From Nitrospirota bacterium (GTDB lineage Bacteria; Nitrospirota; UBA9217), in NCBI GenBank assembly GCA_963818475.1, contig CAWFSF010000006.1, forward strand, positions 2,240,001 to 2,304,000: DNA of 64,000 nucleotides. The letters are read 5' to 3'. The notes below the pieces were generated by a model. The model was given only the letters and a program-made list of their open reading frames with translations. It did not search any database and was not told the DNA's origin. Shown in pieces: positions 1 through 64,000 of the stretch. Position 1 is the stretch's first letter, and every line of letters starts with the position of its first letter. Made by a program: the position numbers and the translations under genes.

Positions 1-725
1 TAGGACAGGCCGATCTTGAGCCTTGCTCCGGCAACCTTGTCGCTCTTGGGGTAGGTGTTGATAAGCAGGGCAAAGGCATCAATGGCCTTCTTGAATTCCT
101 TTAGTGAATAGTGGCATTCACCGATCCAGTACTGGGCATTATCTACCTGGCTCGCATCGGGAAACTGCTCGAGGTAGTTCTGGAACCCGGCAATCGCAAG
201 TTCGAAGTTGCCTTTATCGTAGTCGCTCTTGGCCTGACGGTACGCTTCGGAAGGCTCGATCCTGACTGCAGGCCGCTGATCCTTTACCGTTGCTGAAGAC
301 GCAGAGGACACAGCACCGGTTGCCTGCGCCTTCACCCTGGTGTCAAGGTCGTCAACGCGCGCCGCAAGCTCTGAGATCTTAAAGCCGCGATCATCGATCT
401 TCTGCGCAAGGTCGGAAATACGGTAATTGTTCTCCTCCAACTTGCCCTGGATCAGCTGGATGTCGGTGGAGAGCTGGTCAGAGCGGGCGCCAGCATCGGC
501 TACGGCCTTCTCCATGTCGCTCGCGCTCTTTGCAGACCTTTCCGCGGCCTCTTGCCGCTTTTCGAGGGCAGCCAGCCGCTTCTGCAGGTCCTGCACCGTT
601 GACTCAATTGCCCTGGTGCCGGTCCGGACATCGGAGAGCTCGGAGCGGGTCTTCACAAGCTCCGCCTGCGGCGCACAAGCTGCCACGAGAAGGAGAACGG
701 AGATGGTCACTGTTTTTTTTATCAT
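1..725 (-). CDS. cpoB: Tol-Pal system protein CpoB/YbgF (TPR), 3' end runs off the window
   Basis: Manual translation of the minus strand from ATG at 725: lipoprotein-like signal MIKKTVTISVLLLVAAC, a coiled-coil segment, then TPR-like YDKGNFELAIAGFQNYLEQFPDASQVDNAQYWIGECHY. Lies directly downstream of pal. Confidence 0.88.
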   Translation of the reverse strand, partial: MIKKTVTISVLLLVAACAPQAELVKTRSELSDVRTGTRAIESTVQDLQKRLAALEKRQEAAERSAKSASDMEKAVADAGARSDQLSTDIQLIQGKLEENNYRISDLAQKIDDRGFKISELAARVDDLDTRVKAQATGAVSSASSATVKDQRPAVRIEPSEAYRQAKSDYDKGNFELAIAGFQNYLEQFPDASQVDNAQYWIGECHYSLKEFKKAIDAFALLINTYPKSDKVAGARLKIGLS

Positions 726-739
726 AATGTCGTGAATAA

Positions 740-771
740 GCTCAAGCGGCGCTCTGCAGCGCCGCTTGAGC
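740..771 (-). terminator. Perfect 14-bp hairpin between pal and cpoB (weak terminator or mRNA-stabilising stem)
   Basis: GCTCAAGCGGCGCT-CTGC-AGCGCCGCTTGAGC, followed on the minus strand by TTATT only. Confidence 0.55.
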
Positions 772-791
772 GGTGGGTAGGTGTTACACTA

Positions 792-1385
792 TCACTGCGC
801 GACGAGTTCGCCCCGCCGGTTATTCTGCCAGCATTCTTCGGTCTGCTCGCTGCAGACCGGTTTTTCCTTGCCGTAACTGATGAGTGAAATCCGGCTCGAC
901 GCAATGCCGAGGTCCGTAAGATACTTCTTGGCTGCTGCGGCGCGCCGCTGACCGAGCGCCTGGTTGTACTCTATGGTGCCGCGCTCATCGCAGTTTCCTT
1001 CGATCTTGACCTTCGCGTTCGGGTTCGCCTTGAGCCATTCGGCATTGGCCTTCATCACCGGACGCGCATCATCGCGGATAAAGGAGCGGTCGAAGTCAAA
1101 ATAGATCGGCTTGAGACCGGCGCCGGCTAGTGCAGCAGCTGCGCGTTCTTTGGCCTCGGCCTCTTCGCGGGCCTTGGCTTCTGCAGCTGCACGCTCCCTT
1201 TCAGCCTGCGCCAGCGCTTCGGCCTTAGCGGCCTCTGATTGCTCAGGTGCAACCGTGGGTGCAGGCTGCGTTTCGGGCACGGACGTTACCTCAGCGCTCT
1301 TGGCGCAACCCCAGAGAACGAACATGCTTACGAGCAGGATGAGTGCAAATGATAAAACTGTGCTGATCTTTGAACGATTCTTCAT
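792..1385 (-). CDS. pal: Peptidoglycan-associated lipoprotein Pal (OmpA-like C-terminal domain)
   Basis: Lipobox LWGC; motifs IYFDFDRSFIR, IEGNCDERGTIEYNQALGQRRA, ISYGKEKP and NRR. SD GGAGG precedes the ATG at 1385. Confidence 0.95.
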   Translation of the reverse strand: MKNRSKISTVLSFALILLVSMFVLWGCAKSAEVTSVPETQPAPTVAPEQSEAAKAEALAQAERERAAAEAKAREEAEAKERAAAALAGAGLKPIYFDFDRSFIRDDARPVMKANAEWLKANPNAKVKIEGNCDERGTIEYNQALGQRRAAAAKKYLTDLGIASSRISLISYGKEKPVCSEQTEECWQNNRRGELVAQ

Positions 1386-1497
1386 GGTAATTCCTCCTTT
1401 TTTGAAAAGCAAGATTCATTCGACTCTTGTTTGGTTTTAAAACCATCTGAAACAATCTGTCCTGCTCGCTGCATGAACCTGTATAGGCATCGAAGGC

Positions 1498-1526
1498 AAC
1501 ATAGCATACTCCCAAAACCTTGTCAA
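1498..1526 (-). promoter_or_regulatory. Sigma70-type promoter for pal-cpoB
   Basis: Minus strand TTGACA-17 nt-TATGTT, with TGn immediately upstream of the -10 box. Confidence 0.6.
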
Positions 1527-1631
1527 CATTTCTTGGTTTTCAACAGGCCCCCTACCGATATACATCGAGTCAGGCAGTTTTTTTTTGTCGTTCACCTCTG
1601 CTCCGATAATTTAATTTGCGAAACTGGTTGC

Positions 1632-2141
1632 CTACCATCGGTTTTCGTGCACCCGCGAAGCATCGAAGCGGTCGCCTGCTTTTTTCTCTTCCGCGGGAAA
1701 ACCGAGGGGGATCAGGGAAAAGGGAATGACCTGTGCGGGAAGCTCAAGCAGTGCGCGCATATTCACCACACGGTCCGCCGTGGGGTACACGCCGCACCAG
1801 ACCGCACCAAGCCCCTTCGCATGGGCCGCAAGCAATATATTTTCGGTCGCTGCTGCGCAGTCGAGAACCCAGTATCCCTGGTGCTTTTCGATCGTCGGAT
1901 CGCCGCAGACCAGGATCGCAGCGGATGTGTGCTTCAGCATGGCGGCATAGGGATGGAACTTCGGGATCCCGTCGAGCAAGGCTCGGTCGGTCAGGACCAC
2001 GAAATGCCAGGGCCGTTCGTTCCCGGCCGAGGGCGCGCACATGGCAGCCTCCAGGACCTCCTGGATCAGTTCGCGCGAAACGTGCTTGGGGGTATACACC
2101 CTGATGCTTTTCCGGGTCAGGAGAGCGTTCATCGCGTCCAT
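1632..2141 (-). CDS. Nitroreductase family protein
   Basis: Motifs RKSIR, APSAGNERPWHF and NILLAAHAKGLGAVW. Confidence 0.92.
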   Translation of the reverse strand: MDAMNALLTRKSIRVYTPKHVSRELIQEVLEAAMCAPSAGNERPWHFVVLTDRALLDGIPKFHPYAAMLKHTSAAILVCGDPTIEKHQGYWVLDCAAATENILLAAHAKGLGAVWCGVYPTADRVVNMRALLELPAQVIPFSLIPLGFPAEEKKAGDRFDASRVHENRW

Positions 2142-2202
2142 CGTCGATACTCCTTTCGTTTCGTGAACCGTTTAAAACAGGAGGATTGCGCCGGCAGGAT
2201 CA

Positions 2203-3168
2203 TCAGCAGAACCTGCGATGCTGCCGAACCATGTCCTCCACACCCCGGTTGAAGTTCTCCTGCGGATCCCAACCGAGAAGCTCTTTCGCCCTGGCAGGAT
2301 CGAACAGGAGGTCAGAGGTCAGGTAGCGTACATACTTGTTCAGGCCGAGCTTCACGCCGAGGGGGCCGAGGAAAAGGTCAACGAAGCGCCCGCCCCCCAG
2401 CATCAGCTGCGACGGCAAGGGAAGGATCCGGAACCGTTTATTCGACGCCTCGGCAATCGCCTTGAAAAAATCGAACCAGCTGTGGAGCAGGCCATCGGTG
2501 ATGTTAAAGACCTGGCATATGGCGTGGGGGTTTGTGCCCGCAAGACAGATTGCCGCAGCAAGATCATTTACGTGTACGAAGGGAGCAGCATGCATGCCGT
2601 TGCCGATGTACGGAAAGCCGATAGGGCCCAGGCGCTGCACCGACGATACCAGGCTTTCGAGATAGCGTGAACCCGGCCCGTAGACCATTCCGGGCCTGAT
2701 GATAACCGATGCGGCATGGGACTGGTCGGCAAGGATCTTCTCGCAGGTCCGCTTGTACCAGGTGTAATGGTCATCCAGCTCCACTGCAGGCTTCGTCTCC
2801 TCCGTAGCCGGCACCTGCGAAGGGATGCCGGCAACGCTTAAGGAACTGATGAACACGATCCGTTCTATGCCTGCCTGCGAGAGCTCGTCCACGACCCACT
2901 CCAGTGCCCGCACGTTCAATTCGGCCGCATGGCGCGACGTGTTCCGGATCTCGCCGATGTGGTACACCACATCCATGCCTTCCATGGCATCGAGGAGCGA
3001 GGCCGGATCGCCCAGGTCTCCGCGATACAGCGTCACCCCTTTGCCCTGGAGGCGGCGCGGGAGTTCCCGCTGCCTCGAAAAAAGCCGAACGATCTGTCCC
3101 TGCTTCAGAAGAAGATCGACGACCCGACTGCCGATAAATCCGGTACCGCCGGTTACCAGGGCTCTCAT
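2203..3168 (-). CDS. NAD-dependent epimerase/dehydratase (extended SDR)
   Basis: N-terminal LVTGGTGFIG, YxxxK (YTWYK) and IIRPGMVYGPG. Confidence 0.88.
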   Translation of the reverse strand: MRALVTGGTGFIGSRVVDLLLKQGQIVRLFSRQRELPRRLQGKGVTLYRGDLGDPASLLDAMEGMDVVYHIGEIRNTSRHAAELNVRALEWVVDELSQAGIERIVFISSLSVAGIPSQVPATEETKPAVELDDHYTWYKRTCEKILADQSHAASVIIRPGMVYGPGSRYLESLVSSVQRLGPIGFPYIGNGMHAAPFVHVNDLAAAICLAGTNPHAICQVFNITDGLLHSWFDFFKAIAEASNKRFRILPLPSQLMLGGGRFVDLFLGPLGVKLGLNKYVRYLTSDLLFDPARAKELLGWDPQENFNRGVEDMVRQHRRFC

Positions 3169-3605
3169 ATGCCGACTCCCCGCAGGCATGGAACAACAAC
3201 CTACCGTTTACCAGGGCCAAACAGAGGTTCACCACGCGTTCTCTTCATGTTCCGGGCACAACACCGCATCACTGAAGTACTGCGCGTCATCAGTGAGATG
3301 ATAGTGTTAATCATAGCATATGACACCGGCTTGTCGCGCCGCAATTCATGTTTCCTGATGTGCGCGAAAACGCCGGATGTACGATGTAAGGATAGTGGAG
3401 AACTACGTGAGGAAACCCTCTGCCCACGGATTTCCGATCAGGAACAAATTAGCATCACCAAGTATATTGCACTGATAAGATGGAGGGATTTAGGCAAGGC
3501 TGTAGTGCGATCAGGAAGATTCGTATTGAAAACGTGCAGAACATTCCGGCAGAGAACACGGGGAGTTTGAGCACCACCAGGATGATCAGACATCAGACCA
3601 TCAGT

Positions 3606-4540
3606 TCAAAACCGATCTGCACGCTGTTTGGTCAGTGTCCGCAGTTTCTGCAGCGCCTGCGTCTCGATCTGTCTGACCCGCTCCCGGGTGATCCCGAACA
3701 TTTTTCCGATGAAATCAAGGGTCTTGGGCTCGCCGTCACCCAGGCCGAACCGCAATTCGAGGACCTTTCGTTCGTTCTCGGAGATCTCGGTAAGCCATTC
3801 ATCGATCTGCTGGCGTCGCTGCAGGTCGTCAGAATGCGTTGATGGTGACGGCCGGTTCTCATCATGCAGCACGTCCTTCAGCGTATCCTCTTCCTGCTCG
3901 CCGATCAGCATGTCCAGCGAGAAGGTTTCCCGCACCACCTGGGAAATGCCCCGCATCTTGTCAACGCTCATCCCCAGCGTTTCGGCGATCTCTTCAATCA
4001 TCGGATCTCTGCCCAGATCCTGCGTCAGCCGGCGAACGGCGCGTTTGTACTGGTTCACGGACTCAGCTACATGTATCGGCAGCCTGATGGTCCTCACCTG
4101 GTTCACGATAGCACGCTCAATGGATTGCTTGATCCACCACGAAGCATAGGTGCTGAACTTGAATCCCCGTTCGTACTGGAATTTTTCGACGGCCCTGATG
4201 AGGCCGAGGTTTCCTTCTTCGATAATGTCCGAGAAGGGAAGGCCGCGGTTGATATATTTTTTGCCGATGGCGACAACGAGCCGCAGGTTCGCTTCGATCA
4301 TTCTGGCCCGTGCTTCCAGATCCCCCTCGGCGACCCGCTTGCCCAGTTCCTGCTCTTGGGCGAACGTCAGAAGGGGCGTCTTTCTGATCTCCTTCAGGTA
4401 ATACTTGACCACATCGAGCGTCTTCGGCGCAGGCGCTGCTTCTCCATCCTCTGATGGCTCCGTCTGCCGGTCTCCTGCTGCTCGGCATCGTAGTGTTCGG
4501 CCACCATCAGGCTGTCAACGGGCTTGTTCCATGTACTCAC
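3606..4540 (-). CDS. RNA polymerase sigma factor, RpoD/RpoS-like (group 2); probable indel near 4460-4500
   Basis: Region 1.2 YYLKEIRKTPLLT, region 2 NLRLVV...EEGNLGLIRAVEKF...FSTYASWWIKQ and region 4 ITRERVRQIE. The GTG at 4540 has an SD but is out of frame with the body of the gene. Confidence 0.88.
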
Positions 4541-4633
4541 AATGACCTCCTTGAGCAGAGAATCCATGCTCCGGGCAATCCCGGATCATATTTGCGATGA
4601 CGCAGGGCCGCTGATTGCCGGCTCATCCGGCAT

Positions 4634-5023
4634 TCAGCATGCCTGCGCCTGTGCGAGATCGACATTCAGCTCATTTAAAATGAACTGCGCTATTTTTTCA
4701 AAGTTAAACGGTTTGAGGATGCAATGCCGTGCGCCCAGTAACCGCGCACGCCGTTCAACCGAGGGGCAGGTATCGCTGGTCATCACGTACATCGGGACAT
4801 GGGGGCAATGCCTCTTTGCACGTTCCATAAGCTCATACCCGTCCATCCCCGGCATCCGCAGATCCGTCAGCAGAAGATCAACCGGCACTGACTCCAGCAC
4901 TTTCATCGCCTTCATACCGTTTTCGGCGGTCATGATCAGGCAGTTGCGCAGCTTTGCCCGAAGCTGCATGGTCAGCCCGTCGCGCAGATATTTATTTTCA
5001 TCAACAATTAATATTTTTCTCAT
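4634..5023 (-). CDS. Single-domain response regulator (receiver)
   Basis: KILIVDEN...LLLTDLRMPGMDG...MTS...ILKPF. Confidence 0.88.
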   Translation of the reverse strand: MRKILIVDENKYLRDGLTMQLRAKLRNCLIMTAENGMKAMKVLESVPVDLLLTDLRMPGMDGYELMERAKRHCPHVPMYVMTSDTCPSVERRARLLGARHCILKPFNFEKIAQFILNELNVDLAQAQAC

Positions 5024-5519
5024 ACACCCCGCCTGTGCCGTCAAGAGCGTTCCGCATCGTATCGTGCAATTGCTCCAGGGTGAACGGTTTCGGGAGCATC
5101 CCTTTGAAACCAAAAGCACTGAAATTCAGCGCGACCGGGTCCGTAATGTCGCCGGTCGCAAGAATGGCCCGGACATCGGGATCGAATGCAAGCAGTTCTT
5201 TCATCGCTTCTTTGCCATTTTTGCCCTGCGGTACGTGCAGATCAAGGACCACGGCGTCGAAGGGGTATCCGCAGTCCCTTGCCTTCACGTAGCTGCTGAC
5301 CGCTTCATCGCCGTTGTCGGTCCCATAGGTCCGGTAGCCGTTCGACTCAAGCATGCGGCATATGACCTGACGCGTGATCGCGTCATCATCCATAACGAGC
5401 ACCCACGTATTCTTCCTCGGACTTTCCTTTTGAGTCCGCAGACCAGGAACGGGTGTCGGTCCAGATGTTTTTTTATGCGTACTTGAAAGCGCCATTATAT
5501 GCCTCCCCATGGCAACCAA
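5001..5519 (-). CDS. Single-domain response regulator (receiver)
   Basis: VLVMDDD...AVVLDLHVPQG...ATG...LPKPF. Confidence 0.85.
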   Translation of the reverse strand: MVAMGRHIMALSSTHKKTSGPTPVPGLRTQKESPRKNTWVLVMDDDAITRQVICRMLESNGYRTYGTDNGDEAVSSYVKARDCGYPFDAVVLDLHVPQGKNGKEAMKELLAFDPDVRAILATGDITDPVALNFSAFGFKGMLPKPFTLEQLHDTMRNALDGTGGVYEKNINC

Positions 5520-5621
5520 CGAAGTAACGGGATATCCCTCTCGTTACCACGCATGGTAAAATCGTGAATCATGCAGAAGCGCCATGAGTTTAGAATATAG
5601 CGATTAAGAATGCGGAAGCAT

Positions 5622-5661
5622 ATAGGTATCTGTCTGATAATTAAGTAGGTGTTTGTCCTAC
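5622..5661. promoter_or_regulatory. Two tandem 17-bp boxes, candidate response-regulator binding sites
   Basis: ATAGGTATCTGTCTGAT (5622-5638) and GTAGGTGTTTGTCCTAC (5645-5661); the second is a GTAGG-N7-CCTAC palindrome. The boxes are 23 bp apart. Confidence 0.45.
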
Positions 5662-5936
5662 AAGAATATGCGCGGTTGTGTTGAATCTGGAAAGACCCTG
5701 CACCTAAATGAAGTTTCAGCAGACATTCTGTGCGATGAATGCAGTGGAGACCGATAGTGGAAGGTAATACAATAGACTTATGATCTGTTCATGTTGGCCA
5801 GGGTGAAAATACTGAAGCGCTTGATGCTGAGAAGAGCATTTGGACGGGGGAAATCGGGAACGATGGGGAGGTGTTGCCGGCATTCCGTTTCATGTCTCGA
5901 AGTTTAAAGAAAGGGGTTGGCGCGGACAGGAAAGGG

Positions 5937-6569
5937 CTAGGACACGAGACTGTTCTGGAGCGCGTAGCGCGTTATCTCGGAATTGGTCTTCATGTGCATT
6001 TTGGCAAGGATGCGGGTCCGATAAGTGCTGATGGTCTTGACGCTCAGCGAAAGCTCCCGGCCAATATCCTTCACTGCTTTGCCCGAAGCGATCATGCACA
6101 TGATCTGGTATTCGCGATCGGAAAGCGACTCATGGGGCGATTGGTCAGTCTTGCGGTCGAACGTGAGGGCCATGCTCTCCGCCAGGGAGGCGCTGACATA
6201 CCTGCCCCCTCTGCATACCTTCCGGATGGCTGAGATCAGTTCGTCAGGCGCGCTCTCCTTGGTCAGATAACCCGAGGCGCCTGACCGCAATGCGCGAACA
6301 GCGTATTGCTCTTCCGGATACATGCTGAGCATCAGCACCGGAAGACGGGGCTGAAGATTTTTCAGCTCCTTCAGCACGTCAAGGCCGCTCCGGCCGGGCA
6401 TCGATATATCGAGCAGCACCACGTCGAAGGGCTGTTTCTGCACCTTGGCCAGGGCGTCGGCGCCGTTCGCCGCCTCACCGGCGACCTGCATATCGTCGAT
6501 GTCCGCGAGGATCTGCTTCATGCCCTCACGAACAATGCTGTGATCGTCCACAATAAGAATCCTGATCAT
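5937..6569 (-). CDS. NarL/LuxR-family DNA-binding response regulator
   Basis: Receiver IRILIVDDH...LLDISMPG plus LuxR HTH LSDREYQIM...LSLSVKTISTYRTRI. Confidence 0.94.
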   Translation of the reverse strand: MIRILIVDDHSIVREGMKQILADIDDMQVAGEAANGADALAKVQKQPFDVVLLDISMPGRSGLDVLKELKNLQPRLPVLMLSMYPEEQYAVRALRSGASGYLTKESAPDELISAIRKVCRGGRYVSASLAESMALTFDRKTDQSPHESLSDREYQIMCMIASGKAVKDIGRELSLSVKTISTYRTRILAKMHMKTNSEITRYALQNSLVS

Positions 6570-6655
6570 CGCCAATCTCCTCGTCGCCTGAAAGCATAAT
6601 ATCATTCTTCCTTCTTTTTTTTTTGCATCATGCCCGCGCCGCGTCGCCTGTCCTG

Positions 6656-9600
6656 TCAAGGTGCGGCCGCCGCATTGTCGAGAGGGATCCGGATGGTGAT
6701 CGACGTTCCTTCGATCGGTTCTCCACTGCGGATATCGACGTCGCCGTTAAAGAACAGGACCCGCTCCCTGATACCCATGAGGCCGAAAGACCGATGGTCC
6801 GCGCGCTGCTCCTGCGTGATCCCCTTCCCGTTGTCCTGTATCTGGAGCGTGACCTGTCCGTCAGTTTTCCTGAGCGAAACCAGGATCTTCGATGCCTCGG
6901 CGTGGCGGATCACGTTCGTCAATGCTTCCTGCAGGATCCTGAAAAGGGCGGTCGAGCGGTCACGATCCACCATAAGGTCATCGGGCGTGATAACAAGCCG
7001 GCAGTCGATGCCGGTCCGCACCTTGAACTCTTTCATCTGCCATTCTACGGCCGCGGCCAGACCAAGATGATCGAGGATCGCCGGCCGCAGCTCCGAAGCG
7101 ATCCGCTTCACCGACGTGATCGACATGTCGATAAGGCCGACCATCGAGTCGATTTTTTTCAACAGCCCGACGTGATCGGCATACCGGTCATGCAGCCAGG
7201 ACAGGTCGAGTTTGATGGCCGTAAGCGACTGTCCCAACTCATCGTGGATCTCCCGGGCGATATCCTCCCGCTCCCGCTCGAGCACAGACTGGAGGTGCAG
7301 GGAGAGGTTACGCAACTGCTCCCGCGATTGCACCAGTTCGTCCTCTGCAACCATCCGTTCCTCGATCTCGGTCTGCAGCAGGCGATTGGCCGTTGCAAGT
7401 TCTGCCGTCCGCTCCAAAACACGTTTTTCCAGTTCATCGTACGCCTGCTGCAGTGCTGTTTTGGTCCGCTCCAGTTCAGTAATGTCATGCCAGACAACGA
7501 TCGCCCCTTGCAGAACTCCGTTCGAATAGAAAGGCGCAGCCGATACATGTCCGATGATATCTCTTCCCTGAATGTCACAAATAAGCAAAGACTCACTGAC
7601 GATCGTCTCGCCGTCAAGCGCCCGTGCCGCAGGATGCCAGTCCGGGGCCAGCAGGCTCCCGTCACGGCTCCTCATCTGCAGAATCGTTTTTTTGCTTGCG
7701 ATGTCGATCAAAAAGGGGTCAAAACCCTGCAGAGAATAGGCTGCCCGATTGGCATGTACGATCTCGCCGGAATTGTTGTAAATGACGACCGGTTCCGTGA
7801 GGGTCGCGAAGATCGCCGCCAGCTCGTCTGCGCGCTGCTCCGCCACGACCCGCATCCGGTCGACCGTGTTGAGTATGGCTTCGCGTTCAAGCTCCGCCTG
7901 CTTGCGTTCGGTCAGGTCCAGCACGAACGATATGCGCAGCAGCGGATCTTTCCTGATCAGCGTCGAACCGATGAGGACCGGAATGCGGCTTCCATCGCGC
8001 CGCAGATATTCCTTCTCATGAGGCGTGCAGGCACCTTCGGTCAGCAGCTGCTGCACCTTTTGCATTTCCTGGTCTGCATATTCCGGGGGTGTCATGCGTC
8101 GCCACAGCAGCTTTCCCTGCTTCGAGGTCGGAGCGGCTGTACCCGGTCATGGCAAGAAAAATATCGTTGGCAACCAGCACCTTTTCGTCGTCCATGGTGA
8201 TGATGCCGATGATATTGGAGTCCACCAGGCGACGGAACACGGCCTGGTTTTCCTTGAGCGCCTGTTCTGCCTTCCTGCGCTCCGCAATGGTCCAGATCGC
8301 GTCCATCATTAAGCGCAGCTGCCGCACATCCAGGTCCGTGTACGGATCGTTCTTGTTCGCCACACCCACCACCGCGACGATCCGCTGCTGCAAAATGACC
8401 GGCAGCGTCATGCATCGAATAAGGGGAGCACGGCCGAGGGGATACGCATTCTGAAGCGGGTGGGTCGCCGTAAAATCGTTGATCACGATGGGCCTGCGCT
8501 GGCGTACGGCATCGCCCCAGATACCGGTCTGAGCCAGCGGATACACCGTGGCAGGGGTGGCAATAGTGGAGTTCTTCGACCACGCATACGGCATAAACTC
8601 TTCCGTGTCCTCGTTGTAGAGGTAGATATAGCCCAGTTTGCTGCCCGACAGGGCGACCACTCCTTCGAGAGCGAATTCCACCAGCTCCTGCAGCGAACTC
8701 GCTTCATGCTGCGAGATCGCCATCAGGCTCTGGAGCCGGAGATCGTCGACCCTGCGCTCATCATCCATCCGTGCTGCGCCAGGTGTTATCGCGCACGATG
8801 TCACGGGAGCCGATGACCTCGCCGTACGCCTCGATGGCCGACGAGCTCACTTCCACATCGATCAGTCGTCCGTCCCGGGTCTTCATGATGCCGATGAACT
8901 TCTCATAGCTCCCCTCGGTGTCGAGCTTCCGCAGCGTTTCCAGGGAACGAAACGCCTGGTCCGGGGGGATGACGTCGAAGATCGACATACCGATCAGTTC
9001 CTCACGCGTGTATCCCAGGAGCTCCACGGCCTTGCGGTTCACGTCGCGGTAGACGTATTCCGCGTCAACGATGAAGATCGCATCATTGGCATGCTCAAAG
9101 AGGTCGCGGTATTTCCCCTCCGACAGCTTAAGCGCCTCCTCGATCCGCTTGTGCGCCGTAATGTCCTCCACCATGGCCAGGTGCTGACGGGGGCCGCTCC
9201 CCTCGACCCAGTATTCACCCCACATGGGCACCACGGTCAGGTGGACCCATACCACGGCCCCGTCCTTGCGTACATAGCGCTTTTCCATGGTGAAATGCCG
9301 GCTCTTTCCCTCCAGCAGCCGGTCCATGTTTTCCTGGTCGTTCTGAAGATCATCCTTATGGGTGATGTCCCGGAAACTGAGCTGCAGCATCTCCTGCTGA
9401 TCGTACCCGGTGATGTCGCAGTACTTGGGGTTGACCTGCAGAAATCTGCCGGTGAGGGAGTCGAGCAGGGCAATGCCGACCGGCGAGCGCTCATAGATCG
9501 CCCGGAAGCGGCTTTCGCTCTCGCGCAGCTCCTCCTCTTTCTGCCTGAGCGTGCGATCCTGACGCGCCAGGGGTTCATCGAACCCGGAGAGGATGACGGC

Positions 9601-10323
9601 CCGGTACAGCAGGTACCAGGACAGCAACCGGACGCAGTGCCTGATAAAATCTGAGGAACTGATCGAGATTTCATCGAAGGCAGTCAACAAGGCTGCAACC
9701 GCCGAGGTGAGCAGGGCTGCAGTCAGGAGGTGAAACACCCTGATTTTGAAAATCCGGTCTTTTTGCAGCAGATTGATGATAGTAGCCTGATAGAGCAGAG
9801 CAATGCCGATTCCACCGGCATGCAGGAACATGGTGGGTTTGCCGTCGTCCGTGTAGCTGGGCGGGAACAACGGAAGGAACGCCGCACCAAGCAGCAGCGC
9901 CGTGACCGCAGCAAAGACCGCGCCGGTCTTCGCAGGGGACCCTTTCCGGCCGAGAAAGAAGGACGCAGCAAGCAGGGAAATGCTCTGGACCGCCATGGAC
10001 CCGAGCAAAAGCCGCGGCCCGAGATCGATCCCGAACTCCGGAAACATGCTTACGCCCTCGGTTAGTGCGTGGAACAGATAGAGGAGGGCGGAGGAGAGGC
10101 TGCCGTACCCGATAACCAGAAGAAAGGCATCCTCCTGCAACCGCCGCGTATTCCATGCAAAGATAAAGATGCTGAAAGACAGGAGGATGGTGAGCGCCTT
10201 GATGAGGCTGAAGGACAGCAGAAAACTGAAAAGGCTGGCGAGGTACAGTCCGAGCAGGACGGCGGCGACTGACGCCGGTTCCGCATATTTTCTTGCTGGA
10301 CCTATGGTTCGAGCAGAGAACAT
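6656..10323 (-). CDS. Membrane sensor histidine kinase, MASE3-like TM-PAS-PAS-GAF-PAS-PAS-HisKA_3-HATPase; split by two probable indels (~8780, ~8095)
   Basis: Three overlapping ORFs (8761-10455, 8016-8804, 6656-8095) join as continuous domains. HisKA_3 motif IAREIHDELGQ; ATPase motifs QEALTNVIRHA and DNGKG. Adjacent to the NarL-type regulator. Confidence 0.8.
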
Positions 10324-10618
10324 CGCACTCCTGTTACTGGACGGAAAATGCAGCAAAACTCCATTGTCCGGCAAGGCATTGCCAGCCTGACCCTTCTGGC
10401 CGAAGCTCCCGCAGTGGGAAACACTTCGATCATACCGGATGCTCCCTGCTACCATGGCATATCAAACCGGCGTAATGCTGCGGGAGCAGGCTATAATATA
10501 ACATGGATTATTGCAGAAAACAGGAGTAAATTTCATGGAAATATGATTTATTTTTTGCACTCCCGTCTGCGCCGGGTTACTCCATTTACCTGAGCGACCC
10601 GCTCCGGGAGGTGGGCGG

Positions 10619-12587
10619 TTAAAACTGCTGCTGCAGTCTGCGAACGCTCGCTGCAAGCAACGTTGGATCGGTGATTGGTTCTCCGCAAAGCGTGCCCATA
10701 CAAGGGATCACGCGGCCGCCCTGGTCACCGTTGTACCGGATGACCGTATGGGCCCCGACAAATGCGCGGGCCGCCTGGGCAAGCATGCTCTCCGCAGGCG
10801 CCTCCACAGTCAGCGTCAGAAGGTGGAACCAGGCGTCGAGCCCGACGTAATAGGCGCCGGCATGGATGCCGATCTCCGCGGCAGCAGGTGCGAACAGCGA
10901 AAGCGCCCTGCCTGCTGCCTCCTGGTACCGGTCCTCTCCGGTCAGGCGATGGAGCTTGAGCAGCAGCATGATGGCCGTGCTGTTGGCCGACGGGTGCGGG
11001 ATGTCGTCAATACGCTTGAGCCGCGTGCCGAGCACCTCCTGCCCCGTATCGAAGAACCCTCCCTCGCTGTCCTGGAACGTTGCGAGGGTGAGCTGCATCA
11101 ACTCCCGGGCCTGCGCAAGGCGCCGTGCATCGCCCGTTGCTTCATAGGCCGACAGCAGGGCTTCAACAAGGTGGACATGATCATCGAGCAGTCCGGGAAT
11201 TCCCGCAGTGTGCAGAAGCTGCGAACCACTGATAATGCTCCCGCAGGATGCGGTTCAGGCTTGCGACTGAAAACTCCAGGAGCCAGGGATCCTTCAGCGC
11301 GCGGTGCGCACGGAGAAAGGACGCGATGAACATGCCGTTCAGGGAAGTGTAAAGCGTCCGATCGATAAACGGCGCCGGCCGCTCGTTTCGTGCACGGAGG
11401 AGCTTTTCCTTCCCGTCCGAGATGATTCGCTCCACGGAATCAAGGGGCAACGCGAGCTCCTGGGCGACCTCCCGGGGTTCCCGGGCAGTAAAGAGCACCT
11501 GGTGTGACGGATCGTGGTGCATGGCTCCGCGCGGATCGAGCAGGTGCCGCGACAGGACAGCATACTCTTCAGCGGTCAGGGCTTCACGGAACTCGTCATC
11601 GGTCCAGGTGAAATACCCTCCTTCGTCATCGGGTGTCACATCAGCGTCCTGGCTCGCAAAAAATCCACCTGCAGGATCGGACAGAACGTCGCGGCTGAAC
11701 CGGATGATCCCCTGTGCAACCGCTTTGAACCGCTCATCCTTGAACAGGGCATAGGCATCGACATAGTTCCGAAGCAGCCAGGCATTGTCGTCAGCCATCT
11801 TTTCAAAGTGCGGGATAGTCCATGCTTCGTCAACGGAATACCGGTGGAATCCGCCGCCCAGCTGATCATGGAATCCGCCGCGCGCCATGCTCTCCAGTGT
11901 TTTCCGGATCGCCAGTTCTACGAACGGGCCGTCTTGCGTCAGGGGATGACGGCGGATCAGAAATTCCAGGGCGCCCGGCATCGGGAACTTTGGTGATGCT
12001 CCGAAGCCGCCGTTTTTCGGATCATACTGCGTCAGGATCGTGGCCACCGCATCCGTGAGCGCCTGTTTTTGCAACCCGCCCGACTGGAATCGGTCCGGCT
12101 TCAGGGCTTCCCTGAGGCGGTCGGCAAAGTCCTCCACCTCTCCCCGCCGGGATCGATAGAACCCGCTGACCGATCTCAATACGGATTTGAAGCCCGGACG
12201 GCCGTGCAGGTCCTCGGGCGGAAAGTAGGTGCCGCCGAAAAAGGGCTTCCGGTCCGGGGTGAGGAACACCGAAAGGGGCCACCCGCTGCCGCTGCCCATG
12301 GCGGCAACAGCCAGCTGAAATCTCCGGTCGATGTCGGGCCGTTCGTCGCGGTCGAGCTTGACGCAAACAAAGAACTCGTTCATCAGCCGGGCGACCTCTT
12401 CATCCTGGAAGGATTCCTTGGCCATGACGTGGCACCAGTGGCACCAGACGGCGCCCGTGCTCAGAAAGACCGGTTTGTCCTCCTGGCGCGCCAGGTCGAA
12501 TGCTTCATCGGACCAGGGCCGCCAGTCAACGGGCTGGTCTGCGGCATGCCGCAGATAGGGCGATCGTTCGTTGGCAAGATGGTTCAT
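10619..12587 (-). CDS. Thioredoxin-domain YyaL/SSP411 family protein; probable indel near 11234
   Basis: MNHLANERSPYLRHAADQPVDW, WCHWCHVM and GGGFHRYSVD...PHFEKM. Continues after the shift as GLLDDHVHL...GGFFDT...PSANS. Confidence 0.9.
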
Positions 12588-12591
12588 GGCA

Positions 12592-12721
12592 AAATTCCAA
12601 ATCCGAAGCACCAAATTTCAAATAATATCCAAATAGCGAAATTCGAATGACTGAAACGTTTGAAGCTTGCACTTTCGAATTTAGAATTTATTTGGAACTT
12701 GTAATTTGTCATTTGGCGCTT
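12592..12721. repeat. 7-nt-periodic mirror-symmetric intergenic element, copy A
   Basis: Left arm AAATTCC AAATCCG AAGCACC AAATTTC AAATAATATCC...; right arm reverse complement AAGCGCC AAATGAC AAATTAC AAGTTCC AAATAAATTCT... Confidence 0.8.
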
Positions 12722-13167
12722 CAAAAGGTACTCGGGTCTTCCGGCGGCAGGCTGGCCTCGTCAAAGGGCAGAACGCCGAGCTGCATCATGACCGATTCAA
12801 CGCCCGCGAGCAGTTCCCGCGTGTCATATCCGTCGAGTTCCTGCTGCAGCGCTTTTTCGGTCAACTGGTCGAATGCCTCGAAATCGAAGGAGCCGTCAAG
12901 CACCCCAGACCGGACAAGCACAGCGTACAGGACCTTGCTGTCATACCTGCGCTCTCCAGGCCGGAATGCAAGCCGCGGCCCGGTCTCGGGCGATTCGGCA
13001 TAGGAAAGCATTGCGCCTTCCAGTGCGTCGTATAGCGTGACAATGCCTGCCGAGACCTTTCCCTGGCGCAATCTTCTTTTTCCACCCCGCAGATGCAGCC
13101 TCGCCCGCTGCAACGGACCTGCGACCGGCCCCAGCTCCTGCTCATTCATTAATCCGAAATGCGGCAT
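12721..13167 (-). CDS. Hypothetical all-helical protein, possibly HEPN-like fold
   Basis: ORF with SD GGAG: MPHFGLMNEQELGP...LQRARLHLRGGKRRLRQGKVSAGIVTLYDALEGAM. Confidence 0.7.
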   Translation of the reverse strand: MPHFGLMNEQELGPVAGPLQRARLHLRGGKRRLRQGKVSAGIVTLYDALEGAMLSYAESPETGPRLAFRPGERRYDSKVLYAVLVRSGVLDGSFDFEAFDQLTEKALQQELDGYDTRELLAGVESVMMQLGVLPFDEASLPPEDPSTF

Positions 13168-13314
13168 GGTCTGCTCTCCGAAACGGCACATGCGCTGATC
13201 AGACGCTCCTTCACCTGAGCCCCTGCCGCGCCTCACCGGACAATAGAAGACTTAAATAGTCCCATTATACCCGACAACTATCCATTTCTAGTATAGCACG
13301 GAGGAAGGGAAACG

Positions 13315-14643
13315 TCAGGAAGAGGTGGTTGTCATATCGCCGAACAACAGATAACCGCCTTTGCCGCCCTGCTTCACGCGGTACCTGGCCTGTTCCGCCC
13401 TGTTCAGCAGGGCCTCGGCGTCTTCGCCGTCACCAGGATAGAGGCTGATGCCGATGCTCGCACTGATCGAACATCGATGGCCCTTGAGGTCAAAGGGCTC
13501 CGAAAGAACAGCAACGATCTTGCGGGCCACGACCAGCGCGTCCTCGGCAGCCGTGATCCTGCAGCATATGCCGATGAACTCGTCGCCGCCCATGCGCGCG
13601 ATCGTGTCGGCCCTCCGGGTGGAAGACGCCATGCGTTTTGATGCCTCCTGCAGCAGCAGGTCGCCCACTTCATGGCCCAGCGTATCGTTGATCTTTTTGA
13701 AATGGTCCAGGTCCATATAGAGCAGCGCAAGCACAAAATGGTTCCGTTTCGCCAGCGCAAGGAGCTGGTCCATACGGTCGAAGAACAACGTGCGGTTCGT
13801 CAGTCCGGTGAGCGGGTCATAGAGCGCCAGGTGTTCGAGCCGCTGCGCCACCTGTTTTCGTTCGGCAATATCGCGGAAGATCGTCTGCACCGTCAGTTTT
13901 CCTTCCAGGGAAAAGGAGATGCTGGCAACCTCGACATCGATGACCGCTCCGTCGATCCGGATGAATTTTTCTTCGATCCAGGGTGCGCTGCCGGACTGCG
14001 CTTCCAGCTGCTGCATCCGCGAGCGCACCATGGCCCGGTAGTCGGGATGCACGATGTCGTAGATCGACCGGTTGGTCAATTGTTCCGGCCGTGCCGCACC
14101 GAGAATACGCGCGCCGGCGGGATTGACAAAGGAAAACAGGCCCCCGCAATGGATGGCGATCCCGTCCGGTGAAAGCTCGACCAGGCGGCGGTACCGTTCT
14201 TCGCTCTCCCGCAGGTTTTCCTGCATCTGGCGATGCTCTTTGACGAGCTGCTGTTTGTAGAGCACCTGGCCGATGACCGCCGGGAGCAGCTCCAGGTACC
14301 GCATCTCGGCGTCCTTCACCACGTAATCGGCTGCTCCGAGCTTAAGCGCCTCGACCGCTATGGACTCATTTCCTTCTCCCGTGACCATGATGATCGGGAC
14401 CGAGGACCCCTGCTCGGACAGGATCCGGATAACATCGAGCCCGCCGAGGAACGGCATGTTATAGTCGACAAGCAGCACATCAAACCGGCCTGCCGCGACC
14501 TTCTGCAGCCCGTCCTCGCCGTCCACCGCCGTATCGACGACAAATCCCTTCCGCCTCAGGCCCTTCTGCAGCAGGACGGAAAGGCCGGGGTCATCCTCCA
14601 TATACAGTACATGGGTCATTATGATATCGGCCACGACCTTCAC
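13315..14643 (-). CDS. REC-PAS-GGDEF diguanylate cyclase
   Basis: Receiver (LLVDYNMP), PAS, DPLTGL, intact GGDEF and an RxxD I-site (RRAD). Confidence 0.93.
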   Translation of the reverse strand: MKVVADIIMTHVLYMEDDPGLSVLLQKGLRRKGFVVDTAVDGEDGLQKVAAGRFDVLLVDYNMPFLGGLDVIRILSEQGSSVPIIMVTGEGNESIAVEALKLGAADYVVKDAEMRYLELLPAVIGQVLYKQQLVKEHRQMQENLRESEERYRRLVELSPDGIAIHCGGLFSFVNPAGARILGAARPEQLTNRSIYDIVHPDYRAMVRSRMQQLEAQSGSAPWIEEKFIRIDGAVIDVEVASISFSLEGKLTVQTIFRDIAERKQVAQRLEHLALYDPLTGLTNRTLFFDRMDQLLALAKRNHFVLALLYMDLDHFKKINDTLGHEVGDLLLQEASKRMASSTRRADTIARMGGDEFIGICCRITAAEDALVVARKIVAVLSEPFDLKGHRCSISASIGISLYPGDGEDAEALLNRAEQARYRVKQGGKGGYLLFGDMTTTSS

Positions 14644-14679
14644 ACCCTCCGGAATTACTTATGATTCTCGTTTGTAGTT

Positions 14680-14708
14680 CTCTGCGAGCTTGGCGGCTCT
14701 GCGCGAGA
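14680..14708. repeat. Short 8/9-nt-periodic intergenic repeat
   Basis: CTCTGCGAG CTTGGCGG CTCTGCGCG AGA, between the kinase and the cyclase. Confidence 0.45.
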
Positions 14709-14748
14709 CGCCTTGCTGGTGACCTGCATAGATACGAAGTTTCTTTAT

Positions 14749-17052
14749 TCAGTCCTCGCCGCCGGCTATTCGCTGGACGCGGTCATCCGCATTCTGCGGG
14801 TCATCCGGCTCAGGCGGGGCTGCAGGGACAGAAAAGCTGAAGGTCGTTCCGACGCCCATCTGCGATTCGCACCAGATGCGTCCGCCCAGCAGCCGCAACA
14901 GGGTCTTGACATAGGCCAGCCCCATGCCTTCTCCCGGCACATCCTGCGGTCCCACGCGGCGGAAGAGATCGAAAGCCTTGGGAACGTCCTCGCTCGCCAT
15001 CCCCCGTCCGTTATCGCAGATATGGAAGACGATGTTTCGCCCGTCGTGGTCGGCGCCCACCGTTATGCGCCCCGGCCTGCCGGGCGCAAGGTACTTTATG
15101 GCGTTGTCCAGGAGATTGCCGAAGATCTGCTCCAAAGCCGTGCGGTCCGTTATTATATCAGGGAGCGGCTCCACCATGACTTGGATCTGGCGGCTCTCGA
15201 TCTGGTGCGCCAGAGAGTTCAGGAGCCCCTGCACGAAAACGGTGGTCTGGAGCGGTTCGGGATTCAGCCTGCGCCTGCCAACGCGTGAGAGCTTCAGAAT
15301 GGCGGTAATAAGATTGTCCATCCGGCTCACCGATGTCCCGATGAACTGGAGCGCCTCGGGGATGTCTTTTTCGATGATGGAGAGATAGTTGCGCCGTCGC
15401 CCGTCATCGAGCTGGTCCAGAGAGGTCATGACCATCGGCGTCAGCTCTCTGATGCTGTAGATAAGCTCATCGGAAAAACCTCTGATATTGACGAGCGGCG
15501 CCCGAAGGTCGTGCGACACGATGTAGGCGAAATTCCGGAGGTCATCGTTGATCAGGGCCAGTTCCTCTGAATAGCTCTTGAGCTGCGCCTCATCCCGTTT
15601 ATTTTCGGTGATGTCCTGGGCGACGCAGACAATGCCCTGCACCAGACCTTGCGCATCACGCAGGACCGACGCCGAGAAGAGCACGGGGATCCTCCGTCCG
15701 TCGCTTCCCCGATACCATCGTTCCTGGTTGCTGATCGATCCCCGGGCGAGCACGCCCGCGATCCCGTAGTCCGTGCTTCCTGCATCTCCGCCAAGAATAA
15801 GGGTAAAAGGCTGTCCGACAAGCTCCTCCACCTGATATCCCAGCAGAAAACAGGCCGCTTCGTTCAGCCGGGTGATCGTGCCTTCCGGCGAGACCACGAT
15901 AAGGGTGTCCATCATGCTGGAGACGATGTTGTCCATATAATCCCGGGAAACCGTCGTTCGCTCGAGGTCGGCTGCCATGCGGTTGAAGCTCTGGACCAGC
16001 GTCTGTACCTCTCCCGTGGATCTCATGTCCACCTGCGCCGAAAGGTCCCCTTGCGCAAGCCGGTCCGCGGCATGGGCGAGCCGAACAATGGGCCGTGAAA
16101 AATAACGCGAGACATAATAGGCGATCACGGTCGAAACCACCAGGAGGAGCAGGAACACGATGAACACAAATCTGAGCATGGACCGGATATCATCAAGCAG
16201 GAGAGCATCGGGGATGCTGATTGCCACCCGCAGCAGCGGCGCTTCCGGCGTGATGAAAAAGTCCTGATACACCAGCATGCCGCCGTCTTCCACCAGCAAC
16301 TTCCGGTCCTGCTCCACACTCCGCTGCAGATGGGGCCGGGGATCGAAGATCGCCTGCTGGTGCTCGGGCTGCTTCAGTACGGTCCCCTCGGAAGTAAACG
16401 CCCAGATCGGATTTTCACCCAATATCCTGATAGCATCGAGGTACTCGAGGAATTCCTCCAGATTGTAGTCGAGAACAAGACCGCCAAGATAGTTCCCATT
16501 ATCAGCGTCGGTCTTGTCAATGCCGATGGAAAAAGAGACCTGCCCCTGGAGGTCTTCCCCCGGGGGAGACACGCGAATGGATCCGGGGGCATCGGTGGTA
16601 AGCTGCGCGAACACGCTGCGCCTGCCGGCACTCCCGGCCTGCTTCGCGCGTCCGGCCCGGCCGATCGTGATCACCTCTCTGCCTGTGGCATCCATAAGCG
16701 AGATGTTTTGATAGGAGGGAAAATAACGGAGCGATTCGCGAAACAACCGCTCGACAGAACGCGCAGCGATCTCACGTTCCGGGCCGGAGGACCGGAGGAA
16801 ATCGTCCAGGGTGGGATTGGCCGCAAGCATGCGCAGGTCGGTGGAAAGCTTGTCCCGGAGCTCGTCATTAAAATGATATCTGATCGTCACGAACTGCTGC
16901 AGGACACTTTCAATGGTTTGCTGCTCGATATGCCGTTTGCTGAACGTATAGTAGACAGCGGTCAGCAGTCCGCTAATGATAATGACAACGATCATGAACG
17001 CGATCAGGAGCTGGGAAAATATCGATAATCCTGTATACCGCTTTTCGCTCAT
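14749..17052 (-). CDS. Sensor histidine kinase (periplasmic Cache-like domain, HAMP, PAS, HisKA, HATPase)
   Basis: Two TM helices, HAMP, PAS, FAYIVSHDLRAPL, NLLDNAIKY, DNGRG and GMGL. Confidence 0.92.
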   Translation of the reverse strand: MSEKRYTGLSIFSQLLIAFMIVVIIISGLLTAVYYTFSKRHIEQQTIESVLQQFVTIRYHFNDELRDKLSTDLRMLAANPTLDDFLRSSGPEREIAARSVERLFRESLRYFPSYQNISLMDATGREVITIGRAGRAKQAGSAGRRSVFAQLTTDAPGSIRVSPPGEDLQGQVSFSIGIDKTDADNGNYLGGLVLDYNLEEFLEYLDAIRILGENPIWAFTSEGTVLKQPEHQQAIFDPRPHLQRSVEQDRKLLVEDGGMLVYQDFFITPEAPLLRVAISIPDALLLDDIRSMLRFVFIVFLLLLVVSTVIAYYVSRYFSRPIVRLAHAADRLAQGDLSAQVDMRSTGEVQTLVQSFNRMAADLERTTVSRDYMDNIVSSMMDTLIVVSPEGTITRLNEAACFLLGYQVEELVGQPFTLILGGDAGSTDYGIAGVLARGSISNQERWYRGSDGRRIPVLFSASVLRDAQGLVQGIVCVAQDITENKRDEAQLKSYSEELALINDDLRNFAYIVSHDLRAPLVNIRGFSDELIYSIRELTPMVMTSLDQLDDGRRRNYLSIIEKDIPEALQFIGTSVSRMDNLITAILKLSRVGRRRLNPEPLQTTVFVQGLLNSLAHQIESRQIQVMVEPLPDIITDRTALEQIFGNLLDNAIKYLAPGRPGRITVGADHDGRNIVFHICDNGRGMASEDVPKAFDLFRRVGPQDVPGEGMGLAYVKTLLRLLGGRIWCESQMGVGTTFSFSVPAAPPEPDDPQNADDRVQRIAGGED

Positions 17053-17104
17053 TGACTCTCCCGGCCCATCTGCTTCGCGAGATGTGCCCCCCGCACCTGG
17101 CCGA

Positions 17105-17548
17105 TTACTCCTTTTCCGGCACCTTGACGATGGCGAGGAACAATCCGAGCATCCGGATGGCTTCGGACAACTTATCGTACTCCACCGGTTTCGTGACATA
17201 GACATTGCACCCCAGTTCATAACACCGGGATATTTCCTGCGGATTATCCGTCGTTGTCAGCACAACGACAGGGATCTGCCTGGTGCGGGGATCGTTCTTG
17301 ATGATTTTCAGCACCTGGTATCCGTCCAGAACGGGAAGATTGAGGTCGAGCAGAATGAGGAACGGCGCAGGATGGGGATCGTTCTCGTACCCCGCCTTGT
17401 TGAACAGGTAGTCAACGGCCCGCTGACCGTTGTCAAGCGCGACAATGATGTTGGTTATCCCGGCGCGGCGAAGGTTTTTCTCGATCAGCAGTGCGTGACC
17501 GGGATCGTCTTCTACCAGCAGGATCGTTACAGGTTTGTGCAGATCCAT
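17105..17548 (-). CDS. Single-domain response regulator (Rcp1-like)
   Basis: ILLVEDDPGHA...ILLDLNLPVLDG...VLTTT...YVTKP. Confidence 0.92.
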   Translation of the reverse strand: MDLHKPVTILLVEDDPGHALLIEKNLRRAGITNIIVALDNGQRAVDYLFNKAGYENDPHPAPFLILLDLNLPVLDGYQVLKIIKNDPRTRQIPVVVLTTTDNPQEISRCYELGCNVYVTKPVEYDKLSEAIRMLGLFLAIVKVPEKE

Positions 17549-17718
17549 GGCTGCGGTCTCCTCTCAGGGGCGCCCGGTCGTTCATCCGCAAGACGCCGCG
17601 TCAGCATATCATATCCATGCCCTCTGCGAAACAGCGAGCACATCCACCCTGTTTCGCAGAGAGCACGTGCAGCAGCGCCGCAAGCCTGGCCGGCCGGAGA
17701 CGGGAAAACTCCTGCTGC

Positions 17719-19002
17719 TCAGGGGGACCAGGCAGGCGAGCTGTAATTGGCGTCGTTCGGCGTGATCCGCTCTAGGTCCGAACCGTCGGCGTTCATGATA
17801 TAGATATTCGACCTGCCGCCGCGGTTCGAGCTGAACACGATCTGCCGGCCGCTGGGCGACCATGACGGGTTCTCGTCGTTCCCCGGGCCGCTGGTCAACA
17901 GGCGCTGCTCGGAACCGTCGGGGTTGATCGTGGCGATCTTGAAGAGCCCGCCGACCTGAGCTACGAATACGATGCGGTCGCCGCGCGGCGACCAGTTCGG
18001 CGATGCGTTATAGGACCCCTCGAAGGTCACGCGCCGCACATTGGTGCCGTCGGCGCCCATGATATAGAGCTGCGGCGTTCCCGCTCTTCCGGAATTGAAA
18101 ACGATCTCCCGGTTGTTCGGCGCCCAGGAAGGCGCCACGTTGTCGGAGATGCCGAAGGTAAGCCGCTCCAGGTCGCGGCCATCGCTGTTCATGGTGTAGA
18201 TCTCGGTGCCGCCGTCCTTGCTGAGCGCCAGAGCCAGCCGCTTGCCGTCGGGCGACCATGCCGGCGAGATGTTCAGCCCTTCGGTCCCCGAGATCTTCCA
18301 CCGCTTGCCCGTTCCCAGGTCAAGACCGAAGAGATCGGGGTTCCTGTCCCGGTACGACACATACGCAAGGATCCTTCCGTCGGGACTCCATGCAGGAGAC
18401 AGGCAGATCGAGCGGTCAGCCGTGACCTTCAGGGAGTTTTTTCCGTCATAGTCCATGACGTACAGTTCCTTATTCCGGGTCTTGTCCGATACATAGGCGA
18501 TGCGGGTCCGGGCAACGCCCTTCTCACCCGTGTAGCGGGCAACGATCTCGTCGGCAAAGGAATGGGCAAGGCGGCGGACGGACTCAGCACTGCCGTTATA
18601 CTGCATGCTTGTCAGTTTTGAGCCTGAAGCGGCGTCATACAGTGTGCCGTTCAATCGGAGCGCGCTTCCGCTGCGCTGCATCGATGCCCAAACCACCCCG
18701 GTCAGCCCGAAAGTGCCACCCCGCTTCACGAGCTCACCGGTCGGCTCCTGCCGGCCGGAGTAGACCAAGTCGATCTTTTTCGGGTCCTGCACGTCAAAGA
18801 TCTGCGAGCGGCGCAAGTCGGTCTCAAGCACGGCCAGCGCCTCGTCACGAAGCAGAGGAGCGCCGGCTTCATCAACGATAGCCAAGACAGCGATCGGGAT
18901 CTTCTTTGCCTCGCCCTGGATCACACCGAGATAATATTCGGCATGGCCGGTAGCTGCTGCCATCAGTATACAGAGCGTTAAAATTTTCAGGATAGGTTTC
19001 AT
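17719..19002 (-). CDS. tolB: Tol-Pal beta-propeller protein TolB
   Basis: Signal peptide, TRIAYVS and repeated PAWSPDG (PD40) motifs. Confidence 0.95.
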   Translation of the reverse strand: MKPILKILTLCILMAAATGHAEYYLGVIQGEAKKIPIAVLAIVDEAGAPLLRDEALAVLETDLRRSQIFDVQDPKKIDLVYSGRQEPTGELVKRGGTFGLTGVVWASMQRSGSALRLNGTLYDAASGSKLTSMQYNGSAESVRRLAHSFADEIVARYTGEKGVARTRIAYVSDKTRNKELYVMDYDGKNSLKVTADRSICLSPAWSPDGRILAYVSYRDRNPDLFGLDLGTGKRWKISGTEGLNISPAWSPDGKRLALALSKDGGTEIYTMNSDGRDLERLTFGISDNVAPSWAPNNREIVFNSGRAGTPQLYIMGADGTNVRRVTFEGSYNASPNWSPRGDRIVFVAQVGGLFKIATINPDGSEQRLLTSGPGNDENPSWSPSGRQIVFSSNRGGRSNIYIMNADGSDLERITPNDANYSSPAWSP

Positions 19003-19043
19003 AATAGGAATTCAGGGTACAGGGTATTACTGACCCTCGCTGT

Positions 19044-19797
19044 TCAATCCTTCGGTATCAGATCAACGCTAATATCCACATACTCCCGGGGATACTCATC
19101 CGGCAGCTGTGGAAAGGCTCGACAAAAGGATCGTACGGATTGCGGCCTGGTCGAAATAGAAGTTCCCGCTCGACTCCTGAAGTTTCACTTCAGCTACTCC
19201 TGCCCGAACGGAGAATCCTGAACATGACCTTGGACCTGGCTTCCCTGACACCCTGCGGAGGCTTCCAGTTACGGTTCGATCTTATTTCTCACGAAGGGAA
19301 GGTAGCCCGCGAGGCCGGGAAGCTGGTTTTGCGCTCCCGCTGACACGGCTACTGCCTCTTTTTTTGGAGCGGTCCCCGACAGGGGAAGGCTGCCCTGAGA
19401 GCGCTGCTGGTTTTTCTTTTTCCGTTGTCGCTTCAGGCTGCTGCTCGATCTTTTTTTTCGCCGCCTTTGGCGCGCCAAGATCGGGCATGGCGCTCTTTGC
19501 TGCCGCCGGAGGTTTTGCAGCCGCAGGCGCTTTGGGCGCTGTTTTTTTCTGGGCCGGCACCTCCTCGGGTTTCGGCGGAGGAGGCGAAGCTTCCTGGGGC
19601 AGCGCCGGGCCGACCGCGGTCGGGGCGCTCACCAGCGCGACCTGGTAGGAGATCGGGATCGAGATCTTCGGGGAAACTGCAAAATTGTACACCAGGACCG
19701 CGGCAATGAGAAGACCGTGGATGATGAATGAAAAAAGTATCGCCGCAGCAAGCTCCTGACCCGACTGTCCGATCCTTTTCCAGCGGATCAGCCTCAT
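19044..19797 (-). CDS. tolA: TolA/TonB-type energy transducer; several probable indels
   Basis: TM anchor SFIIH, Pro/Ala/Lys-rich linker, then TonB-C-like fragments in shifting frames (NWKPPQG..., ESSGNFYFDQAAIR, FPQLPDEY). Lies between tolR and tolB. Confidence 0.8.
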
Positions 19798-20213
19798 TTC
19801 CCGGTCTCGCCTCCCGCAGCCGGTTCGGTCACCATGCCGAGACGGTCGATGCCCGCCCGCTTGACGATATCCATCACCTGCACCACGGCGCCGTAGGGCG
19901 CATCACGGTCGGCTCTGAGATACACATTGATCTGCGGATTGGTCTTGCGGATCGAGCCGAGCACGTCCCCGAGCTTGCTGATATCCACGCGCTCCTTTTC
20001 CACGAACAGTTCCTGCGCGCGGGTGACGGTCAGCACGATGCGGTCCTCGGGCTTGACCGTATTGGCCCCGGACTTCGGCAGGTTCACGTCGAGCCCCCGG
20101 CTCATCATAGGAGAAAGGATCATGTAGAAGAACAGCACCACGAGCAGCACGTCGATGAGCGGGACCAGGTTCAGCTCACGCATGATCGTGCTGTTCCTGC
20201 GCTCAAAGCTCAT
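19794..20213 (-). CDS. tolR: TolR/ExbD
   Basis: LNLVPLIDVLLV...LRADRDAPYGAVVQVMD. Confidence 0.92.
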   Translation of the reverse strand: MSFERRNSTIMRELNLVPLIDVLLVVLFFYMILSPMMSRGLDVNLPKSGANTVKPEDRIVLTVTRAQELFVEKERVDISKLGDVLGSIRKTNPQINVYLRADRDAPYGAVVQVMDIVKRAGIDRLGMVTEPAAGGETGK

Positions 20214-20932
20214 GGCTGCCTCCGAACGAGCGTCCGCTGAATGAAGCTCAGGAATTCCATGGAGAAGGAGTCCATCCTGGTCGCGATGCCCCTGATCTTC
20301 TCCGAAAAGTAGTTATAGGCGATCACGGCGGGAATAGCGACGAAGAGCCCCATGGAGGTGTTGATGAGCGCTTCGGCAAGCCCCGGCGCCAGCGCGCCGA
20401 TGTCACCCGACCCCTTCAGCCCAATTCCGTAAAAAGCATCCATGATGCCCCAGACCGTGCCGAAAAGCCCGAGCAGCGGGCCGACCGTGCCGGCAGTGCC
20501 GAGGAACGCCAGGTAGCGTTCCATGTACGAGATCTCATCCTGCGTCGTGACCTTGAGCGCCCTTTCCATCTCTTCGCCCAGCATCTTGCGGTCCTCATCG
20601 GCCACCGTTTTGTTCGGCAGCGATTTGACGATGGATTCTGCCTCCCGGTAGCCTTCCATGAACAGCGTGGCCATGGGGCTGAATTTCTTTTTTTCAGCGA
20701 ACTTCAGGAGTTCCTGAGCATCCTTGGTCCTGCGAAACTCCGTCATGAACAGCTTCGACTCCTGTTCCGCCTTCCGCAGATACTGATACTTCATAAGAAT
20801 CATGGCCCAGGTCACGACCGAGACCCCCAGAAGGATCACCACGATCACCTTGCCTACCCAACCAGACTCCAGGAACAGACCTAAGATACCGCTTCCCATA
20901 CCCGGTGTCGTACTTACCGCCAGTGCGAACAT
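20210..20932 (-). CDS. tolQ: TolQ (MotA/TolQ/ExbB family)
   Basis: GPLLGLFGTVWGIM...PGLAEALINTSMGLFVAIPA. Confidence 0.93.
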   Translation of the reverse strand: MFALAVSTTPGMGSGILGLFLESGWVGKVIVVILLGVSVVTWAMILMKYQYLRKAEQESKLFMTEFRRTKDAQELLKFAEKKKFSPMATLFMEGYREAESIVKSLPNKTVADEDRKMLGEEMERALKVTTQDEISYMERYLAFLGTAGTVGPLLGLFGTVWGIMDAFYGIGLKGSGDIGALAPGLAEALINTSMGLFVAIPAVIAYNYFSEKIRGIATRMDSFSMEFLSFIQRTLVRRQP

Positions 20933-20962
20933 TCACGTACCTCCAATAATGAAAAATAAACT

Positions 20963-21009
20963 ACTCCGCCGCAAGCGGCGGGGAATTCAACCCGGAGTGG
21001 CGATTAAAA
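20963..21009. repeat. GC-rich REP or IS200-end-like hairpin
   Basis: CCGCCGC-AA-GCGGCGG stem followed by GGAATTCAACCC...GATTAAA; no U-tract. Confidence 0.45.
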
Positions 21010-21047
21010 ATTACGGTATTGCTATTCTGCATATTGAATCTTGAATA

Positions 21048-22979
21048 TTACGTTGGGATCACGGTTCCCATTTCCGACACATCATAGCCGCCCATATCCC
21101 TGATGTGGTCTCGGAAAGCCCTGTCTTCACGAATAATGCCGAGCAGCGCCTGCAGCATGGGATCGTGGTAGTACTCGCCCAGGATCGCGAGGTCATACCG
21201 CTCGTTCGCCACAGGCACGAAGTCGAGATCAAGCGCCTGGGCCGCCGAAAGCACGCCAAGCCCGGTATCAGCAGCGCCGGAAAGCACGGCCGCGGCCACC
21301 GCCATGTGCGTAAATTCCTCGTGATGATACCCCTTTACGGACTTTGGGTCAATTCCTAATCTCTTCAAGTACAGGTCCGTCAAGAGACGCGTGCCTGCTC
21401 CGGCCTGGCGGTTCACAAAAACGACGTCTTCACGCACCAGGTCTTCAAAGCCCCTGATGCCTTTGGGATTGCCCTTCGGCACCATGAATCCCTGTGTCCG
21501 GTGCACCAGGTTCACGAGTACGACCGGTTTGTCCGGAAGAAGCTTCTTGAGGTAGGTCACGTTGTACTCGCCCGTTTCCTCATCGAGCAGATGCGTGCCT
21601 GCACAATGGGCCTCGCCGCGCTTGAGCGCCAGAAGCCCGCCCATGCTGCCCACGTGGGCGGACGAAAAGGAAAGATCCGGATGTTTCTTCTTCAGAAAGT
21701 TCGCAAGTACATCGAGCGCGTTGTCATGGGAGCCGATACAGACGATGGTGTGCCTGATGTCGCGGGGAGACCGGAAAAGCTCCACCGGTACATCGTGCCC
21801 CGCGCCGAGGCCTTCGCTTCCTGCCGGAACGCGTACAATGCCGTCGGCACGCACCAGCGACATGAGCGCTCCTGCCCCCCGGCTCACGGGCGTTGCGATC
21901 AATTTGCCCGAGACACTGCCGACCTTCACGCGGATGAACTCCTCAGTGCCAAGCGAGGACGCAACCTGGCGGCTTAATTTCGCCAAAATGCTTACCGGAG
22001 CGGGTGACGCCAGTCCCAGTAATGCATAGATCAGGGGCTTCACAAAAAGGTTGAACGTTAGCGCTGCAGAGACCGGATATCCCGGAATGCCGATCACGGG
22101 TTTGCCCTGAACAATGGCGAGGATCACGGGCTTGCCGGGCTTGATGGCTACCCCGTGCACCAGGACCTCGCCGAGCTCCGCGATGACATCAGCGGTAAAA
22201 TCTTCCCTGCCTGCGGAAGAACCGGCGTTGATCACCACCAGGTCGGAACCGGAAAGAGCGTCAAGGATGGACTGTTTGAGAAGAGCAGCGTCATCCGTTA
22301 CGATGTTCCTGCGGACCGCATGCGCGCCGCACTCCGTTGCCATGGCCGCAAGCATGGTCGAATTGAAATCGATGATATCGCCCTTTTTGAGCTCGCTGCC
22401 GGGGTCCACCAGTTCGGTCCCGGTGGGCAGGATGGAGATAACAGGTCTTACGCGCAGCATGACCGTGGTGTGACCGCTGGCTAACATGGCTGCCATGTCC
22501 GCCGGCCGAACCGTATGGTTCTCTGAAATGATGAGCTCCGTGGCAACGATGTCCTCGCCCACCAGCCGCACATGCTGCCATGGCGTGGCCGGCTTCAGGA
22601 TCTCGATCTCGGATCCGGACAGCTTCTCCACGTCCTCGATCATGATCACGGCGTCATACCCGTCAGGCATGGGGTCGCCGGTATCGATCGCAACGGCCTG
22701 CGCCGGAACGGTGAGCCGTTTCGGCCTTGTCTCGCTTGCTCCGAAGGTGTCGATGAACCGAACAGCGTACCCATCCATGGCCGCGGAATGATAAAAGGGC
22801 GATGACAGCTTCGCGATCACCGCTTCCGACGTAACGCGCCCCAGCGCATCGCCGACCGGAACCGGCTCTCCCGCGAGCGGTCTGCCGATATTCGCTTTTT
22901 TCAGCGCAGCATCGTATTTCGCGATCGCCTCAGCGAGCGGCAGGTTGTCGAGATATTTTTTTTGTTTGAATTTCTTCAA
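21048..22979 (-). CDS. Molybdopterin biosynthesis MoeA fused to a C-terminal periplasmic-binding-protein-like domain
   Basis: AAMDGYAV, GSSAGREDF and IKPGKP, followed by GSHD...VGSMGGLLALKRGEAHCAGTHL...NRQAGAGTR. Confidence 0.92.
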   Translation of the reverse strand: MKKFKQKKYLDNLPLAEAIAKYDAALKKANIGRPLAGEPVPVGDALGRVTSEAVIAKLSSPFYHSAAMDGYAVRFIDTFGASETRPKRLTVPAQAVAIDTGDPMPDGYDAVIMIEDVEKLSGSEIEILKPATPWQHVRLVGEDIVATELIISENHTVRPADMAAMLASGHTTVMLRVRPVISILPTGTELVDPGSELKKGDIIDFNSTMLAAMATECGAHAVRRNIVTDDAALLKQSILDALSGSDLVVINAGSSAGREDFTADVIAELGEVLVHGVAIKPGKPVILAIVQGKPVIGIPGYPVSAALTFNLFVKPLIYALLGLASPAPVSILAKLSRQVASSLGTEEFIRVKVGSVSGKLIATPVSRGAGALMSLVRADGIVRVPAGSEGLGAGHDVPVELFRSPRDIRHTIVCIGSHDNALDVLANFLKKKHPDLSFSSAHVGSMGGLLALKRGEAHCAGTHLLDEETGEYNVTYLKKLLPDKPVVLVNLVHRTQGFMVPKGNPKGIRGFEDLVREDVVFVNRQAGAGTRLLTDLYLKRLGIDPKSVKGYHHEEFTHMAVAAAVLSGAADTGLGVLSAAQALDLDFVPVANERYDLAILGEYYHDPMLQALLGIIREDRAFRDHIRDMGGYDVSEMGTVIPT

Positions 22980-24257
22980 AACAGCCTCACCTCCACGTCC
23001 TCCCCGACCTCGATCCCGATCTTATTGACCGGCACCACGACCGTGCCCACGGCCTTGACCAGGGTACTGATGAGCCCCGATGCGCCGAACACGGGCCTGG
23101 CCCAGAGGCCGTCGTCCTTTTTCTCGAGCATGACCCGCACATGGTCCTCGCGCCCCGGTGAGGAGGACAATGCTCCTGGCCAGTTTCGCTTTCACGCTGC
23201 GATATGCGGAGACACCCGCAAGCGCGGGATGAGGCACTTCTCCGGTCATGCGCGCAAGGACCGGCTTTACGAACAGTTCAAAACAGATACTGACCGCGGC
23301 AGGATGTCCGGGCAGGCCGAACACCGGCACCTGCTTTGCGGGTGTATTGAGCACGCCCATGATGAGCGGCTTGCCCGGCTTGATGGAAACGCCGTGCACC
23401 AGCACGCCGGGCCTGCCCAGATCATTGATCACCTTCGCGGTCAGGTCCATTGTGCCCACGGAACTGCCGCCGGTCATCAGAACAAGATCACAATCCCCAA
23501 GGGCGGCTTCGAGCGCTTCTCGCAACCGGCCATATTCGTCCGGGATAATGCCCCTCTTGAGCGGGATGCCGCCTGTTTGTGCGATGAGCCCTTCAAGATT
23601 GTAGGAATTGATGTCGCGCACCTGGCCGGGAGCGGGTGCAGTGTCGGCGGGAACAACTTCATTGCCGGTGTTGATGATCGCCACCCTTGGTTTTTCAAAA
23701 ACACGGATACGAGTAATGCCGACGCCTGCCAGTGCGCCCATGTCCTGCGGCCGCATCCGGTGGCCGCGGCTCAGGATGATCTCGCCTTTTTTGATATCAT
23801 CGCCGGCCTGGACCACGTTCTCGAGCGGTGCAACGGGCTTCACCACTTCGATCTGCACTGCGTCTACAGACTGGGTCTGCTCAAGCATGACCACGGCATC
23901 GGCCCCTTTCGGGAGTGCGCCGCCGGTCGCGATCTTCATGGTTTCACCTGCGGACAGGGCGCGGTCTGGCATGCTGCCCATGGCGATATCGCCCACGATC
24001 GTCACCAGTGCAGGCCGCGACTCGGCTGCGCCAAAGGTGTCCGCGCTTCGCACGGCGAATCCGTCCATGGTGGAACGGTCGAACTCAGGGAGGTCTTCAG
24101 GCGACGCGATGTCTAAAGCAACGATCCTGCCGAGGGACAGGCTGATGGAGAGTTCTTCCGGTTTGGGTGAGGCAATGGTCAGATGGAGCTCAAGCGCCTT
24201 GAACGCTTCCTCCCGGGATACTACGCCGGACCGGCCGAGCATGTCTTTCATGGTCAT
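22976..24257 (-). CDS. moeA: Molybdopterin molybdenumtransferase MoeA; probable indel near 23168
   Basis: RSTMDGFAV, IATGGALPKGADAVVM, GGSSVG and GLPGHP. C-terminus continues in ORF 22976-23170. Confidence 0.92.
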
Positions 24258-24273
24258 GAATACCCCAATGATT

Positions 24274-24401
24274 AAATTCCAAATCCTAATATCGAAATCC
24301 TAAATAAATCACAAAAAGCAATCATTCAAATTCGAAACGTTCATACTTGAATTTCAGCATTTCGATATTATTTAGGATTTCGGATTTTGCGTTTCGTGCT
24401 T
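24274..24401. repeat. 7-nt-periodic mirror-symmetric intergenic element, copy B
   Basis: Left arm AAATTCC AAATCCT AATATCG AAATCCT AAATAAATCAC...; right arm reverse complement AAGCACG AAACGCA AAATCCG AAATCCT AAATAATATCG... Confidence 0.8.
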
Positions 24402-24402
24402 G

Positions 24403-25335
24403 TTACTTTCCTTCCGCCTTCGCCTTGATCTTGCGCACGTATGATGCGGCCCGCATCCCGGCAACAGACCCTTCGCCCGCCGCGGCGACGATCTGCATCC
24501 CGCCGCAGGTGCAGTCGCCGGCAGCGAACACGCCGTCGAGGTTCATGCGCTGGTGCTTGTCCACGATCAGGCAACCGCGGTCGTCCGTCAGGCCGCCCGC
24601 TTTCAGGATGAGCTGCGAGATGGGGGTGGACCCCATGGCGATGAATACGCCTTCGAGTTCCAGCACGGCCTCGGTCCCATCGCGGCTGATCCTGAGCCCC
24701 GTGACCAGTTCATCTCCCACGACGGCATGGATCTTCGCCACGGGAAGGATCTCCACGTTCGGCTTGGACTTGAGCCGGGCCAGGACGGCAGTCACGATAT
24801 CAAGCTCCTTGTGCGGCACCACGGTGACCTTCTCGGCGAGGTCGGCAAGATGAAGCGCTTCCTCCGCAGCCTCGTTGTCGGATCCGACCACCGCGACCTT
24901 CCTGCCCTTGAAGAAGTTGCCGTCACAGGTGGCGCAGTAGGACACACCCTTGCCGAGGAACTCCTTGGCGCCGGGCACTTCGAGCTTTTTCCTGGCCACG
25001 CCGATCGCGATGATCACCACGTGCCCTTCATAGACCTCGTCGCGGGTGCGCACGCGCTTGATCTCGCCCGTAAGCTCCATGTCCACGACTTCCACCGGAT
25101 AGATGATCGTCGCGCCGAATTTCTCGGCCTGTTTTGCCATGATCTGGGTGAGGTCCATGCCGTTGATCGTCTCATACCCGGGGTAGTTCTCAATATGCGA
25201 GATCTTGGCGGTATAACCGCCGACAAAATCCTTTTCGAGCACTACGCATTTCTGGCCGGCCCTGCCGAGATACAGTGCGGCAGTAAGGCCCGCGGGACCG
25301 GAACCGATGATGATCGCGTCATACATTTGTGCCAT
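24403..25335 (-). CDS. trxB: Thioredoxin-disulfide reductase family FAD oxidoreductase
   Basis: IIGSGPAGLTAA, IENYPG, GVSYCATCDG and GVFAAGD. Confidence 0.85.
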   Translation of the reverse strand: MAQMYDAIIIGSGPAGLTAALYLGRAGQKCVVLEKDFVGGYTAKISHIENYPGYETINGMDLTQIMAKQAEKFGATIIYPVEVVDMELTGEIKRVRTRDEVYEGHVVIIAIGVARKKLEVPGAKEFLGKGVSYCATCDGNFFKGRKVAVVGSDNEAAEEALHLADLAEKVTVVPHKELDIVTAVLARLKSKPNVEILPVAKIHAVVGDELVTGLRISRDGTEAVLELEGVFIAMGSTPISQLILKAGGLTDDRGCLIVDKHQRMNLDGVFAAGDCTCGGMQIVAAAGEGSVAGMRAASYVRKIKAKAEGK

Positions 25336-25538
25336 GAACAATTCCTCCTTCGTAAAACGAATGATTCATTCTATCCAAGAGCCTGAAACAAGTCAACCCC
25401 GGAATCAGCTCATGCCGTTGTTTCGCCATGCAAAAGGGCTGGGCGGACCGGTCTTCGGACCACAGGCACTTCCGTGCTTGCGCACTGCATCGTACTTCGT
25501 GTACTATATTGAAAAAAGAACGATCATTGGGAGGGATC

Positions 25539-25712
25539 ATGGATCAGGAGAGTATTATCGATGTGGTCAGGAAGGCTGCTGCCGAGAACCGGTTGTCTTG
25601 TGAAAAAGCCCGCGAACTGGCGGAGGAGTTGAAGGTCCCGGTCAGCGAGATCGGCAGGATCTGCAACGCGCTGAAGATAAAGATAACCGCATGCCAGCTC
25701 GGCTGCTTTTAG
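25539..25712 (+). CDS. Small conserved hypothetical protein ending in CQLGCF
   Basis: 57 aa with SD GGAGG; RLSCEKA...IGRICN...KITACQLGCF. Confidence 0.8.
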   Translation: MDQESIIDVVRKAAAENRLSCEKARELAEELKVPVSEIGRICNALKIKITACQLGCF

Positions 25713-25713
25713 C

Positions 25714-26847
25714 TCACTGACCGCGGCTCGGATCGGCCTCGCGCACCGGCATGCCGCAGCCCCGGGTATAGCACGTAACCTTGTTCTTTCCTTCTGCTTT
25801 TGACCGGTACAGTGCGATGTCGGCCTCATGCACCAGATCGTTCACTGATTTCTCGTTGCCCTGCCCAACCGTGGAGACGCCGAGGCTGACCGTCACCGGC
25901 TCATGAGGATGCAGCATCTTGACGGTGAAGGGATACTCATCAACGCTGCGTCGTACGCGCTCCGCCACAACAGCGGCCTCCTCCATGCCTGTTTCGCCGA
26001 GGAGGATCGAGAACTCCTCGCCGCCGTAACGGAAGCAGACATCCGTGCTGTCCTTCCGGCATGAGGCCTGCAGCACCGGCCCAATCTGGGCCAGCAGCCT
26101 GCTCCCCTCGAGGTGGCCGTAGCGGTCGTTGATCCGCTTGAAATCATCGATGTCGATCATGATAAAGGAAAACTCGCGGCCGGTCCGCGCCTGCCGCCGC
26201 GCCTCCTCATCGAGCTTTTCGAGCAGCACCCGGTAATTGAGCAGCCCGGTCAATTCGTCGACCCGCGCAAGATCGAGCGTTTTTCTGAACAGCTCGGCCT
26301 TTTCAAGCCCCACCGATATCAAATGGGAGATGGTCCGGATCAGGTCGAAGTCCTCGATGCGGAAGGCGTTGCGTTTGCTGTGGCTCAACCCGATGATGCC
26401 TACGACCTGGGTCTCGTTCTTCAAAGCGACGCCCATATAGCTTCCGGCTTTCCAGGCCTCGTCAGGATGATGGATGAAGCCATCGAACCCGCCGGCATCC
26501 GGCAAATAAAGCGGCTCGCCTGTGGCCGCAATCCGTCCCGGCGCGCCGTTATCGAAAAAGATCGAACCCAGTACCCTGCCCCGGAACAGGGGGCCTTGAA
26601 AGTAAAAAGGCTCCAGCGTGGTCATGTCCTTTCTGACCATGTAGACGAGGGCGTCCTCAAAGTTGATCGCTTTCCCTACCGCAGTGATGACCTTCTGGAC
26701 GAGGTCGTAGGGCTCAAGCTCTGAAGCGATGGTCTTCCCCACCTCATAGAACAAATGCGTTTCCATGAGCTTCCGGTAAAAAAGCGGTTTAAATTCCCGC
26801 ACAGTTTCCGGCATTGCGTCTTTAGGGGCCTTCGTTTTCCTGGGCAT
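25714..26847 (-). CDS. GAF-GGDEF diguanylate cyclase
   Basis: GAF domain, DELTGL, DIDDFKRINDRYGH and RYGGEEF. Confidence 0.92.
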   Translation of the reverse strand: MPRKTKAPKDAMPETVREFKPLFYRKLMETHLFYEVGKTIASELEPYDLVQKVITAVGKAINFEDALVYMVRKDMTTLEPFYFQGPLFRGRVLGSIFFDNGAPGRIAATGEPLYLPDAGGFDGFIHHPDEAWKAGSYMGVALKNETQVVGIIGLSHSKRNAFRIEDFDLIRTISHLISVGLEKAELFRKTLDLARVDELTGLLNYRVLLEKLDEEARRQARTGREFSFIMIDIDDFKRINDRYGHLEGSRLLAQIGPVLQASCRKDSTDVCFRYGGEEFSILLGETGMEEAAVVAERVRRSVDEYPFTVKMLHPHEPVTVSLGVSTVGQGNEKSVNDLVHEADIALYRSKAEGKNKVTCYTRGCGMPVREADPSRGQ

Positions 26848-26976
26848 GCACGACCTTCCTGGACTCCTTCCGGGAACGCTCCCGGAAGGATAAGTAAGTC
26901 AATACTATACCATTTTTTTTCCCGATGCAAATGGAATTATTGGCTTGCACCATATTTCACTGCGGAGGAAAAACCG

Positions 26977-29576
26977 CTATGAAACGGCTACGCTGCCGGC
27001 CCGGCTGTGGAACACCAGCCGGCGATCGTCCCGATCGATGACCACCTGCGAACCTTCCCGCACCTCGCCGGACAGGATCTTCGCAGCAAGGGGATTCAGG
27101 ATCTCCCGCTGAATGACCCGCTTGAGCGGCCGGGCGCCATAGACCAGGTCGAAGCCTTCCTCGGCCATAAGCTCCTTGGCCCCCTCGGTAAGCTCGATCA
27201 CGATCTTCTTGTCAGCAAGCCGTTTCTGCACCTGGCCCACCTGGATGACAACGATGTGCCTGAGCACTTCGGCGTCCAGGGGATGGAAAATGATCATATC
27301 GTCCACGCGGTTCAGGAACTCCGGCTTGAAATGCTGCCGCATCGCCTCCATGACCCGCCGTCCCATTTCTTCCTCGTCGTTCTGTATGTCCTGGATATAC
27401 TGGCTGCCGATATTGGAGGTCATGATGACCACGGTGTTCTTGAAGTCAACGGTCCGCCCCTGGCCGTCGGTCAGCCTGCCGTCGTCGAGCAGCTGCAGGA
27501 GCGTATTGAACACTTCGGGATGCGCTTTTTCGATCTCGTCAAAGAGCACCACGGCGTAGGGCCTTCGGCGCACGGCTTCGGTGAGCTGTCCGCCCTCTTC
27601 GTATCCCACATAGCCCGGAGGCGCGCCGATGAGGCGCGATACCGTATGGCGCTCCTGGTATTCGGACATGTCGATGCGGATCATGGCCTGTTCGTCGTCA
27701 AAGAGGAACTCGGCAAGCGCCCGCGCCAGTTCGGTCTTGCCCACGCCCGTGGGCCCCATGAAGATGAAGCTCCCGATCGGCCGGTTCGGGTCCTGGATCC
27801 CGGCCCGGGCGCGCCGGACCGCGTTGGACACGGCAACGATCGCCTCGTCCTGGCCGACCACGCGCTGACCGAGACGGTCCTCCATGTGGAGCAGCTTCTG
27901 CATGTCCCCTTCCAGCATCTTGCTCACCGGGATGCCGGTCCACTTGGAAACGATCTCCGCCACATCCTCCTCATCCACCTCTTCCTTGAGGATCTTGGTC
28001 TCGGCCTGCACTTTGCTCAGGATCGCCGATTCGGCGGCGAGCTTCTTTTGCAGTTCGATCAATGTTCCGTATCGCAGTTCGGCCGCCCGCCCCAGGTCTC
28101 CCTGACGCTCGGCTTTCTCGGCATCGATCTTCGCCTGCTCCATCTGCTCCTTGATGGTCCTGATCTTCTGGATGCCCTCTTTCTCGGACTGCCACTGCGC
28201 CCGCAGGCCACCCCGCTTCTCCGCCAGGTCGGCGATCTCCTTCTCGATCTTCGCCAGCCGGTCGCGCGATGCGGGGTCCGTCTCTTTCTTGACGGCCTCC
28301 CGCTCGATCTCAAGCTGACGGATCCGCCGCTCCACCTCGTCCAGCTCGACGGGCATGCTGTCGATCTCCATGCGGAGCCGCGACGCGGCCTCGTCGATCA
28401 GGTCGATGGCCTTGTCCGGCAGGAACCGGTCGGCGATGTAGCGGTGCGACAGAAGCGCCGCGCTCACCAGCGCCGCGTCCTTGATCTTCACGCCGTGATG
28501 CACCTCGTAGCGCTCCTTGAGGCCGCGCAGGATCGAGATGGTGTCCTCGACCGAGGGCTCGCGCACCAGCACCGGCTGGAAGCGCCGCTCCAGCGCCGGG
28601 TCCTTCTCGATGTACTTCCGGTACTCGTTCAGGGTCGTCGCGCCGACGCACCGCAGCTCGCCCCGCGCCAGTGCCGGCTTCAGCATGTTGGAGGCGTCCA
28701 TGGCGCCTTCGGCCGCTCCCGCGCCGACCACGGTATGCAGTTCGTCGATGAACAGGATCACTTCTCCCTGCGCTTCGGTCACTTCCTTCAGCACGGCCTT
28801 CAGCCGGTCCTCGAACTCGCCGCGGTACTTGGCGCCGGCAATGAGCGCGCCCATGTCGAGCGCCACCACGCGTTTGTTCTTCAGGCCTTCGGGCACGTCG
28901 CCGCTCACGATGCGCTGCGCCAGCCCCTCGGCGATGGCGGTCTTGCCCACGCCTGGCTCGCCGATCAGGACCGGGTTGTTCTTGGTCCGCCGCGACAGGA
29001 CCTGGACCACGCGCCGGATCTCCTCGTCCCTGCCGATCACCGGATCGAGCTTGCCGCGCCGCGCCGCGTCGGTCAGGTCCCTGCCGTAGCGGGTCAGAGC
29101 CTGGTATTTGTCCTCGGGGTTCTGGTCGGTCACGCGCTGGCTGCCGCGGATGTCGACCAGGACGGTGAAGATGGCGTCACTGGTCACGCCGTGACGCGCC
29201 AGGACTTCCCGTGCCGCACCGTCGCCGTTCGCTGCGGCGATCAGCAGATGTTCCGTGCTGACATACTCGTCCTTGAGCCTCTGGGCCTCTTGCTCCGCCC
29301 GCTCGAACAACTTGTTCAGACGCGGGGAGAGATAGGTCTGCACCAGCCCCTCGATCTTCGGCAGCCGGTCAAGCGCCCCGTCGAGGTCCGCCTTCAGCCT
29401 GCCGGGGTCAGCGCCCAGCTTCTTCAAAAGCGGCAGCACCACGCCGTCCGTCTGCTCCAGCAGCGCCGCAAGCAGTGCTCGGTCTCGATCTGCTGATGAT
29501 GAAGCTTGCCGGCTATCTCCTGCGCTGCCTGCACCGCTTCTTGCGATTTCAAGGTGAACTTGTCATAACGTGCCAT
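26977..29576 (-). CDS. clpB: Chaperone ClpB; probable indel near 29475
   Basis: Start [14 protein letters not shown], two AAA modules ([16 protein letters not shown]) and a long middle coiled coil. Confidence 0.96.
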
Positions 29577-29593
29577 GATGTCCTCCCATTGCG

Positions 29594-29687
29594 TGATACA
29601 CGATGCATGCTACACGATGCATGATACAGGAAGTAAGAAATCGCTGATAGTTTTCATCATGCATCCGGCATCATGCATCCTGTATCA
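29594..29687. repeat. 7-nt-periodic inverted element with GATRCAY units
   Basis: GATACAC GATGCAT GCTACAC GATGCAT GATACAG ... CATCATG CATCCGG CATCATG CATCCTG TATCA; terminal inverted repeat TGATACA/TGTATCA. Confidence 0.75.
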
Positions 29688-30065
29688 TTCCTCTCTCCTC
29701 ACCACGATACTTCTCACCTGCACACGTGCTTTTTTCCGGTTTTCTTCCTGGCGCCGCATCTCGAACAATTCCTCCTGGAGCTGCCTGATCGTCTCCTCCA
29801 TGCTCCGCTGCATCTGCTCCATCTTCTCGCGCATCGAGAGGATCACCTCGACGCCCGCAAGGTTGACGCCGAGGTCGCGCGTGAGCCGCAGCACCATTTC
29901 GAGCTTCTCGATGTCGTCTTCGGAATACAGCCGCGTATTCCCAACGCTCCGCGACGGTTTGATAAAACCTTCGCGTTCATAGATCCTGAGCGTCTGAGGA
30001 TGGATCCCCAGCATTTCCGACACCACACTGATCATATACAGCCGATGTTTTCGCTCAGCCATCAC
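29685..30065 (-). CDS. hspR: MerR-family heat-shock repressor HspR
   Basis: YMISVVSEMLGIHPQTLRIYEREG...RLYSEDDI...LGVNLAGV; located between dnaJ and clpB. Confidence 0.92.
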   Translation of the reverse strand: MMAERKHRLYMISVVSEMLGIHPQTLRIYEREGFIKPSRSVGNTRLYSEDDIEKLEMVLRLTRDLGVNLAGVEVILSMREKMEQMQRSMEETIRQLQEELFEMRRQEENRKKARVQVRSIVVRREE

Positions 30066-30113
30066 ACACCCCGTGGTTCAGTGCGAATTGAACATACCCT
30101 AAAACACACTTCA

Positions 30114-30157
30114 CATTTACTCCGCACTCCGAACACCGAACACCTAACTCCAAACTC
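30114..30157. repeat. Tandem heptamer tract (ACWCCNN units)
   Basis: ACTCCGC ACTCCGA ACACCGA ACACCTA ACTCCAA ACTC, abutting the dnaJ stop codon. Confidence 0.7.
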
Positions 30158-31289
30158 AACTTCTCTTCCTGAAACCCTTGAATGACGTATCCTGACGCGG
30201 GTTGGAAGGATGCAGCTTGTCAAGCTCTCTAAGCAGCTCTTTTCCGCGGTCGCTCAACCCGGCAGGCGTAACCACCTTGATGGTTGCATACTGGTCGCCC
30301 ACACCTCCGCCGCCCAGATGGGGAACGCCTTTTCCCGTGAGCTTCAGCTGCTGCCCCGATTGAACGCCCGGCGGCAGCGTGAGCGTGACCATGCCGTCCA
30401 CGGTCGGGATCTCCACTTTGTCGCCCAATGCCGCTTCCTTTACCGTGACGCGCACATCGGCATAGAGATCGTCGCCTTTTCGCTCAAAATGATGGTGAGG
30501 CCGCACCTTGGTGATGATATAGAGGTCGCCGGAAGGCCCTCCCTTGGCGCCGGCCTCTCCCATGCCCGATACGCGGATCTTGGACCCGTTGTCAACGCCG
30601 GGAGGGATCTTGACATTGATGCGCTCGATCTTCGGCACGATGCCGCTGCCGTTGCAGGACCTGCAGGGATTCGGATTGATCGTGCCTTCTCCGCGGCAGG
30701 TGGGACAGGGCTGGGCGATCTGCATGAATCCTTTTCCCTGGGAAATGCGGCCCGAGCCCATGCAGGTGGGACAGGTCCGCCGCGAACTGCCCGGAGCTGC
30801 GCCCGACCCTGAACAGGCGCCGCACGTTGCATCCCGCCGCAGTTCTACCTGCATGGTCCTTCCATAAATGGCATCTTCAAGGTCCACTTCAACCGAGTAG
30901 GTCAGGTCCTCGCCTTTCTGAGGACCGCGTTGCCGTTCTGCGCCGCCGAAAAGATTTCCAAAGAGGTCCTCGAAATTGCCCCCCCTGAAGAAGTCTCCGC
31001 CCTGGGCCGCGCCCCCAAAGCCTCCTCCCGGCCGCTGCTGAGCATCAAAGCCCTGTTCAAAAGCTGCATGGCCGAACTGGTCGTATTGTTGCCGCTTCTT
31101 CGGGTCTGACAGGACTTCGTAGGCCTCGCTTATTTCCTTGAACTTAGACTCGGAAGCCTTGTCCCCGGGGTTCACATCAGGATGATATTTCCGGGCATAC
31201 TTTCTGAATGCCTTCTTAATTTCAGCTTCGGAAGCCGTTTTTTTCAGACCCAAAAGTTCGTAATAATCACTATTTGTACCAGTTGCCAT
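30156..31289 (-). CDS. dnaJ: Chaperone DnaJ
   Basis: J domain with HPD, G/F-rich region and four CxxCxGxG repeats. Confidence 0.95.
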
Positions 31290-31318
31290 ATATCCCCCAT
31301 TAACCTTACAATAGTTAT

Positions 31319-31348
31319 AATATAAAATATGAGTCAGTCATTGTCAAG
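31319..31348 (-). promoter_or_regulatory. Sigma70 promoter overlapped by a HAIR-like HspR operator
   Basis: Minus strand TTGACA-17 nt-TATATT. CTTGACA-N7-ACTCATA (31328-31348) matches the HAIR consensus CTTGAGT-N7-ACTCAAG at 10 of 14 positions. Confidence 0.75.
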
Positions 31349-31421
31349 TACGTTTTCATAAAAAAGCGCGTAGCTAAAATATCCCACTACACGCACTAAA
31401 CTAAGATAATTTTAATTCATC

Positions 31422-32078
31422 CTACGACGAAGCAACAATATTTCTAGCAGTATCACCCACCACAACATTAATGAAAGCATCTCCTTGGTACACCCAAATT
31501 TCGCTATTGTCATGTTTAAGCTTTTCTATAACATCCGTTGCGATTGATAAGCCGGACATGCCTTTCAATTTCCCTATCGTTTCCAGGGCATAGAAGCGGA
31601 CCAGGGCGTTCTTATCATTCAGCGCGGCTTTGATAATATCGGAATAGGGGACTACAAGGTCTGGAGCCGATTCCGCGATCCTGCTGAACGCGTAAAGAAC
31701 TCCCGGCCTGAACACATCCTCCTCGATGGCATAGACATCCGCGATCAGCGGAACAATATCGGCAAATCGCCGGGGGTCGGCACAAACGATCTCACCGATC
31801 AATTCCGGGGCCGACCATCCGATGCCGCCGGATTCATCGGACAAGGACCAGCGAAGCTTCCGGATCGTTTCGCGCAAAAAATCGTAGTTGGTCTTGACCA
31901 TTTCCCTGGCAATGACCCCAACAGCCTTGATCGCCCGCCAGCCGATCAGAGTATCTTTATCATAGGCGAGACGAACGAGCAGGGAAAGTGTCCTTCTTGA
32001 TTCCTTTGCATGATCAACCACCGTTTGAAAATCGTTGGACGAAAGAGCGACGCAGAGCTGTTGCTTGAGGTTCTGCAC
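31422..32078 (-). CDS. HEAT-repeat protein, DVU0298-like family
   Basis: Signature LRWSLSDESGGIGWSAPELIGEI. Confidence 0.75.
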   Translation of the reverse strand: MQNLKQQLCVALSSNDFQTVVDHAKESRRTLSLLVRLAYDKDTLIGWRAIKAVGVIAREMVKTNYDFLRETIRKLRWSLSDESGGIGWSAPELIGEIVCADPRRFADIVPLIADVYAIEEDVFRPGVLYAFSRIAESAPDLVVPYSDIIKAALNDKNALVRFYALETIGKLKGMSGLSIATDVIEKLKHDNSEIWVYQGDAFINVVVGDTARNIVASS

Positions 32079-32106
32079 GGTTGCCTGCCTTTCAGAGCGA
32101 CAAATG

Positions 32107-32144
32107 AAAAAAGGGCCTGTGCTTTCAAAGAAAGCGCAGGCCCT
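32107..32144 (-). terminator. Intrinsic terminator after the pil / Ig-protein operon
   Basis: AGGGCCTGCGCTTTC-TTT-GAAAGCACAGGCCCT-TTTTT on the minus strand. Confidence 0.85.
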
Positions 32145-32164
32145 GGTCAGAGTTTCAGAATTCT

Positions 32165-33754
32165 TTATTGGACGACTAGATTGAAGGTGCCCGTGGTCGA
32201 AACCCCATTGGCATCGGTCACGGTAATATCAAAGGTCGTCGTAGTTCCAACGGGATCGATACCCGGTTCTGTTCCCGAAAGTATGTCCCCTGTAAGGGTA
32301 AGCCATGAGGCAGGTGGGGTCGGCGTTGAACTCCACGTATAAGGACCCGTTCCCGTTCCAGGAGTTACTCCAAACGTTACATTTGCGGTGCTGCCTGAGG
32401 TCCAAGCAGTTAAAGGACTTGCTGTTGAGATAGCAGGTTCGGCATTAACCTGAATTATTGTATCGACCGAAGCGCTCACTGAATATATGTCAGTAACCGT
32501 CAGCGTAACAGTGTAGGTTGCCGCAGATATTGGGGTACCACTTATGCCGTTGGACGTTCCCGTTAGAGAATTCAGACTAAGACCTGGCGGCAGATTCGTG
32601 GCATTCCATGACAAGGTGCCAGTCCCAAATGATGCAACAAAAGCCGCCGCATCCGTCGCATAGGCTCCTGTCACGGTGGCTTGCGTTGGTGTCACTGCGA
32701 CAGTTACCACTGGCTCGGCATGAACGGTCACCGTCAGATCTTTCGTGGCTACCAGACCGTCACCATCGGTAACACTGAACGTGGCGCCCCACGAGCCAGG
32801 CGTTGTCGGAACGCCGCTTATGACCCCTGTTGAAGCATCAACCGTAAGGCCTGGCGCCATCGATGCGTTCACGCTCCAGGTATACGGTGCAACTCCTCCG
32901 GCAACCGTGAGCGTGGTGGTGGGATAGGTTCCCAACACCGTAGCATCAGGCAACGACGTCGTCGTGATCGTAGGCGTTGGCGCAGTCGTAAACGACCAAT
33001 TGTAGTCAACCGCAAGCGTGTTGCCAGCAAGGTCCTTGATCCCATTTACCGCCACAAGCGTTACGGTATAAGTGCTGTTTGAAATCAGCGTGCCGGTAGT
33101 GAAGGTTGCTATCCCTCCGCCGTAAGTCACGGCTCCCGATACAGGACCGCCGCTTCCCGAGACCAGGAATGAAGTCGTCGAAACGGATGACGCAAGCAGC
33201 GCCTCGCTGAAGATAGCTTCTATGTTGGGATTGGTAACGGATATATTCGATGACCCGTTTGTTGGAGTGACTGAAGTTACAACAGGCGACGTTAAATCTG
33301 CAGCGGCCGTGGTCGTAAATGTCCATGAATAATTAGCAGCCATGGCATTTCCTACCACATCACTGATCCCTGATGTGAGAGTAGCGATGTACGTTGTAGT
33401 GCCCACCAAAGCGGAAGAAGGTTGAAAAGTAGCATTAGTGCCGTTCAATGACAGGAGAACAGTTCCGGTCACCGGAGTGCCGCCGCTTGTTTGAAGAACG
33501 AACGAACCTGTAGTGACTGTTGACCTAAGAACCGCCTCAGAAAAGGTTACTGAAAGGATAGATCCTATTCCGGCATTAATTGTGCCGTCAGCAGGAGAGA
33601 CTGTCACTACAGTCGGAGGTGTGGTGTCTCCCGCCCCGCCCGCCCCGCCAGGGATAGATGAAGGCGGAACAAGCTTTTCATCTTCGTTGCCGCAGCTTAT
33701 TAAGAGGGCAATGGTAACTAATAACAGTATATATTTATAAAGCGATTGTTTCAT
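32165..33754 (-). CDS. Thr-rich surface lipoprotein with tandem Ig-like domains
   Basis: Lipobox LISC; two repeats of D-x-T-x-P-x-V...FSEA...D-x-x-GN...Y-x-W-x-FTT; three repeats resembling putative-Ig domains (YTWS...PGL...G-x-ISG-x-P). Confidence 0.82.
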   Translation of the reverse strand: MKQSLYKYILLLVTIALLISCGNEDEKLVPPSSIPGGAGGAGDTTPPTVVTVSPADGTINAGIGSILSVTFSEAVLRSTVTTGSFVLQTSGGTPVTGTVLLSLNGTNATFQPSSALVGTTTYIATLTSGISDVVGNAMAANYSWTFTTTAAADLTSPVVTSVTPTNGSSNISVTNPNIEAIFSEALLASSVSTTSFLVSGSGGPVSGAVTYGGGIATFTTGTLISNSTYTVTLVAVNGIKDLAGNTLAVDYNWSFTTAPTPTITTTSLPDATVLGTYPTTTLTVAGGVAPYTWSVNASMAPGLTVDASTGVISGVPTTPGSWGATFSVTDGDGLVATKDLTVTVHAEPVVTVAVTPTQATVTGAYATDAAAFVASFGTGTLSWNATNLPPGLSLNSLTGTSNGISGTPISAATYTVTLTVTDIYSVSASVDTIIQVNAEPAISTASPLTAWTSGSTANVTFGVTPGTGTGPYTWSSTPTPPASWLTLTGDILSGTEPGIDPVGTTTTFDITVTDANGVSTTGTFNLVVQ

Positions 33755-33840
33755 GCTTAATCCTCCTGTGGCGGTCGCGCTCTCTACAGATAACCGAAGC
33801 GACCAGGAACTGCTGCCTTTTTCATTCTCGAACCGAGCAC

Positions 33841-34323
33841 TTAAGTTACGGTAATATCAATTTTTTGAAACGCTGGACCGGAAAAGACACTGAACGTGCC
33901 GGTAGCTGGACAGGACGGATCCACTCGTACGGTAAAATATGCAAATCCGGATTTTCCTGTTTTTGTTCGATACGGGACAACAGCAGGTGCCCCTTCGGCA
34001 TTGAATAAATGCCATATCTGCAGAGCTGGATCTACTGAATTAGGCGCCCAACTCAGGTTTGCGTAAATTGTTATATTCTCCATGGGGAGTTCATCCGGCC
34101 CCAGAACTTGTACAGCAACAGTTGTATCATCAATATTTCCTGAACATGTAGCCGTACCAATCGAAGATGTGATATCGCCCGGCTGTATTACTATCGTGCT
34201 TCCAAACGGCGCCTCAATGCTTTTTTCAGTAGTAGTAGTAGTTCCACAAGCGTAAAGTAGGATCGACGCCACCAGGGTCAAGGCTGTAAAGACTCTCATT
34301 ACATGAGAACGCGTTTTATTCAT
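33841..34323 (-). CDS. Hypothetical lipoprotein, probable single Ig-like fold
   Basis: Lipobox LYAC, beta-strand-rich sequence, SD GGAGG. Confidence 0.7.
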   Translation of the reverse strand: MNKTRSHVMRVFTALTLVASILLYACGTTTTTEKSIEAPFGSTIVIQPGDITSSIGTATCSGNIDDTTVAVQVLGPDELPMENITIYANLSWAPNSVDPALQIWHLFNAEGAPAVVPYRTKTGKSGFAYFTVRVDPSCPATGTFSVFSGPAFQKIDITVT

Positions 34324-34349
34324 GGATACCTCCGTACGAAACTTGTACC

Positions 34350-36635
34350 TTAAATTTGCTCCTGCCTTATGATATTCGGCTTAATAAAGATGAGCAGTTC
34401 ACGTTTATCTTCCCGGCTGGTATTTTTGCGGAACAACCAGCCGATAAGCGGAAGGTCGCCGAAAAACGGCACTTTTGCGACACTTGCGCCGCGGTCCACG
34501 ATCAAAATACCGCCGATCACTGCCGTCTCGCCGTCTGAAAGAAGAATTTCTGTTTCAGCCTCGTTTTTTCGTATGGACGGTGAGCCTTCTACAATAATTG
34601 AACTGTCAGGCGCGTTCTTCTGAGCCTTGATCTTCATGAATATTTTATTATCTGGCGTCACGTGCGGTGTCACGACAAGAGACAAACTGGCATCGATAAA
34701 CGAAATCTGGGGCTGGCCGGTAGCTGTCGGCTGGAGAAAAGGTATCGACACACCCTGAGATATTTTGGCTTCTTTGTTATCGAGAGCGCTTACCCGTGGC
34801 GTTGAGATCACCTTACCCTCGCCGGTGGATTCCAGCGCCGATAAAACAATGTCCAGATTAAACGCTTTGCTGAGCGATCCGAAGGTGAACCCGATCGCGC
34901 CGCCGGAGCCCGATCCTGTTGCTGCCGGCAGGTTCACAAGATAGGTACCGACACCGGATGCCCCCGCTACGCCGGTTGGGGGTCCCGTTACCCCGATCGT
35001 GTTCGGGAATTGCAAGCCAGTCGGGTTCCCCGTCGCTGCCCCCGCCTTATAGTCGATGCCCCACTGTACGCCCAACTCGCGGCTGAAATTCAGGGATGCT
35101 TCGACGATCCTCGCCTCGATCATGACCTGCGGGATGGCCTTATCCAGGACTTTAACAAGTGCAACCACATCGTCAATGTTACGGGGAATGTCCTTGACGA
35201 TGATCGTATTGGTCCTCACGTCCACGACGGTCTCGCCGCGGGGGGAGAGGGATTTTTTAAGGGTCGGTTCGAGCGCGCTAGCAGTGCTGTAATTGATCGA
35301 AATGACCCTGGTTATCAGATCTTCCGCCTTCTTCTTTGCTTCCTTGGATTTCGTCTGTTCTTCTGCCTCTCTGGTCAATTCAGCGACGCCGGCGATACGA
35401 AGGATATCATCCTCAAGTACATAGCCCAGGCCGTTCATTCTCAGAATAATGTCCATGGCCTGGTCCCAGGGAATCCTGACCATGCGCACGGTGACCCTGC
35501 CCTTCACATCAGGAGCAAGAATGATGTTCAGATTCGCCACTTCGGCAAAGAGACGCATCACTGTTATCAGATCAGCGTCCTGGAGGTCGAGAGAGATCTT
35601 TTTCCCGGAAAACTTGCTGGTGCCGACAACCAAAGCATCTTGACGGGTCAGTGACTGATTCACTGTTTCCTCGGCTGCTGCCTTGGGCGCAGCCGGTGAC
35701 GCCGCTACCGGGGGGGCCGCAACTTCTTTTTCAGCTTCAGCAGCAGGCGGTGATGCCGGGGTCTCTGCCGATTTCTCCTGGACCGGGGTTTCTGCTGCTG
35801 CCACTGGCGCTGCTGCATTCATGGCGATAATAACGGTATTTCCGGTCGGCGTGACCGTGTACTCCATGGTTTTCGTGAGATCGAGCACCACGCGCACTTT
35901 TTTCTCATCGCGGTCCTTATGCTGGCCAACACGCACCTTGTCGAGGCCGCCCTTCCGTACTGGGATGACGGTCGGCCTTACTTTGCTGATGGCCCCGGGA
36001 ATATCAATGACAAGCCTCTTCCCCTCAAGCATGAAGGTGTTCGGATGAATGGTTCCGTTGCCGGCAATGACGACATTAACGCCGTCCTTTCCAGCCTTTG
36101 CCTTTACCGACGTCACAACGGTTGCCGTGCCTTTTTCCTGGCTGGGCTCTTCGGCAACTGCCGCTGGCGGGGCAGCGGTGATGGCCTCGGTTTCGGCCTT
36201 CGCTGTGTCAGCCGGCCTGGCAAGTTCAACGATCAGCTGTCCATTGAACTGGTATACCTTGGTATCTACCGGCTGATTGAGGCCGATCTCGAGGCGTGCA
36301 ATCGTGTCCATCTGGGTCGGCGTCACCGCTCCCACCGGGCCCTTATCCACGCTCAGGGGGTCCTTGAAGTTCCTGACATCAGCATCAGGGATATCAACGA
36401 CCAGCCGGAGCGGTTCCGTGAGCTGGAAAGAGGTATATTGCAAAATGGGTTCTCCGCCGGAGATGACCAGTTCTGTCTTGCCGTCCGTTTCTCTCGGTTC
36501 TATCTTTTCAATGACAACCATCTTGGTCTCTTGCGTTGCCGACGGCGTCGTACCGGCACAGCCGTTCAGCATGAAGATAAAGGGAACAAGAAGCAGCACA
36601 CAACCTATTTTGATACGGGGTTGAACGGACGTCAT
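34350..36635 (-). CDS. pilQ: Type IV pilus secretin PilQ
   Basis: Two AMIN-like domains (LRLVVDIP, RLVIDIP), ISLDLQDAD, QVMIEARIVEA and KVPFFGDLPLIGWLF. Confidence 0.95.
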   Translation of the reverse strand: MTSVQPRIKIGCVLLLVPFIFMLNGCAGTTPSATQETKMVVIEKIEPRETDGKTELVISGGEPILQYTSFQLTEPLRLVVDIPDADVRNFKDPLSVDKGPVGAVTPTQMDTIARLEIGLNQPVDTKVYQFNGQLIVELARPADTAKAETEAITAAPPAAVAEEPSQEKGTATVVTSVKAKAGKDGVNVVIAGNGTIHPNTFMLEGKRLVIDIPGAISKVRPTVIPVRKGGLDKVRVGQHKDRDEKKVRVVLDLTKTMEYTVTPTGNTVIIAMNAAAPVAAAETPVQEKSAETPASPPAAEAEKEVAAPPVAASPAAPKAAAEETVNQSLTRQDALVVGTSKFSGKKISLDLQDADLITVMRLFAEVANLNIILAPDVKGRVTVRMVRIPWDQAMDIILRMNGLGYVLEDDILRIAGVAELTREAEEQTKSKEAKKKAEDLITRVISINYSTASALEPTLKKSLSPRGETVVDVRTNTIIVKDIPRNIDDVVALVKVLDKAIPQVMIEARIVEASLNFSRELGVQWGIDYKAGAATGNPTGLQFPNTIGVTGPPTGVAGASGVGTYLVNLPAATGSGSGGAIGFTFGSLSKAFNLDIVLSALESTGEGKVISTPRVSALDNKEAKISQGVSIPFLQPTATGQPQISFIDASLSLVVTPHVTPDNKIFMKIKAQKNAPDSSIIVEGSPSIRKNEAETEILLSDGETAVIGGILIVDRGASVAKVPFFGDLPLIGWLFRKNTSREDKRELLIFIKPNIIRQEQI

Positions 36636-37213
36636 TACATCCCCTCCTGTTTTTTCCGGAGATTTATAATAATCTCCCTGCGTTCATCAGCGCCTAAATA
36701 ATTTTTAAATTTCTCCTCAAGCACCAAGGAATCCTCGGTGATTTTTTTCACCACCGCCTTGTTCGGACCGATGCGCGACCCGACATGCACAAAATAGCCT
36801 TTACCGTCAGGGCCTTCCAGCATGGCATTATAGCCGAAGCCCCCCCAGAGGATGCCGGTCATTCTAAACTCATTGATCGTATAGCGCTCCAGCGGCGGCA
36901 GGTTGGTCTGGCCTGGTTGCTTGCTCAAGCGGCTCACAATGGGTGCAAAAGGATCACGCCGGTCCCCGGGATAGTAAGCATAGTCGGCAACGCTCTGGCT
37001 GGGAACAGCAACGCCCGCTGTAGACGTCATTTGCGAAGTGACCGTCGCCGCCGACACCGGCGCCGTCTGCTTCGCCTTGTCAGCCGGGGGGCTGGCTGTG
37101 TCCTTCGAGCCGGAACACCCGACACTGACAATCAGCAACGCTGCCAGGAAACCGGGGAGCATCCCCGTCAGGCTATTGCCTCTTTTTTGCTGGTGTTTTT
37201 GGCGCTGTCTCAA
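36635..37213 (-). CDS. pilP: Type IV pilus lipoprotein PilP
   Basis: Lipobox VGC, RRDPF, PLERY and G-x-G-Y-x-V-x-x-G-x-x-IG. Confidence 0.88.
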   Translation of the reverse strand: MRQRQKHQQKRGNSLTGMLPGFLAALLIVSVGCSGSKDTASPPADKAKQTAPVSAATVTSQMTSTAGVAVPSQSVADYAYYPGDRRDPFAPIVSRLSKQPGQTNLPPLERYTINEFRMTGILWGGFGYNAMLEGPDGKGYFVHVGSRIGPNKAVVKKITEDSLVLEEKFKNYLGADERREIIINLRKKQEGM

Positions 37214-37790
37214 CTTTTTTCTCCACGGCGGCGAACGTCATTGCCGTACAATTGATAGCAATTTCCATTGCCCCGTCCGGGGCAGACTTCGCCTGGCCCA
37301 TCTTGATGTTCAATATGTTCACGATACGTTTTACTTTGCTGATACTGTCGAAAAATATCCCCACATTATGATACCCGCCGAGCAGGTCCACGGAAATGGG
37401 AATCTCCTCATAAAGTCCGCTAGCATGGGTCCGCCGCCTCTCGGGCCTCCACAGCTTGAGCGTGAGGCCGGACCTGTTCACCAGACCCTGAAGTTCGCCG
37501 AGCAGCGTCGACACTTCGGTCTCCTGCGGCAGCTGTTCCGACAGAACCTTCAGCTTCGCATTGAGCGTCACTACCTCCTGTTCGAGCTCGGCCAGTCTCA
37601 TGATCCGTTCTTCATTGCTCCGTATAATTGCCTTTGTTTCCTTTAAGACAACTTCATTTTTTCTGATTTCGGAGATTATGGGGATGTATATAAAATAGAC
37701 GAATAGTCCTATCAGCACGCACAGGAATCCGATGAAGCCGTAGATCCGGGTCTTTGCGGGGATATTCTGTATTTTATTGACGAGAGCCAT
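37173..37790 (-). CDS. pilO: Type IV pilus assembly protein PilO
   Basis: TM helix, coiled coil, QLPQETEV and GGYHNVGIFFD...RIVNI. Confidence 0.92.
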   Translation of the reverse strand: MALVNKIQNIPAKTRIYGFIGFLCVLIGLFVYFIYIPIISEIRKNEVVLKETKAIIRSNEERIMRLAELEQEVVTLNAKLKVLSEQLPQETEVSTLLGELQGLVNRSGLTLKLWRPERRRTHASGLYEEIPISVDLLGGYHNVGIFFDSISKVKRIVNILNIKMGQAKSAPDGAMEIAINCTAMTFAAVEKKVETAPKTPAKKRQ

Positions 37791-38338
37791 TACTCTCCTT
37801 TGACCTTGAACTGAAGTTTGTACTGATAGACATCAGTGTTTTCGAATCTGGCCTGTTTTGATTCAAGAAGTACGACATCGCTGAAAAAGGGTTCGGCTTT
37901 CAGGTTGTCGATAAAGCGCACCACTTCATTGTTCGTAAAAGCCAGCCCTTCGATATGTAGCAGTCCGGCATTTTCCGAAAGCGAGGTAAGGTTCAGTCCC
38001 TTGGGCAATGCCCTGCTGACCTTGTCAAGAAGCTTGACGGGGCCGCTCTGATTCTTTTTCAGCTGTTCAATGATAGCGATCTTTTCCAGGACCGTTTTCT
38101 TGACCGCTTCAACATTGGCGACCTTCTCCAGCTTTTTCTTCTGGTCTGCCACTGTTGCTTTTGCCGTGTTAACCTGCTTTTGCAGGTTGGCGGCATGGGT
38201 TGTCAATGTGATCCAGAAGAACGCAAGGCCACCCACGGTCACGGTCAACAGCAGCACGCCGAGAATCAGCTGCTGCTGCAGTTCGGTCATTTTCTTCGCA
38301 GGTTTCCGCTTGGTAGGGAGGAGATTTATCTTTATCAT
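37790..38338 (-). CDS. pilN: Type IV pilus assembly protein PilN
   Basis: N-terminal MIKINLLP followed by a TM helix. Confidence 0.92.
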   Translation of the reverse strand: MIKINLLPTKRKPAKKMTELQQQLILGVLLLTVTVGGLAFFWITLTTHAANLQKQVNTAKATVADQKKKLEKVANVEAVKKTVLEKIAIIEQLKKNQSGPVKLLDKVSRALPKGLNLTSLSENAGLLHIEGLAFTNNEVVRFIDNLKAEPFFSDVVLLESKQARFENTDVYQYKLQFKVKGE

Positions 38339-39388
38339 CAGTCCCCTGGCCTCCTCATTGCGAGCCCCACCGCCACGGCGCACAAGGGTGCGGCCTCTTC
38401 AATGAGGGCGGGATTAAAGCGTTTTGGATCAACTTTCAGGTTTTTGAAAGGATTCGCCACTTCCACCGGAATCTCAAGCCGCTCCGAGAGGATGGTGCTG
38501 AACTGTCCGATCCGTGCGCATCCTCCCGATACCAGCACCCGCTCTACCGGCTCGTTGCCGGTCGTGGAGCGGAAGAACTCAAATGAACGCTGCGTCTCGG
38601 CCACAATATCCTCGGTAACCGCGGCGATCGCTGTTGCCAGCTCCTCCCGGTCGGCGCCGTCAACGTCCTCGCCACGCTTCACCATCTCGGCATCCTCGTA
38701 GGACAGCCCGAAATCGCGCTGCAGCGCCTCGGTGTAGCGGTTGCCGCCGACCGTGATGTCACGGGTAAAGATCGAGATCCCATCCCGAATAATATTGATG
38801 TTCATCACGGAAGCCCCGATGTTGAGGAGGGCCGTTGCGCCTGATTCCATTTCGTAGTTCAGTTCATACATGTTGGCCAGTGCAAAGGCGTCCACGTCCA
38901 TCACCACTGGCTCAAGCCCCGCTTCCTTGACCAGGTTGACATAATCGTTGATCTTGTCCTTTTTCACCGCCACCAGCAGAACGTCTGCCTGCCCCTCGGT
39001 GGCGGCGGGACCCAGCTTCTGAAAATCGACATTCACATCGTCGATGGAGAAGGGAATATACTGTTCGGCCTCCCACTTGATGGACTCGGCAAGCTCCTCG
39101 TCGGACATGTCGGCAACGGAAACACGTTTGATGATCACCGAGCTGCCGGAGACCGATATGACCACGCTCTTGGTCGAGACCTTCTGTTTTGCCACCAGTT
39201 CCTTGATCGCCTCGACAACCCTGCCGGCGTCCATTACCGCGCCCTCAACGATGACCTCGGGCGGCAGGGGTATCATTCCGAACTTGACGAGCTGGTAGTT
39301 CTTCTCCGACCCCTTCAGCTGTACCAGCTTGATAAAGGTGGACCCGATGTCCAGCGCTATTGGTTCTACTTTTTCTCGTAAAGAACAT
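38338..39388 (-). CDS. pilM: Type IV pilus assembly protein PilM; probable extra A near 39372
   Basis: IALDIGS, EAEQYIPF...DFQ, LLNIGAS and VSGG. Confidence 0.93.
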
Positions 39389-39410
39389 ATTCTCTCCGGC
39401 ACTCGCCTGG

Positions 39411-39611
39411 CTAAACGGTATTCTTGCCCCTGATGATCTTGTCGATGGTCTTCAGATTGCTCTCAGTGTACAATCTCCAGCCGCGCCAATCGCGCTCAAC
39501 CCCGCTCAGGATGCCCTGACTCTCCCACCGGAACAGCGTTGCACGTGAGATATCGTACTTGTCGCAGATTTCGCTGGTTTTGTATTTTTTCGGTTGTTTG
39601 CGCGTAACCAT
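39411..39611 (-). CDS. Small MerR/excisionase-like HTH protein
   Basis: 66 aa: YKTSEICDKYDISRATLFRWESQG...RDWRGWRLYT. Confidence 0.8.
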   Translation of the reverse strand: MVTRKQPKKYKTSEICDKYDISRATLFRWESQGILSGVERDWRGWRLYTESNLKTIDKIIRGKNTV

Positions 39612-39660
39612 GCTACCCTCTCTAGGAACAATAATATGGATAGTTATAGTAAGTATAGTT

Positions 39661-39690
39661 ATTATGATATAAGTACTTGAATATTGTCAA
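39661..39690 (-). promoter_or_regulatory. Candidate sigma70 promoter of the pil operon
   Basis: TTGACA-18 nt-CATAAT on the minus strand. Confidence 0.55.
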
Positions 39691-39980
39691 GCCTTTTCTT
39701 CATTTTTTTCATACTTTTTTCGCAGTTCTCTGTTTCTACCGTATCTGGTATGTCTCCGGCCGTGGCCATACTTTATTTTGCGGCGCGCCTATAACGTATT
39801 TTTTTACGATTGTTTTCGGGGAATGCCGAAGAAATCTTTTTCCCCGGGCCCGGCGCTCATGCAGCAAGGAAAATGGTTGCACACGGGAGGCCGTGAAGAA
39901 CAGACGCCAACATCATTTTTGACCGTTTACTTTTCCCTCTCGTTGGTGAATAATGCATATCAGCGAACACGGGGGTCACC

Positions 39981-41033
39981 ATGGACAGCAACCTCCTCAG
40001 GGACATCAAATTCAATTGCGACGTTTCGGACGCGCAGTATTGGGGTTATTTTTCGATCTGCGGGCTGCTGATGCGTTATCGCGACCTCTTTCGGTCCGAG
40101 AAGGGCCTCGCCTTCCGGGCAGAGATCAAGAATGATGATATCGGTGCCTGGATACAGGCAAAGGAATCAGCATGGCCGGCACTGGAGCAGCAATCCTTCC
40201 GCAGCTTGATCCTGGACGGGAAGAGCTATGACCCCTTTGACCAGGGTGGGATCAACCGCCTGCTGGTCCCGCAGGGACTCATCTACGGCGCGGGCTACGG
40301 CATGTATATGAAGCCCACTTTTTTTCTGGCCCGCCTCGTTTCGATCCGCGAGCTCGACGGTCTGACGGTCTATACGTCGGATACTGAACTGGTGCGGGAC
40401 CTCTTTACGGCTTCCGGCATGCTCCAGGGAACGTCGATCCTGCTTCGCCTCGAACCACTGACCATGCTGCTCATGAGCAGGTTCTCGTCCTTGCCCCCCC
40501 GGAAGGAAACAGCGCTGGATGATGCTTTTGCGCAGTATGGCTTCCCGATCCGGCAGATCATGGACAGCACCTTCGAAGAGCGCCTCAAGAGCACGGCGCT
40601 GCGCTACTCCGAAACGATCCTCTACCATGAACGTGCCGAGGCGCGGGAACAGATGCTTGAATGGAAGGACCTCCTCCGGACCGCCGGAGACCGCAAAGCG
40701 GAACACTATGTCCGGGCCATAAAGGACCTGATCGCCGACACCTCTGATCATGGGCCCTATAAGCGGATGATCGAGACCAGGGACCGCGGCGCACTCAGCC
40801 TGTATCTGGCGCTGGCGGAAGGTTTCCAGAAAGCACTGTTCCCCGAGATGAAAAAAGCATACGCGCTTTTTCGGCAGACCGGGGAATGGGAGCTGATCGA
40901 AGATGCCCGCATCGCAGGCCGCGGACGTTTCAACCTCCAGCGCTCAAGGATCATCGATATCTTCCAGAGGAGCACGGCTGAGGATTTCGGCCGCGCCATA
41001 CGGGCGCTTGCAGACAGTGAGATCCGTGAATAA
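39981..41033 (+). CDS. Conserved hypothetical protein, Sfum_1244-like
   Basis: NCDVSDAQYWGYFSICGLLMRYRDL, YGAGYG...KPTFFLA and HE-x-x-E. Confidence 0.72.
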   Translation: MDSNLLRDIKFNCDVSDAQYWGYFSICGLLMRYRDLFRSEKGLAFRAEIKNDDIGAWIQAKESAWPALEQQSFRSLILDGKSYDPFDQGGINRLLVPQGLIYGAGYGMYMKPTFFLARLVSIRELDGLTVYTSDTELVRDLFTASGMLQGTSILLRLEPLTMLLMSRFSSLPPRKETALDDAFAQYGFPIRQIMDSTFEERLKSTALRYSETILYHERAEAREQMLEWKDLLRTAGDRKAEHYVRAIKDLIADTSDHGPYKRMIETRDRGALSLYLALAEGFQKALFPEMKKAYALFRQTGEWELIEDARIAGRGRFNLQRSRIIDIFQRSTAEDFGRAIRALADSEIRE

Positions 41034-41137
41034 TGTATCCGAAGAACTGAACTTCCGAAGTCCAGGGAACAGGATTTTTTTCTGGAAGAGATGCACAGCG
41101 CAGGACGCGCCATAAAAGGCTTGCAATGGAAATATCT

Positions 41138-41155
41138 TTGTGAAATAATTCACTC
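41138..41155. promoter_or_regulatory. Rex-like operator overlapping a candidate -10 box
   Basis: TTGTGAA-ATAA-TTCACTC versus Rex consensus TTGTGAA-N4-TTCACAA. TTGCAA-17 nt-AATAAT lies at 41121-41149. Confidence 0.5.
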
Positions 41156-41194
41156 CGCCGCGCAAAGAATAGGTACGATTATCACGGAGGCGCC

Positions 41195-42667
41195 ATGACA
41201 CAACAAGCAGTCCTGCTCATCGCAAAAGGAAAGAACGAGATCGCGGTTCTGCCGCGCATGGCGAACCGGCACGGACTGATCGCCGGCGCCACGGGCACCG
41301 GCAAGACCGTAACGCTCCGCGTGATGGCCGAGCAGTTCAGCCGGATCGGCGTGCCGGTCTTCATGGCCGACGTCAAGGGCGACCTATCCGGCATTGCCCG
41401 GCCGGGCGGCGACAGACCCGAGTTCAACGCCCGGGCAAAGCAGCTGGGGGTCGCCGACTATGCCTTCGACAGCTGCCCCACGGTGTTCTGGGATGTTTTC
41501 GGCCAGCAGGGACATCCGGTCCGCACAACCGTCTCGGAAATGGGCCCCCTCCTCCTCTCGCGCGTCCTGAACCTGAACGAGGTCCAGAGCGGCGTACTGA
41601 CCATCATTTTCAAGATCGCCGACAGCAGCGGCCTGCTGCTCCTGGACCTGAAGGACCTCCGCGCCATGACTCAGTTCGTGGGAGACAACGCGGACCAGTT
41701 CAAAACCGGATACGGAAATATCTCCACCGCAAGCATCGGGGCGATCCAGCGCGGCCTGCTGACCATCGACGAGCAGGGCGGCGGCATCTTCTTCGGCGAG
41801 CCCGCCCTGAACCTCCAGGACATGATGCAGACCGACGAACGCGGCAAGGGCGTCATCAACATTCTTGCAGCGGACAGGCTCATGCAGTCGCCGAAGCTCT
41901 ATGCCACGTTCCTGCTCTGGATGCTCTCCGAGCTCTATGAGACCCTGCCCGAGGTGGGCGACCTGGAAAAACCGAAATTCGTTTTTTTCTTTGACGAGGC
42001 GCACCTGCTTTTCGAGGATACGCCCAAAGCGCTGGAGGACAAGATCGAGCAGGTGGTGCGGCTCATCCGTTCCAAGGGCGTCGGCGTCTACTTCGTCACC
42101 CAGAATCCGATCGATATTCCCGAGACCGTGCTGGGCCAGCTCGGGAACCGCGTGCAGCATGCGCTCCGTGCGTTCACGCCCCGGGACCAGAAGGTGGTCA
42201 AGGCCGCAGCCGAGACCTTTCGCGCCGACCCCGGCCTCGATGTGGCAAAGGCCATCACGGAGCTTGGCGTGGGCGAGGCGCTTGTTTCCGTGCTCGACGC
42301 CAAGGGCAGCCCCACCGTCGTGGAGCGCGCCAAGATCTTCCCTCCCCGCAGCCGACTCACCCCTTTGACGATGGACGAGCGCAGTGCCGTTATTACGACA
42401 TCGCTGCTCTATGGCCATTATGAGAAATCCGTTGACCGAGAATCCGCCTATGAAAAGCTGAAGCAGCGTGCCGGGGAGCAGAAAGCAGATGAAGAGCAGG
42501 CAGCGCCGGCCCCGAAAGGGCGCGCCGCCGCGCCGCGGTCCGAGACGGGAGATATCCTCGGCGCCATGGCCAAAAGTGCAGCCCATGCCATCGGCAGCCA
42601 GCTTGGACGCCAGATCATCCGTGGCGTGCTCGGTTCGATCCTAGGCGGAAGCACCAGAAGGCGGTAA
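41195..42667 (+). CDS. HerA-like ATPase, YjgR/DUF853 family
   Basis: [27 protein letters not shown] and [17 protein letters not shown]. Confidence 0.93.
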
Positions 42668-42687
42668 CTGCCCAGGCCCCGACAACC

Positions 42688-42716
42688 TTGACAGAAGTTT
42701 TCCGATTCGCTATAGT
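42688..42716 (+). promoter_or_regulatory. Sigma70 promoter
   Basis: TTGACA-17 nt-TATAGT. Confidence 0.7.
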
Positions 42717-42752
42717 TTCCTCATTACTTCAACTCATTCAAGGAGGTTTTCT

Positions 42753-43004
42753 ATGAAGCGCATCATGATTGCTGTAGTAGCAATGCTTCTGGTTGCATCG
42801 GTAGCATTCGCCGGAAAGACTTATCAGTTCACCGGTACCGTTCTCGAGGTCAAGGACAACGTCATCATCGTTGACAAAGCCGGGGAAAAGTTTGAAATGT
42901 CCAAGGACGCCGGCACAAAGATCAAGGGCGACCTGAAGGTCGGCGCAAAGGTGACCGTGAAGTACGAGTCCCGCGCAGCCGAGATCGAAGTTAAGGGAAA
43001 GTAA
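42753..43004 (+). CDS. Small secreted protein, probable OB-like fold
   Basis: Signal peptide ending AFA; YQFTGTVLEV...LKVGAKVTVKY; SD AAGGAGG. Confidence 0.8.
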   Translation: MKRIMIAVVAMLLVASVAFAGKTYQFTGTVLEVKDNVIIVDKAGEKFEMSKDAGTKIKGDLKVGAKVTVKYESRAAEIEVKGK

Positions 43005-43030
43005 GCCCATCCTCAAGCAGCATGCAACAC

Positions 43031-43059
43031 AAGCTCCGGCAAATTGCCGGAGCTTTTTT
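43031..43059 (+). terminator. Intrinsic terminator
   Basis: AAGCTCCGGCAA-A-TTGCCGGAGCTT-TTTT. Confidence 0.8.
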
Positions 43060-43126
43060 AATTCTGCCTGTCCCTTTACCCCCGTGCCATTGGCCACCAT
43101 CAAGCTTCATGCTTCGCGCCCGTTGA

Positions 43127-43156
43127 TTGACATTGCGGGTGACACAAAAATATACT
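43127..43156 (+). promoter_or_regulatory. Sigma70 promoter for glgC
   Basis: TTGACA-18 nt-TATACT. Confidence 0.6.
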
Positions 43157-43213
43157 ATACTTGCAAAAATAGCGTGCAGATACCTTGGCCAGGGACGAAT
43201 GGAGGTGCGTTTT

Positions 43214-44446
43214 ATGTACTCGTACGGGAACATATCGAGAAATACCATTGCCATGGTCCTGGCAGGCGGCAAAGGGGAGCGGCTCAGTCCGATCACCTTC
43301 GGCAGGCCGAAGCCGGCGGTCCCCTTTGGCGGGAAGTACAAGATCATCGATTTCGTACTCAGCAATATGTTCAACTCCGGGATCAAAAAGGTATACATCC
43401 TGACGCAATATCAGGCCTATTCCCTCAGCAAACACATCAAGGAGTCCTGGGCAAAATGGACCGGCCTGGGCGAGTTTTACGACACGATCTCCCCGGAAAC
43501 GACCAGCGTGGGCGAACAGTGGTATAAAGGGACTGCCGACGCTATTTACCAGAACCTGGGCTTTATCGAATCTTCGGGCGCCGAATATGTGGTCATCTTC
43601 GGCGGCGACCATATCTACAAGATGGACATCGCGCAGATGATGGCCTATCACCGGATGAACAAGGCGGAACTCACCATCGCGGTGCTCGAGATCCCTCCGG
43701 AAGAAGCTTTGCGCTTCGGGGTGCTGTGCGTGGACGAAGACCTGCGGGTCACCTCCTTTATGGAAAAGCCGAAAGACCCATCACGGGTCCCGAACAGGGC
43801 AACCTGCTTCGCATCCATGGGCAACTATGTTTTCTCGGCAAAGAAGCTCGTTGATGTCCTTAAAAAGGGCAAACGAAAGTTCGAAGACCTCGATTTCGGA
43901 AAGCATGTCATTCCCATGATGCTCGAAGCAAATGACAAGGTCTTCGCCTACAGCTTCTTTGACAATTACGTGCCGGGCATGGAACCGAACGAACGGGGAT
44001 ACTGGAAGGATGTGGGCACGCTCGACACCTATTACGAGGCGAACATGGACCTGGTCATGGTCAGCCCCCAGCTGAATCTCTACAACTACGAATGGCCGAT
44101 CCTGACCAATCAGGGGAACCTGCCGCCCGCAAAGACCGTGTTCGACAACGACGGCCGGCGGGGAATGAATATCGACTCCCTCGTCTGCGGAGGCTGCATC
44201 ACGAGCGGCGCCACGGTCCGGAGGTCGATCCTTGGCCCGTCCTGCAAGATCCACAGCTACGCCGAGATCGATGATTCCATCCTTTTCGACAATGTGGATG
44301 TTGGCAGAAACGCGAAGATCCGGAAAGCCATCATCGATGAGGGCGTTCATATTCCGGAGGGAATGGAGATCGGCTATGACCATGAGGAGGACCGCATGAG
44401 GGGGTGCATCGTGACCGAATCGGGGATCGTCGTGGTCACCCGGTAG
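43214..44446 (+). CDS. glgC: Glucose-1-phosphate adenylyltransferase
   Basis: VLAGGKGERL...KPAVPFGGKY, WYKGTADA, GDHIYKMD, ASMGNY and YWKDVGT. Confidence 0.95.
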   Translation: MYSYGNISRNTIAMVLAGGKGERLSPITFGRPKPAVPFGGKYKIIDFVLSNMFNSGIKKVYILTQYQAYSLSKHIKESWAKWTGLGEFYDTISPETTSVGEQWYKGTADAIYQNLGFIESSGAEYVVIFGGDHIYKMDIAQMMAYHRMNKAELTIAVLEIPPEEALRFGVLCVDEDLRVTSFMEKPKDPSRVPNRATCFASMGNYVFSAKKLVDVLKKGKRKFEDLDFGKHVIPMMLEANDKVFAYSFFDNYVPGMEPNERGYWKDVGTLDTYYEANMDLVMVSPQLNLYNYEWPILTNQGNLPPAKTVFDNDGRRGMNIDSLVCGGCITSGATVRRSILGPSCKIHSYAEIDDSILFDNVDVGRNAKIRKAIIDEGVHIPEGMEIGYDHEEDRMRGCIVTESGIVVVTR

Positions 44447-44607
44447 GGAGGGAGACTGCGGATCAGGTGTTCAGGAAGCTTTACCAGTTATTTGAAAAAC
44501 CCTGTTAGTCGTCTTTGCTGCAACCCCGGTCATAGTAGGGGCAGCGTGGCCTCGGTGAGCACCACGTCGGCCGGGCCGGCGTTCTGGACTGATGGTTCGT
44601 CCATGAT

Positions 44608-44946
44608 CTACTTCACCTCCTCGATCCACACGATATTTTCGTACATTGAGAAGATCGGCAGCCTCCATCCGTACTTCTTTATTTTGACGATCCTTCCCTT
44701 CAGCCTGACAGCGTCGTTCTGAACCGTACCCGAATTGAACTTGAACCGGTATTTGGCGTCAAAGTTGACAAATGGCCGGTCCTCGGTGGCGATCATGAAC
44801 CGCCCGTCCACTTTCGTCATCTGTGCATCGGTTATCTTCGTCGTGATCGTGTCCGCGACAAAATAGCTGTAGAGTATGGTCAGGACGCAAACCGCCATGC
44901 CGATAAGGATCGCCTTGAACTTAAATTGTTTCAATATCTCTGCCAT
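44608..44946 (-). CDS. Membrane-anchored DUF1523-like protein
   Basis: Single TM helix; KFNS...Q and YGWRLPIFSMYENI motifs. Confidence 0.65.
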   Translation of the reverse strand: MAEILKQFKFKAILIGMAVCVLTILYSYFVADTITTKITDAQMTKVDGRFMIATEDRPFVNFDAKYRFKFNSGTVQNDAVRLKGRIVKIKKYGWRLPIFSMYENIVWIEEVK

Positions 44947-45128
44947 GCATGCCTCCCCGCCCCTGAAATAGCCTGCCGTTTGACCGACTCTGTGCAGAAG
45001 TCTATCTAAAACCGGAGAGGGAGTCAAGGTTTCGTCCTTTGATTTCGGAAGATTAATGTTTGCCGAAATTATCAGTTTATGGTAAATATGACAATAGCTC
45101 TGCGCAACATCAATAACAAGGAGGAGTT

Positions 45129-45329
45129 ATGAACAAACAGATCGGCCTTATCCTGCTGGTAGCCGGCGTAGCCCTGTTGATCTGGGGCATAAGCATGACC
45201 GGCTCGTTCGAGTCCAAAATATCGCGTGCGTTTACGGGATCGCCAACAAACAAGACCATGGCGGTCCTTATCGCCGGAGGGGTTTGCACGGCCCTTGGAG
45301 CCTACCAGCTTTCGAGAAAAGGCCGGTAA
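45129..45329 (+). CDS. DUF3185-like small membrane protein
   Basis: GLILLVAGVALLIWG...S-x-x-S-x-x-S-x-x-FTGSPTNK; SD AAGGAGG. Confidence 0.8.
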   Translation: MNKQIGLILLVAGVALLIWGISMTGSFESKISRAFTGSPTNKTMAVLIAGGVCTALGAYQLSRKGR

Positions 45330-45364
45330 TCTCCGCGCCGCAGATCGTCAGCGGCAGGTGACAT

Positions 45365-45401
45365 AAAAAAGCCTGCCAGGGTATTCACTGGCAGGCTTTT
45401 T
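45365..45401. terminator. Bidirectional intrinsic terminator
   Basis: AAAAAAGCCTGCCAG-GGTATTCA-CTGGCAGGCTTTTT between convergent genes. Confidence 0.85.
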
Positions 45402-45499
45402 ATGCTTACTTCGAGGTTTGCATCCTCAACGATCTCCACCCTGTCCCCTTTTTCGGAGGGATAGGAGAAACGCTCAGCCTGCAAGCCTTCTGCGTTCCC

Positions 45500-46657
45500 T
45501 CACGCTACCTTGACCCTGTTGCGCCCGTCGTGCTTGGCAGCATAGAGCCTCGTGTCCACGAGCTTGATAAGTTGGGAAGGGTCCATGTTTTGTCCCGGAA
45601 CAAGCGATGCCACCCCGATACTGACGGTCACCACGCTCGCGGTCGCCGAAAAAGCGTGCGGCACGCCCAGAACCTCGACCTCGATCCTCAGCCTTTCGGC
45701 AATATCCGTCGCGCCCCGGATATCAGTGTCCGGAAGCACGACCATGAACTCCTCGCCTCCGTACCGGGCGGCAAGATCGGCCGGCCGCTTCACTGACCCG
45801 GCGATGACCGCCGCAACCTTCTTAAGGCATTCGTCACCGCCCTGGTGCCCGTAATTATCGTTGTAGAGCTTGAAATGGTCGATATCCAGCATGATGAGGG
45901 AGATCGGCCGCTGGTCCCGCATGGCGCGGCGCCATTCCTGGTCCATGCACTCGTCGAAGCTCTGGCGGTTCGCGAGCCCGGTCAGGCCGTCTATTGTCGA
46001 AGCTCGGCGCAGAATATCGTTCCCTTTCCTCACCTCTTCGAGGAGCGCAAGGTTCTCGAATTTCAGCGAGATGGAAGAAGTTATGGCATTGTGGTGTTTA
46101 AAGGAATGATTAAGAATGGTGAACAGGTAGGTCACGACAAGAACGCTTATGGTATATTCGAACTCCCCCCCGTCAAGGAAACAGCGGATCGCATAGAGCA
46201 GCATGGCCGGTACGGCCCACATGGCTGGTCCGTATTTCAGGGAAGAATGGGATATGGTGGTAGAAGCAGACATGCTTGCCACGACAAGGACAAAAAGGGA
46301 TATGAGACCGTGATCGCCTGACGGGAAAATAATGAATGCAGAGAGGCCCCAGGTCATGCCCGAAAGAAGAGCCAGGAGCAGATAAGCGTTCTTCCAGTAC
46401 GCTCCTTCAAAAGGCTGGTCGCGGACGCCGAGGAACCGGTAGTACATTACGATCCTGCCGGCAACAATAGCCAGGATCATCAGTATCCATGTAAGGATGT
46501 TTGCGTGAGGAACGAGACGGCGCACAACATAGCACAGGACCAGCGCGACAATGAACGCGGTGACTTGCATCGTTGGAAGCTGACTGAAGGCCAGGCGGAC
46601 CTGTTCCCTCAGAATGTCGTCATTGAAGTCTCTGCTTATATTTATCTCGTTAGGCAT
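45500..46657 (-). CDS. Membrane-bound diguanylate cyclase
   Basis: Several TM helices, DGLTGLANR, RPAD I-site and RYGGEEF. Confidence 0.92.
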   Translation of the reverse strand: MPNEINISRDFNDDILREQVRLAFSQLPTMQVTAFIVALVLCYVVRRLVPHANILTWILMILAIVAGRIVMYYRFLGVRDQPFEGAYWKNAYLLLALLSGMTWGLSAFIIFPSGDHGLISLFVLVVASMSASTTISHSSLKYGPAMWAVPAMLLYAIRCFLDGGEFEYTISVLVVTYLFTILNHSFKHHNAITSSISLKFENLALLEEVRKGNDILRRASTIDGLTGLANRQSFDECMDQEWRRAMRDQRPISLIMLDIDHFKLYNDNYGHQGGDECLKKVAAVIAGSVKRPADLAARYGGEEFMVVLPDTDIRGATDIAERLRIEVEVLGVPHAFSATASVVTVSIGVASLVPGQNMDPSQLIKLVDTRLYAAKHDGRNRVKVA

Positions 46658-46762
46658 GGTTCAGCTTTGCATTACCTTCTTGCCAAAAGATCATGATCCA
46701 ACACGAAACACAACGGAGAAAGTCTATCTGAAAGGGGAAGAGGTGTCAATGAGAAGCATAAT

Positions 46763-46798
46763 AAAAAACCCTTCATCATGGTTCCGATGAAGGGTTTT
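46763..46798 (-). terminator. Intrinsic terminator after the glutamate synthase operon
   Basis: AAAAAACCCTTCATC-ATGGTTCC-GATGAAGGGTTTT. Confidence 0.8.
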
Positions 46799-46855
46799 AC
46801 ATTTCATGTCCGGAGAGATTCTGTCTTACCTTTCCCCGGGGGTCGGGGATACTGC

Positions 46856-49183
46856 CTAGACGTTCTCCTTCATCTCCCACACACCGCAGGGGCAGATGCC
46901 GGCGCAGAAACCGCAGCCGATGCACTTCGACTCATCCACCACATACTCGAAGGACTTATTCGGCAATTTCTTCCTGGTAATTGCGCCGTAGTAGCATGAC
47001 TGCTCGCACATGCCGCAATCGCGGCAGGAGCCGCAGGACATGCAGCGATCGGCCTCTTTTTTGGCATTGAACTTGATCGTGTCGAACCGGCAAACCTCAT
47101 AGTACTGGGTCTTGATCCGCTCGTAGGGGATCGCGCGCCGCTCTTCGGGCACGTAGTCGGTGTTCATAAGCTGGGCGTTGATGACGTCCGCGGCAACCTT
47201 GCCCTGGCCGATGGCGTGGGTCACCAGACCCGGCTTGGTCGCATCGCCGATGGCGAAGACCTTCACGTCCGAGGTTTGTCCCAGGTCGTTCACCGTTATG
47301 TACCCGCGTTCGGTATTGATCGATTGCGGCAGGAAGTCGAGCACCGGCTTTTCGCCGATGGAGATGATCACCATATCAGCGTCCAGAGATGTGCCGTCCT
47401 TGAAGTAGATTTTCTTTTCCTTTGCGACATACTTCTCGGTCACCTTCGGGAACAGAATCTCTGTGCCCTTGGCTTTCGCCATCTCCTGCTCTTTGCCGAA
47501 AGAAGCGGGCTTCTGCACATCAACAGCGGTCACGGACGCTGCGCCGTGCTCATAGGCCTGGCACGCGATGTCCATACCCACGTTGCCCGCGCCGATCACG
47601 ACCACCTTCTTGCCTTTGAGGTTCCTCGGCTTGCCGAAATTCACCTCTTTAAGGTAATCGATGCCCGCGACCACGTCCTCGTGCCCAGGGAACGGGATCA
47701 CGCGGCCTTCATGGGCGCCGACCGCAATGACCACCAGATCGTGGTCCAGGTATATTCTCTCGAACTTCTTTTTATCCACCGGAGACTTCACGTGAACGTT
47801 CACGCCGATCTCGGCAAAGCGTGAAAGTTCCTTATCAAGGATCTTCTTCGGCAGGCGCTCGCGCGGTATGCACATTTCGAGCTTGCCGCCGATCTTGCCC
47901 GAAGCTTCGTAGAGGTCAACGCTGTGGCCTTTAAGCCCCAACTGCCACGCTGCCGAGAGTCCGCCGGGACCGCCGCCGATAATTGCGACGCTCTGGCCGG
48001 TCGACTTTGCTTTCTTCGGCGCTTTCAAGTTCAGCGCTGCTGCACCGTATTCTTTGATGTTCAGGGGCTCGTCAACGCGGCCGCGAGTGCAGTCGGTCAT
48101 GCACAGGTTCGGGCAAACCGTGCCGCAGACCGTTGCCGGCAGCGGGCTGTACTGGAGCACGAGCGCAAGCGCCTCGGCCGTTCTCCCCTGTCTGATAAGC
48201 GATGCCCGCTTATGCGACGGGATCCGGGAAGGACAGGCGTAAGCGCAGGGAGGAAGATACTGGTCGTTCTTCCAGACCGGCATCCAGCGGCGCTCTTCCC
48301 CGGTCGTGATATAGGGAAGCACCGAACGGTCATGGGTGAGGTAAGCGCCGAACATGCCGCCCTTGCCCACTTCCTTTTCCCACAGGTTCAGGCGGAACTC
48401 CGTGAGTCCCATCTTGAGCTTGCCCTTTGCCTTGGTTTTCTCAGCCGGGGTAAAAGCGATGAGCTTCTTCCAGGCAGAGATGTCCTTCGTGAGCTCCTCA
48501 TAATGGGACATGCGGTCAATGGCCGTGAGATAAGGCTTCATGTTCGTGGTAAGCCACTCCCAGTCCTGCGGGGTGAGGTCCACTAGCTTCACATCTGCCT
48601 TGCTGTATTCCTTGATAGGGCCGCGGAAATAGATCGTGCCGCCGACCATGCCAACGCAGGGGCGATAGCCCAGGATATTTTCGGGATCGCGGGGCTCAAC
48701 GCCGCAGACCACGGCAATGCCGCCTGCCTTGAACTCGGCAAAGGAATCGCCCACGCTCCTGAAGTACCAGGACTCGAGGTCCGGGAACCGGGGATTCTTC
48801 TTAGTCATTGTCTCGCAGCGTGCGCCGCCGCCGCCCTGGACATAGAGCTTGCCCTGTGCGCCTGCGTTGTGCGCGCCGTTCGCCACGTCGCCGAGCACGG
48901 TGATCGTCGTGCCGCAATTGAGCCAGCCCGTGTCGTCGGAAGTCGAGCCCTTGACCAAGATCACGGTGTTGTCCATGCCCATGCTGCCCACGCGCTGGCC
49001 GGACGTACCTTCGATGGTGATCTTCACCTTGCCGAATTGCGGCCAGATGCGGCCGCCGATGCCGTGCTGACCGTCGGCAACAACCGTCAGCTCCTTGGCG
49101 CCGTCCTTGATGGCTTTCTGTATCTGCTCTTCGAGCGTTTTCGAAGAGACGCGTTTTCCGTCGATATTGCCCTTGATTATCAT
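46856..49183 (-). CDS. Glutamate synthase subunit: GXGXG beta-helix fused to a GltD-like FAD/NAD(P)H oxidoreductase and a 4Fe-4S dicluster
   Basis: GQRVGSMG...GMVGG, PPCAYACP, CGTVCPNLC, GGGPGGL, GAGNVG and CIGCGFCAGICP. Confidence 0.88.
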   Translation of the reverse strand: MIIKGNIDGKRVSSKTLEEQIQKAIKDGAKELTVVADGQHGIGGRIWPQFGKVKITIEGTSGQRVGSMGMDNTVILVKGSTSDDTGWLNCGTTITVLGDVANGAHNAGAQGKLYVQGGGGARCETMTKKNPRFPDLESWYFRSVGDSFAEFKAGGIAVVCGVEPRDPENILGYRPCVGMVGGTIYFRGPIKEYSKADVKLVDLTPQDWEWLTTNMKPYLTAIDRMSHYEELTKDISAWKKLIAFTPAEKTKAKGKLKMGLTEFRLNLWEKEVGKGGMFGAYLTHDRSVLPYITTGEERRWMPVWKNDQYLPPCAYACPSRIPSHKRASLIRQGRTAEALALVLQYSPLPATVCGTVCPNLCMTDCTRGRVDEPLNIKEYGAAALNLKAPKKAKSTGQSVAIIGGGPGGLSAAWQLGLKGHSVDLYEASGKIGGKLEMCIPRERLPKKILDKELSRFAEIGVNVHVKSPVDKKKFERIYLDHDLVVIAVGAHEGRVIPFPGHEDVVAGIDYLKEVNFGKPRNLKGKKVVVIGAGNVGMDIACQAYEHGAASVTAVDVQKPASFGKEQEMAKAKGTEILFPKVTEKYVAKEKKIYFKDGTSLDADMVIISIGEKPVLDFLPQSINTERGYITVNDLGQTSDVKVFAIGDATKPGLVTHAIGQGKVAADVINAQLMNTDYVPEERRAIPYERIKTQYYEVCRFDTIKFNAKKEADRCMSCGSCRDCGMCEQSCYYGAITRKKLPNKSFEYVVDESKCIGCGFCAGICPCGVWEMKENV

Positions 49184-49205
49184 TTTATCCTCAAAGCGAT
49201 TTAAT

Positions 49206-49282
49206 TAACCACGGAGTCACGGAGAAGTTACACTTCAGCGGTTTATTTTTAAATCCGCAATCCGAAATCCGCATTCCGCAAT
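49206..49282. repeat. Composite periodic spacer (8-nt CACGGAG x2 plus heptamer tract)
   Basis: AACCACGGAGTCACGGAG, then AAATCCG CAATCCG AAATCCG CATTCCG CAAT abutting the upstream stop codon. Confidence 0.7.
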
Positions 49283-50937
49283 CAACATACGTAGCTGATC
49301 GAAAGCCGATCCGCGATGTCCTTGTCCGCCACACCCAGTGCGTCGGACATGCCGATGGGAAGCTCGGTGCTCCGCCCCAGCGGCGCAAAGATCTTCTTGA
49401 GCTCCACGTCGGCCGCCTTGAACACCTCGACGACCCGTTCAGCCACTTTGTCGGGGTCAAGCCTGCGGTACAGCTTGGGATCCTGCGTCGTAATGCCCCG
49501 CGGGCACTTGCCGAGGTTGCAGACATTGCAGCGGTTGTACTCGTCGCCGAAGCAGCCCGCAGCGGTCTGCATGATGTACTTGCCGATGTCCACGGCCGAA
49601 GCGCCGAGCATGATGAGCGCTGCCGCGTTCGCCGCGAGGTTGCCGCCCTTGCCCACGCCGCCCGCGGCGATCAAGGGAAGCTCGTTCTGTTTGCCCTGCT
49701 TCACGAGGTCGAGGTAGCAATCGCGGATGTTCGATGCGATGGGATGGCCCATCTTGTCCATGGACACGTTATATGCCGCCCCGGTGCCGCCATCCTCGCC
49801 GTCGATGCAAAGCGCCGCGGCATAAGGGTTTCGGGCAAGGTTGTTCAGCACGGCACGGGCCGTCTTGGTGCCCGAGATCTTGGGATAGACCGGCACGCGG
49901 AAACCCCAGGCCATGGACATGGACTGGATCATCTTCGCAACAGCCTCTTCAATGGAATATTTCGTCTGGTGCGTGGGCGGCGAGGCCAGATCGATGAACT
50001 GCGGCACGCCGCGGATCTTCGAGATAAGGCCGAGCACCTTGTAGGCCTGGAGCAGGCCGCCGTCGCCCGGTTTCGCGCCCTGTCCGTACTTGATCTCGAT
50101 GGCGCAGGGGTCTTCGATCATGTCAGGAAGACAACGGATGATCTCGTCCCAACCGAAATATCCTGACGCGATCTGGATAATGAAATATTTCAAGTAGCGC
50201 GACTTGAGGATGCTCGGCGGCAGACCGCCCTCTCCCGAGCACATGACCACGGGAAGGCCTTCGACCTCGTTCAGATAGGTGATGCCCATGGCGAGGCCTT
50301 CCCACATATGCGGAGAGAGCGCGCCGATGGACATGCTGCCGATCCTGATGGGGTAGATCTCGCGCACCGGAGGGACAAAGGATCCCTCGATCATGCCGAG
50401 CTTGTTGCCCTGGACCCTGATGGGAAGCTGCTCCGCCGGAAGGTTCCGGCCCAGAAGCGTCCTGATGCGGAATTCATGGCGTCCTGCGTCGAGCGCCGGG
50501 TCGGTGAGCATCGAGATACGCGTGAACTTGAGCTTGTCGAGCGTCGATACCGACGGATCGTTCCTGCGGCCGCCGCGCATATAGGGGATGCCGCCCTTGT
50601 TCTTGAAGTGGTAGAACTTGTGCTGAAAATTGTACTCAGGAAAGATCGCTTCTGTGGGGCAGACCAGCGCGCAGGTGCCGCAGCCGATACAGTAGCGTTC
50701 GATCTCCATGGACTGCTTCACCACGTGGGTCAGCCTGCGGGTCACCTTCGGCTCGGGACTGGAGCCCTCGGACGTGACGGTCCGCTGGGTGTTGACCGCG
50801 GGTTCGATGGCCTTCACCGGGCAGACGGCGGTGCAGCGTCCGCAGCGCGTGCAGCGGTCCTCGCGCCATTTGATGATATAGGGAAACTCTTTGATCGAGA
50901 GTTGATGGTTCTGGTCTAACCGTGCAGCTGATTCCAT
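49282..50937 (-). CDS. Glutamate synthase FMN-binding subunit with N-terminal ferredoxin domain
   Basis: Two CxxCxxCxxxCP motifs, MSIGALS, SGEGG, IQIASGYFG, EIKYGQGAKPG and CPRGITTQ. Confidence 0.92.
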   Translation of the reverse strand: MESAARLDQNHQLSIKEFPYIIKWREDRCTRCGRCTAVCPVKAIEPAVNTQRTVTSEGSSPEPKVTRRLTHVVKQSMEIERYCIGCGTCALVCPTEAIFPEYNFQHKFYHFKNKGGIPYMRGGRRNDPSVSTLDKLKFTRISMLTDPALDAGRHEFRIRTLLGRNLPAEQLPIRVQGNKLGMIEGSFVPPVREIYPIRIGSMSIGALSPHMWEGLAMGITYLNEVEGLPVVMCSGEGGLPPSILKSRYLKYFIIQIASGYFGWDEIIRCLPDMIEDPCAIEIKYGQGAKPGDGGLLQAYKVLGLISKIRGVPQFIDLASPPTHQTKYSIEEAVAKMIQSMSMAWGFRVPVYPKISGTKTARAVLNNLARNPYAAALCIDGEDGGTGAAYNVSMDKMGHPIASNIRDCYLDLVKQGKQNELPLIAAGGVGKGGNLAANAAALIMLGASAVDIGKYIMQTAAGCFGDEYNRCNVCNLGKCPRGITTQDPKLYRRLDPDKVAERVVEVFKAADVELKKIFAPLGRSTELPIGMSDALGVADKDIADRLSISYVC

Positions 50938-52025
50938 ACCTTAACCTCCCGCGCGCCAGGCGCGATGATCACCATGTCGTACTTCATGGGGAAAATATCC
51001 GTTGTCTTGTCCCGGTCCGGCACCGCACTGTCCACGCCGCAGACCTCGGACATGAGCGCGTACTTGCCTTGCTTACCCCCGACGATGCCGGGTCGAAGCT
51101 TCTTCGAGTCCTGTACCATGAAGACCGTGCCGTCGGGCGTAAAACCGATAATGCAGTTAGGGCCGTCGATGCAAAGCGGCCGGAGCGATTTTTTGAGCAG
51201 CCGGAGCGCCGGAGCGTCGGAACGGCCGGCGATCTCGCTGTCCTTCATCGGGGTTATAATGTCCTTATAGTAAGAAAGCGGATACCCGAGGGTCCGGTTC
51301 GTATAGTGCATGATGTGGGTGAAGACCTCGGAGTCGGAGTTGTACCCCATGTACCCCGGGTTGCCGCGGCCCATGAGAAACTCGCGGATCGGAACGAAAG
51401 CCGTGTTCTCGCCATTCGTCATGGTGCCGTAGCCCTGGATGAAAAAGGGATGGCAGGCATAAAGATAGATGGCGTAGTTAGTGTTCTGTCGGCCCTGGGC
51501 AAGAACGATCTTGGCCTTGACGTCGGACCGGTCGAGGCCGAAGAACTCGCCCACCTGGAGCGGATCGCCGACCTCCTTGAGCGTCAGCACGTCGGGGTAG
51601 AAGGAGAAGACAAAGAGCGACCCGTCGGGCTCGCCCATGCACCGGAGGGCCAGCCTCGTATTCATGAGCAGGTCCTCCTTCTCGCGCAAGGGTTTATCCC
51701 GGTACGATTCGGGATAATCATACACCTTGGCGATATAGTGCTCACGGCGTTCGATACCCGGTACGTTCTTGATGGAGGGCGCCCAGGTAAACTTCTCCTT
51801 GAATCCATGGGTCTTCATGTATTCGTCCAGGTCCCGAAGCCCCTTGTTCGAACAGATCGCGGAAAGAACGGGAAATCCCTTGAACTCCGCGAAGGGCCCG
51901 CCCAGGTCCTTGAGCATCAGGCCGAGCCCGGACCCGTCATGGCCTTCCTTCATGGTCTCGAGCGCATGGATGTTCTCCATGGGGGAGAAATAGTCGCTCG
52001 ATGTTATTGCGCTCAAACGGCACAT
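50916..52025 (-). CDS. Glutamate synthase amidotransferase subunit (class II, Ntn)
   Basis: N-terminal Met-Cys, QGRQNTN, CHPF, NGEN, SDSEV and KKLRP. Confidence 0.9.
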   Translation of the reverse strand: MCRLSAITSSDYFSPMENIHALETMKEGHDGSGLGLMLKDLGGPFAEFKGFPVLSAICSNKGLRDLDEYMKTHGFKEKFTWAPSIKNVPGIERREHYIAKVYDYPESYRDKPLREKEDLLMNTRLALRCMGEPDGSLFVFSFYPDVLTLKEVGDPLQVGEFFGLDRSDVKAKIVLAQGRQNTNYAIYLYACHPFFIQGYGTMTNGENTAFVPIREFLMGRGNPGYMGYNSDSEVFTHIMHYTNRTLGYPLSYYKDIITPMKDSEIAGRSDAPALRLLKKSLRPLCIDGPNCIIGFTPDGTVFMVQDSKKLRPGIVGGKQGKYALMSEVCGVDSAVPDRDKTTDIFPMKYDMVIIAPGAREVKVWNQLHG

Positions 52026-52262
52026 GCTGTTGCTCCTCTTCTTACCGCCAGTGATGGTGGGGAAAAATCACCCGGGCAGGAAAAACCATGCGTTGTCGCC
52101 TGCCGGTACCGTAGGGGACTACCCTTCAATTATAAACGGGGAGTATCGGATTTGGGAGTTCGCTATGGTTTTGTTTCCGCCCCAGGGGGAATCCGGGCTG
52201 CCGGCGAGAACGATCACCTCCAGGCGGGGAAACGCCTGCGATGCACATGCTCAACCAGCGGC

Positions 52263-52350
52263 AAAAAGCCCCTTTACGAGGGGCTTTTTAATCGGCAATA
52301 CCTTTGCCGTATGACTAGGTAAAATACACCGGGTAAAGCTCTGCTGTCAA
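52263..52350 (-). promoter_or_regulatory. Promoter followed by a hairpin and terminator-like stem (possible attenuator) upstream of glutamate synthase
   Basis: TTGACA-18 nt-TATTTT, then CGGCAA-AGGTA-TTGCCG, then AAAAAGCCCCT-CGTAA-AGGGGCTTTTT. Confidence 0.55.
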
Positions 52351-52656
52351 GCAAAAATTGAGCGCGGCAGGGGGAGGGATCGCGCTGAATCGGAAGCGAG
52401 CTACGCGGCCGAGGAATGGGTCCTTGCAAGGGAGGACGTAGAGTAAATAAGATCCTTGAGCGGGACCAGACGGGAAATATTCGAAGAGCGTTGACATGGC
52501 CTTGCTCTCGGTGACAATGCCGTTTCGTTTTTTGCTTTTTCGAAACGAGAGGTCATGCCGCCTCTTTCAGGATCATCCGCCTGAACTGTAGCTTCTTTTA
52601 GCTCCTTGTTTCAGCGAATACCGAAGCTGTACATCAGGGTATTTTGGAACTACTCA

Positions 52657-53358
52657 CTAATAATACAGCAACATAAGGAGCAGAAAAGCCAGACTCTTTG
52701 CCACTTCTATCCAGCCTGTGGTCTGCAGCCTCACCTTATAAAGGGTGGCAGCCGCTATGAGGTTTTCCAGGAGCGGCAGGAGAGGAAGAAGCGAGAGGTG
52801 GAAACCGCGATACACAACAACGACAAACAGCACATACAGTACCGCGAGCACCCGATCCATTGATTTCTTGAACAGGAGCACCTTGACCTTGAATACGCCC
52901 GCGGTGAAATACAGTGCCACAGCCACAAAGAGCCGGACATCGATCCCGTTCGTTATCAGGAACTTCGCCAGCACAGCCGCGAGGCTCAGCAGGGCGAAGC
53001 CGAGCAGCTCGGTAAGGAGGAAATGCTCGCCTGCGAAGCGGTTCATCAGCAGATATGCCGTAGGGATAACAAGAAGGGGCAGGAGCCTAGGCACGTCGCT
53101 GCCGAAAACCGCAACGAGAACGGCCGTTGCCGCAACGATCTGGCAGATGAAGATGACGAAGTACCGCTGGTCCCCTTTTTTCCTGAGCCATTTCGAGAAA
53201 GCCTGCTTCGAGTTGACCAGCATGGCGAGAGCAAGAAACAGGGGGAAAACCAGCCACGTAAAACCACGGCTGACGCCGATGCCGACAAGGAAGGCGATGA
53301 TCAATACACTCCAGGAGCCGTATTCTTTGAGGAAATAGCCTTTGGTTTCAGTTCTCAT
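52657..53358 (-). CDS. YwiC-like membrane protein
   Basis: N-terminal KEYGSW, many TM helices and C-terminal GWIE. Confidence 0.72.
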   Translation of the reverse strand: MRTETKGYFLKEYGSWSVLIIAFLVGIGVSRGFTWLVFPLFLALAMLVNSKQAFSKWLRKKGDQRYFVIFICQIVAATAVLVAVFGSDVPRLLPLLVIPTAYLLMNRFAGEHFLLTELLGFALLSLAAVLAKFLITNGIDVRLFVAVALYFTAGVFKVKVLLFKKSMDRVLAVLYVLFVVVVYRGFHLSLLPLLPLLENLIAAATLYKVRLQTTGWIEVAKSLAFLLLMLLYY

Positions 53359-53536
53359 GCCTGCAGTATACCATTGAGAAAGGAAGAGCGTGTATGAGGA
53401 AAATCATAAAAAGCAAAAAGCGCGGCATGTTATGCTGTGGGAAGGAGCGACAGATGGCGGAAATGGCGGATCGGCGCTTTGCATACCTTGTTCTGCCTGA
53501 AGGCTGCGACCTGCCTCCCGGACACGTGCTTCGGTC

Positions 53537-54460
53537 TTAGTCGAACCCGAGCGCTATGCCGAGCCCGGCATACGACAGCCTGTTGACATAGAATTGTCCA
53601 TGCGGCGAGTACCCTTTGTAAGCCTCTAAGAGCACGCGGATAAATCTGCCGTTGGGTATAGAGCTGTCGAACTGAAGCCCCGCCTTGAGTGATCCATTCA
53701 CTGCCCAGTCATGTTCCTGATCGATCTTGAGATCGAGCCCGCCGACGAGCCGACCGCGGCCCAGGACCGGGTCGGTCCCGTAATACTCGACCCCTCCCTG
53801 CGCTGCCCACGGGCGCAGTTCATGCGGAACCTTGTGGAGGAAGTACTCGCCGCCGCCATAGACACGCCACTCCCGCCATTCCCGGGACCAGATAACATTC
53901 AGGGCCTCATAGGAAAATTCGATACGGTCCGTTTTGGACTGGAGCAGGTACTCATCGCCCAGATGAGAGCTCTGATGATAAAGCGCGATCCGCACCGAAA
54001 CAGGGCCCTTACGGTAGCTCATGGGAAAACCGATGGTATAGTCGGCATTGACCAGGGCACGGGACGGCATATCGAGGTTGAACTGCGCATGGATGCCACC
54101 GCCGAAGTTCATCTGCCATGCAGACCCCTCAGCCCGGTCGATATGCCGGTAAATACCGAAGATCTCGCCGAATCCGCCGGTCGCGGCGTTAATGGACTGC
54201 GATTGATACACATAGTGGCGATAACTGAGGTAGAAGTGAGGTTCTTTGGGGTCTGCCAGAAGAGGCCGGAAGAGGTCGCCTAAAGGAAGGAATATTGTCT
54301 CAGCAGGGGAAACGGAGGAGCCAGCCGGGGCAATTATTTCACTGCCCGTTCCAGGAGTATGCGAAGCGAATTCAGTGGCATGAGAGGCCGGCGTCAGTGC
54401 GATCAGGATGAAAAAGACGAGCGCGACTGAACCAGCACAATTCCGGAAGAACAGGTTCAT
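53537..54460 (-). CDS. DUF1207-like exported protein, probable beta-barrel
   Basis: Own ATG and signal peptide (MNLFFRN...ASHA); FRPLLADPKE, LVNADY, YHQSSHLGDE and GYSPHGQF. Confidence 0.75.
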   Translation of the reverse strand: MNLFFRNCAGSVALVFFILIALTPASHATEFASHTPGTGSEIIAPAGSSVSPAETIFLPLGDLFRPLLADPKEPHFYLSYRHYVYQSQSINAATGGFGEIFGIYRHIDRAEGSAWQMNFGGGIHAQFNLDMPSRALVNADYTIGFPMSYRKGPVSVRIALYHQSSHLGDEYLLQSKTDRIEFSYEALNVIWSREWREWRVYGGGEYFLHKVPHELRPWAAQGGVEYYGTDPVLGRGRLVGGLDLKIDQEHDWAVNGSLKAGLQFDSSIPNGRFIRVLLEAYKGYSPHGQFYVNRLSYAGLGIALGFD

Positions 54461-54510
54461 AAGATGAAGTATAGCGGATTGGCTGGCAGTTTGTCGCCGG
54501 TGTCCAAAAG

Positions 54511-55970
54511 CTAAGCAAGCCAAACCGGCGATCGAGGCCTTGGCGAAATCGAGCAGCTGAGCCGGCAATACGCCGATGTAGATGACGAAGGACGCTGAAA
54601 TTGCCAGCGCCAGCGCCAGCGACGGGGCCCGGGAGATCTCGAATGACCCGACGGGGTCCTTCATATACATGACCATGATAACGCGCAGATAGAAATAGGC
54701 GCTGATCGATGAAAGCAGGACGCCGACAACGGCAAGCCAGACAAGGCCCGCTTGTACGGCTGACTGGAAGATATAGAACTTGCCGACAAAACCGGCTGTC
54801 GGCGGTATGCCCGTGAGCGAGAACATGAAGATCAGCATGAGGAAGGCTGCGGTCTTGTTGGTCTTGCCCAGGCCGGCAAAGTCCGCGATGTCCTCGCCCC
54901 GCTCCCCCGCCTTGCGCAGCATGATCACCACGCCGAAGGCCCCCATGTTCATGAGCGCGTAAATGCAGACGTAGAGCATGACGCTCGCGGCACCGTCGGG
55001 ACCGCCGGCAGCCAGGCCGACGAGTGCATAACCCGCATGGGCAATGGAGGAATAGGCGAGCATGCGTTTGATGTTCGTCTGCGACAAGGCCATGATGTTG
55101 CCCGACAGCCATGGTCAGCACGGCCAGACCCGCCAGGATCGCGGTCGATTGTTCATGGAGCGGCTGGAGCGCATACAGGAAGACCCTGAGCAGCACGGCA
55201 AAACCGGCGACCTTGGGACCGGCGGACATGAACGCCGTGACCGACGTCGGCGCCCCTTCGTATACGTCCGGCACCCACATATGGAATGGCGCTGCAGCCA
55301 CCTTGAATCCGAAGCTCACGACCAGCATGATCATGGACAGCATCAGGACCGGGTTCGTCAGGTCAGCCTTCTGGAGGAACAGCAGGATGCCGGCCAGGTT
55401 CGTGGTGCCCGTGATTCCGTACATCAGCGACATGCCGTACAGCATGATCCCCGACGAGAAGGCGCCCAGGAGCAGATACTTGATAGCCGCTTCATTGGAA
55501 CGGTTGCTGCCCCGCATGAAGCCGGCGAGGACATAGATCGAAAGGGCCATGAGCTCGAGTCCGAGGTACAGCGTGATAAGGTCCCCGGCCGAGGCCATGA
55601 GCATCATGCCGCACGTGGAAAAGAGCATCAGTGCGTAATACTCGCCGCGGTGGATATCCTCTTCTTTAAGGTAATTGATCGAGACGAGGATGCCCAGGCC
55701 GCAGGCGCTGTAAAAAACGAACTTGAAATACGTCGAGAACGGATCGATGAGGAACGTTCCCGAGAACACAGAGCCGGAGGCGCCGATCGCTCCATAGCTC
55801 GCCACGGCGGCAAATGACACGCAGCCGAGACTGAACCATCCGAGGTATCCTTTATATTTCTTGTCCGTGAAAAAATCGAGGATCAACACCAGCAGGCCGC
55901 CGGCAATGATAATGATCTCCGGTGCAAGGGACGTCATGGATTGTGCTATTTCCTGGATCGAGCTGGACAT
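54511..55970 (-). CDS. nuoN: NADH-quinone oxidoreductase subunit N; probable indels near 55103 and 54520
   Basis: EAAIKYLLLGA and GFKVAAAPFHMWVPDVYEGAP, then after the shift KRMLAYSSIAHAGY and GIPPTAGFVGK. Confidence 0.92.
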
Positions 55971-56015
55971 CGATATCTCCTCACAGATTCCACTGGAATA
56001 AAACTCCTGACAAAA

Positions 56016-57556
56016 CTACTTCGCGAGCAGGGAACCCACCGCTTGGGCCATGGCAGGAACGTGCTGGACTTTGGCGTTCACCTGCTGAATAAGATTGGAT
56101 GCGGACATATGGATCATCTGGAGCGCCGCATTCGGATAGAGGCCGATGAAGAAGACCAGTATCACCAGCGGCAACGATGCGGCGATCTCCCGCAGGTTCA
56201 TATCAACAAGATGTTCGTTATGCGGGATTCGTGATCTTGCCGAAGGCCACACGCTGATAGAGCCAGAGCATGTATCCCGCGCCGAGAATGATCCCGAGCG
56301 AGGCGATCACGGCATAGGGCTTATAGTGCATGAACGCGCCGAGCAGGATGGCAAACTCGCCGATGAAGCCGTTCGTGCCCGGCAAGCCGATGGACGAAAA
56401 GGTGATGATCATCAGGAACGTGGCATAGATCGGGACCCTGGCTGCGATGCCGCCGTAGTCGGCGATCACCCGCGTATGGGTCCGTTCGTATATCACACCC
56501 ACGGCAAGGAACAACGCTCCCGTCGAGATGCCGTGGTTCAGCATCTGCAGGATCCCGCCCTCAAGCCCCTGGCTGTTCAGGGCAAAGATGCCGAGGGTGA
56601 CAAAACCCATATGGCTGACGCTCGAGTAGGCAATCAGTTTCTTGAAGTCCGTCTGCGCAAAGGCCATGTAGGCCCCGTAGATGATCGCGATCACCGAAAG
56701 GATCATGATGGCCGGGGTCCAGGCTGAGCGCGGCGTCAGGGAAGAACGGCAGCGAGAACCGGAGGAAGCCGTAGGCGCCCATCTTGATCAGGATGCCGGC
56801 CAGGATGATGCTGCCTGCAGTGGGCGCTTCCACGTGTGCGTCGGGCAGCCAGGTGTGGACCGGGAACATCGGCACCTTGACCGCAAAGGCCGCGAAAAAG
56901 GCAATGAAAGCAAATATCTGGAACGTATAGGTGAACTGGTGGTTCATGATGGCCAGCACATCGAAGGTCTTACCCGCGGCAACGTAAATGGCCATGATGG
57001 CGACGAGCATGAGCACGCTGCCCACGAGAGTGTAGAGAAAGAACTTGATGGCAGCGTAAAGCCGGTTCGGTCCTCCCCAGATGCCGATCAGCAGGTACAT
57101 GGGGATGAGCATGGCTTCCCAGAAGATATAGAACAGGAAAAGGTCAAGCGAGGTAAAGACGCCGATCATAGCCGCTTCAAGGAACAGGATGGCAATCATG
57201 AACTCCCGCACCCGGTCCTGAATGGCGGTCCAGGACACCATGATCGAGATGACCGTCAGGAGGGCTGTCAGCGCCACAAAGAGGATGCTGATGCCGTCAA
57301 CGCCGAGCTTGTAGCTGATGCCCCAGGCGGCGATCCAGGGCAGGTTCTCGCCGAACTGCATGTTCGCGGTCGTCGTGTCAAAATTCGTGAGCAGCGGCAG
57401 ACAGAGCGCAAGATCGATGACCGCGACGCTTACGGCGATCCAGCGTACTGCCGCGGCGTTCCTGACGAACAGCAGGATGAACGAACCGATCACGGGAATG
57501 AAGATCAGGAGGCTCAACAGCGGGTATCCGAGCTGGTTCGGGATCAATTCAAGCAT
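56016..57556 (-). CDS. nuoM: NADH-quinone oxidoreductase subunit M; probable indels near 56720 and 56222
   Basis: FYIFWEAMLIPMY, KVPMFPVHTWLPDAHVEAP, KKLIAYSSVSHMG and GLPGTNGFIGEF. Confidence 0.93.
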
Positions 57557-57636
57557 GGATCTGACTCCTTTGGCAAATGGATACTGATGTCAACGCAAAC
57601 CACGAGGCATCTGTTTCAATGATAAGCTGCGCCCTG

Positions 57637-59569
57637 CTAACGCAGAACGTAGTACAATCCCACGAGGACCACCAGGCCAAGCGCCATGGTAAATGCATAC
57701 TGCTGCACATAGCCGGTCTGGATCTTCCGGCTTTGCTGGCTCGTCGAACTGATCGCCTGCGCAAGGCCGTTCACTGCACCGTCGATGATTTTGACATCGC
57801 CGATCGTATAGAGAATCTTCGCCAGTTTGTGAACCAGGCCGTCAACAAAAATGTAGTTGTAGATTTCGTCAACCTTATATTTATTAAGGAGCAGCGTGTA
57901 AGCACCCTTGTACTTCTCCGCCCAGTAGGCGGGCCGGGAAGGGTTCTTTACATACCATGCATAGGCGCTTCTGATCCCGGCAAGCGCGACCACGACGGAA
58001 AACACCATCAGGCCAAGCTCGAACCAGTGGCTTTCTGCCGCAGCTGCATGCTCAGCATGCGGAAAGAGCGGTGCGAGAAAATCGCCAAACAGGTTCATGT
58101 GAGGAATGATCGCCCCGGGCATCCCGATCCAGCCGATGACCACGGAGAAAAACGCAAGGATCATGAGCGGGACGGTCATGACCTTCGGCGACTCGTGCAC
58201 ATGGTGCTCGACCTCGTGGTCCATGCGGGATTTTCCGTAGAAGGTCAGGTAGATCAGCCGGAATGAATAGAATGCCGTCATGAAGGCGGCGGCCACGCCG
58301 AGGACCCACAGCCCGCGGCCCAGCGTCGATGCATTGTAAGCGCTCCAGAGGATCTCGTCCTTGCTGAAAAAGCCCGCAAAGGGAAAGATCCCGGCCAGGG
58401 CAAGAGAGCCGATGATGAACACCGCATGGGTGATCTTGATCTTGGACTTGAGCGCGCCCATCTTGCGCATATCCTGCTCGCCCGACAGTGCATGGATCAC
58501 GCTGCCCGAGGCAAGGAACAGGAGCCCCTTGAAGAACGCATGGGTCGTGAGGTGAAAGATGCCTGCCGAGAACGCCCCGACCCCGAGCCCCAGGAACATA
58601 TAGCCGAGCTGACTGATCGTTGAATAGGCGATGACGCGCTTGATGTCATTCTGCACCAGGCCGATGGTCGCGGCAAAGACCGCGGTCAGCCCGCCGACGA
58701 TGGCAACGACATTCATCGCGGTCGGAGAGAGCGAGAAGATCGGCGCACAGCGCGCCACCATGAAGACGCCGGCGGTGACCATGGTCGCCGCATGGATCAG
58801 GGCGCTGACCGGCGTGGGGCCTTCCATGGCGTCCGGGAGCCAGACGTAGAGCGGAAGCTGGGCGGACTTGCCCATGGCTCCCACGAACAATAGCAGCGCG
58901 ATCAGGGTAATCACACTGATCTCTGACCCGAAGAGCAGGTAGTTGAAATTGGCGGCCGGATCGGCAACGGCCTTGAAGACCTCGGCGAAAGTTCAGTGTG
59001 CCGAAGGTGACAAAGATCAGGAGCATGCCGAGCAGGAAGCCGAAGTCGCCTACGCGGTTCACGACAAAGGCCTTGATGCCGGCATCGGAGGCTGATTTTT
59101 TCTCATACCAGAAGCCGATCAGGAGGTAGGAGCAGAGGCCGACCCCTTCCCAGCCCACGAACATGAGCAGGAAGCTGTTGGCCATGACCAGCACCAGCAT
59201 GAAGAAGGTAAAGAGCGCCAAATAGGAGAAGAACCGGGCAAAACCTTTGTCGCCGTGCATATATCCCACGGAGTAGATGTGAATAAGGGAACTGAGCGTG
59301 GTCACGACCAGGAGCATGACCGTGGTCAACTGGTCGATCTGCAGCCCCACATTCACCGAGAGCGTACCGATGGAGATCCAGGAATAGAGGTTCTCATTGA
59401 TGATCGTCCCGCCGAGCACATCGAAGAAGGCGCTCACGGAAAGCACGAACGCCCCGACCACGCCGAGAATGGGGAAGTAGGCGGCCCTCTCCTTCAGGAA
59501 TTTCCCGAACAGACCGGCGATCAGGAAGCCGGCGAAGGGCAGCAGCGGTATCAGTGCATATTTAAGCAT
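57637..59569 (-). CDS. nuoL: NADH-quinone oxidoreductase subunit L; probable indel near 58990
   Basis: GWEGVGLCSYLLIGFW, NRVGDFG and GKSAQLPLYVWLPDAMEGPTPVSALIHAATMV. Confidence 0.94.
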
Positions 59570-59586
59570 AATCACCTCTTCGAGGT

Positions 59587-59707
59587 AAATTCCAAACTTC
59601 AATTTCCAAATCTCAAATAAAATCCAAATTTCAAATTCGAATCATAGAACATTTGCCTCTTGGTACTTGGAATTTATTTGTAATTTGGCGCTTGGGCTTT
59701 GGGATTT
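59587..59707. repeat. 7-nt-periodic mirror-symmetric intergenic element, copy C
   Basis: Left arm AAATTCC AAACTTC AATTTCC AAATCTC AAATAAAATCC...; right arm reverse complement AAATCCC AAAGCCC AAGCGCC AAATTAC AAATAAATTCC... Confidence 0.8.
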
Positions 59708-59714
59708 CCCGATT

Positions 59715-60017
59715 TTATCCCTTCATGATGTTAAAGTCTTCCACGTGGATACTCCCGCGGTTGCGGGCCAGGAGGATGATGATCGCCAGAGCCACCGCTG
59801 CCTCGGCAGCGGCCACGGTGATGACAAAGATCACGAAGATCTGGCCGGTGAGCGACTGCAGATAGTGCGAGAATGCGACCAGGTTGATGTTCGCCGCATT
59901 CAGCATGAGCTCGATGGACATCAGGACGATGAACACATTGCGGCGGCTCAGCACGCCGACAACACCGATGGTGAACAACCCGGCACTCAGCAGGATATAC
60001 CAGGACAAGGGGATCAT
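59715..60017 (-). CDS. nuoK: NADH-quinone oxidoreductase subunit K
   Basis: [22 protein letters not shown]...AAAEAAVAL. Confidence 0.95.
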
Positions 60018-60034
60018 GGAAACCTCCGGTTTCC

Positions 60035-60107
60035 ATTGCGGAGGAAGATTGCAGAATTTGGATTGAGATTCAGCAAAAGCCGCAATCCGAAATCCGAAAT
60101 CCGCAAT
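60035..60107. repeat. 7-nt-periodic inverted element with AATCCG units
   Basis: ATTGCGG...ATTGCAG...ATTTGG ATTG | AAAGCCG CAATCCG AAATCCG AAATCCG CAAT; terminal inverted repeat ATTGCGG/CCGCAAT. Confidence 0.72.
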
Positions 60108-60115
60108 GTACTTAT

Positions 60116-60626
60116 CTATTCATTCGTTTTCTTCTTCGCCAGCATTACAGCACCCACGAGCCCGACCAGCAGGATGATGGACGCGATCTCGAACGGCACC
60201 AGGTAGTTGGTATACAGTTCAATGCCGAGGGCACCAACCCCGGTACTCGAGACATCGCGCATCGGTTGGCCCGCGTCTGCCGGAAATCTGCCCTTAATGA
60301 CAAGCAATCCGATCTCACCGGCGATCAGCACGCCAAAACCGACGAGCCAGGGCCAGAAACGGTTTGCCCGCAGCGCGGTAGACCTCGCGGTCCACGCTCA
60401 GGAGCATGGCCACGAAGAGGTACAGGATCAGGATGGCCCCGGCATACACGATAAGCTGCACCGCAGCCAGGAACTCCGCGTTCAGCAACACGAATACGCC
60501 TGCAATATGAAAGAAGAGCAGGAGCATGAACATCACGCTATGGATGGGGTTCTTCCGGGTGACCGTGAGGACCGCCGATACGAGGATCACTGCGGCAAAA
60601 TACAGGAAGATAAGTTTATGCGCCAT
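60116..60626 (-). CDS. nuoJ: NADH-quinone oxidoreductase subunit J; probable indel near 60370
   Basis: [17 protein letters not shown] and [19 protein letters not shown]. Confidence 0.92.
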
Positions 60627-61113
60627 TACTTCTTTACCGCCTTTCCGCCCATGTAGTGGTCGCCCACATCGACAAGACGGTCCTTGGTATAGAACGCATC
60701 TTTCCGGTCATAGCAGGCAAGCTCGAACTCGGGGGTCATCAGGATCGCCGAAACAGGGCACGCATCGATGCAGAAACCGCAGAACACGCACCGGAGCAGG
60801 TCAAGTTCGTAGGAGTTCACCACTTTTTCGATGGTCTGGCCCTTCGGACGTCACCACCGTAATGGCCTTGGAAGGACAGACCGCCTCGCAGAGACCGCAG
60901 CCGATGCACGCCGCTGCGCCCTTTTCATCGCGGCGCATGGCATGGAGCCCGCGCGAACCCGGGGATGGGTTTGCGCTTGAAGGCCGGGTACTGCCGCGTC
61001 CTCGCATAGGGTATCATACGTTTTTGACGGGTGAGCATGGTCTTGAGCGTCAGGGCCATGCCCTGTGCGATCTCGATCATGAAGATCGTTTTGAGCAGCT
61101 TTTTATTTTTCAT
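60626..61113 (-). CDS. nuoI: NADH-quinone oxidoreductase subunit I; several probable indels
   Basis: [12 protein letters not shown] and [12 protein letters not shown] occur in successive frames. Confidence 0.88.
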
Positions 61114-61154
61114 GTCATTTACTCCTCACTCCGCCCTCGCTCAAACCTCTCCGT

Positions 61155-62242
61155 CTACAGCCAGCCCAGCTGCTTCATACCTGCCGCCACGAGCAGCGTG
61201 CAGAGCGACAAGGGGAGAAAAATCTTCCAGGAAATCTTCATGAGCTGGTCATAACGGTACCGGGGAAGCGTTGCCCGGATCCACATGTAGAAAAAGATGA
61301 AGAAGTACAGCTTTGCCAGCAGCCAGAGCGTCGGGGGCAGGGCCGCGAACATCCGGTTGATGAATGCTATTGAGGTGAGATGGCCAAACGCGGTGTTGGG
61401 AAGAATCTGCACCGGCAGCCAGCCGCCGAGGAACATGATGCTCGCCAGGAGCGAGACCACCATCATGTTCATGTACTCTGCCATGAAGAAGAGGCCGAAG
61501 CGAATGCCGCTGTACTCGGTGAAGTATCCCGCCACGAGCTCGCTCTCTGCCTCGGGCAGGTCGAAAGGAACACGGTTCGTCTCTGCAATGGCCGAAACCA
61601 GATAGAGGAAAAATGCCACCGGGCCCACGGGCAGCGCGATAATGAACCATTGCTTGCTCTGGGCATTCACAATATCGTTCAGGTTCAGCGAGCCGGCCAG
61701 GAGCACCACGGTGAGGATCGCAAAGGCCATGGGGATCTCGTAGCTGATCATCTGGGCTGCGGACCGGAACCCTCCCATGAGGGAATACTTGTTGTTCGAC
61801 GCCCAGCCGGCCATGATGACGCCGTAGGTGCCGATGCTGGCGAACGCGACGATAAAAAGAACACCTACGTTCAGGTTCGACACCCAGAGCGGGACCGTAT
61901 GGGACAGCAGACCGAAAAAGTCGTGGGCGGTCCAAAGGGTATGACCACAAAGGCGCCAAACGCCATGACGAGCATGAGGATCGGCGCAATGCTGAAGACC
62001 CATTTGTCGGCCTTGGCCGGGATGATGTCCTCTTTCATGATGAACTTGACCGCATCGGCGATCGGCTGCAGGATCCCGTGCCAGCCGGTCCGCATCGGGC
62101 CCAGGCGCCCCTGCATATGCGCAAGCACCTTGCGCTCCATGAGCTGCAGATACATCGCATTGGCCAGGATGAAAGCCAGCAGCACCACAATGGGAATGAC
62201 GAGCGTATAGAGGATGTTGAGTACCAGGTTCAGATCAGGCAT
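61155..62242 (-). CDS. nuoH: NADH-quinone oxidoreductase subunit H; probable indel near 61920
   Basis: ERKVLAHMQGRLGP, QPIADAVK, AETNRVPFDLPEAESEL and PRYRYDQLM. Confidence 0.94.
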
Positions 62243-62251
62243 GTTCTGCTC

Positions 62252-64000
62252 CTACACTTCGATCTTAATGTGTTTAATGGTCCCGATTTCATGTGACCGC
62301 GTGATCGTCATCCCGGACGAGAACAATTGCTTCTCGGCCGTGATCACTTCCTTCTTCATGATCGTAGCGGATGCCAGCGACAGGTCAACATCCGTTCCGG
62401 CAAGGGGCGACTTGTTCACGCGGCCAGCACGCACCAACGGCAAGACCGGCATACAGCGGTACCGTGGACCGGATCTCCGCAATGATGTCCCGCACGGATC
62501 CATAGGTCAGGGACCCGCCCATCTTCTTCGCAATCTCCGCGAGGATCTCCCAGTCAGGACGCGATTCCCCGTAGGGCTCTTCAGCGCGGTTGATCTGCTG
62601 GAGGCGGCGCTCAAGGTTCGTGAACGTTCCGCTCTTTTCCACATAGCTTGCCGCCGGCAGCACCACATCGGCCATCTGCGCCGTCTCGGTCATAAAAATG
62701 TCCTGCACCACGAGGAAATCGAGCTTCGCAAGCACCGGTTTGAGGCCCGGGTCGCTTCCGATCGGATCGTCGCCCATGATATAGAGGGCATGCAGTTTGC
62801 CGGAGGCCATCGCGTCGACCATCTCCACAGCGTTTTTGCCGGCCGTCTCGGGCAGGACCGCGTTCCAGGAACCGGCAAGCGAGGCCGTCGTATCAGCACT
62901 GACCTTCCGGTATCCGGGATAATAATCCGGAAGCACTCCCATATCGAGCGCACCCTGGAAGTTGCTGCGCCGTACGATGGGATAATAGGTAACATTCTTC
63001 AGAAGACCGGCAAGCTCCTTGATCCGGCTGAAATCCGCGTCCGTGAGCTTCGACGGTACGATGACCGCCACGCTTCCGGCACCTTTCAGGACCGCTGCAG
63101 CATGCTGTGCCTCGCTGCTGCCCTGTCCGGCAGACAACGCCCTGACCAGGTCGCCCAGCGCCGCCTCGGTGCTTTGGGGGATCACGACCGAAGCAAGCTT
63201 GTTGAATTTATTAATTCCGTCGTTCACCAGGACCAGCGTGCGGCCTTTTCGATTGACGGCGCGGACGATCTCAATGCCGGTGAGCGGGTTGATATCGCCG
63301 ACTTCCTTGTCGAGCACCAGGATAACATCGTTAGTGCCCATCTGGCCGAGTTCACCGCTGAAGAACGCCGTATCGAGTCCTTTCGGCGCCTTGAGCCTCG
63401 CCAGCAGATCCACATTGTTCGTGCCCACGATCGTGCGCATGAACTTCTGGAACACATAATGGTCCTCGTTCGTGGTCCGGACGGACCCGAGACCGCCGAT
63501 GCTGTCAGCCCCGCTCTTGCCCTTGATCACGTTGAGGTTCGTGGCCACCACTGCCAGCGCCTCTTCCCAGGTGCAGTCAACGAGCTCATTGCCCACGCGC
63601 ATCTTCGGCGTAGTGAGCCGGTCTTTGTGATGGACCGCGTCCCAGCCGAACCGCCCCTTGGCGCAGAGATAATTGTCCTTCCCCGGGCTCACCCGCATGA
63701 TCCTGCTGTCGCGGGTCTCAAGCGTGGTGGTGCAGCCGCAGCCGCAGTAGTTGCAGACGGATTTCGTCCCCTCCAGGTTCCAGGACCGGGCCTTATACTT
63801 GAACTGGCGCGTCGTGAGCGCTCCCACCGGGCAGATCTCGACGCATTCGCCGCAGAACTCGCAGTCCAGCGGCCGGTCGAAATCGGTGCTGATCCGCGCC
63901 TTGGTGCCGCGGCGGGTGAATGCCCACTCGCCTACGCCGTTCTGTTCATCGCAGATCCTGACGCATTTGCCGCAAAGGATGCAGCGGCTGATATTGCGTT
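62252..64000 (-). CDS. nuoG: NuoG-like Fe-S / molybdopterin-oxidoreductase-fold subunit, 5' end off the window; probable indel near 62420
   Basis: CILCGKCVRIC, CEFCGECVEICPVGAL, CNYCGCGC...LCAKGRFG and ADVVLPAA...EKSGTFTNLERR. Lies directly upstream of nuoH. Confidence 0.85.

Follow-up and report, generated by a model that had tools for sequence, protein, structure and literature searches.

The window analysed here is a 64-kb stretch of DNA from a Nitrospirota bacterium (GCA_963818475.1, contig CAWFSF010000006.1, positions 2,240,001-2,304,000, forward strand; this genome is called G000, and other G numbers denote the other genomes compared). It holds three gene-less spacers between neighbouring minus-strand genes (Table 1). 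The coordinates and arm architecture of all three were reproduced as the original prediction had given them, with four AAnnnnn heptamers leading into an 11-mer and then into units of 7-8 nt. Lag-7 identity was 0.53, 0.48 and 0.56 in copies 1, 2 and 3, compared with 0.30-0.32 in half-wise shuffles, and the observed values were reached by 0, 1 and 0 out of 20,000 shuffles, respectively. Pairwise, the six arms have just 34-48 of 60-65 bases in common, indicating that phase is conserved rather than sequence. The elements are 68-70% AT, and either strand folds into a long hairpin whose stem is interrupted (z -3.2 to -4.8). A start less than 10 nt from the upstream stop codon had been claimed and was found in each case, as a 1-nt overlap in copy 1 (12721) and at distances of 1 nt in copy 2 (24403) and 7 nt in copy 3 (59715). 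Pfam assigned the neighbouring genes as predicted and gave no family for the gene upstream of copy 1, which is present in 14/16 genomes of the same family. The counterpart of copy 3 in G003 is the same element with substitutions. Neither copies 1-3 nor any other copy of the family in G000 contains a PF05635/TIGR02436 gene.

Table 1. Features of the three spacers and their host genes (positions within the window)
Feature	Position	Strand	Remark
Copy 1, complete gene-less hairpin element, 130 nt	12592..12721	.	Host operon on minus strand
Copy 1, 11-nt phase break, left arm	12620..12630	+	Read from sequence
Copy 1, 11-nt phase break, right arm	12683..12693	-	Read from sequence
Copy 1, palindromic centre AAAC/GTTT, meeting point of the arms; position of the gene body in filled cassettes	12654..12661	.	
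Copy 2, complete gene-less element, 128 nt	24274..24401	.	Breaks 24302-24312, 24363-24373; centre 24335-24342
Copy 3, gene-less element, centre shortened, 121 nt	59587..59707	.	Breaks 59615-59625, 59669-59679
Copy 1 upstream host gene, no Pfam family	12721..13236	-	Stop codon overlaps the element's first base
Copy 1 downstream host gene, DUF255/yyaL-like	11181..12587	-	Pfam
Copy 2 upstream host gene, thioredoxin-reductase-like	24403..25341	-	Pfam
Copy 2 downstream host gene, moeA	23022..24257	-	Pfam
Copy 3 upstream host gene, nuoK	59715..60017	-	Pfam
Copy 3 downstream host gene, nuoL 5' part	58646..59569	-	Pfam

Arms of this design recur throughout G000. Arm pairs at period 7 numbered 52 genome-wide, compared with 0 at six other periods, and the further copies that had been expected were found as 46 arm pairs, compared with 0 in the locally shuffled genome. 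About 45 copies follow one layout, in which four heptamers lead to an 11-nt phase break, then to three or four units and the centre, after which the order is mirrored, and left-then-right pairs outnumber the reverse order 46 to 1. The spacing between breaks was 72-75 nt in 18/31 gene-less copies, while it was 65 nt in copy 3, whose centre is shortened. Family members lie mostly within 10 nt behind a stop codon. The co-directional placement that had been suggested was observed in 28/28 copies having both neighbours named by Pfam, and the junctions occupied include atpA-atpG, nifH-nifD, rplU-rpmA, dnaN-gyrB, murB-ddl and kdpA-kdpB. Pfam calls were used instead of those of a first ORF caller (36 co-directional and 6 convergent of 42), which was discarded because it miscalled nuoK and other genes. 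The outer heptamer said to be common to the downstream-facing ends turned out to be a tendency and not a rule (8/23 downstream-facing versus 4/23 upstream-facing arms). No pair among 29 full-length G000 copies was above 80% identity, and similar pairs were of mixed orientation (6 versus 5). A vestigial start codon was present in 4/26 G000 copies versus 0/26, which is not significant (p 0.11). A two-arm polarity model fitted better than re-paired arms, and the polarity of the gene-less (empty) copies was unrelated to transcription (11/23 and 10/23).

The original prediction had set the elements apart from a terminator, a classic REP, a recent MITE and a CRISPR array, and this holds. An intrinsic terminator (short GC-rich stem and U run) was rejected, with no such site in copies 1 and 2, the two scanned, and with elements that are AT-rich. 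No Rfam family matched, either in the window at gathering thresholds or at 10 loci at E 0.5. Absence of periodicity, absence of further copies and a match to a described repeat had been named beforehand as outcomes that would speak against the prediction, and none of the three was observed. No published description of the family was found in the literature searched, mostly outside subscription journals. Two weak promoter-like matches were noted in copy 1 and carry no evidential weight.

The spacers had been proposed to be the empty ends of a small cassette, with arms akin to those around TIGR02436 genes, and one clade was found to carry exactly these arms. The same arms, phase break included, flank one PF05635/TIGR02436 four-helix-bundle clade in many phyla, on both sides in 56/80 loci and on one or both sides in 69/80 (the 80 loci were chosen by likeness to one protein, and kin among them are not independent), compared with both sides in 0/70 loci of other PF05635 clades. 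A quick tree of 91 proteins requires 2 changes of the arm label, compared with about 23 in shuffles. The full form of the cassette is an arm, the four-helix-bundle gene and the mirror arm, and when filled, its 5' arm codes in its inner portion for the N-terminal tail of the cognate protein. In filled cassettes, the phase break lies 42-46 nt from the conserved Asp codon in 27/48 and 34-42 nt from the stop in 22/47, the nearest break being chosen in both measurements. The start codon was located at break+12/13 in 20/41 filled 5' arms versus 1/41 3' arms. A-tract positions agree between filled and empty arms, and the length of an empty copy is that of two arms joined at their inner ends with the gene removed. 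The cognate protein matches TIGR02436 and is an all-helical bundle without known catalytic motif, with a fold like 2RLD (Z 16.4) and 2GSC (Z 15.6). No mobility enzyme, be it a transposase (IS-derived MITEs share terminal repeats with an IS that bears one) or an integrase, was found among the frames flanking filled cassettes, of which 66 of 108 were scanned.

Two candidate partners were also rejected. A RAYT was discarded as driver, since no arm of G000 has any of its 11 Y1 genes within 7 kb, and G018 (86% complete) yielded no such gene. For a reverse transcriptase, all seven G000 matches were more than 30 kb from an arm and the sole one of G018 is a fragment containing a stop, results that bear on a linked partner and not on action in trans.

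Copy numbers were patchy among genomes, with 21, 22, 23 and 11 copies in four of them and 0 in 27/41. The cognate gene was found in 1/41 relatives only, namely G018, and high copy numbers without a cognate gene found were seen in G000 (21), G013 (22; sister-clade gene only) and G016 (11). G018 holds a subfamily of seven copies at unrelated junctions that are mostly 75-91% alike, the median of 20 fetched copies being 69%. The six with a named neighbour have one orientation relative to transcription; the copies share their centre, and the arm bearing the start-codon remnant faces antisense. Judged by this likeness, the subfamily appears to be young, and the link between gene and young burst is based on this one genome.

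Orthologous junctions were compared, as had been proposed, and were found to be filled, empty, bare or occupied by other heptamer families. Filled, empty and bare alleles were present together at pheS-pheT, where 24 loci included 2 filled, 1 empty with a vestigial start and 3 with gaps of 4-21 nt, the remaining types being other heptamer families and nested forms. At rplU-rpmA, the element is present in G000 and G004, and a bare 26-nt spacer is present in G003 and G005, with flanks that are 92-96% alike. These alleles differ also in the last codon and in the spacer after the ribosome-binding site, which suggests allele replacement and obscures the true insertion point. No target duplication was seen by eye at rplU-rpmA, at nuoK-nuoL or next to any of 20 G018 copies, in a comparison without near-identical strains. 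At trxB-moeA, the architecture is retained across genera and the sequence has diverged. Among the aligned contigs from relatives, one case was seen in which 160 nt replaced this spacer, and no clean skip; the match of contigs from two public runs ends at 24273-24274, the edge of copy 2. Unit numbers vary at some junctions, and close relatives have the same junction without the element or with an unrelated hairpin. Across these junctions, copies turn over quickly between species.

The spacers are probably non-autonomous, gene-less copies of a cassette with a cognate four-helix-bundle gene, which spread and were orphaned here. We infer protein recognition and mobility from the clade-specific arms and the young subfamily; the G000 copies look like an older, orphaned population because the cognate gene was not found there. 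The cognate protein, probably as the ring-shaped pentamer of its family, would recognise the phased A-tracts of a folded single strand, and the 11-nt break would fix a single pairing register. A host enzyme that the cassette does not encode would then insert the hairpin where a transcribed gene ends, with a few bases replaced and no target duplication. Empties would be copied as units while the cognate gene is present, and afterwards they may persist, diverge, decay or swap between lineages via homologous recombination. There are positions at which the two arms avoid pairing (28 versus 17.5 expected, 87 non-redundant copies). Arms covaried positively in the phase break and at the final base of units (z 3.8), which was not taken as proof of pairing because words common to a subfamily may account for it.

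The repeat family provides a link to PF05635/TIGR02436, a large and widespread protein family of no known function, and for intergenic heptamer repeats, known for years, no origin had been given. Since one protein clade is here precisely paired with one hairpin of fixed geometry, binding, cleavage and mobility can be directly tested, and other clades can serve as negative controls. If empties do spread with no transposase of their own and settle immediately after the stops of essential operons, this would be a targeting mode undescribed for REPINs and MITEs. More speculatively, each PF05635 clade could conceivably be an enzyme-free reader of its own periodic hairpin code within a large undescribed class of mobile DNA, recruiting a host enzyme and maintaining a population of gene-less hairpins in competition for gene ends within operons. 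The 11-nt break, as a built-in register lock, and the positions where the arms avoid pairing would then fit a structure-specific substrate.

Irrespective of where they came from, the hairpins might be retained because they act for the host as intercistronic RNA elements, in the manner of rRNA intervening sequences and REP sequences, serving as RNase III or other nuclease sites or as stabilisers of the upstream message. Such a role, which is not exclusive of the cassette, seems unlikely. The strictly co-directional placement, at atpA-atpG, nifH-nifD and rplU-rpmA among others, and the constant architecture of trxB-moeA despite sequence divergence would suit it, and passages of PMC4990558 describe RNase III cleavage of a Coxiella intervening sequence having heptamer repeats before its gene. 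However, the stems are interrupted every few pairs, with a longest perfect run of 8.4 on average, and close relatives do without the element or use an unrelated hairpin at the same junction. G-U/U-G pairs exceeded A-C/C-A pairs in filled cassettes (107 versus 73) and in 23 oriented metagenome copies (73 versus 55), whereas in G000 copies wobble pairs were below mirror mismatches (85 versus 107) and the sense strand folded better in 17/26 only. A strand-specific RNA wobble signal was discarded as mixed over the three copy sets.

It is rather improbable that every empty is the separate ruin of a filled insertion, kept alike by gene conversion between arms and without independent spread. Independent deletions are expected to leave scattered lengths, yet the 72-75 nt between breaks recur in 18/31 copies, and a search that allowed up to 1,500 nt between arms gave 46 arm pairs and no intermediate with a gene fragment. 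The G018 subfamily, with its shared centre and its orientation antisense to the filled polarity, is unlike a decayed expressed cassette. What speaks for separate ruin is an empty copy with a vestigial start at a junction filled in two other genomes, the common occurrence of broken PF05635 genes and the low identity among full-length G000 copies. Slippage-made simple repeats or AT-rich terminator-like DNA of only apparent order, to which the varying unit numbers and the known intergenic simple heptamer repeats (passages of PMC4679880) might point, are refuted, since the architecture is fixed and is tied to a single protein clade: units differ within an arm, the 11-nt break and mirror layout are constant across phyla, the reverse arm order is nearly absent and copies 1 and 2 lack terminator-like sites.

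In the way it works, the probable cassette family resembles REPIN/RAYT, and in its build it resembles ORF-bearing 23S rRNA intervening sequences, but it falls under neither definition. It may also resemble cyanobacterial STRR repeats and the integron attC cassette, a hairpin with required mismatches that is defined by an integron integrase and by R/L boxes with extrahelical bases. In the 23S rRNA intervening sequences (S23p/PF05635), as passages on Coxiella describe them (PMC4990558), a four-helix-bundle gene lies in a terminal-inverted-repeat stem loop with heptamers before the start. Terminal inverted repeats forming a stem are found throughout our family, and the PF05635/TIGR02436 loop gene in the filled form only. 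In contrast to the intervening sequences, filled forms and copies here lie between protein genes, outside rRNA, and are mostly gene-less and multicopy; the arms consist of degenerate heptamers in runs that a phase break interrupts, unlike the near-perfect 28-bp stem there (PMC4990558).

REPIN/RAYT systems (PMC3116915) comprise many non-autonomous inverted extragenic hairpin doublets, a cognate gene that is rare and has these repeats on its flanks, and distinct repeat groups for distinct gene groups, all of which have a likeness here. However, the cognate gene here encodes an all-helical bundle and not a Y1/HUH tyrosine transposase, and the arms are AT-rich phased heptamers instead of the short GC-rich palindromes of conserved sequence in REPINs (PMC3116915). 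Placement here is confined to co-directional junctions, and the gene lies inside the hairpin. As for replication as units, which defines REPIN/RAYT, the young G018 subfamily was seen and no intermediate was observed.

Multicopy intergenic pairs of opposite-strand 7-9-nt tandem repeats are also described for another anaerobe, Geobacter metallireducens, as 'global regulator binding sites', but with other repeat words and read as IHF/HU sites; the text passages and Table S4 of that work contain no link to a four-helix bundle (PMC2700814). Heptamer runs just 5' of start codons, for example in ribosomal-protein operons, occur in Beggiatoaceae, cyanobacteria and Bacteroidetes with a patchy distribution suggesting transfer, but according to passages of that paper, which hold 0 mentions of a four-helix bundle, they are direct repeats of one word and almost never inverted (PMC4679880). 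Avd of diversity-generating retroelements has the same general fold as the cognate protein (Z 11-12 to 8UB7 and 4DWL), but such scores are in the range of unrelated helical bundles, and the cassette is without an accompanying reverse transcriptase, template or variable repeat. The Avd barrel with structured RNA over it, as described in bioRxiv 10.1101/2023.10.23.563531, sets a precedent for a protein of this fold binding nucleic acid.

The three elements of the original prediction were confirmed in the window sequence, in position and in design. Identity at lag 7 was 0.48-0.56, compared with 0.30-0.32 in shuffles preserving the composition of each half, and all three copies folded as long interrupted hairpins on both strands (z -3.2 to -4.8). 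In the whole assembly of the genome holding the window (G000; 4.66 Mb, 7 contigs, 91% complete), a run of five phased AA had a run of five phased TT within the next 200 nt in 52 cases at period 7 and in none at periods 5, 6, 8, 9, 10 or 11. A profile built from the six window arms revealed further copies genome-wide, giving 46 left-right pairs, with none in a locally shuffled genome and one in reverse order. Among these, 42 were distinct and shorter than 170 nt, one of them belonging to a different heptamer family; several more copies that pairing had overlooked stood among the unpaired arms. The hairpin family in G000 therefore has about 45 members.

Each arm consists of four AAnnnnn units, a 4-nt step, three to four further units and an inner A-tract, and the step with its next unit forms an 11-mer, the phase break. 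After three phased units, a 4-nt step was counted 79 times in G000; the counts for steps of 3 nt and of 5-10 nt were 1-20. The distance from break to break was 72-75 nt in 18 of 31 G000 copies (43 minus 12 without a match to the break pattern). Because the break is present in both arms, only a single register should pair every A-tract with every T-tract. Folded in this register, the two arms paired at their A-tracts and at the final base of every unit; the middle bases paired no better, and locally worse, than those of arms taken from different copies. For 117 metagenome copies, the z value of middle-base pairing lay between -2.4 and -3.3 within the second unit on the outer side of the break and was -5.4 at one inner position. 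With near-copies removed, the site in that outer unit had AT in one arm and GC in the other in 28/87 cases against 17.5 expected, an excess reached in 1 of 5,000 shuffles; since a few founder lineages could yield the same excess, the avoided pairing is suggestive only.

The placement of the copies was compared with the surrounding operons. Both neighbours were Pfam-named at 28 of the 40 G000 loci outside the window, and all 28 junctions were co-directional; the remaining 12 had one named neighbour. Occupied junctions include atpA-atpG, nifH-nifD, rplU-rpmA, dnaN-gyrB, murB-ddl, lspA-lgt and kdpA-kdpB. The outer unit began from 1 nt inside to 10 nt past the upstream stop codon in 24/31 copies.

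The association of heptamer arms with TIGR02436 genes was borne out, and break-bearing arms were tied to one clade. Arms with the break were present at only three of the 73 PF05635 loci in the genome family of G000 (L098, L127 and L129), all TIGR02436 genes of a single clade. With L127 as the query, a scan retained 80 relatives, whose records are from Bacteroidota, Patescibacteria, Planctomycetota, Desulfobacterota-type and other sources. Such arms stood on both sides of 56/80 and on at least one side of 69/80, compared with 0/70 and 1/70 for other PF05635 loci. In a quick tree of 91 rows, which drew on one third of the scan hits that were usable and labelled L098 from its 5′ arm alone, the arm label required 2 changes versus about 23 for shuffles. 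G000 has no member of this cognate clade (best PF05635 protein, 33-39% identity); its five PF05635 genes above the cut-off all have heptamer arms of other words.

In the filled form, the gene begins within the 5′ arm, with the start codon 12-13 nt past the break in 20/41 cases (1/41 in 3′ arms), and the stop codon is the beginning of the 3′ arm. The inner distances of the filled 5′ and 3′ arms each match half an empty copy, so an empty copy is two cassette arms joined at their inner A-tracts. The elements had been read as protein-recognised or as the empty ends of a mobile cassette; the identity of hairpin arms and cassette arms is shown, and recognition, the copying of empties and the enzyme are what we infer beyond it. 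Filled cassettes were co-directional with their neighbours in 40/41 cases (both neighbours called, by frame length). The 66 of 108 flanking frames that were scanned were mostly housekeeping genes and included no transposase, integrase or reverse transcriptase; PD-(D/E)XK nuclease, RuvX, SRAP and TraG had one non-recurrent match each. The cognate protein was modelled as a four-helix bundle (pLDDT 87 in the best of five models, 43-51 in the others), with 2RLD and 2GSC as nearest structures. A sister protein clade (L374 and L125 of G013) has arms with an 11-nt phase break and a different sequence, a hint of joint divergence of arm and protein.

Orthologous junctions were also compared, and filled, empty and near-bare states were all found at pheS-pheT, where two of 24 loci were filled, three were nearly bare and one held an empty copy that retains a start codon and the first codons. 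Many other heptamer families and nested combinations occupied this junction, one nested in G000. In the nested spacers at L248 (G000 pheS-pheT), L238, L240 and L247, part of an arm of the hairpin family described here is joined to the hairpin of another family. At nuoK-nuoL, G003 has the same element and G005 a 19-nt spacer, and other genera have related or unrelated hairpins. At trxB-moeA, the hairpin family of the three window copies was present, with diverged sequence, in G000, G002, G016 and others; G003 and G004 have a different heptamer family, and two genomes have 6 nt or an overlap. The first window junction holds a third heptamer family as short arrays in all five congeners. The rplU-rpmA element occurs in G000 and G004, with G003 and G005 bare, and at the murB, pdxJ and dnaN junctions the last codons or stop vary with the occupant. 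No target duplication was seen at the compared junctions, which behave as slots in which one occupant gives way to another.

Strict-pattern copies numbered 21 in G000; genomes of three other genera had 22, 23 and 11, and 27/41 genomes had none. The cognate gene was found only in G018 among those 41. Seven of the 20 copies fetched from G018 formed a close group, 75-91% alike (six compared; median of all 20, 69%). Their sites have unrelated flanks and include lysA-dapF, rplS-rnhB, a position behind ffh and one before an AcrB gene. Six of the seven have a named neighbour, and among these 15/15 pairs aligned better sense to sense. Among 29 G000 copies, no pair was more than 80% alike and orientation was mixed. 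A gene-driven burst rests on one genome, and large populations also occur without the cognate gene, which argues against a simple story.

We consider it fairly probable that the hairpins are non-autonomous cassette copies. The cognate protein would recognise the folded periodic strand of the hairpin, a host enzyme would set it behind stop codons, and empties would be copied and then left to diverge. That the young subfamily keeps one orientation and that copies lie close to stop codons both speak for either a step linked to transcription or post-insertion selection. The recognised strand may be RNA or DNA: wobble pairs outnumbered mirror mismatches in the filled cassettes and in the metagenome copies, and did not in G000 copies. 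Use of the hairpins by the host for processing or stability is rather unlikely, as is the separate decay of many filled insertions. Simple repeats are scarcely credible.

The hairpin family has parallels in known systems. In passages on the Coxiella 23S rRNA intervening sequence, a stem, heptamers ahead of the gene and RNase III cleavage are described, and a pentameric ring is cited for a Xanthomonas protein (PMC4990558). Such ORF-bearing intervening sequences, as described there, have the same build as the cassette but differ from the hairpin family in location. REPIN/RAYT (PMC3116915) works alike but differs by its transposase. The paired short-repeat sites of Geobacter (PMC2700814) and the heptamer repeats of Beggiatoaceae (PMC4679880; also PMC4853749) are probably the same class sighted without the gene link; the passages, legends and Table S4 searched in PMC2700814 make no link to a four-helix-bundle gene. 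No published description of the hairpin family was found in the literature searched. New here are a defined pairing of arm type and protein clade, the geometry of joined arms, the register break and its avoided pairs, the series of alleles at orthologous junctions and the young subfamily.

Heptamer elements and an associated gene in G000
Feature	Position	Remark
Hairpin copy 1	window 12592-12721	first junction (yyaL-like gene)
Hairpin copy 2	window 24274-24401	trxB-moeA
Hairpin copy 3	window 59587-59707	nuoK-nuoL
Second heptamer family, single array	window 60062-60122	adjoins nuoK, junction just upstream
Second heptamer family, single array	window 49237-49296	
Third heptamer family, hairpin	window 29589-29706	one side of small gene
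Fourth heptamer family, single array	window 30100-30168	other side of same small gene
L004, four-helix-bundle gene	G000:C6:1704900-1706250	sits after complete hairpin

The words of the second heptamer family are also those of the arms of the G000 four-helix-bundle gene L005; this family thus retains its cognate gene in G000. Clusters at lag 7 number 215 in G000, against 1-75 at the other lags from 4 to 13. Behind the L004 gene, the right arm recurs as a direct copy together with a ribosome-binding site and a start codon, as if the gene had been inserted by recombination at the right arm, and its family has an additional hairpin one gene downstream. The nuoL gene (window 57637-59569) apparently lies in two frames, the 318-aa frame covering only the start of PF00361, and contigs of relatives are one base short at two places, window 23168 in three runs and 25349 in two; the split and both one-base differences are probably assembly errors. 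Five near-identical reverse transcriptase genes (G000:C6:242078, 267610, 269737, 272571 and 881607), three of them within 5 kb, have a common group II intron-like 3′ end and differing downstream DNA.
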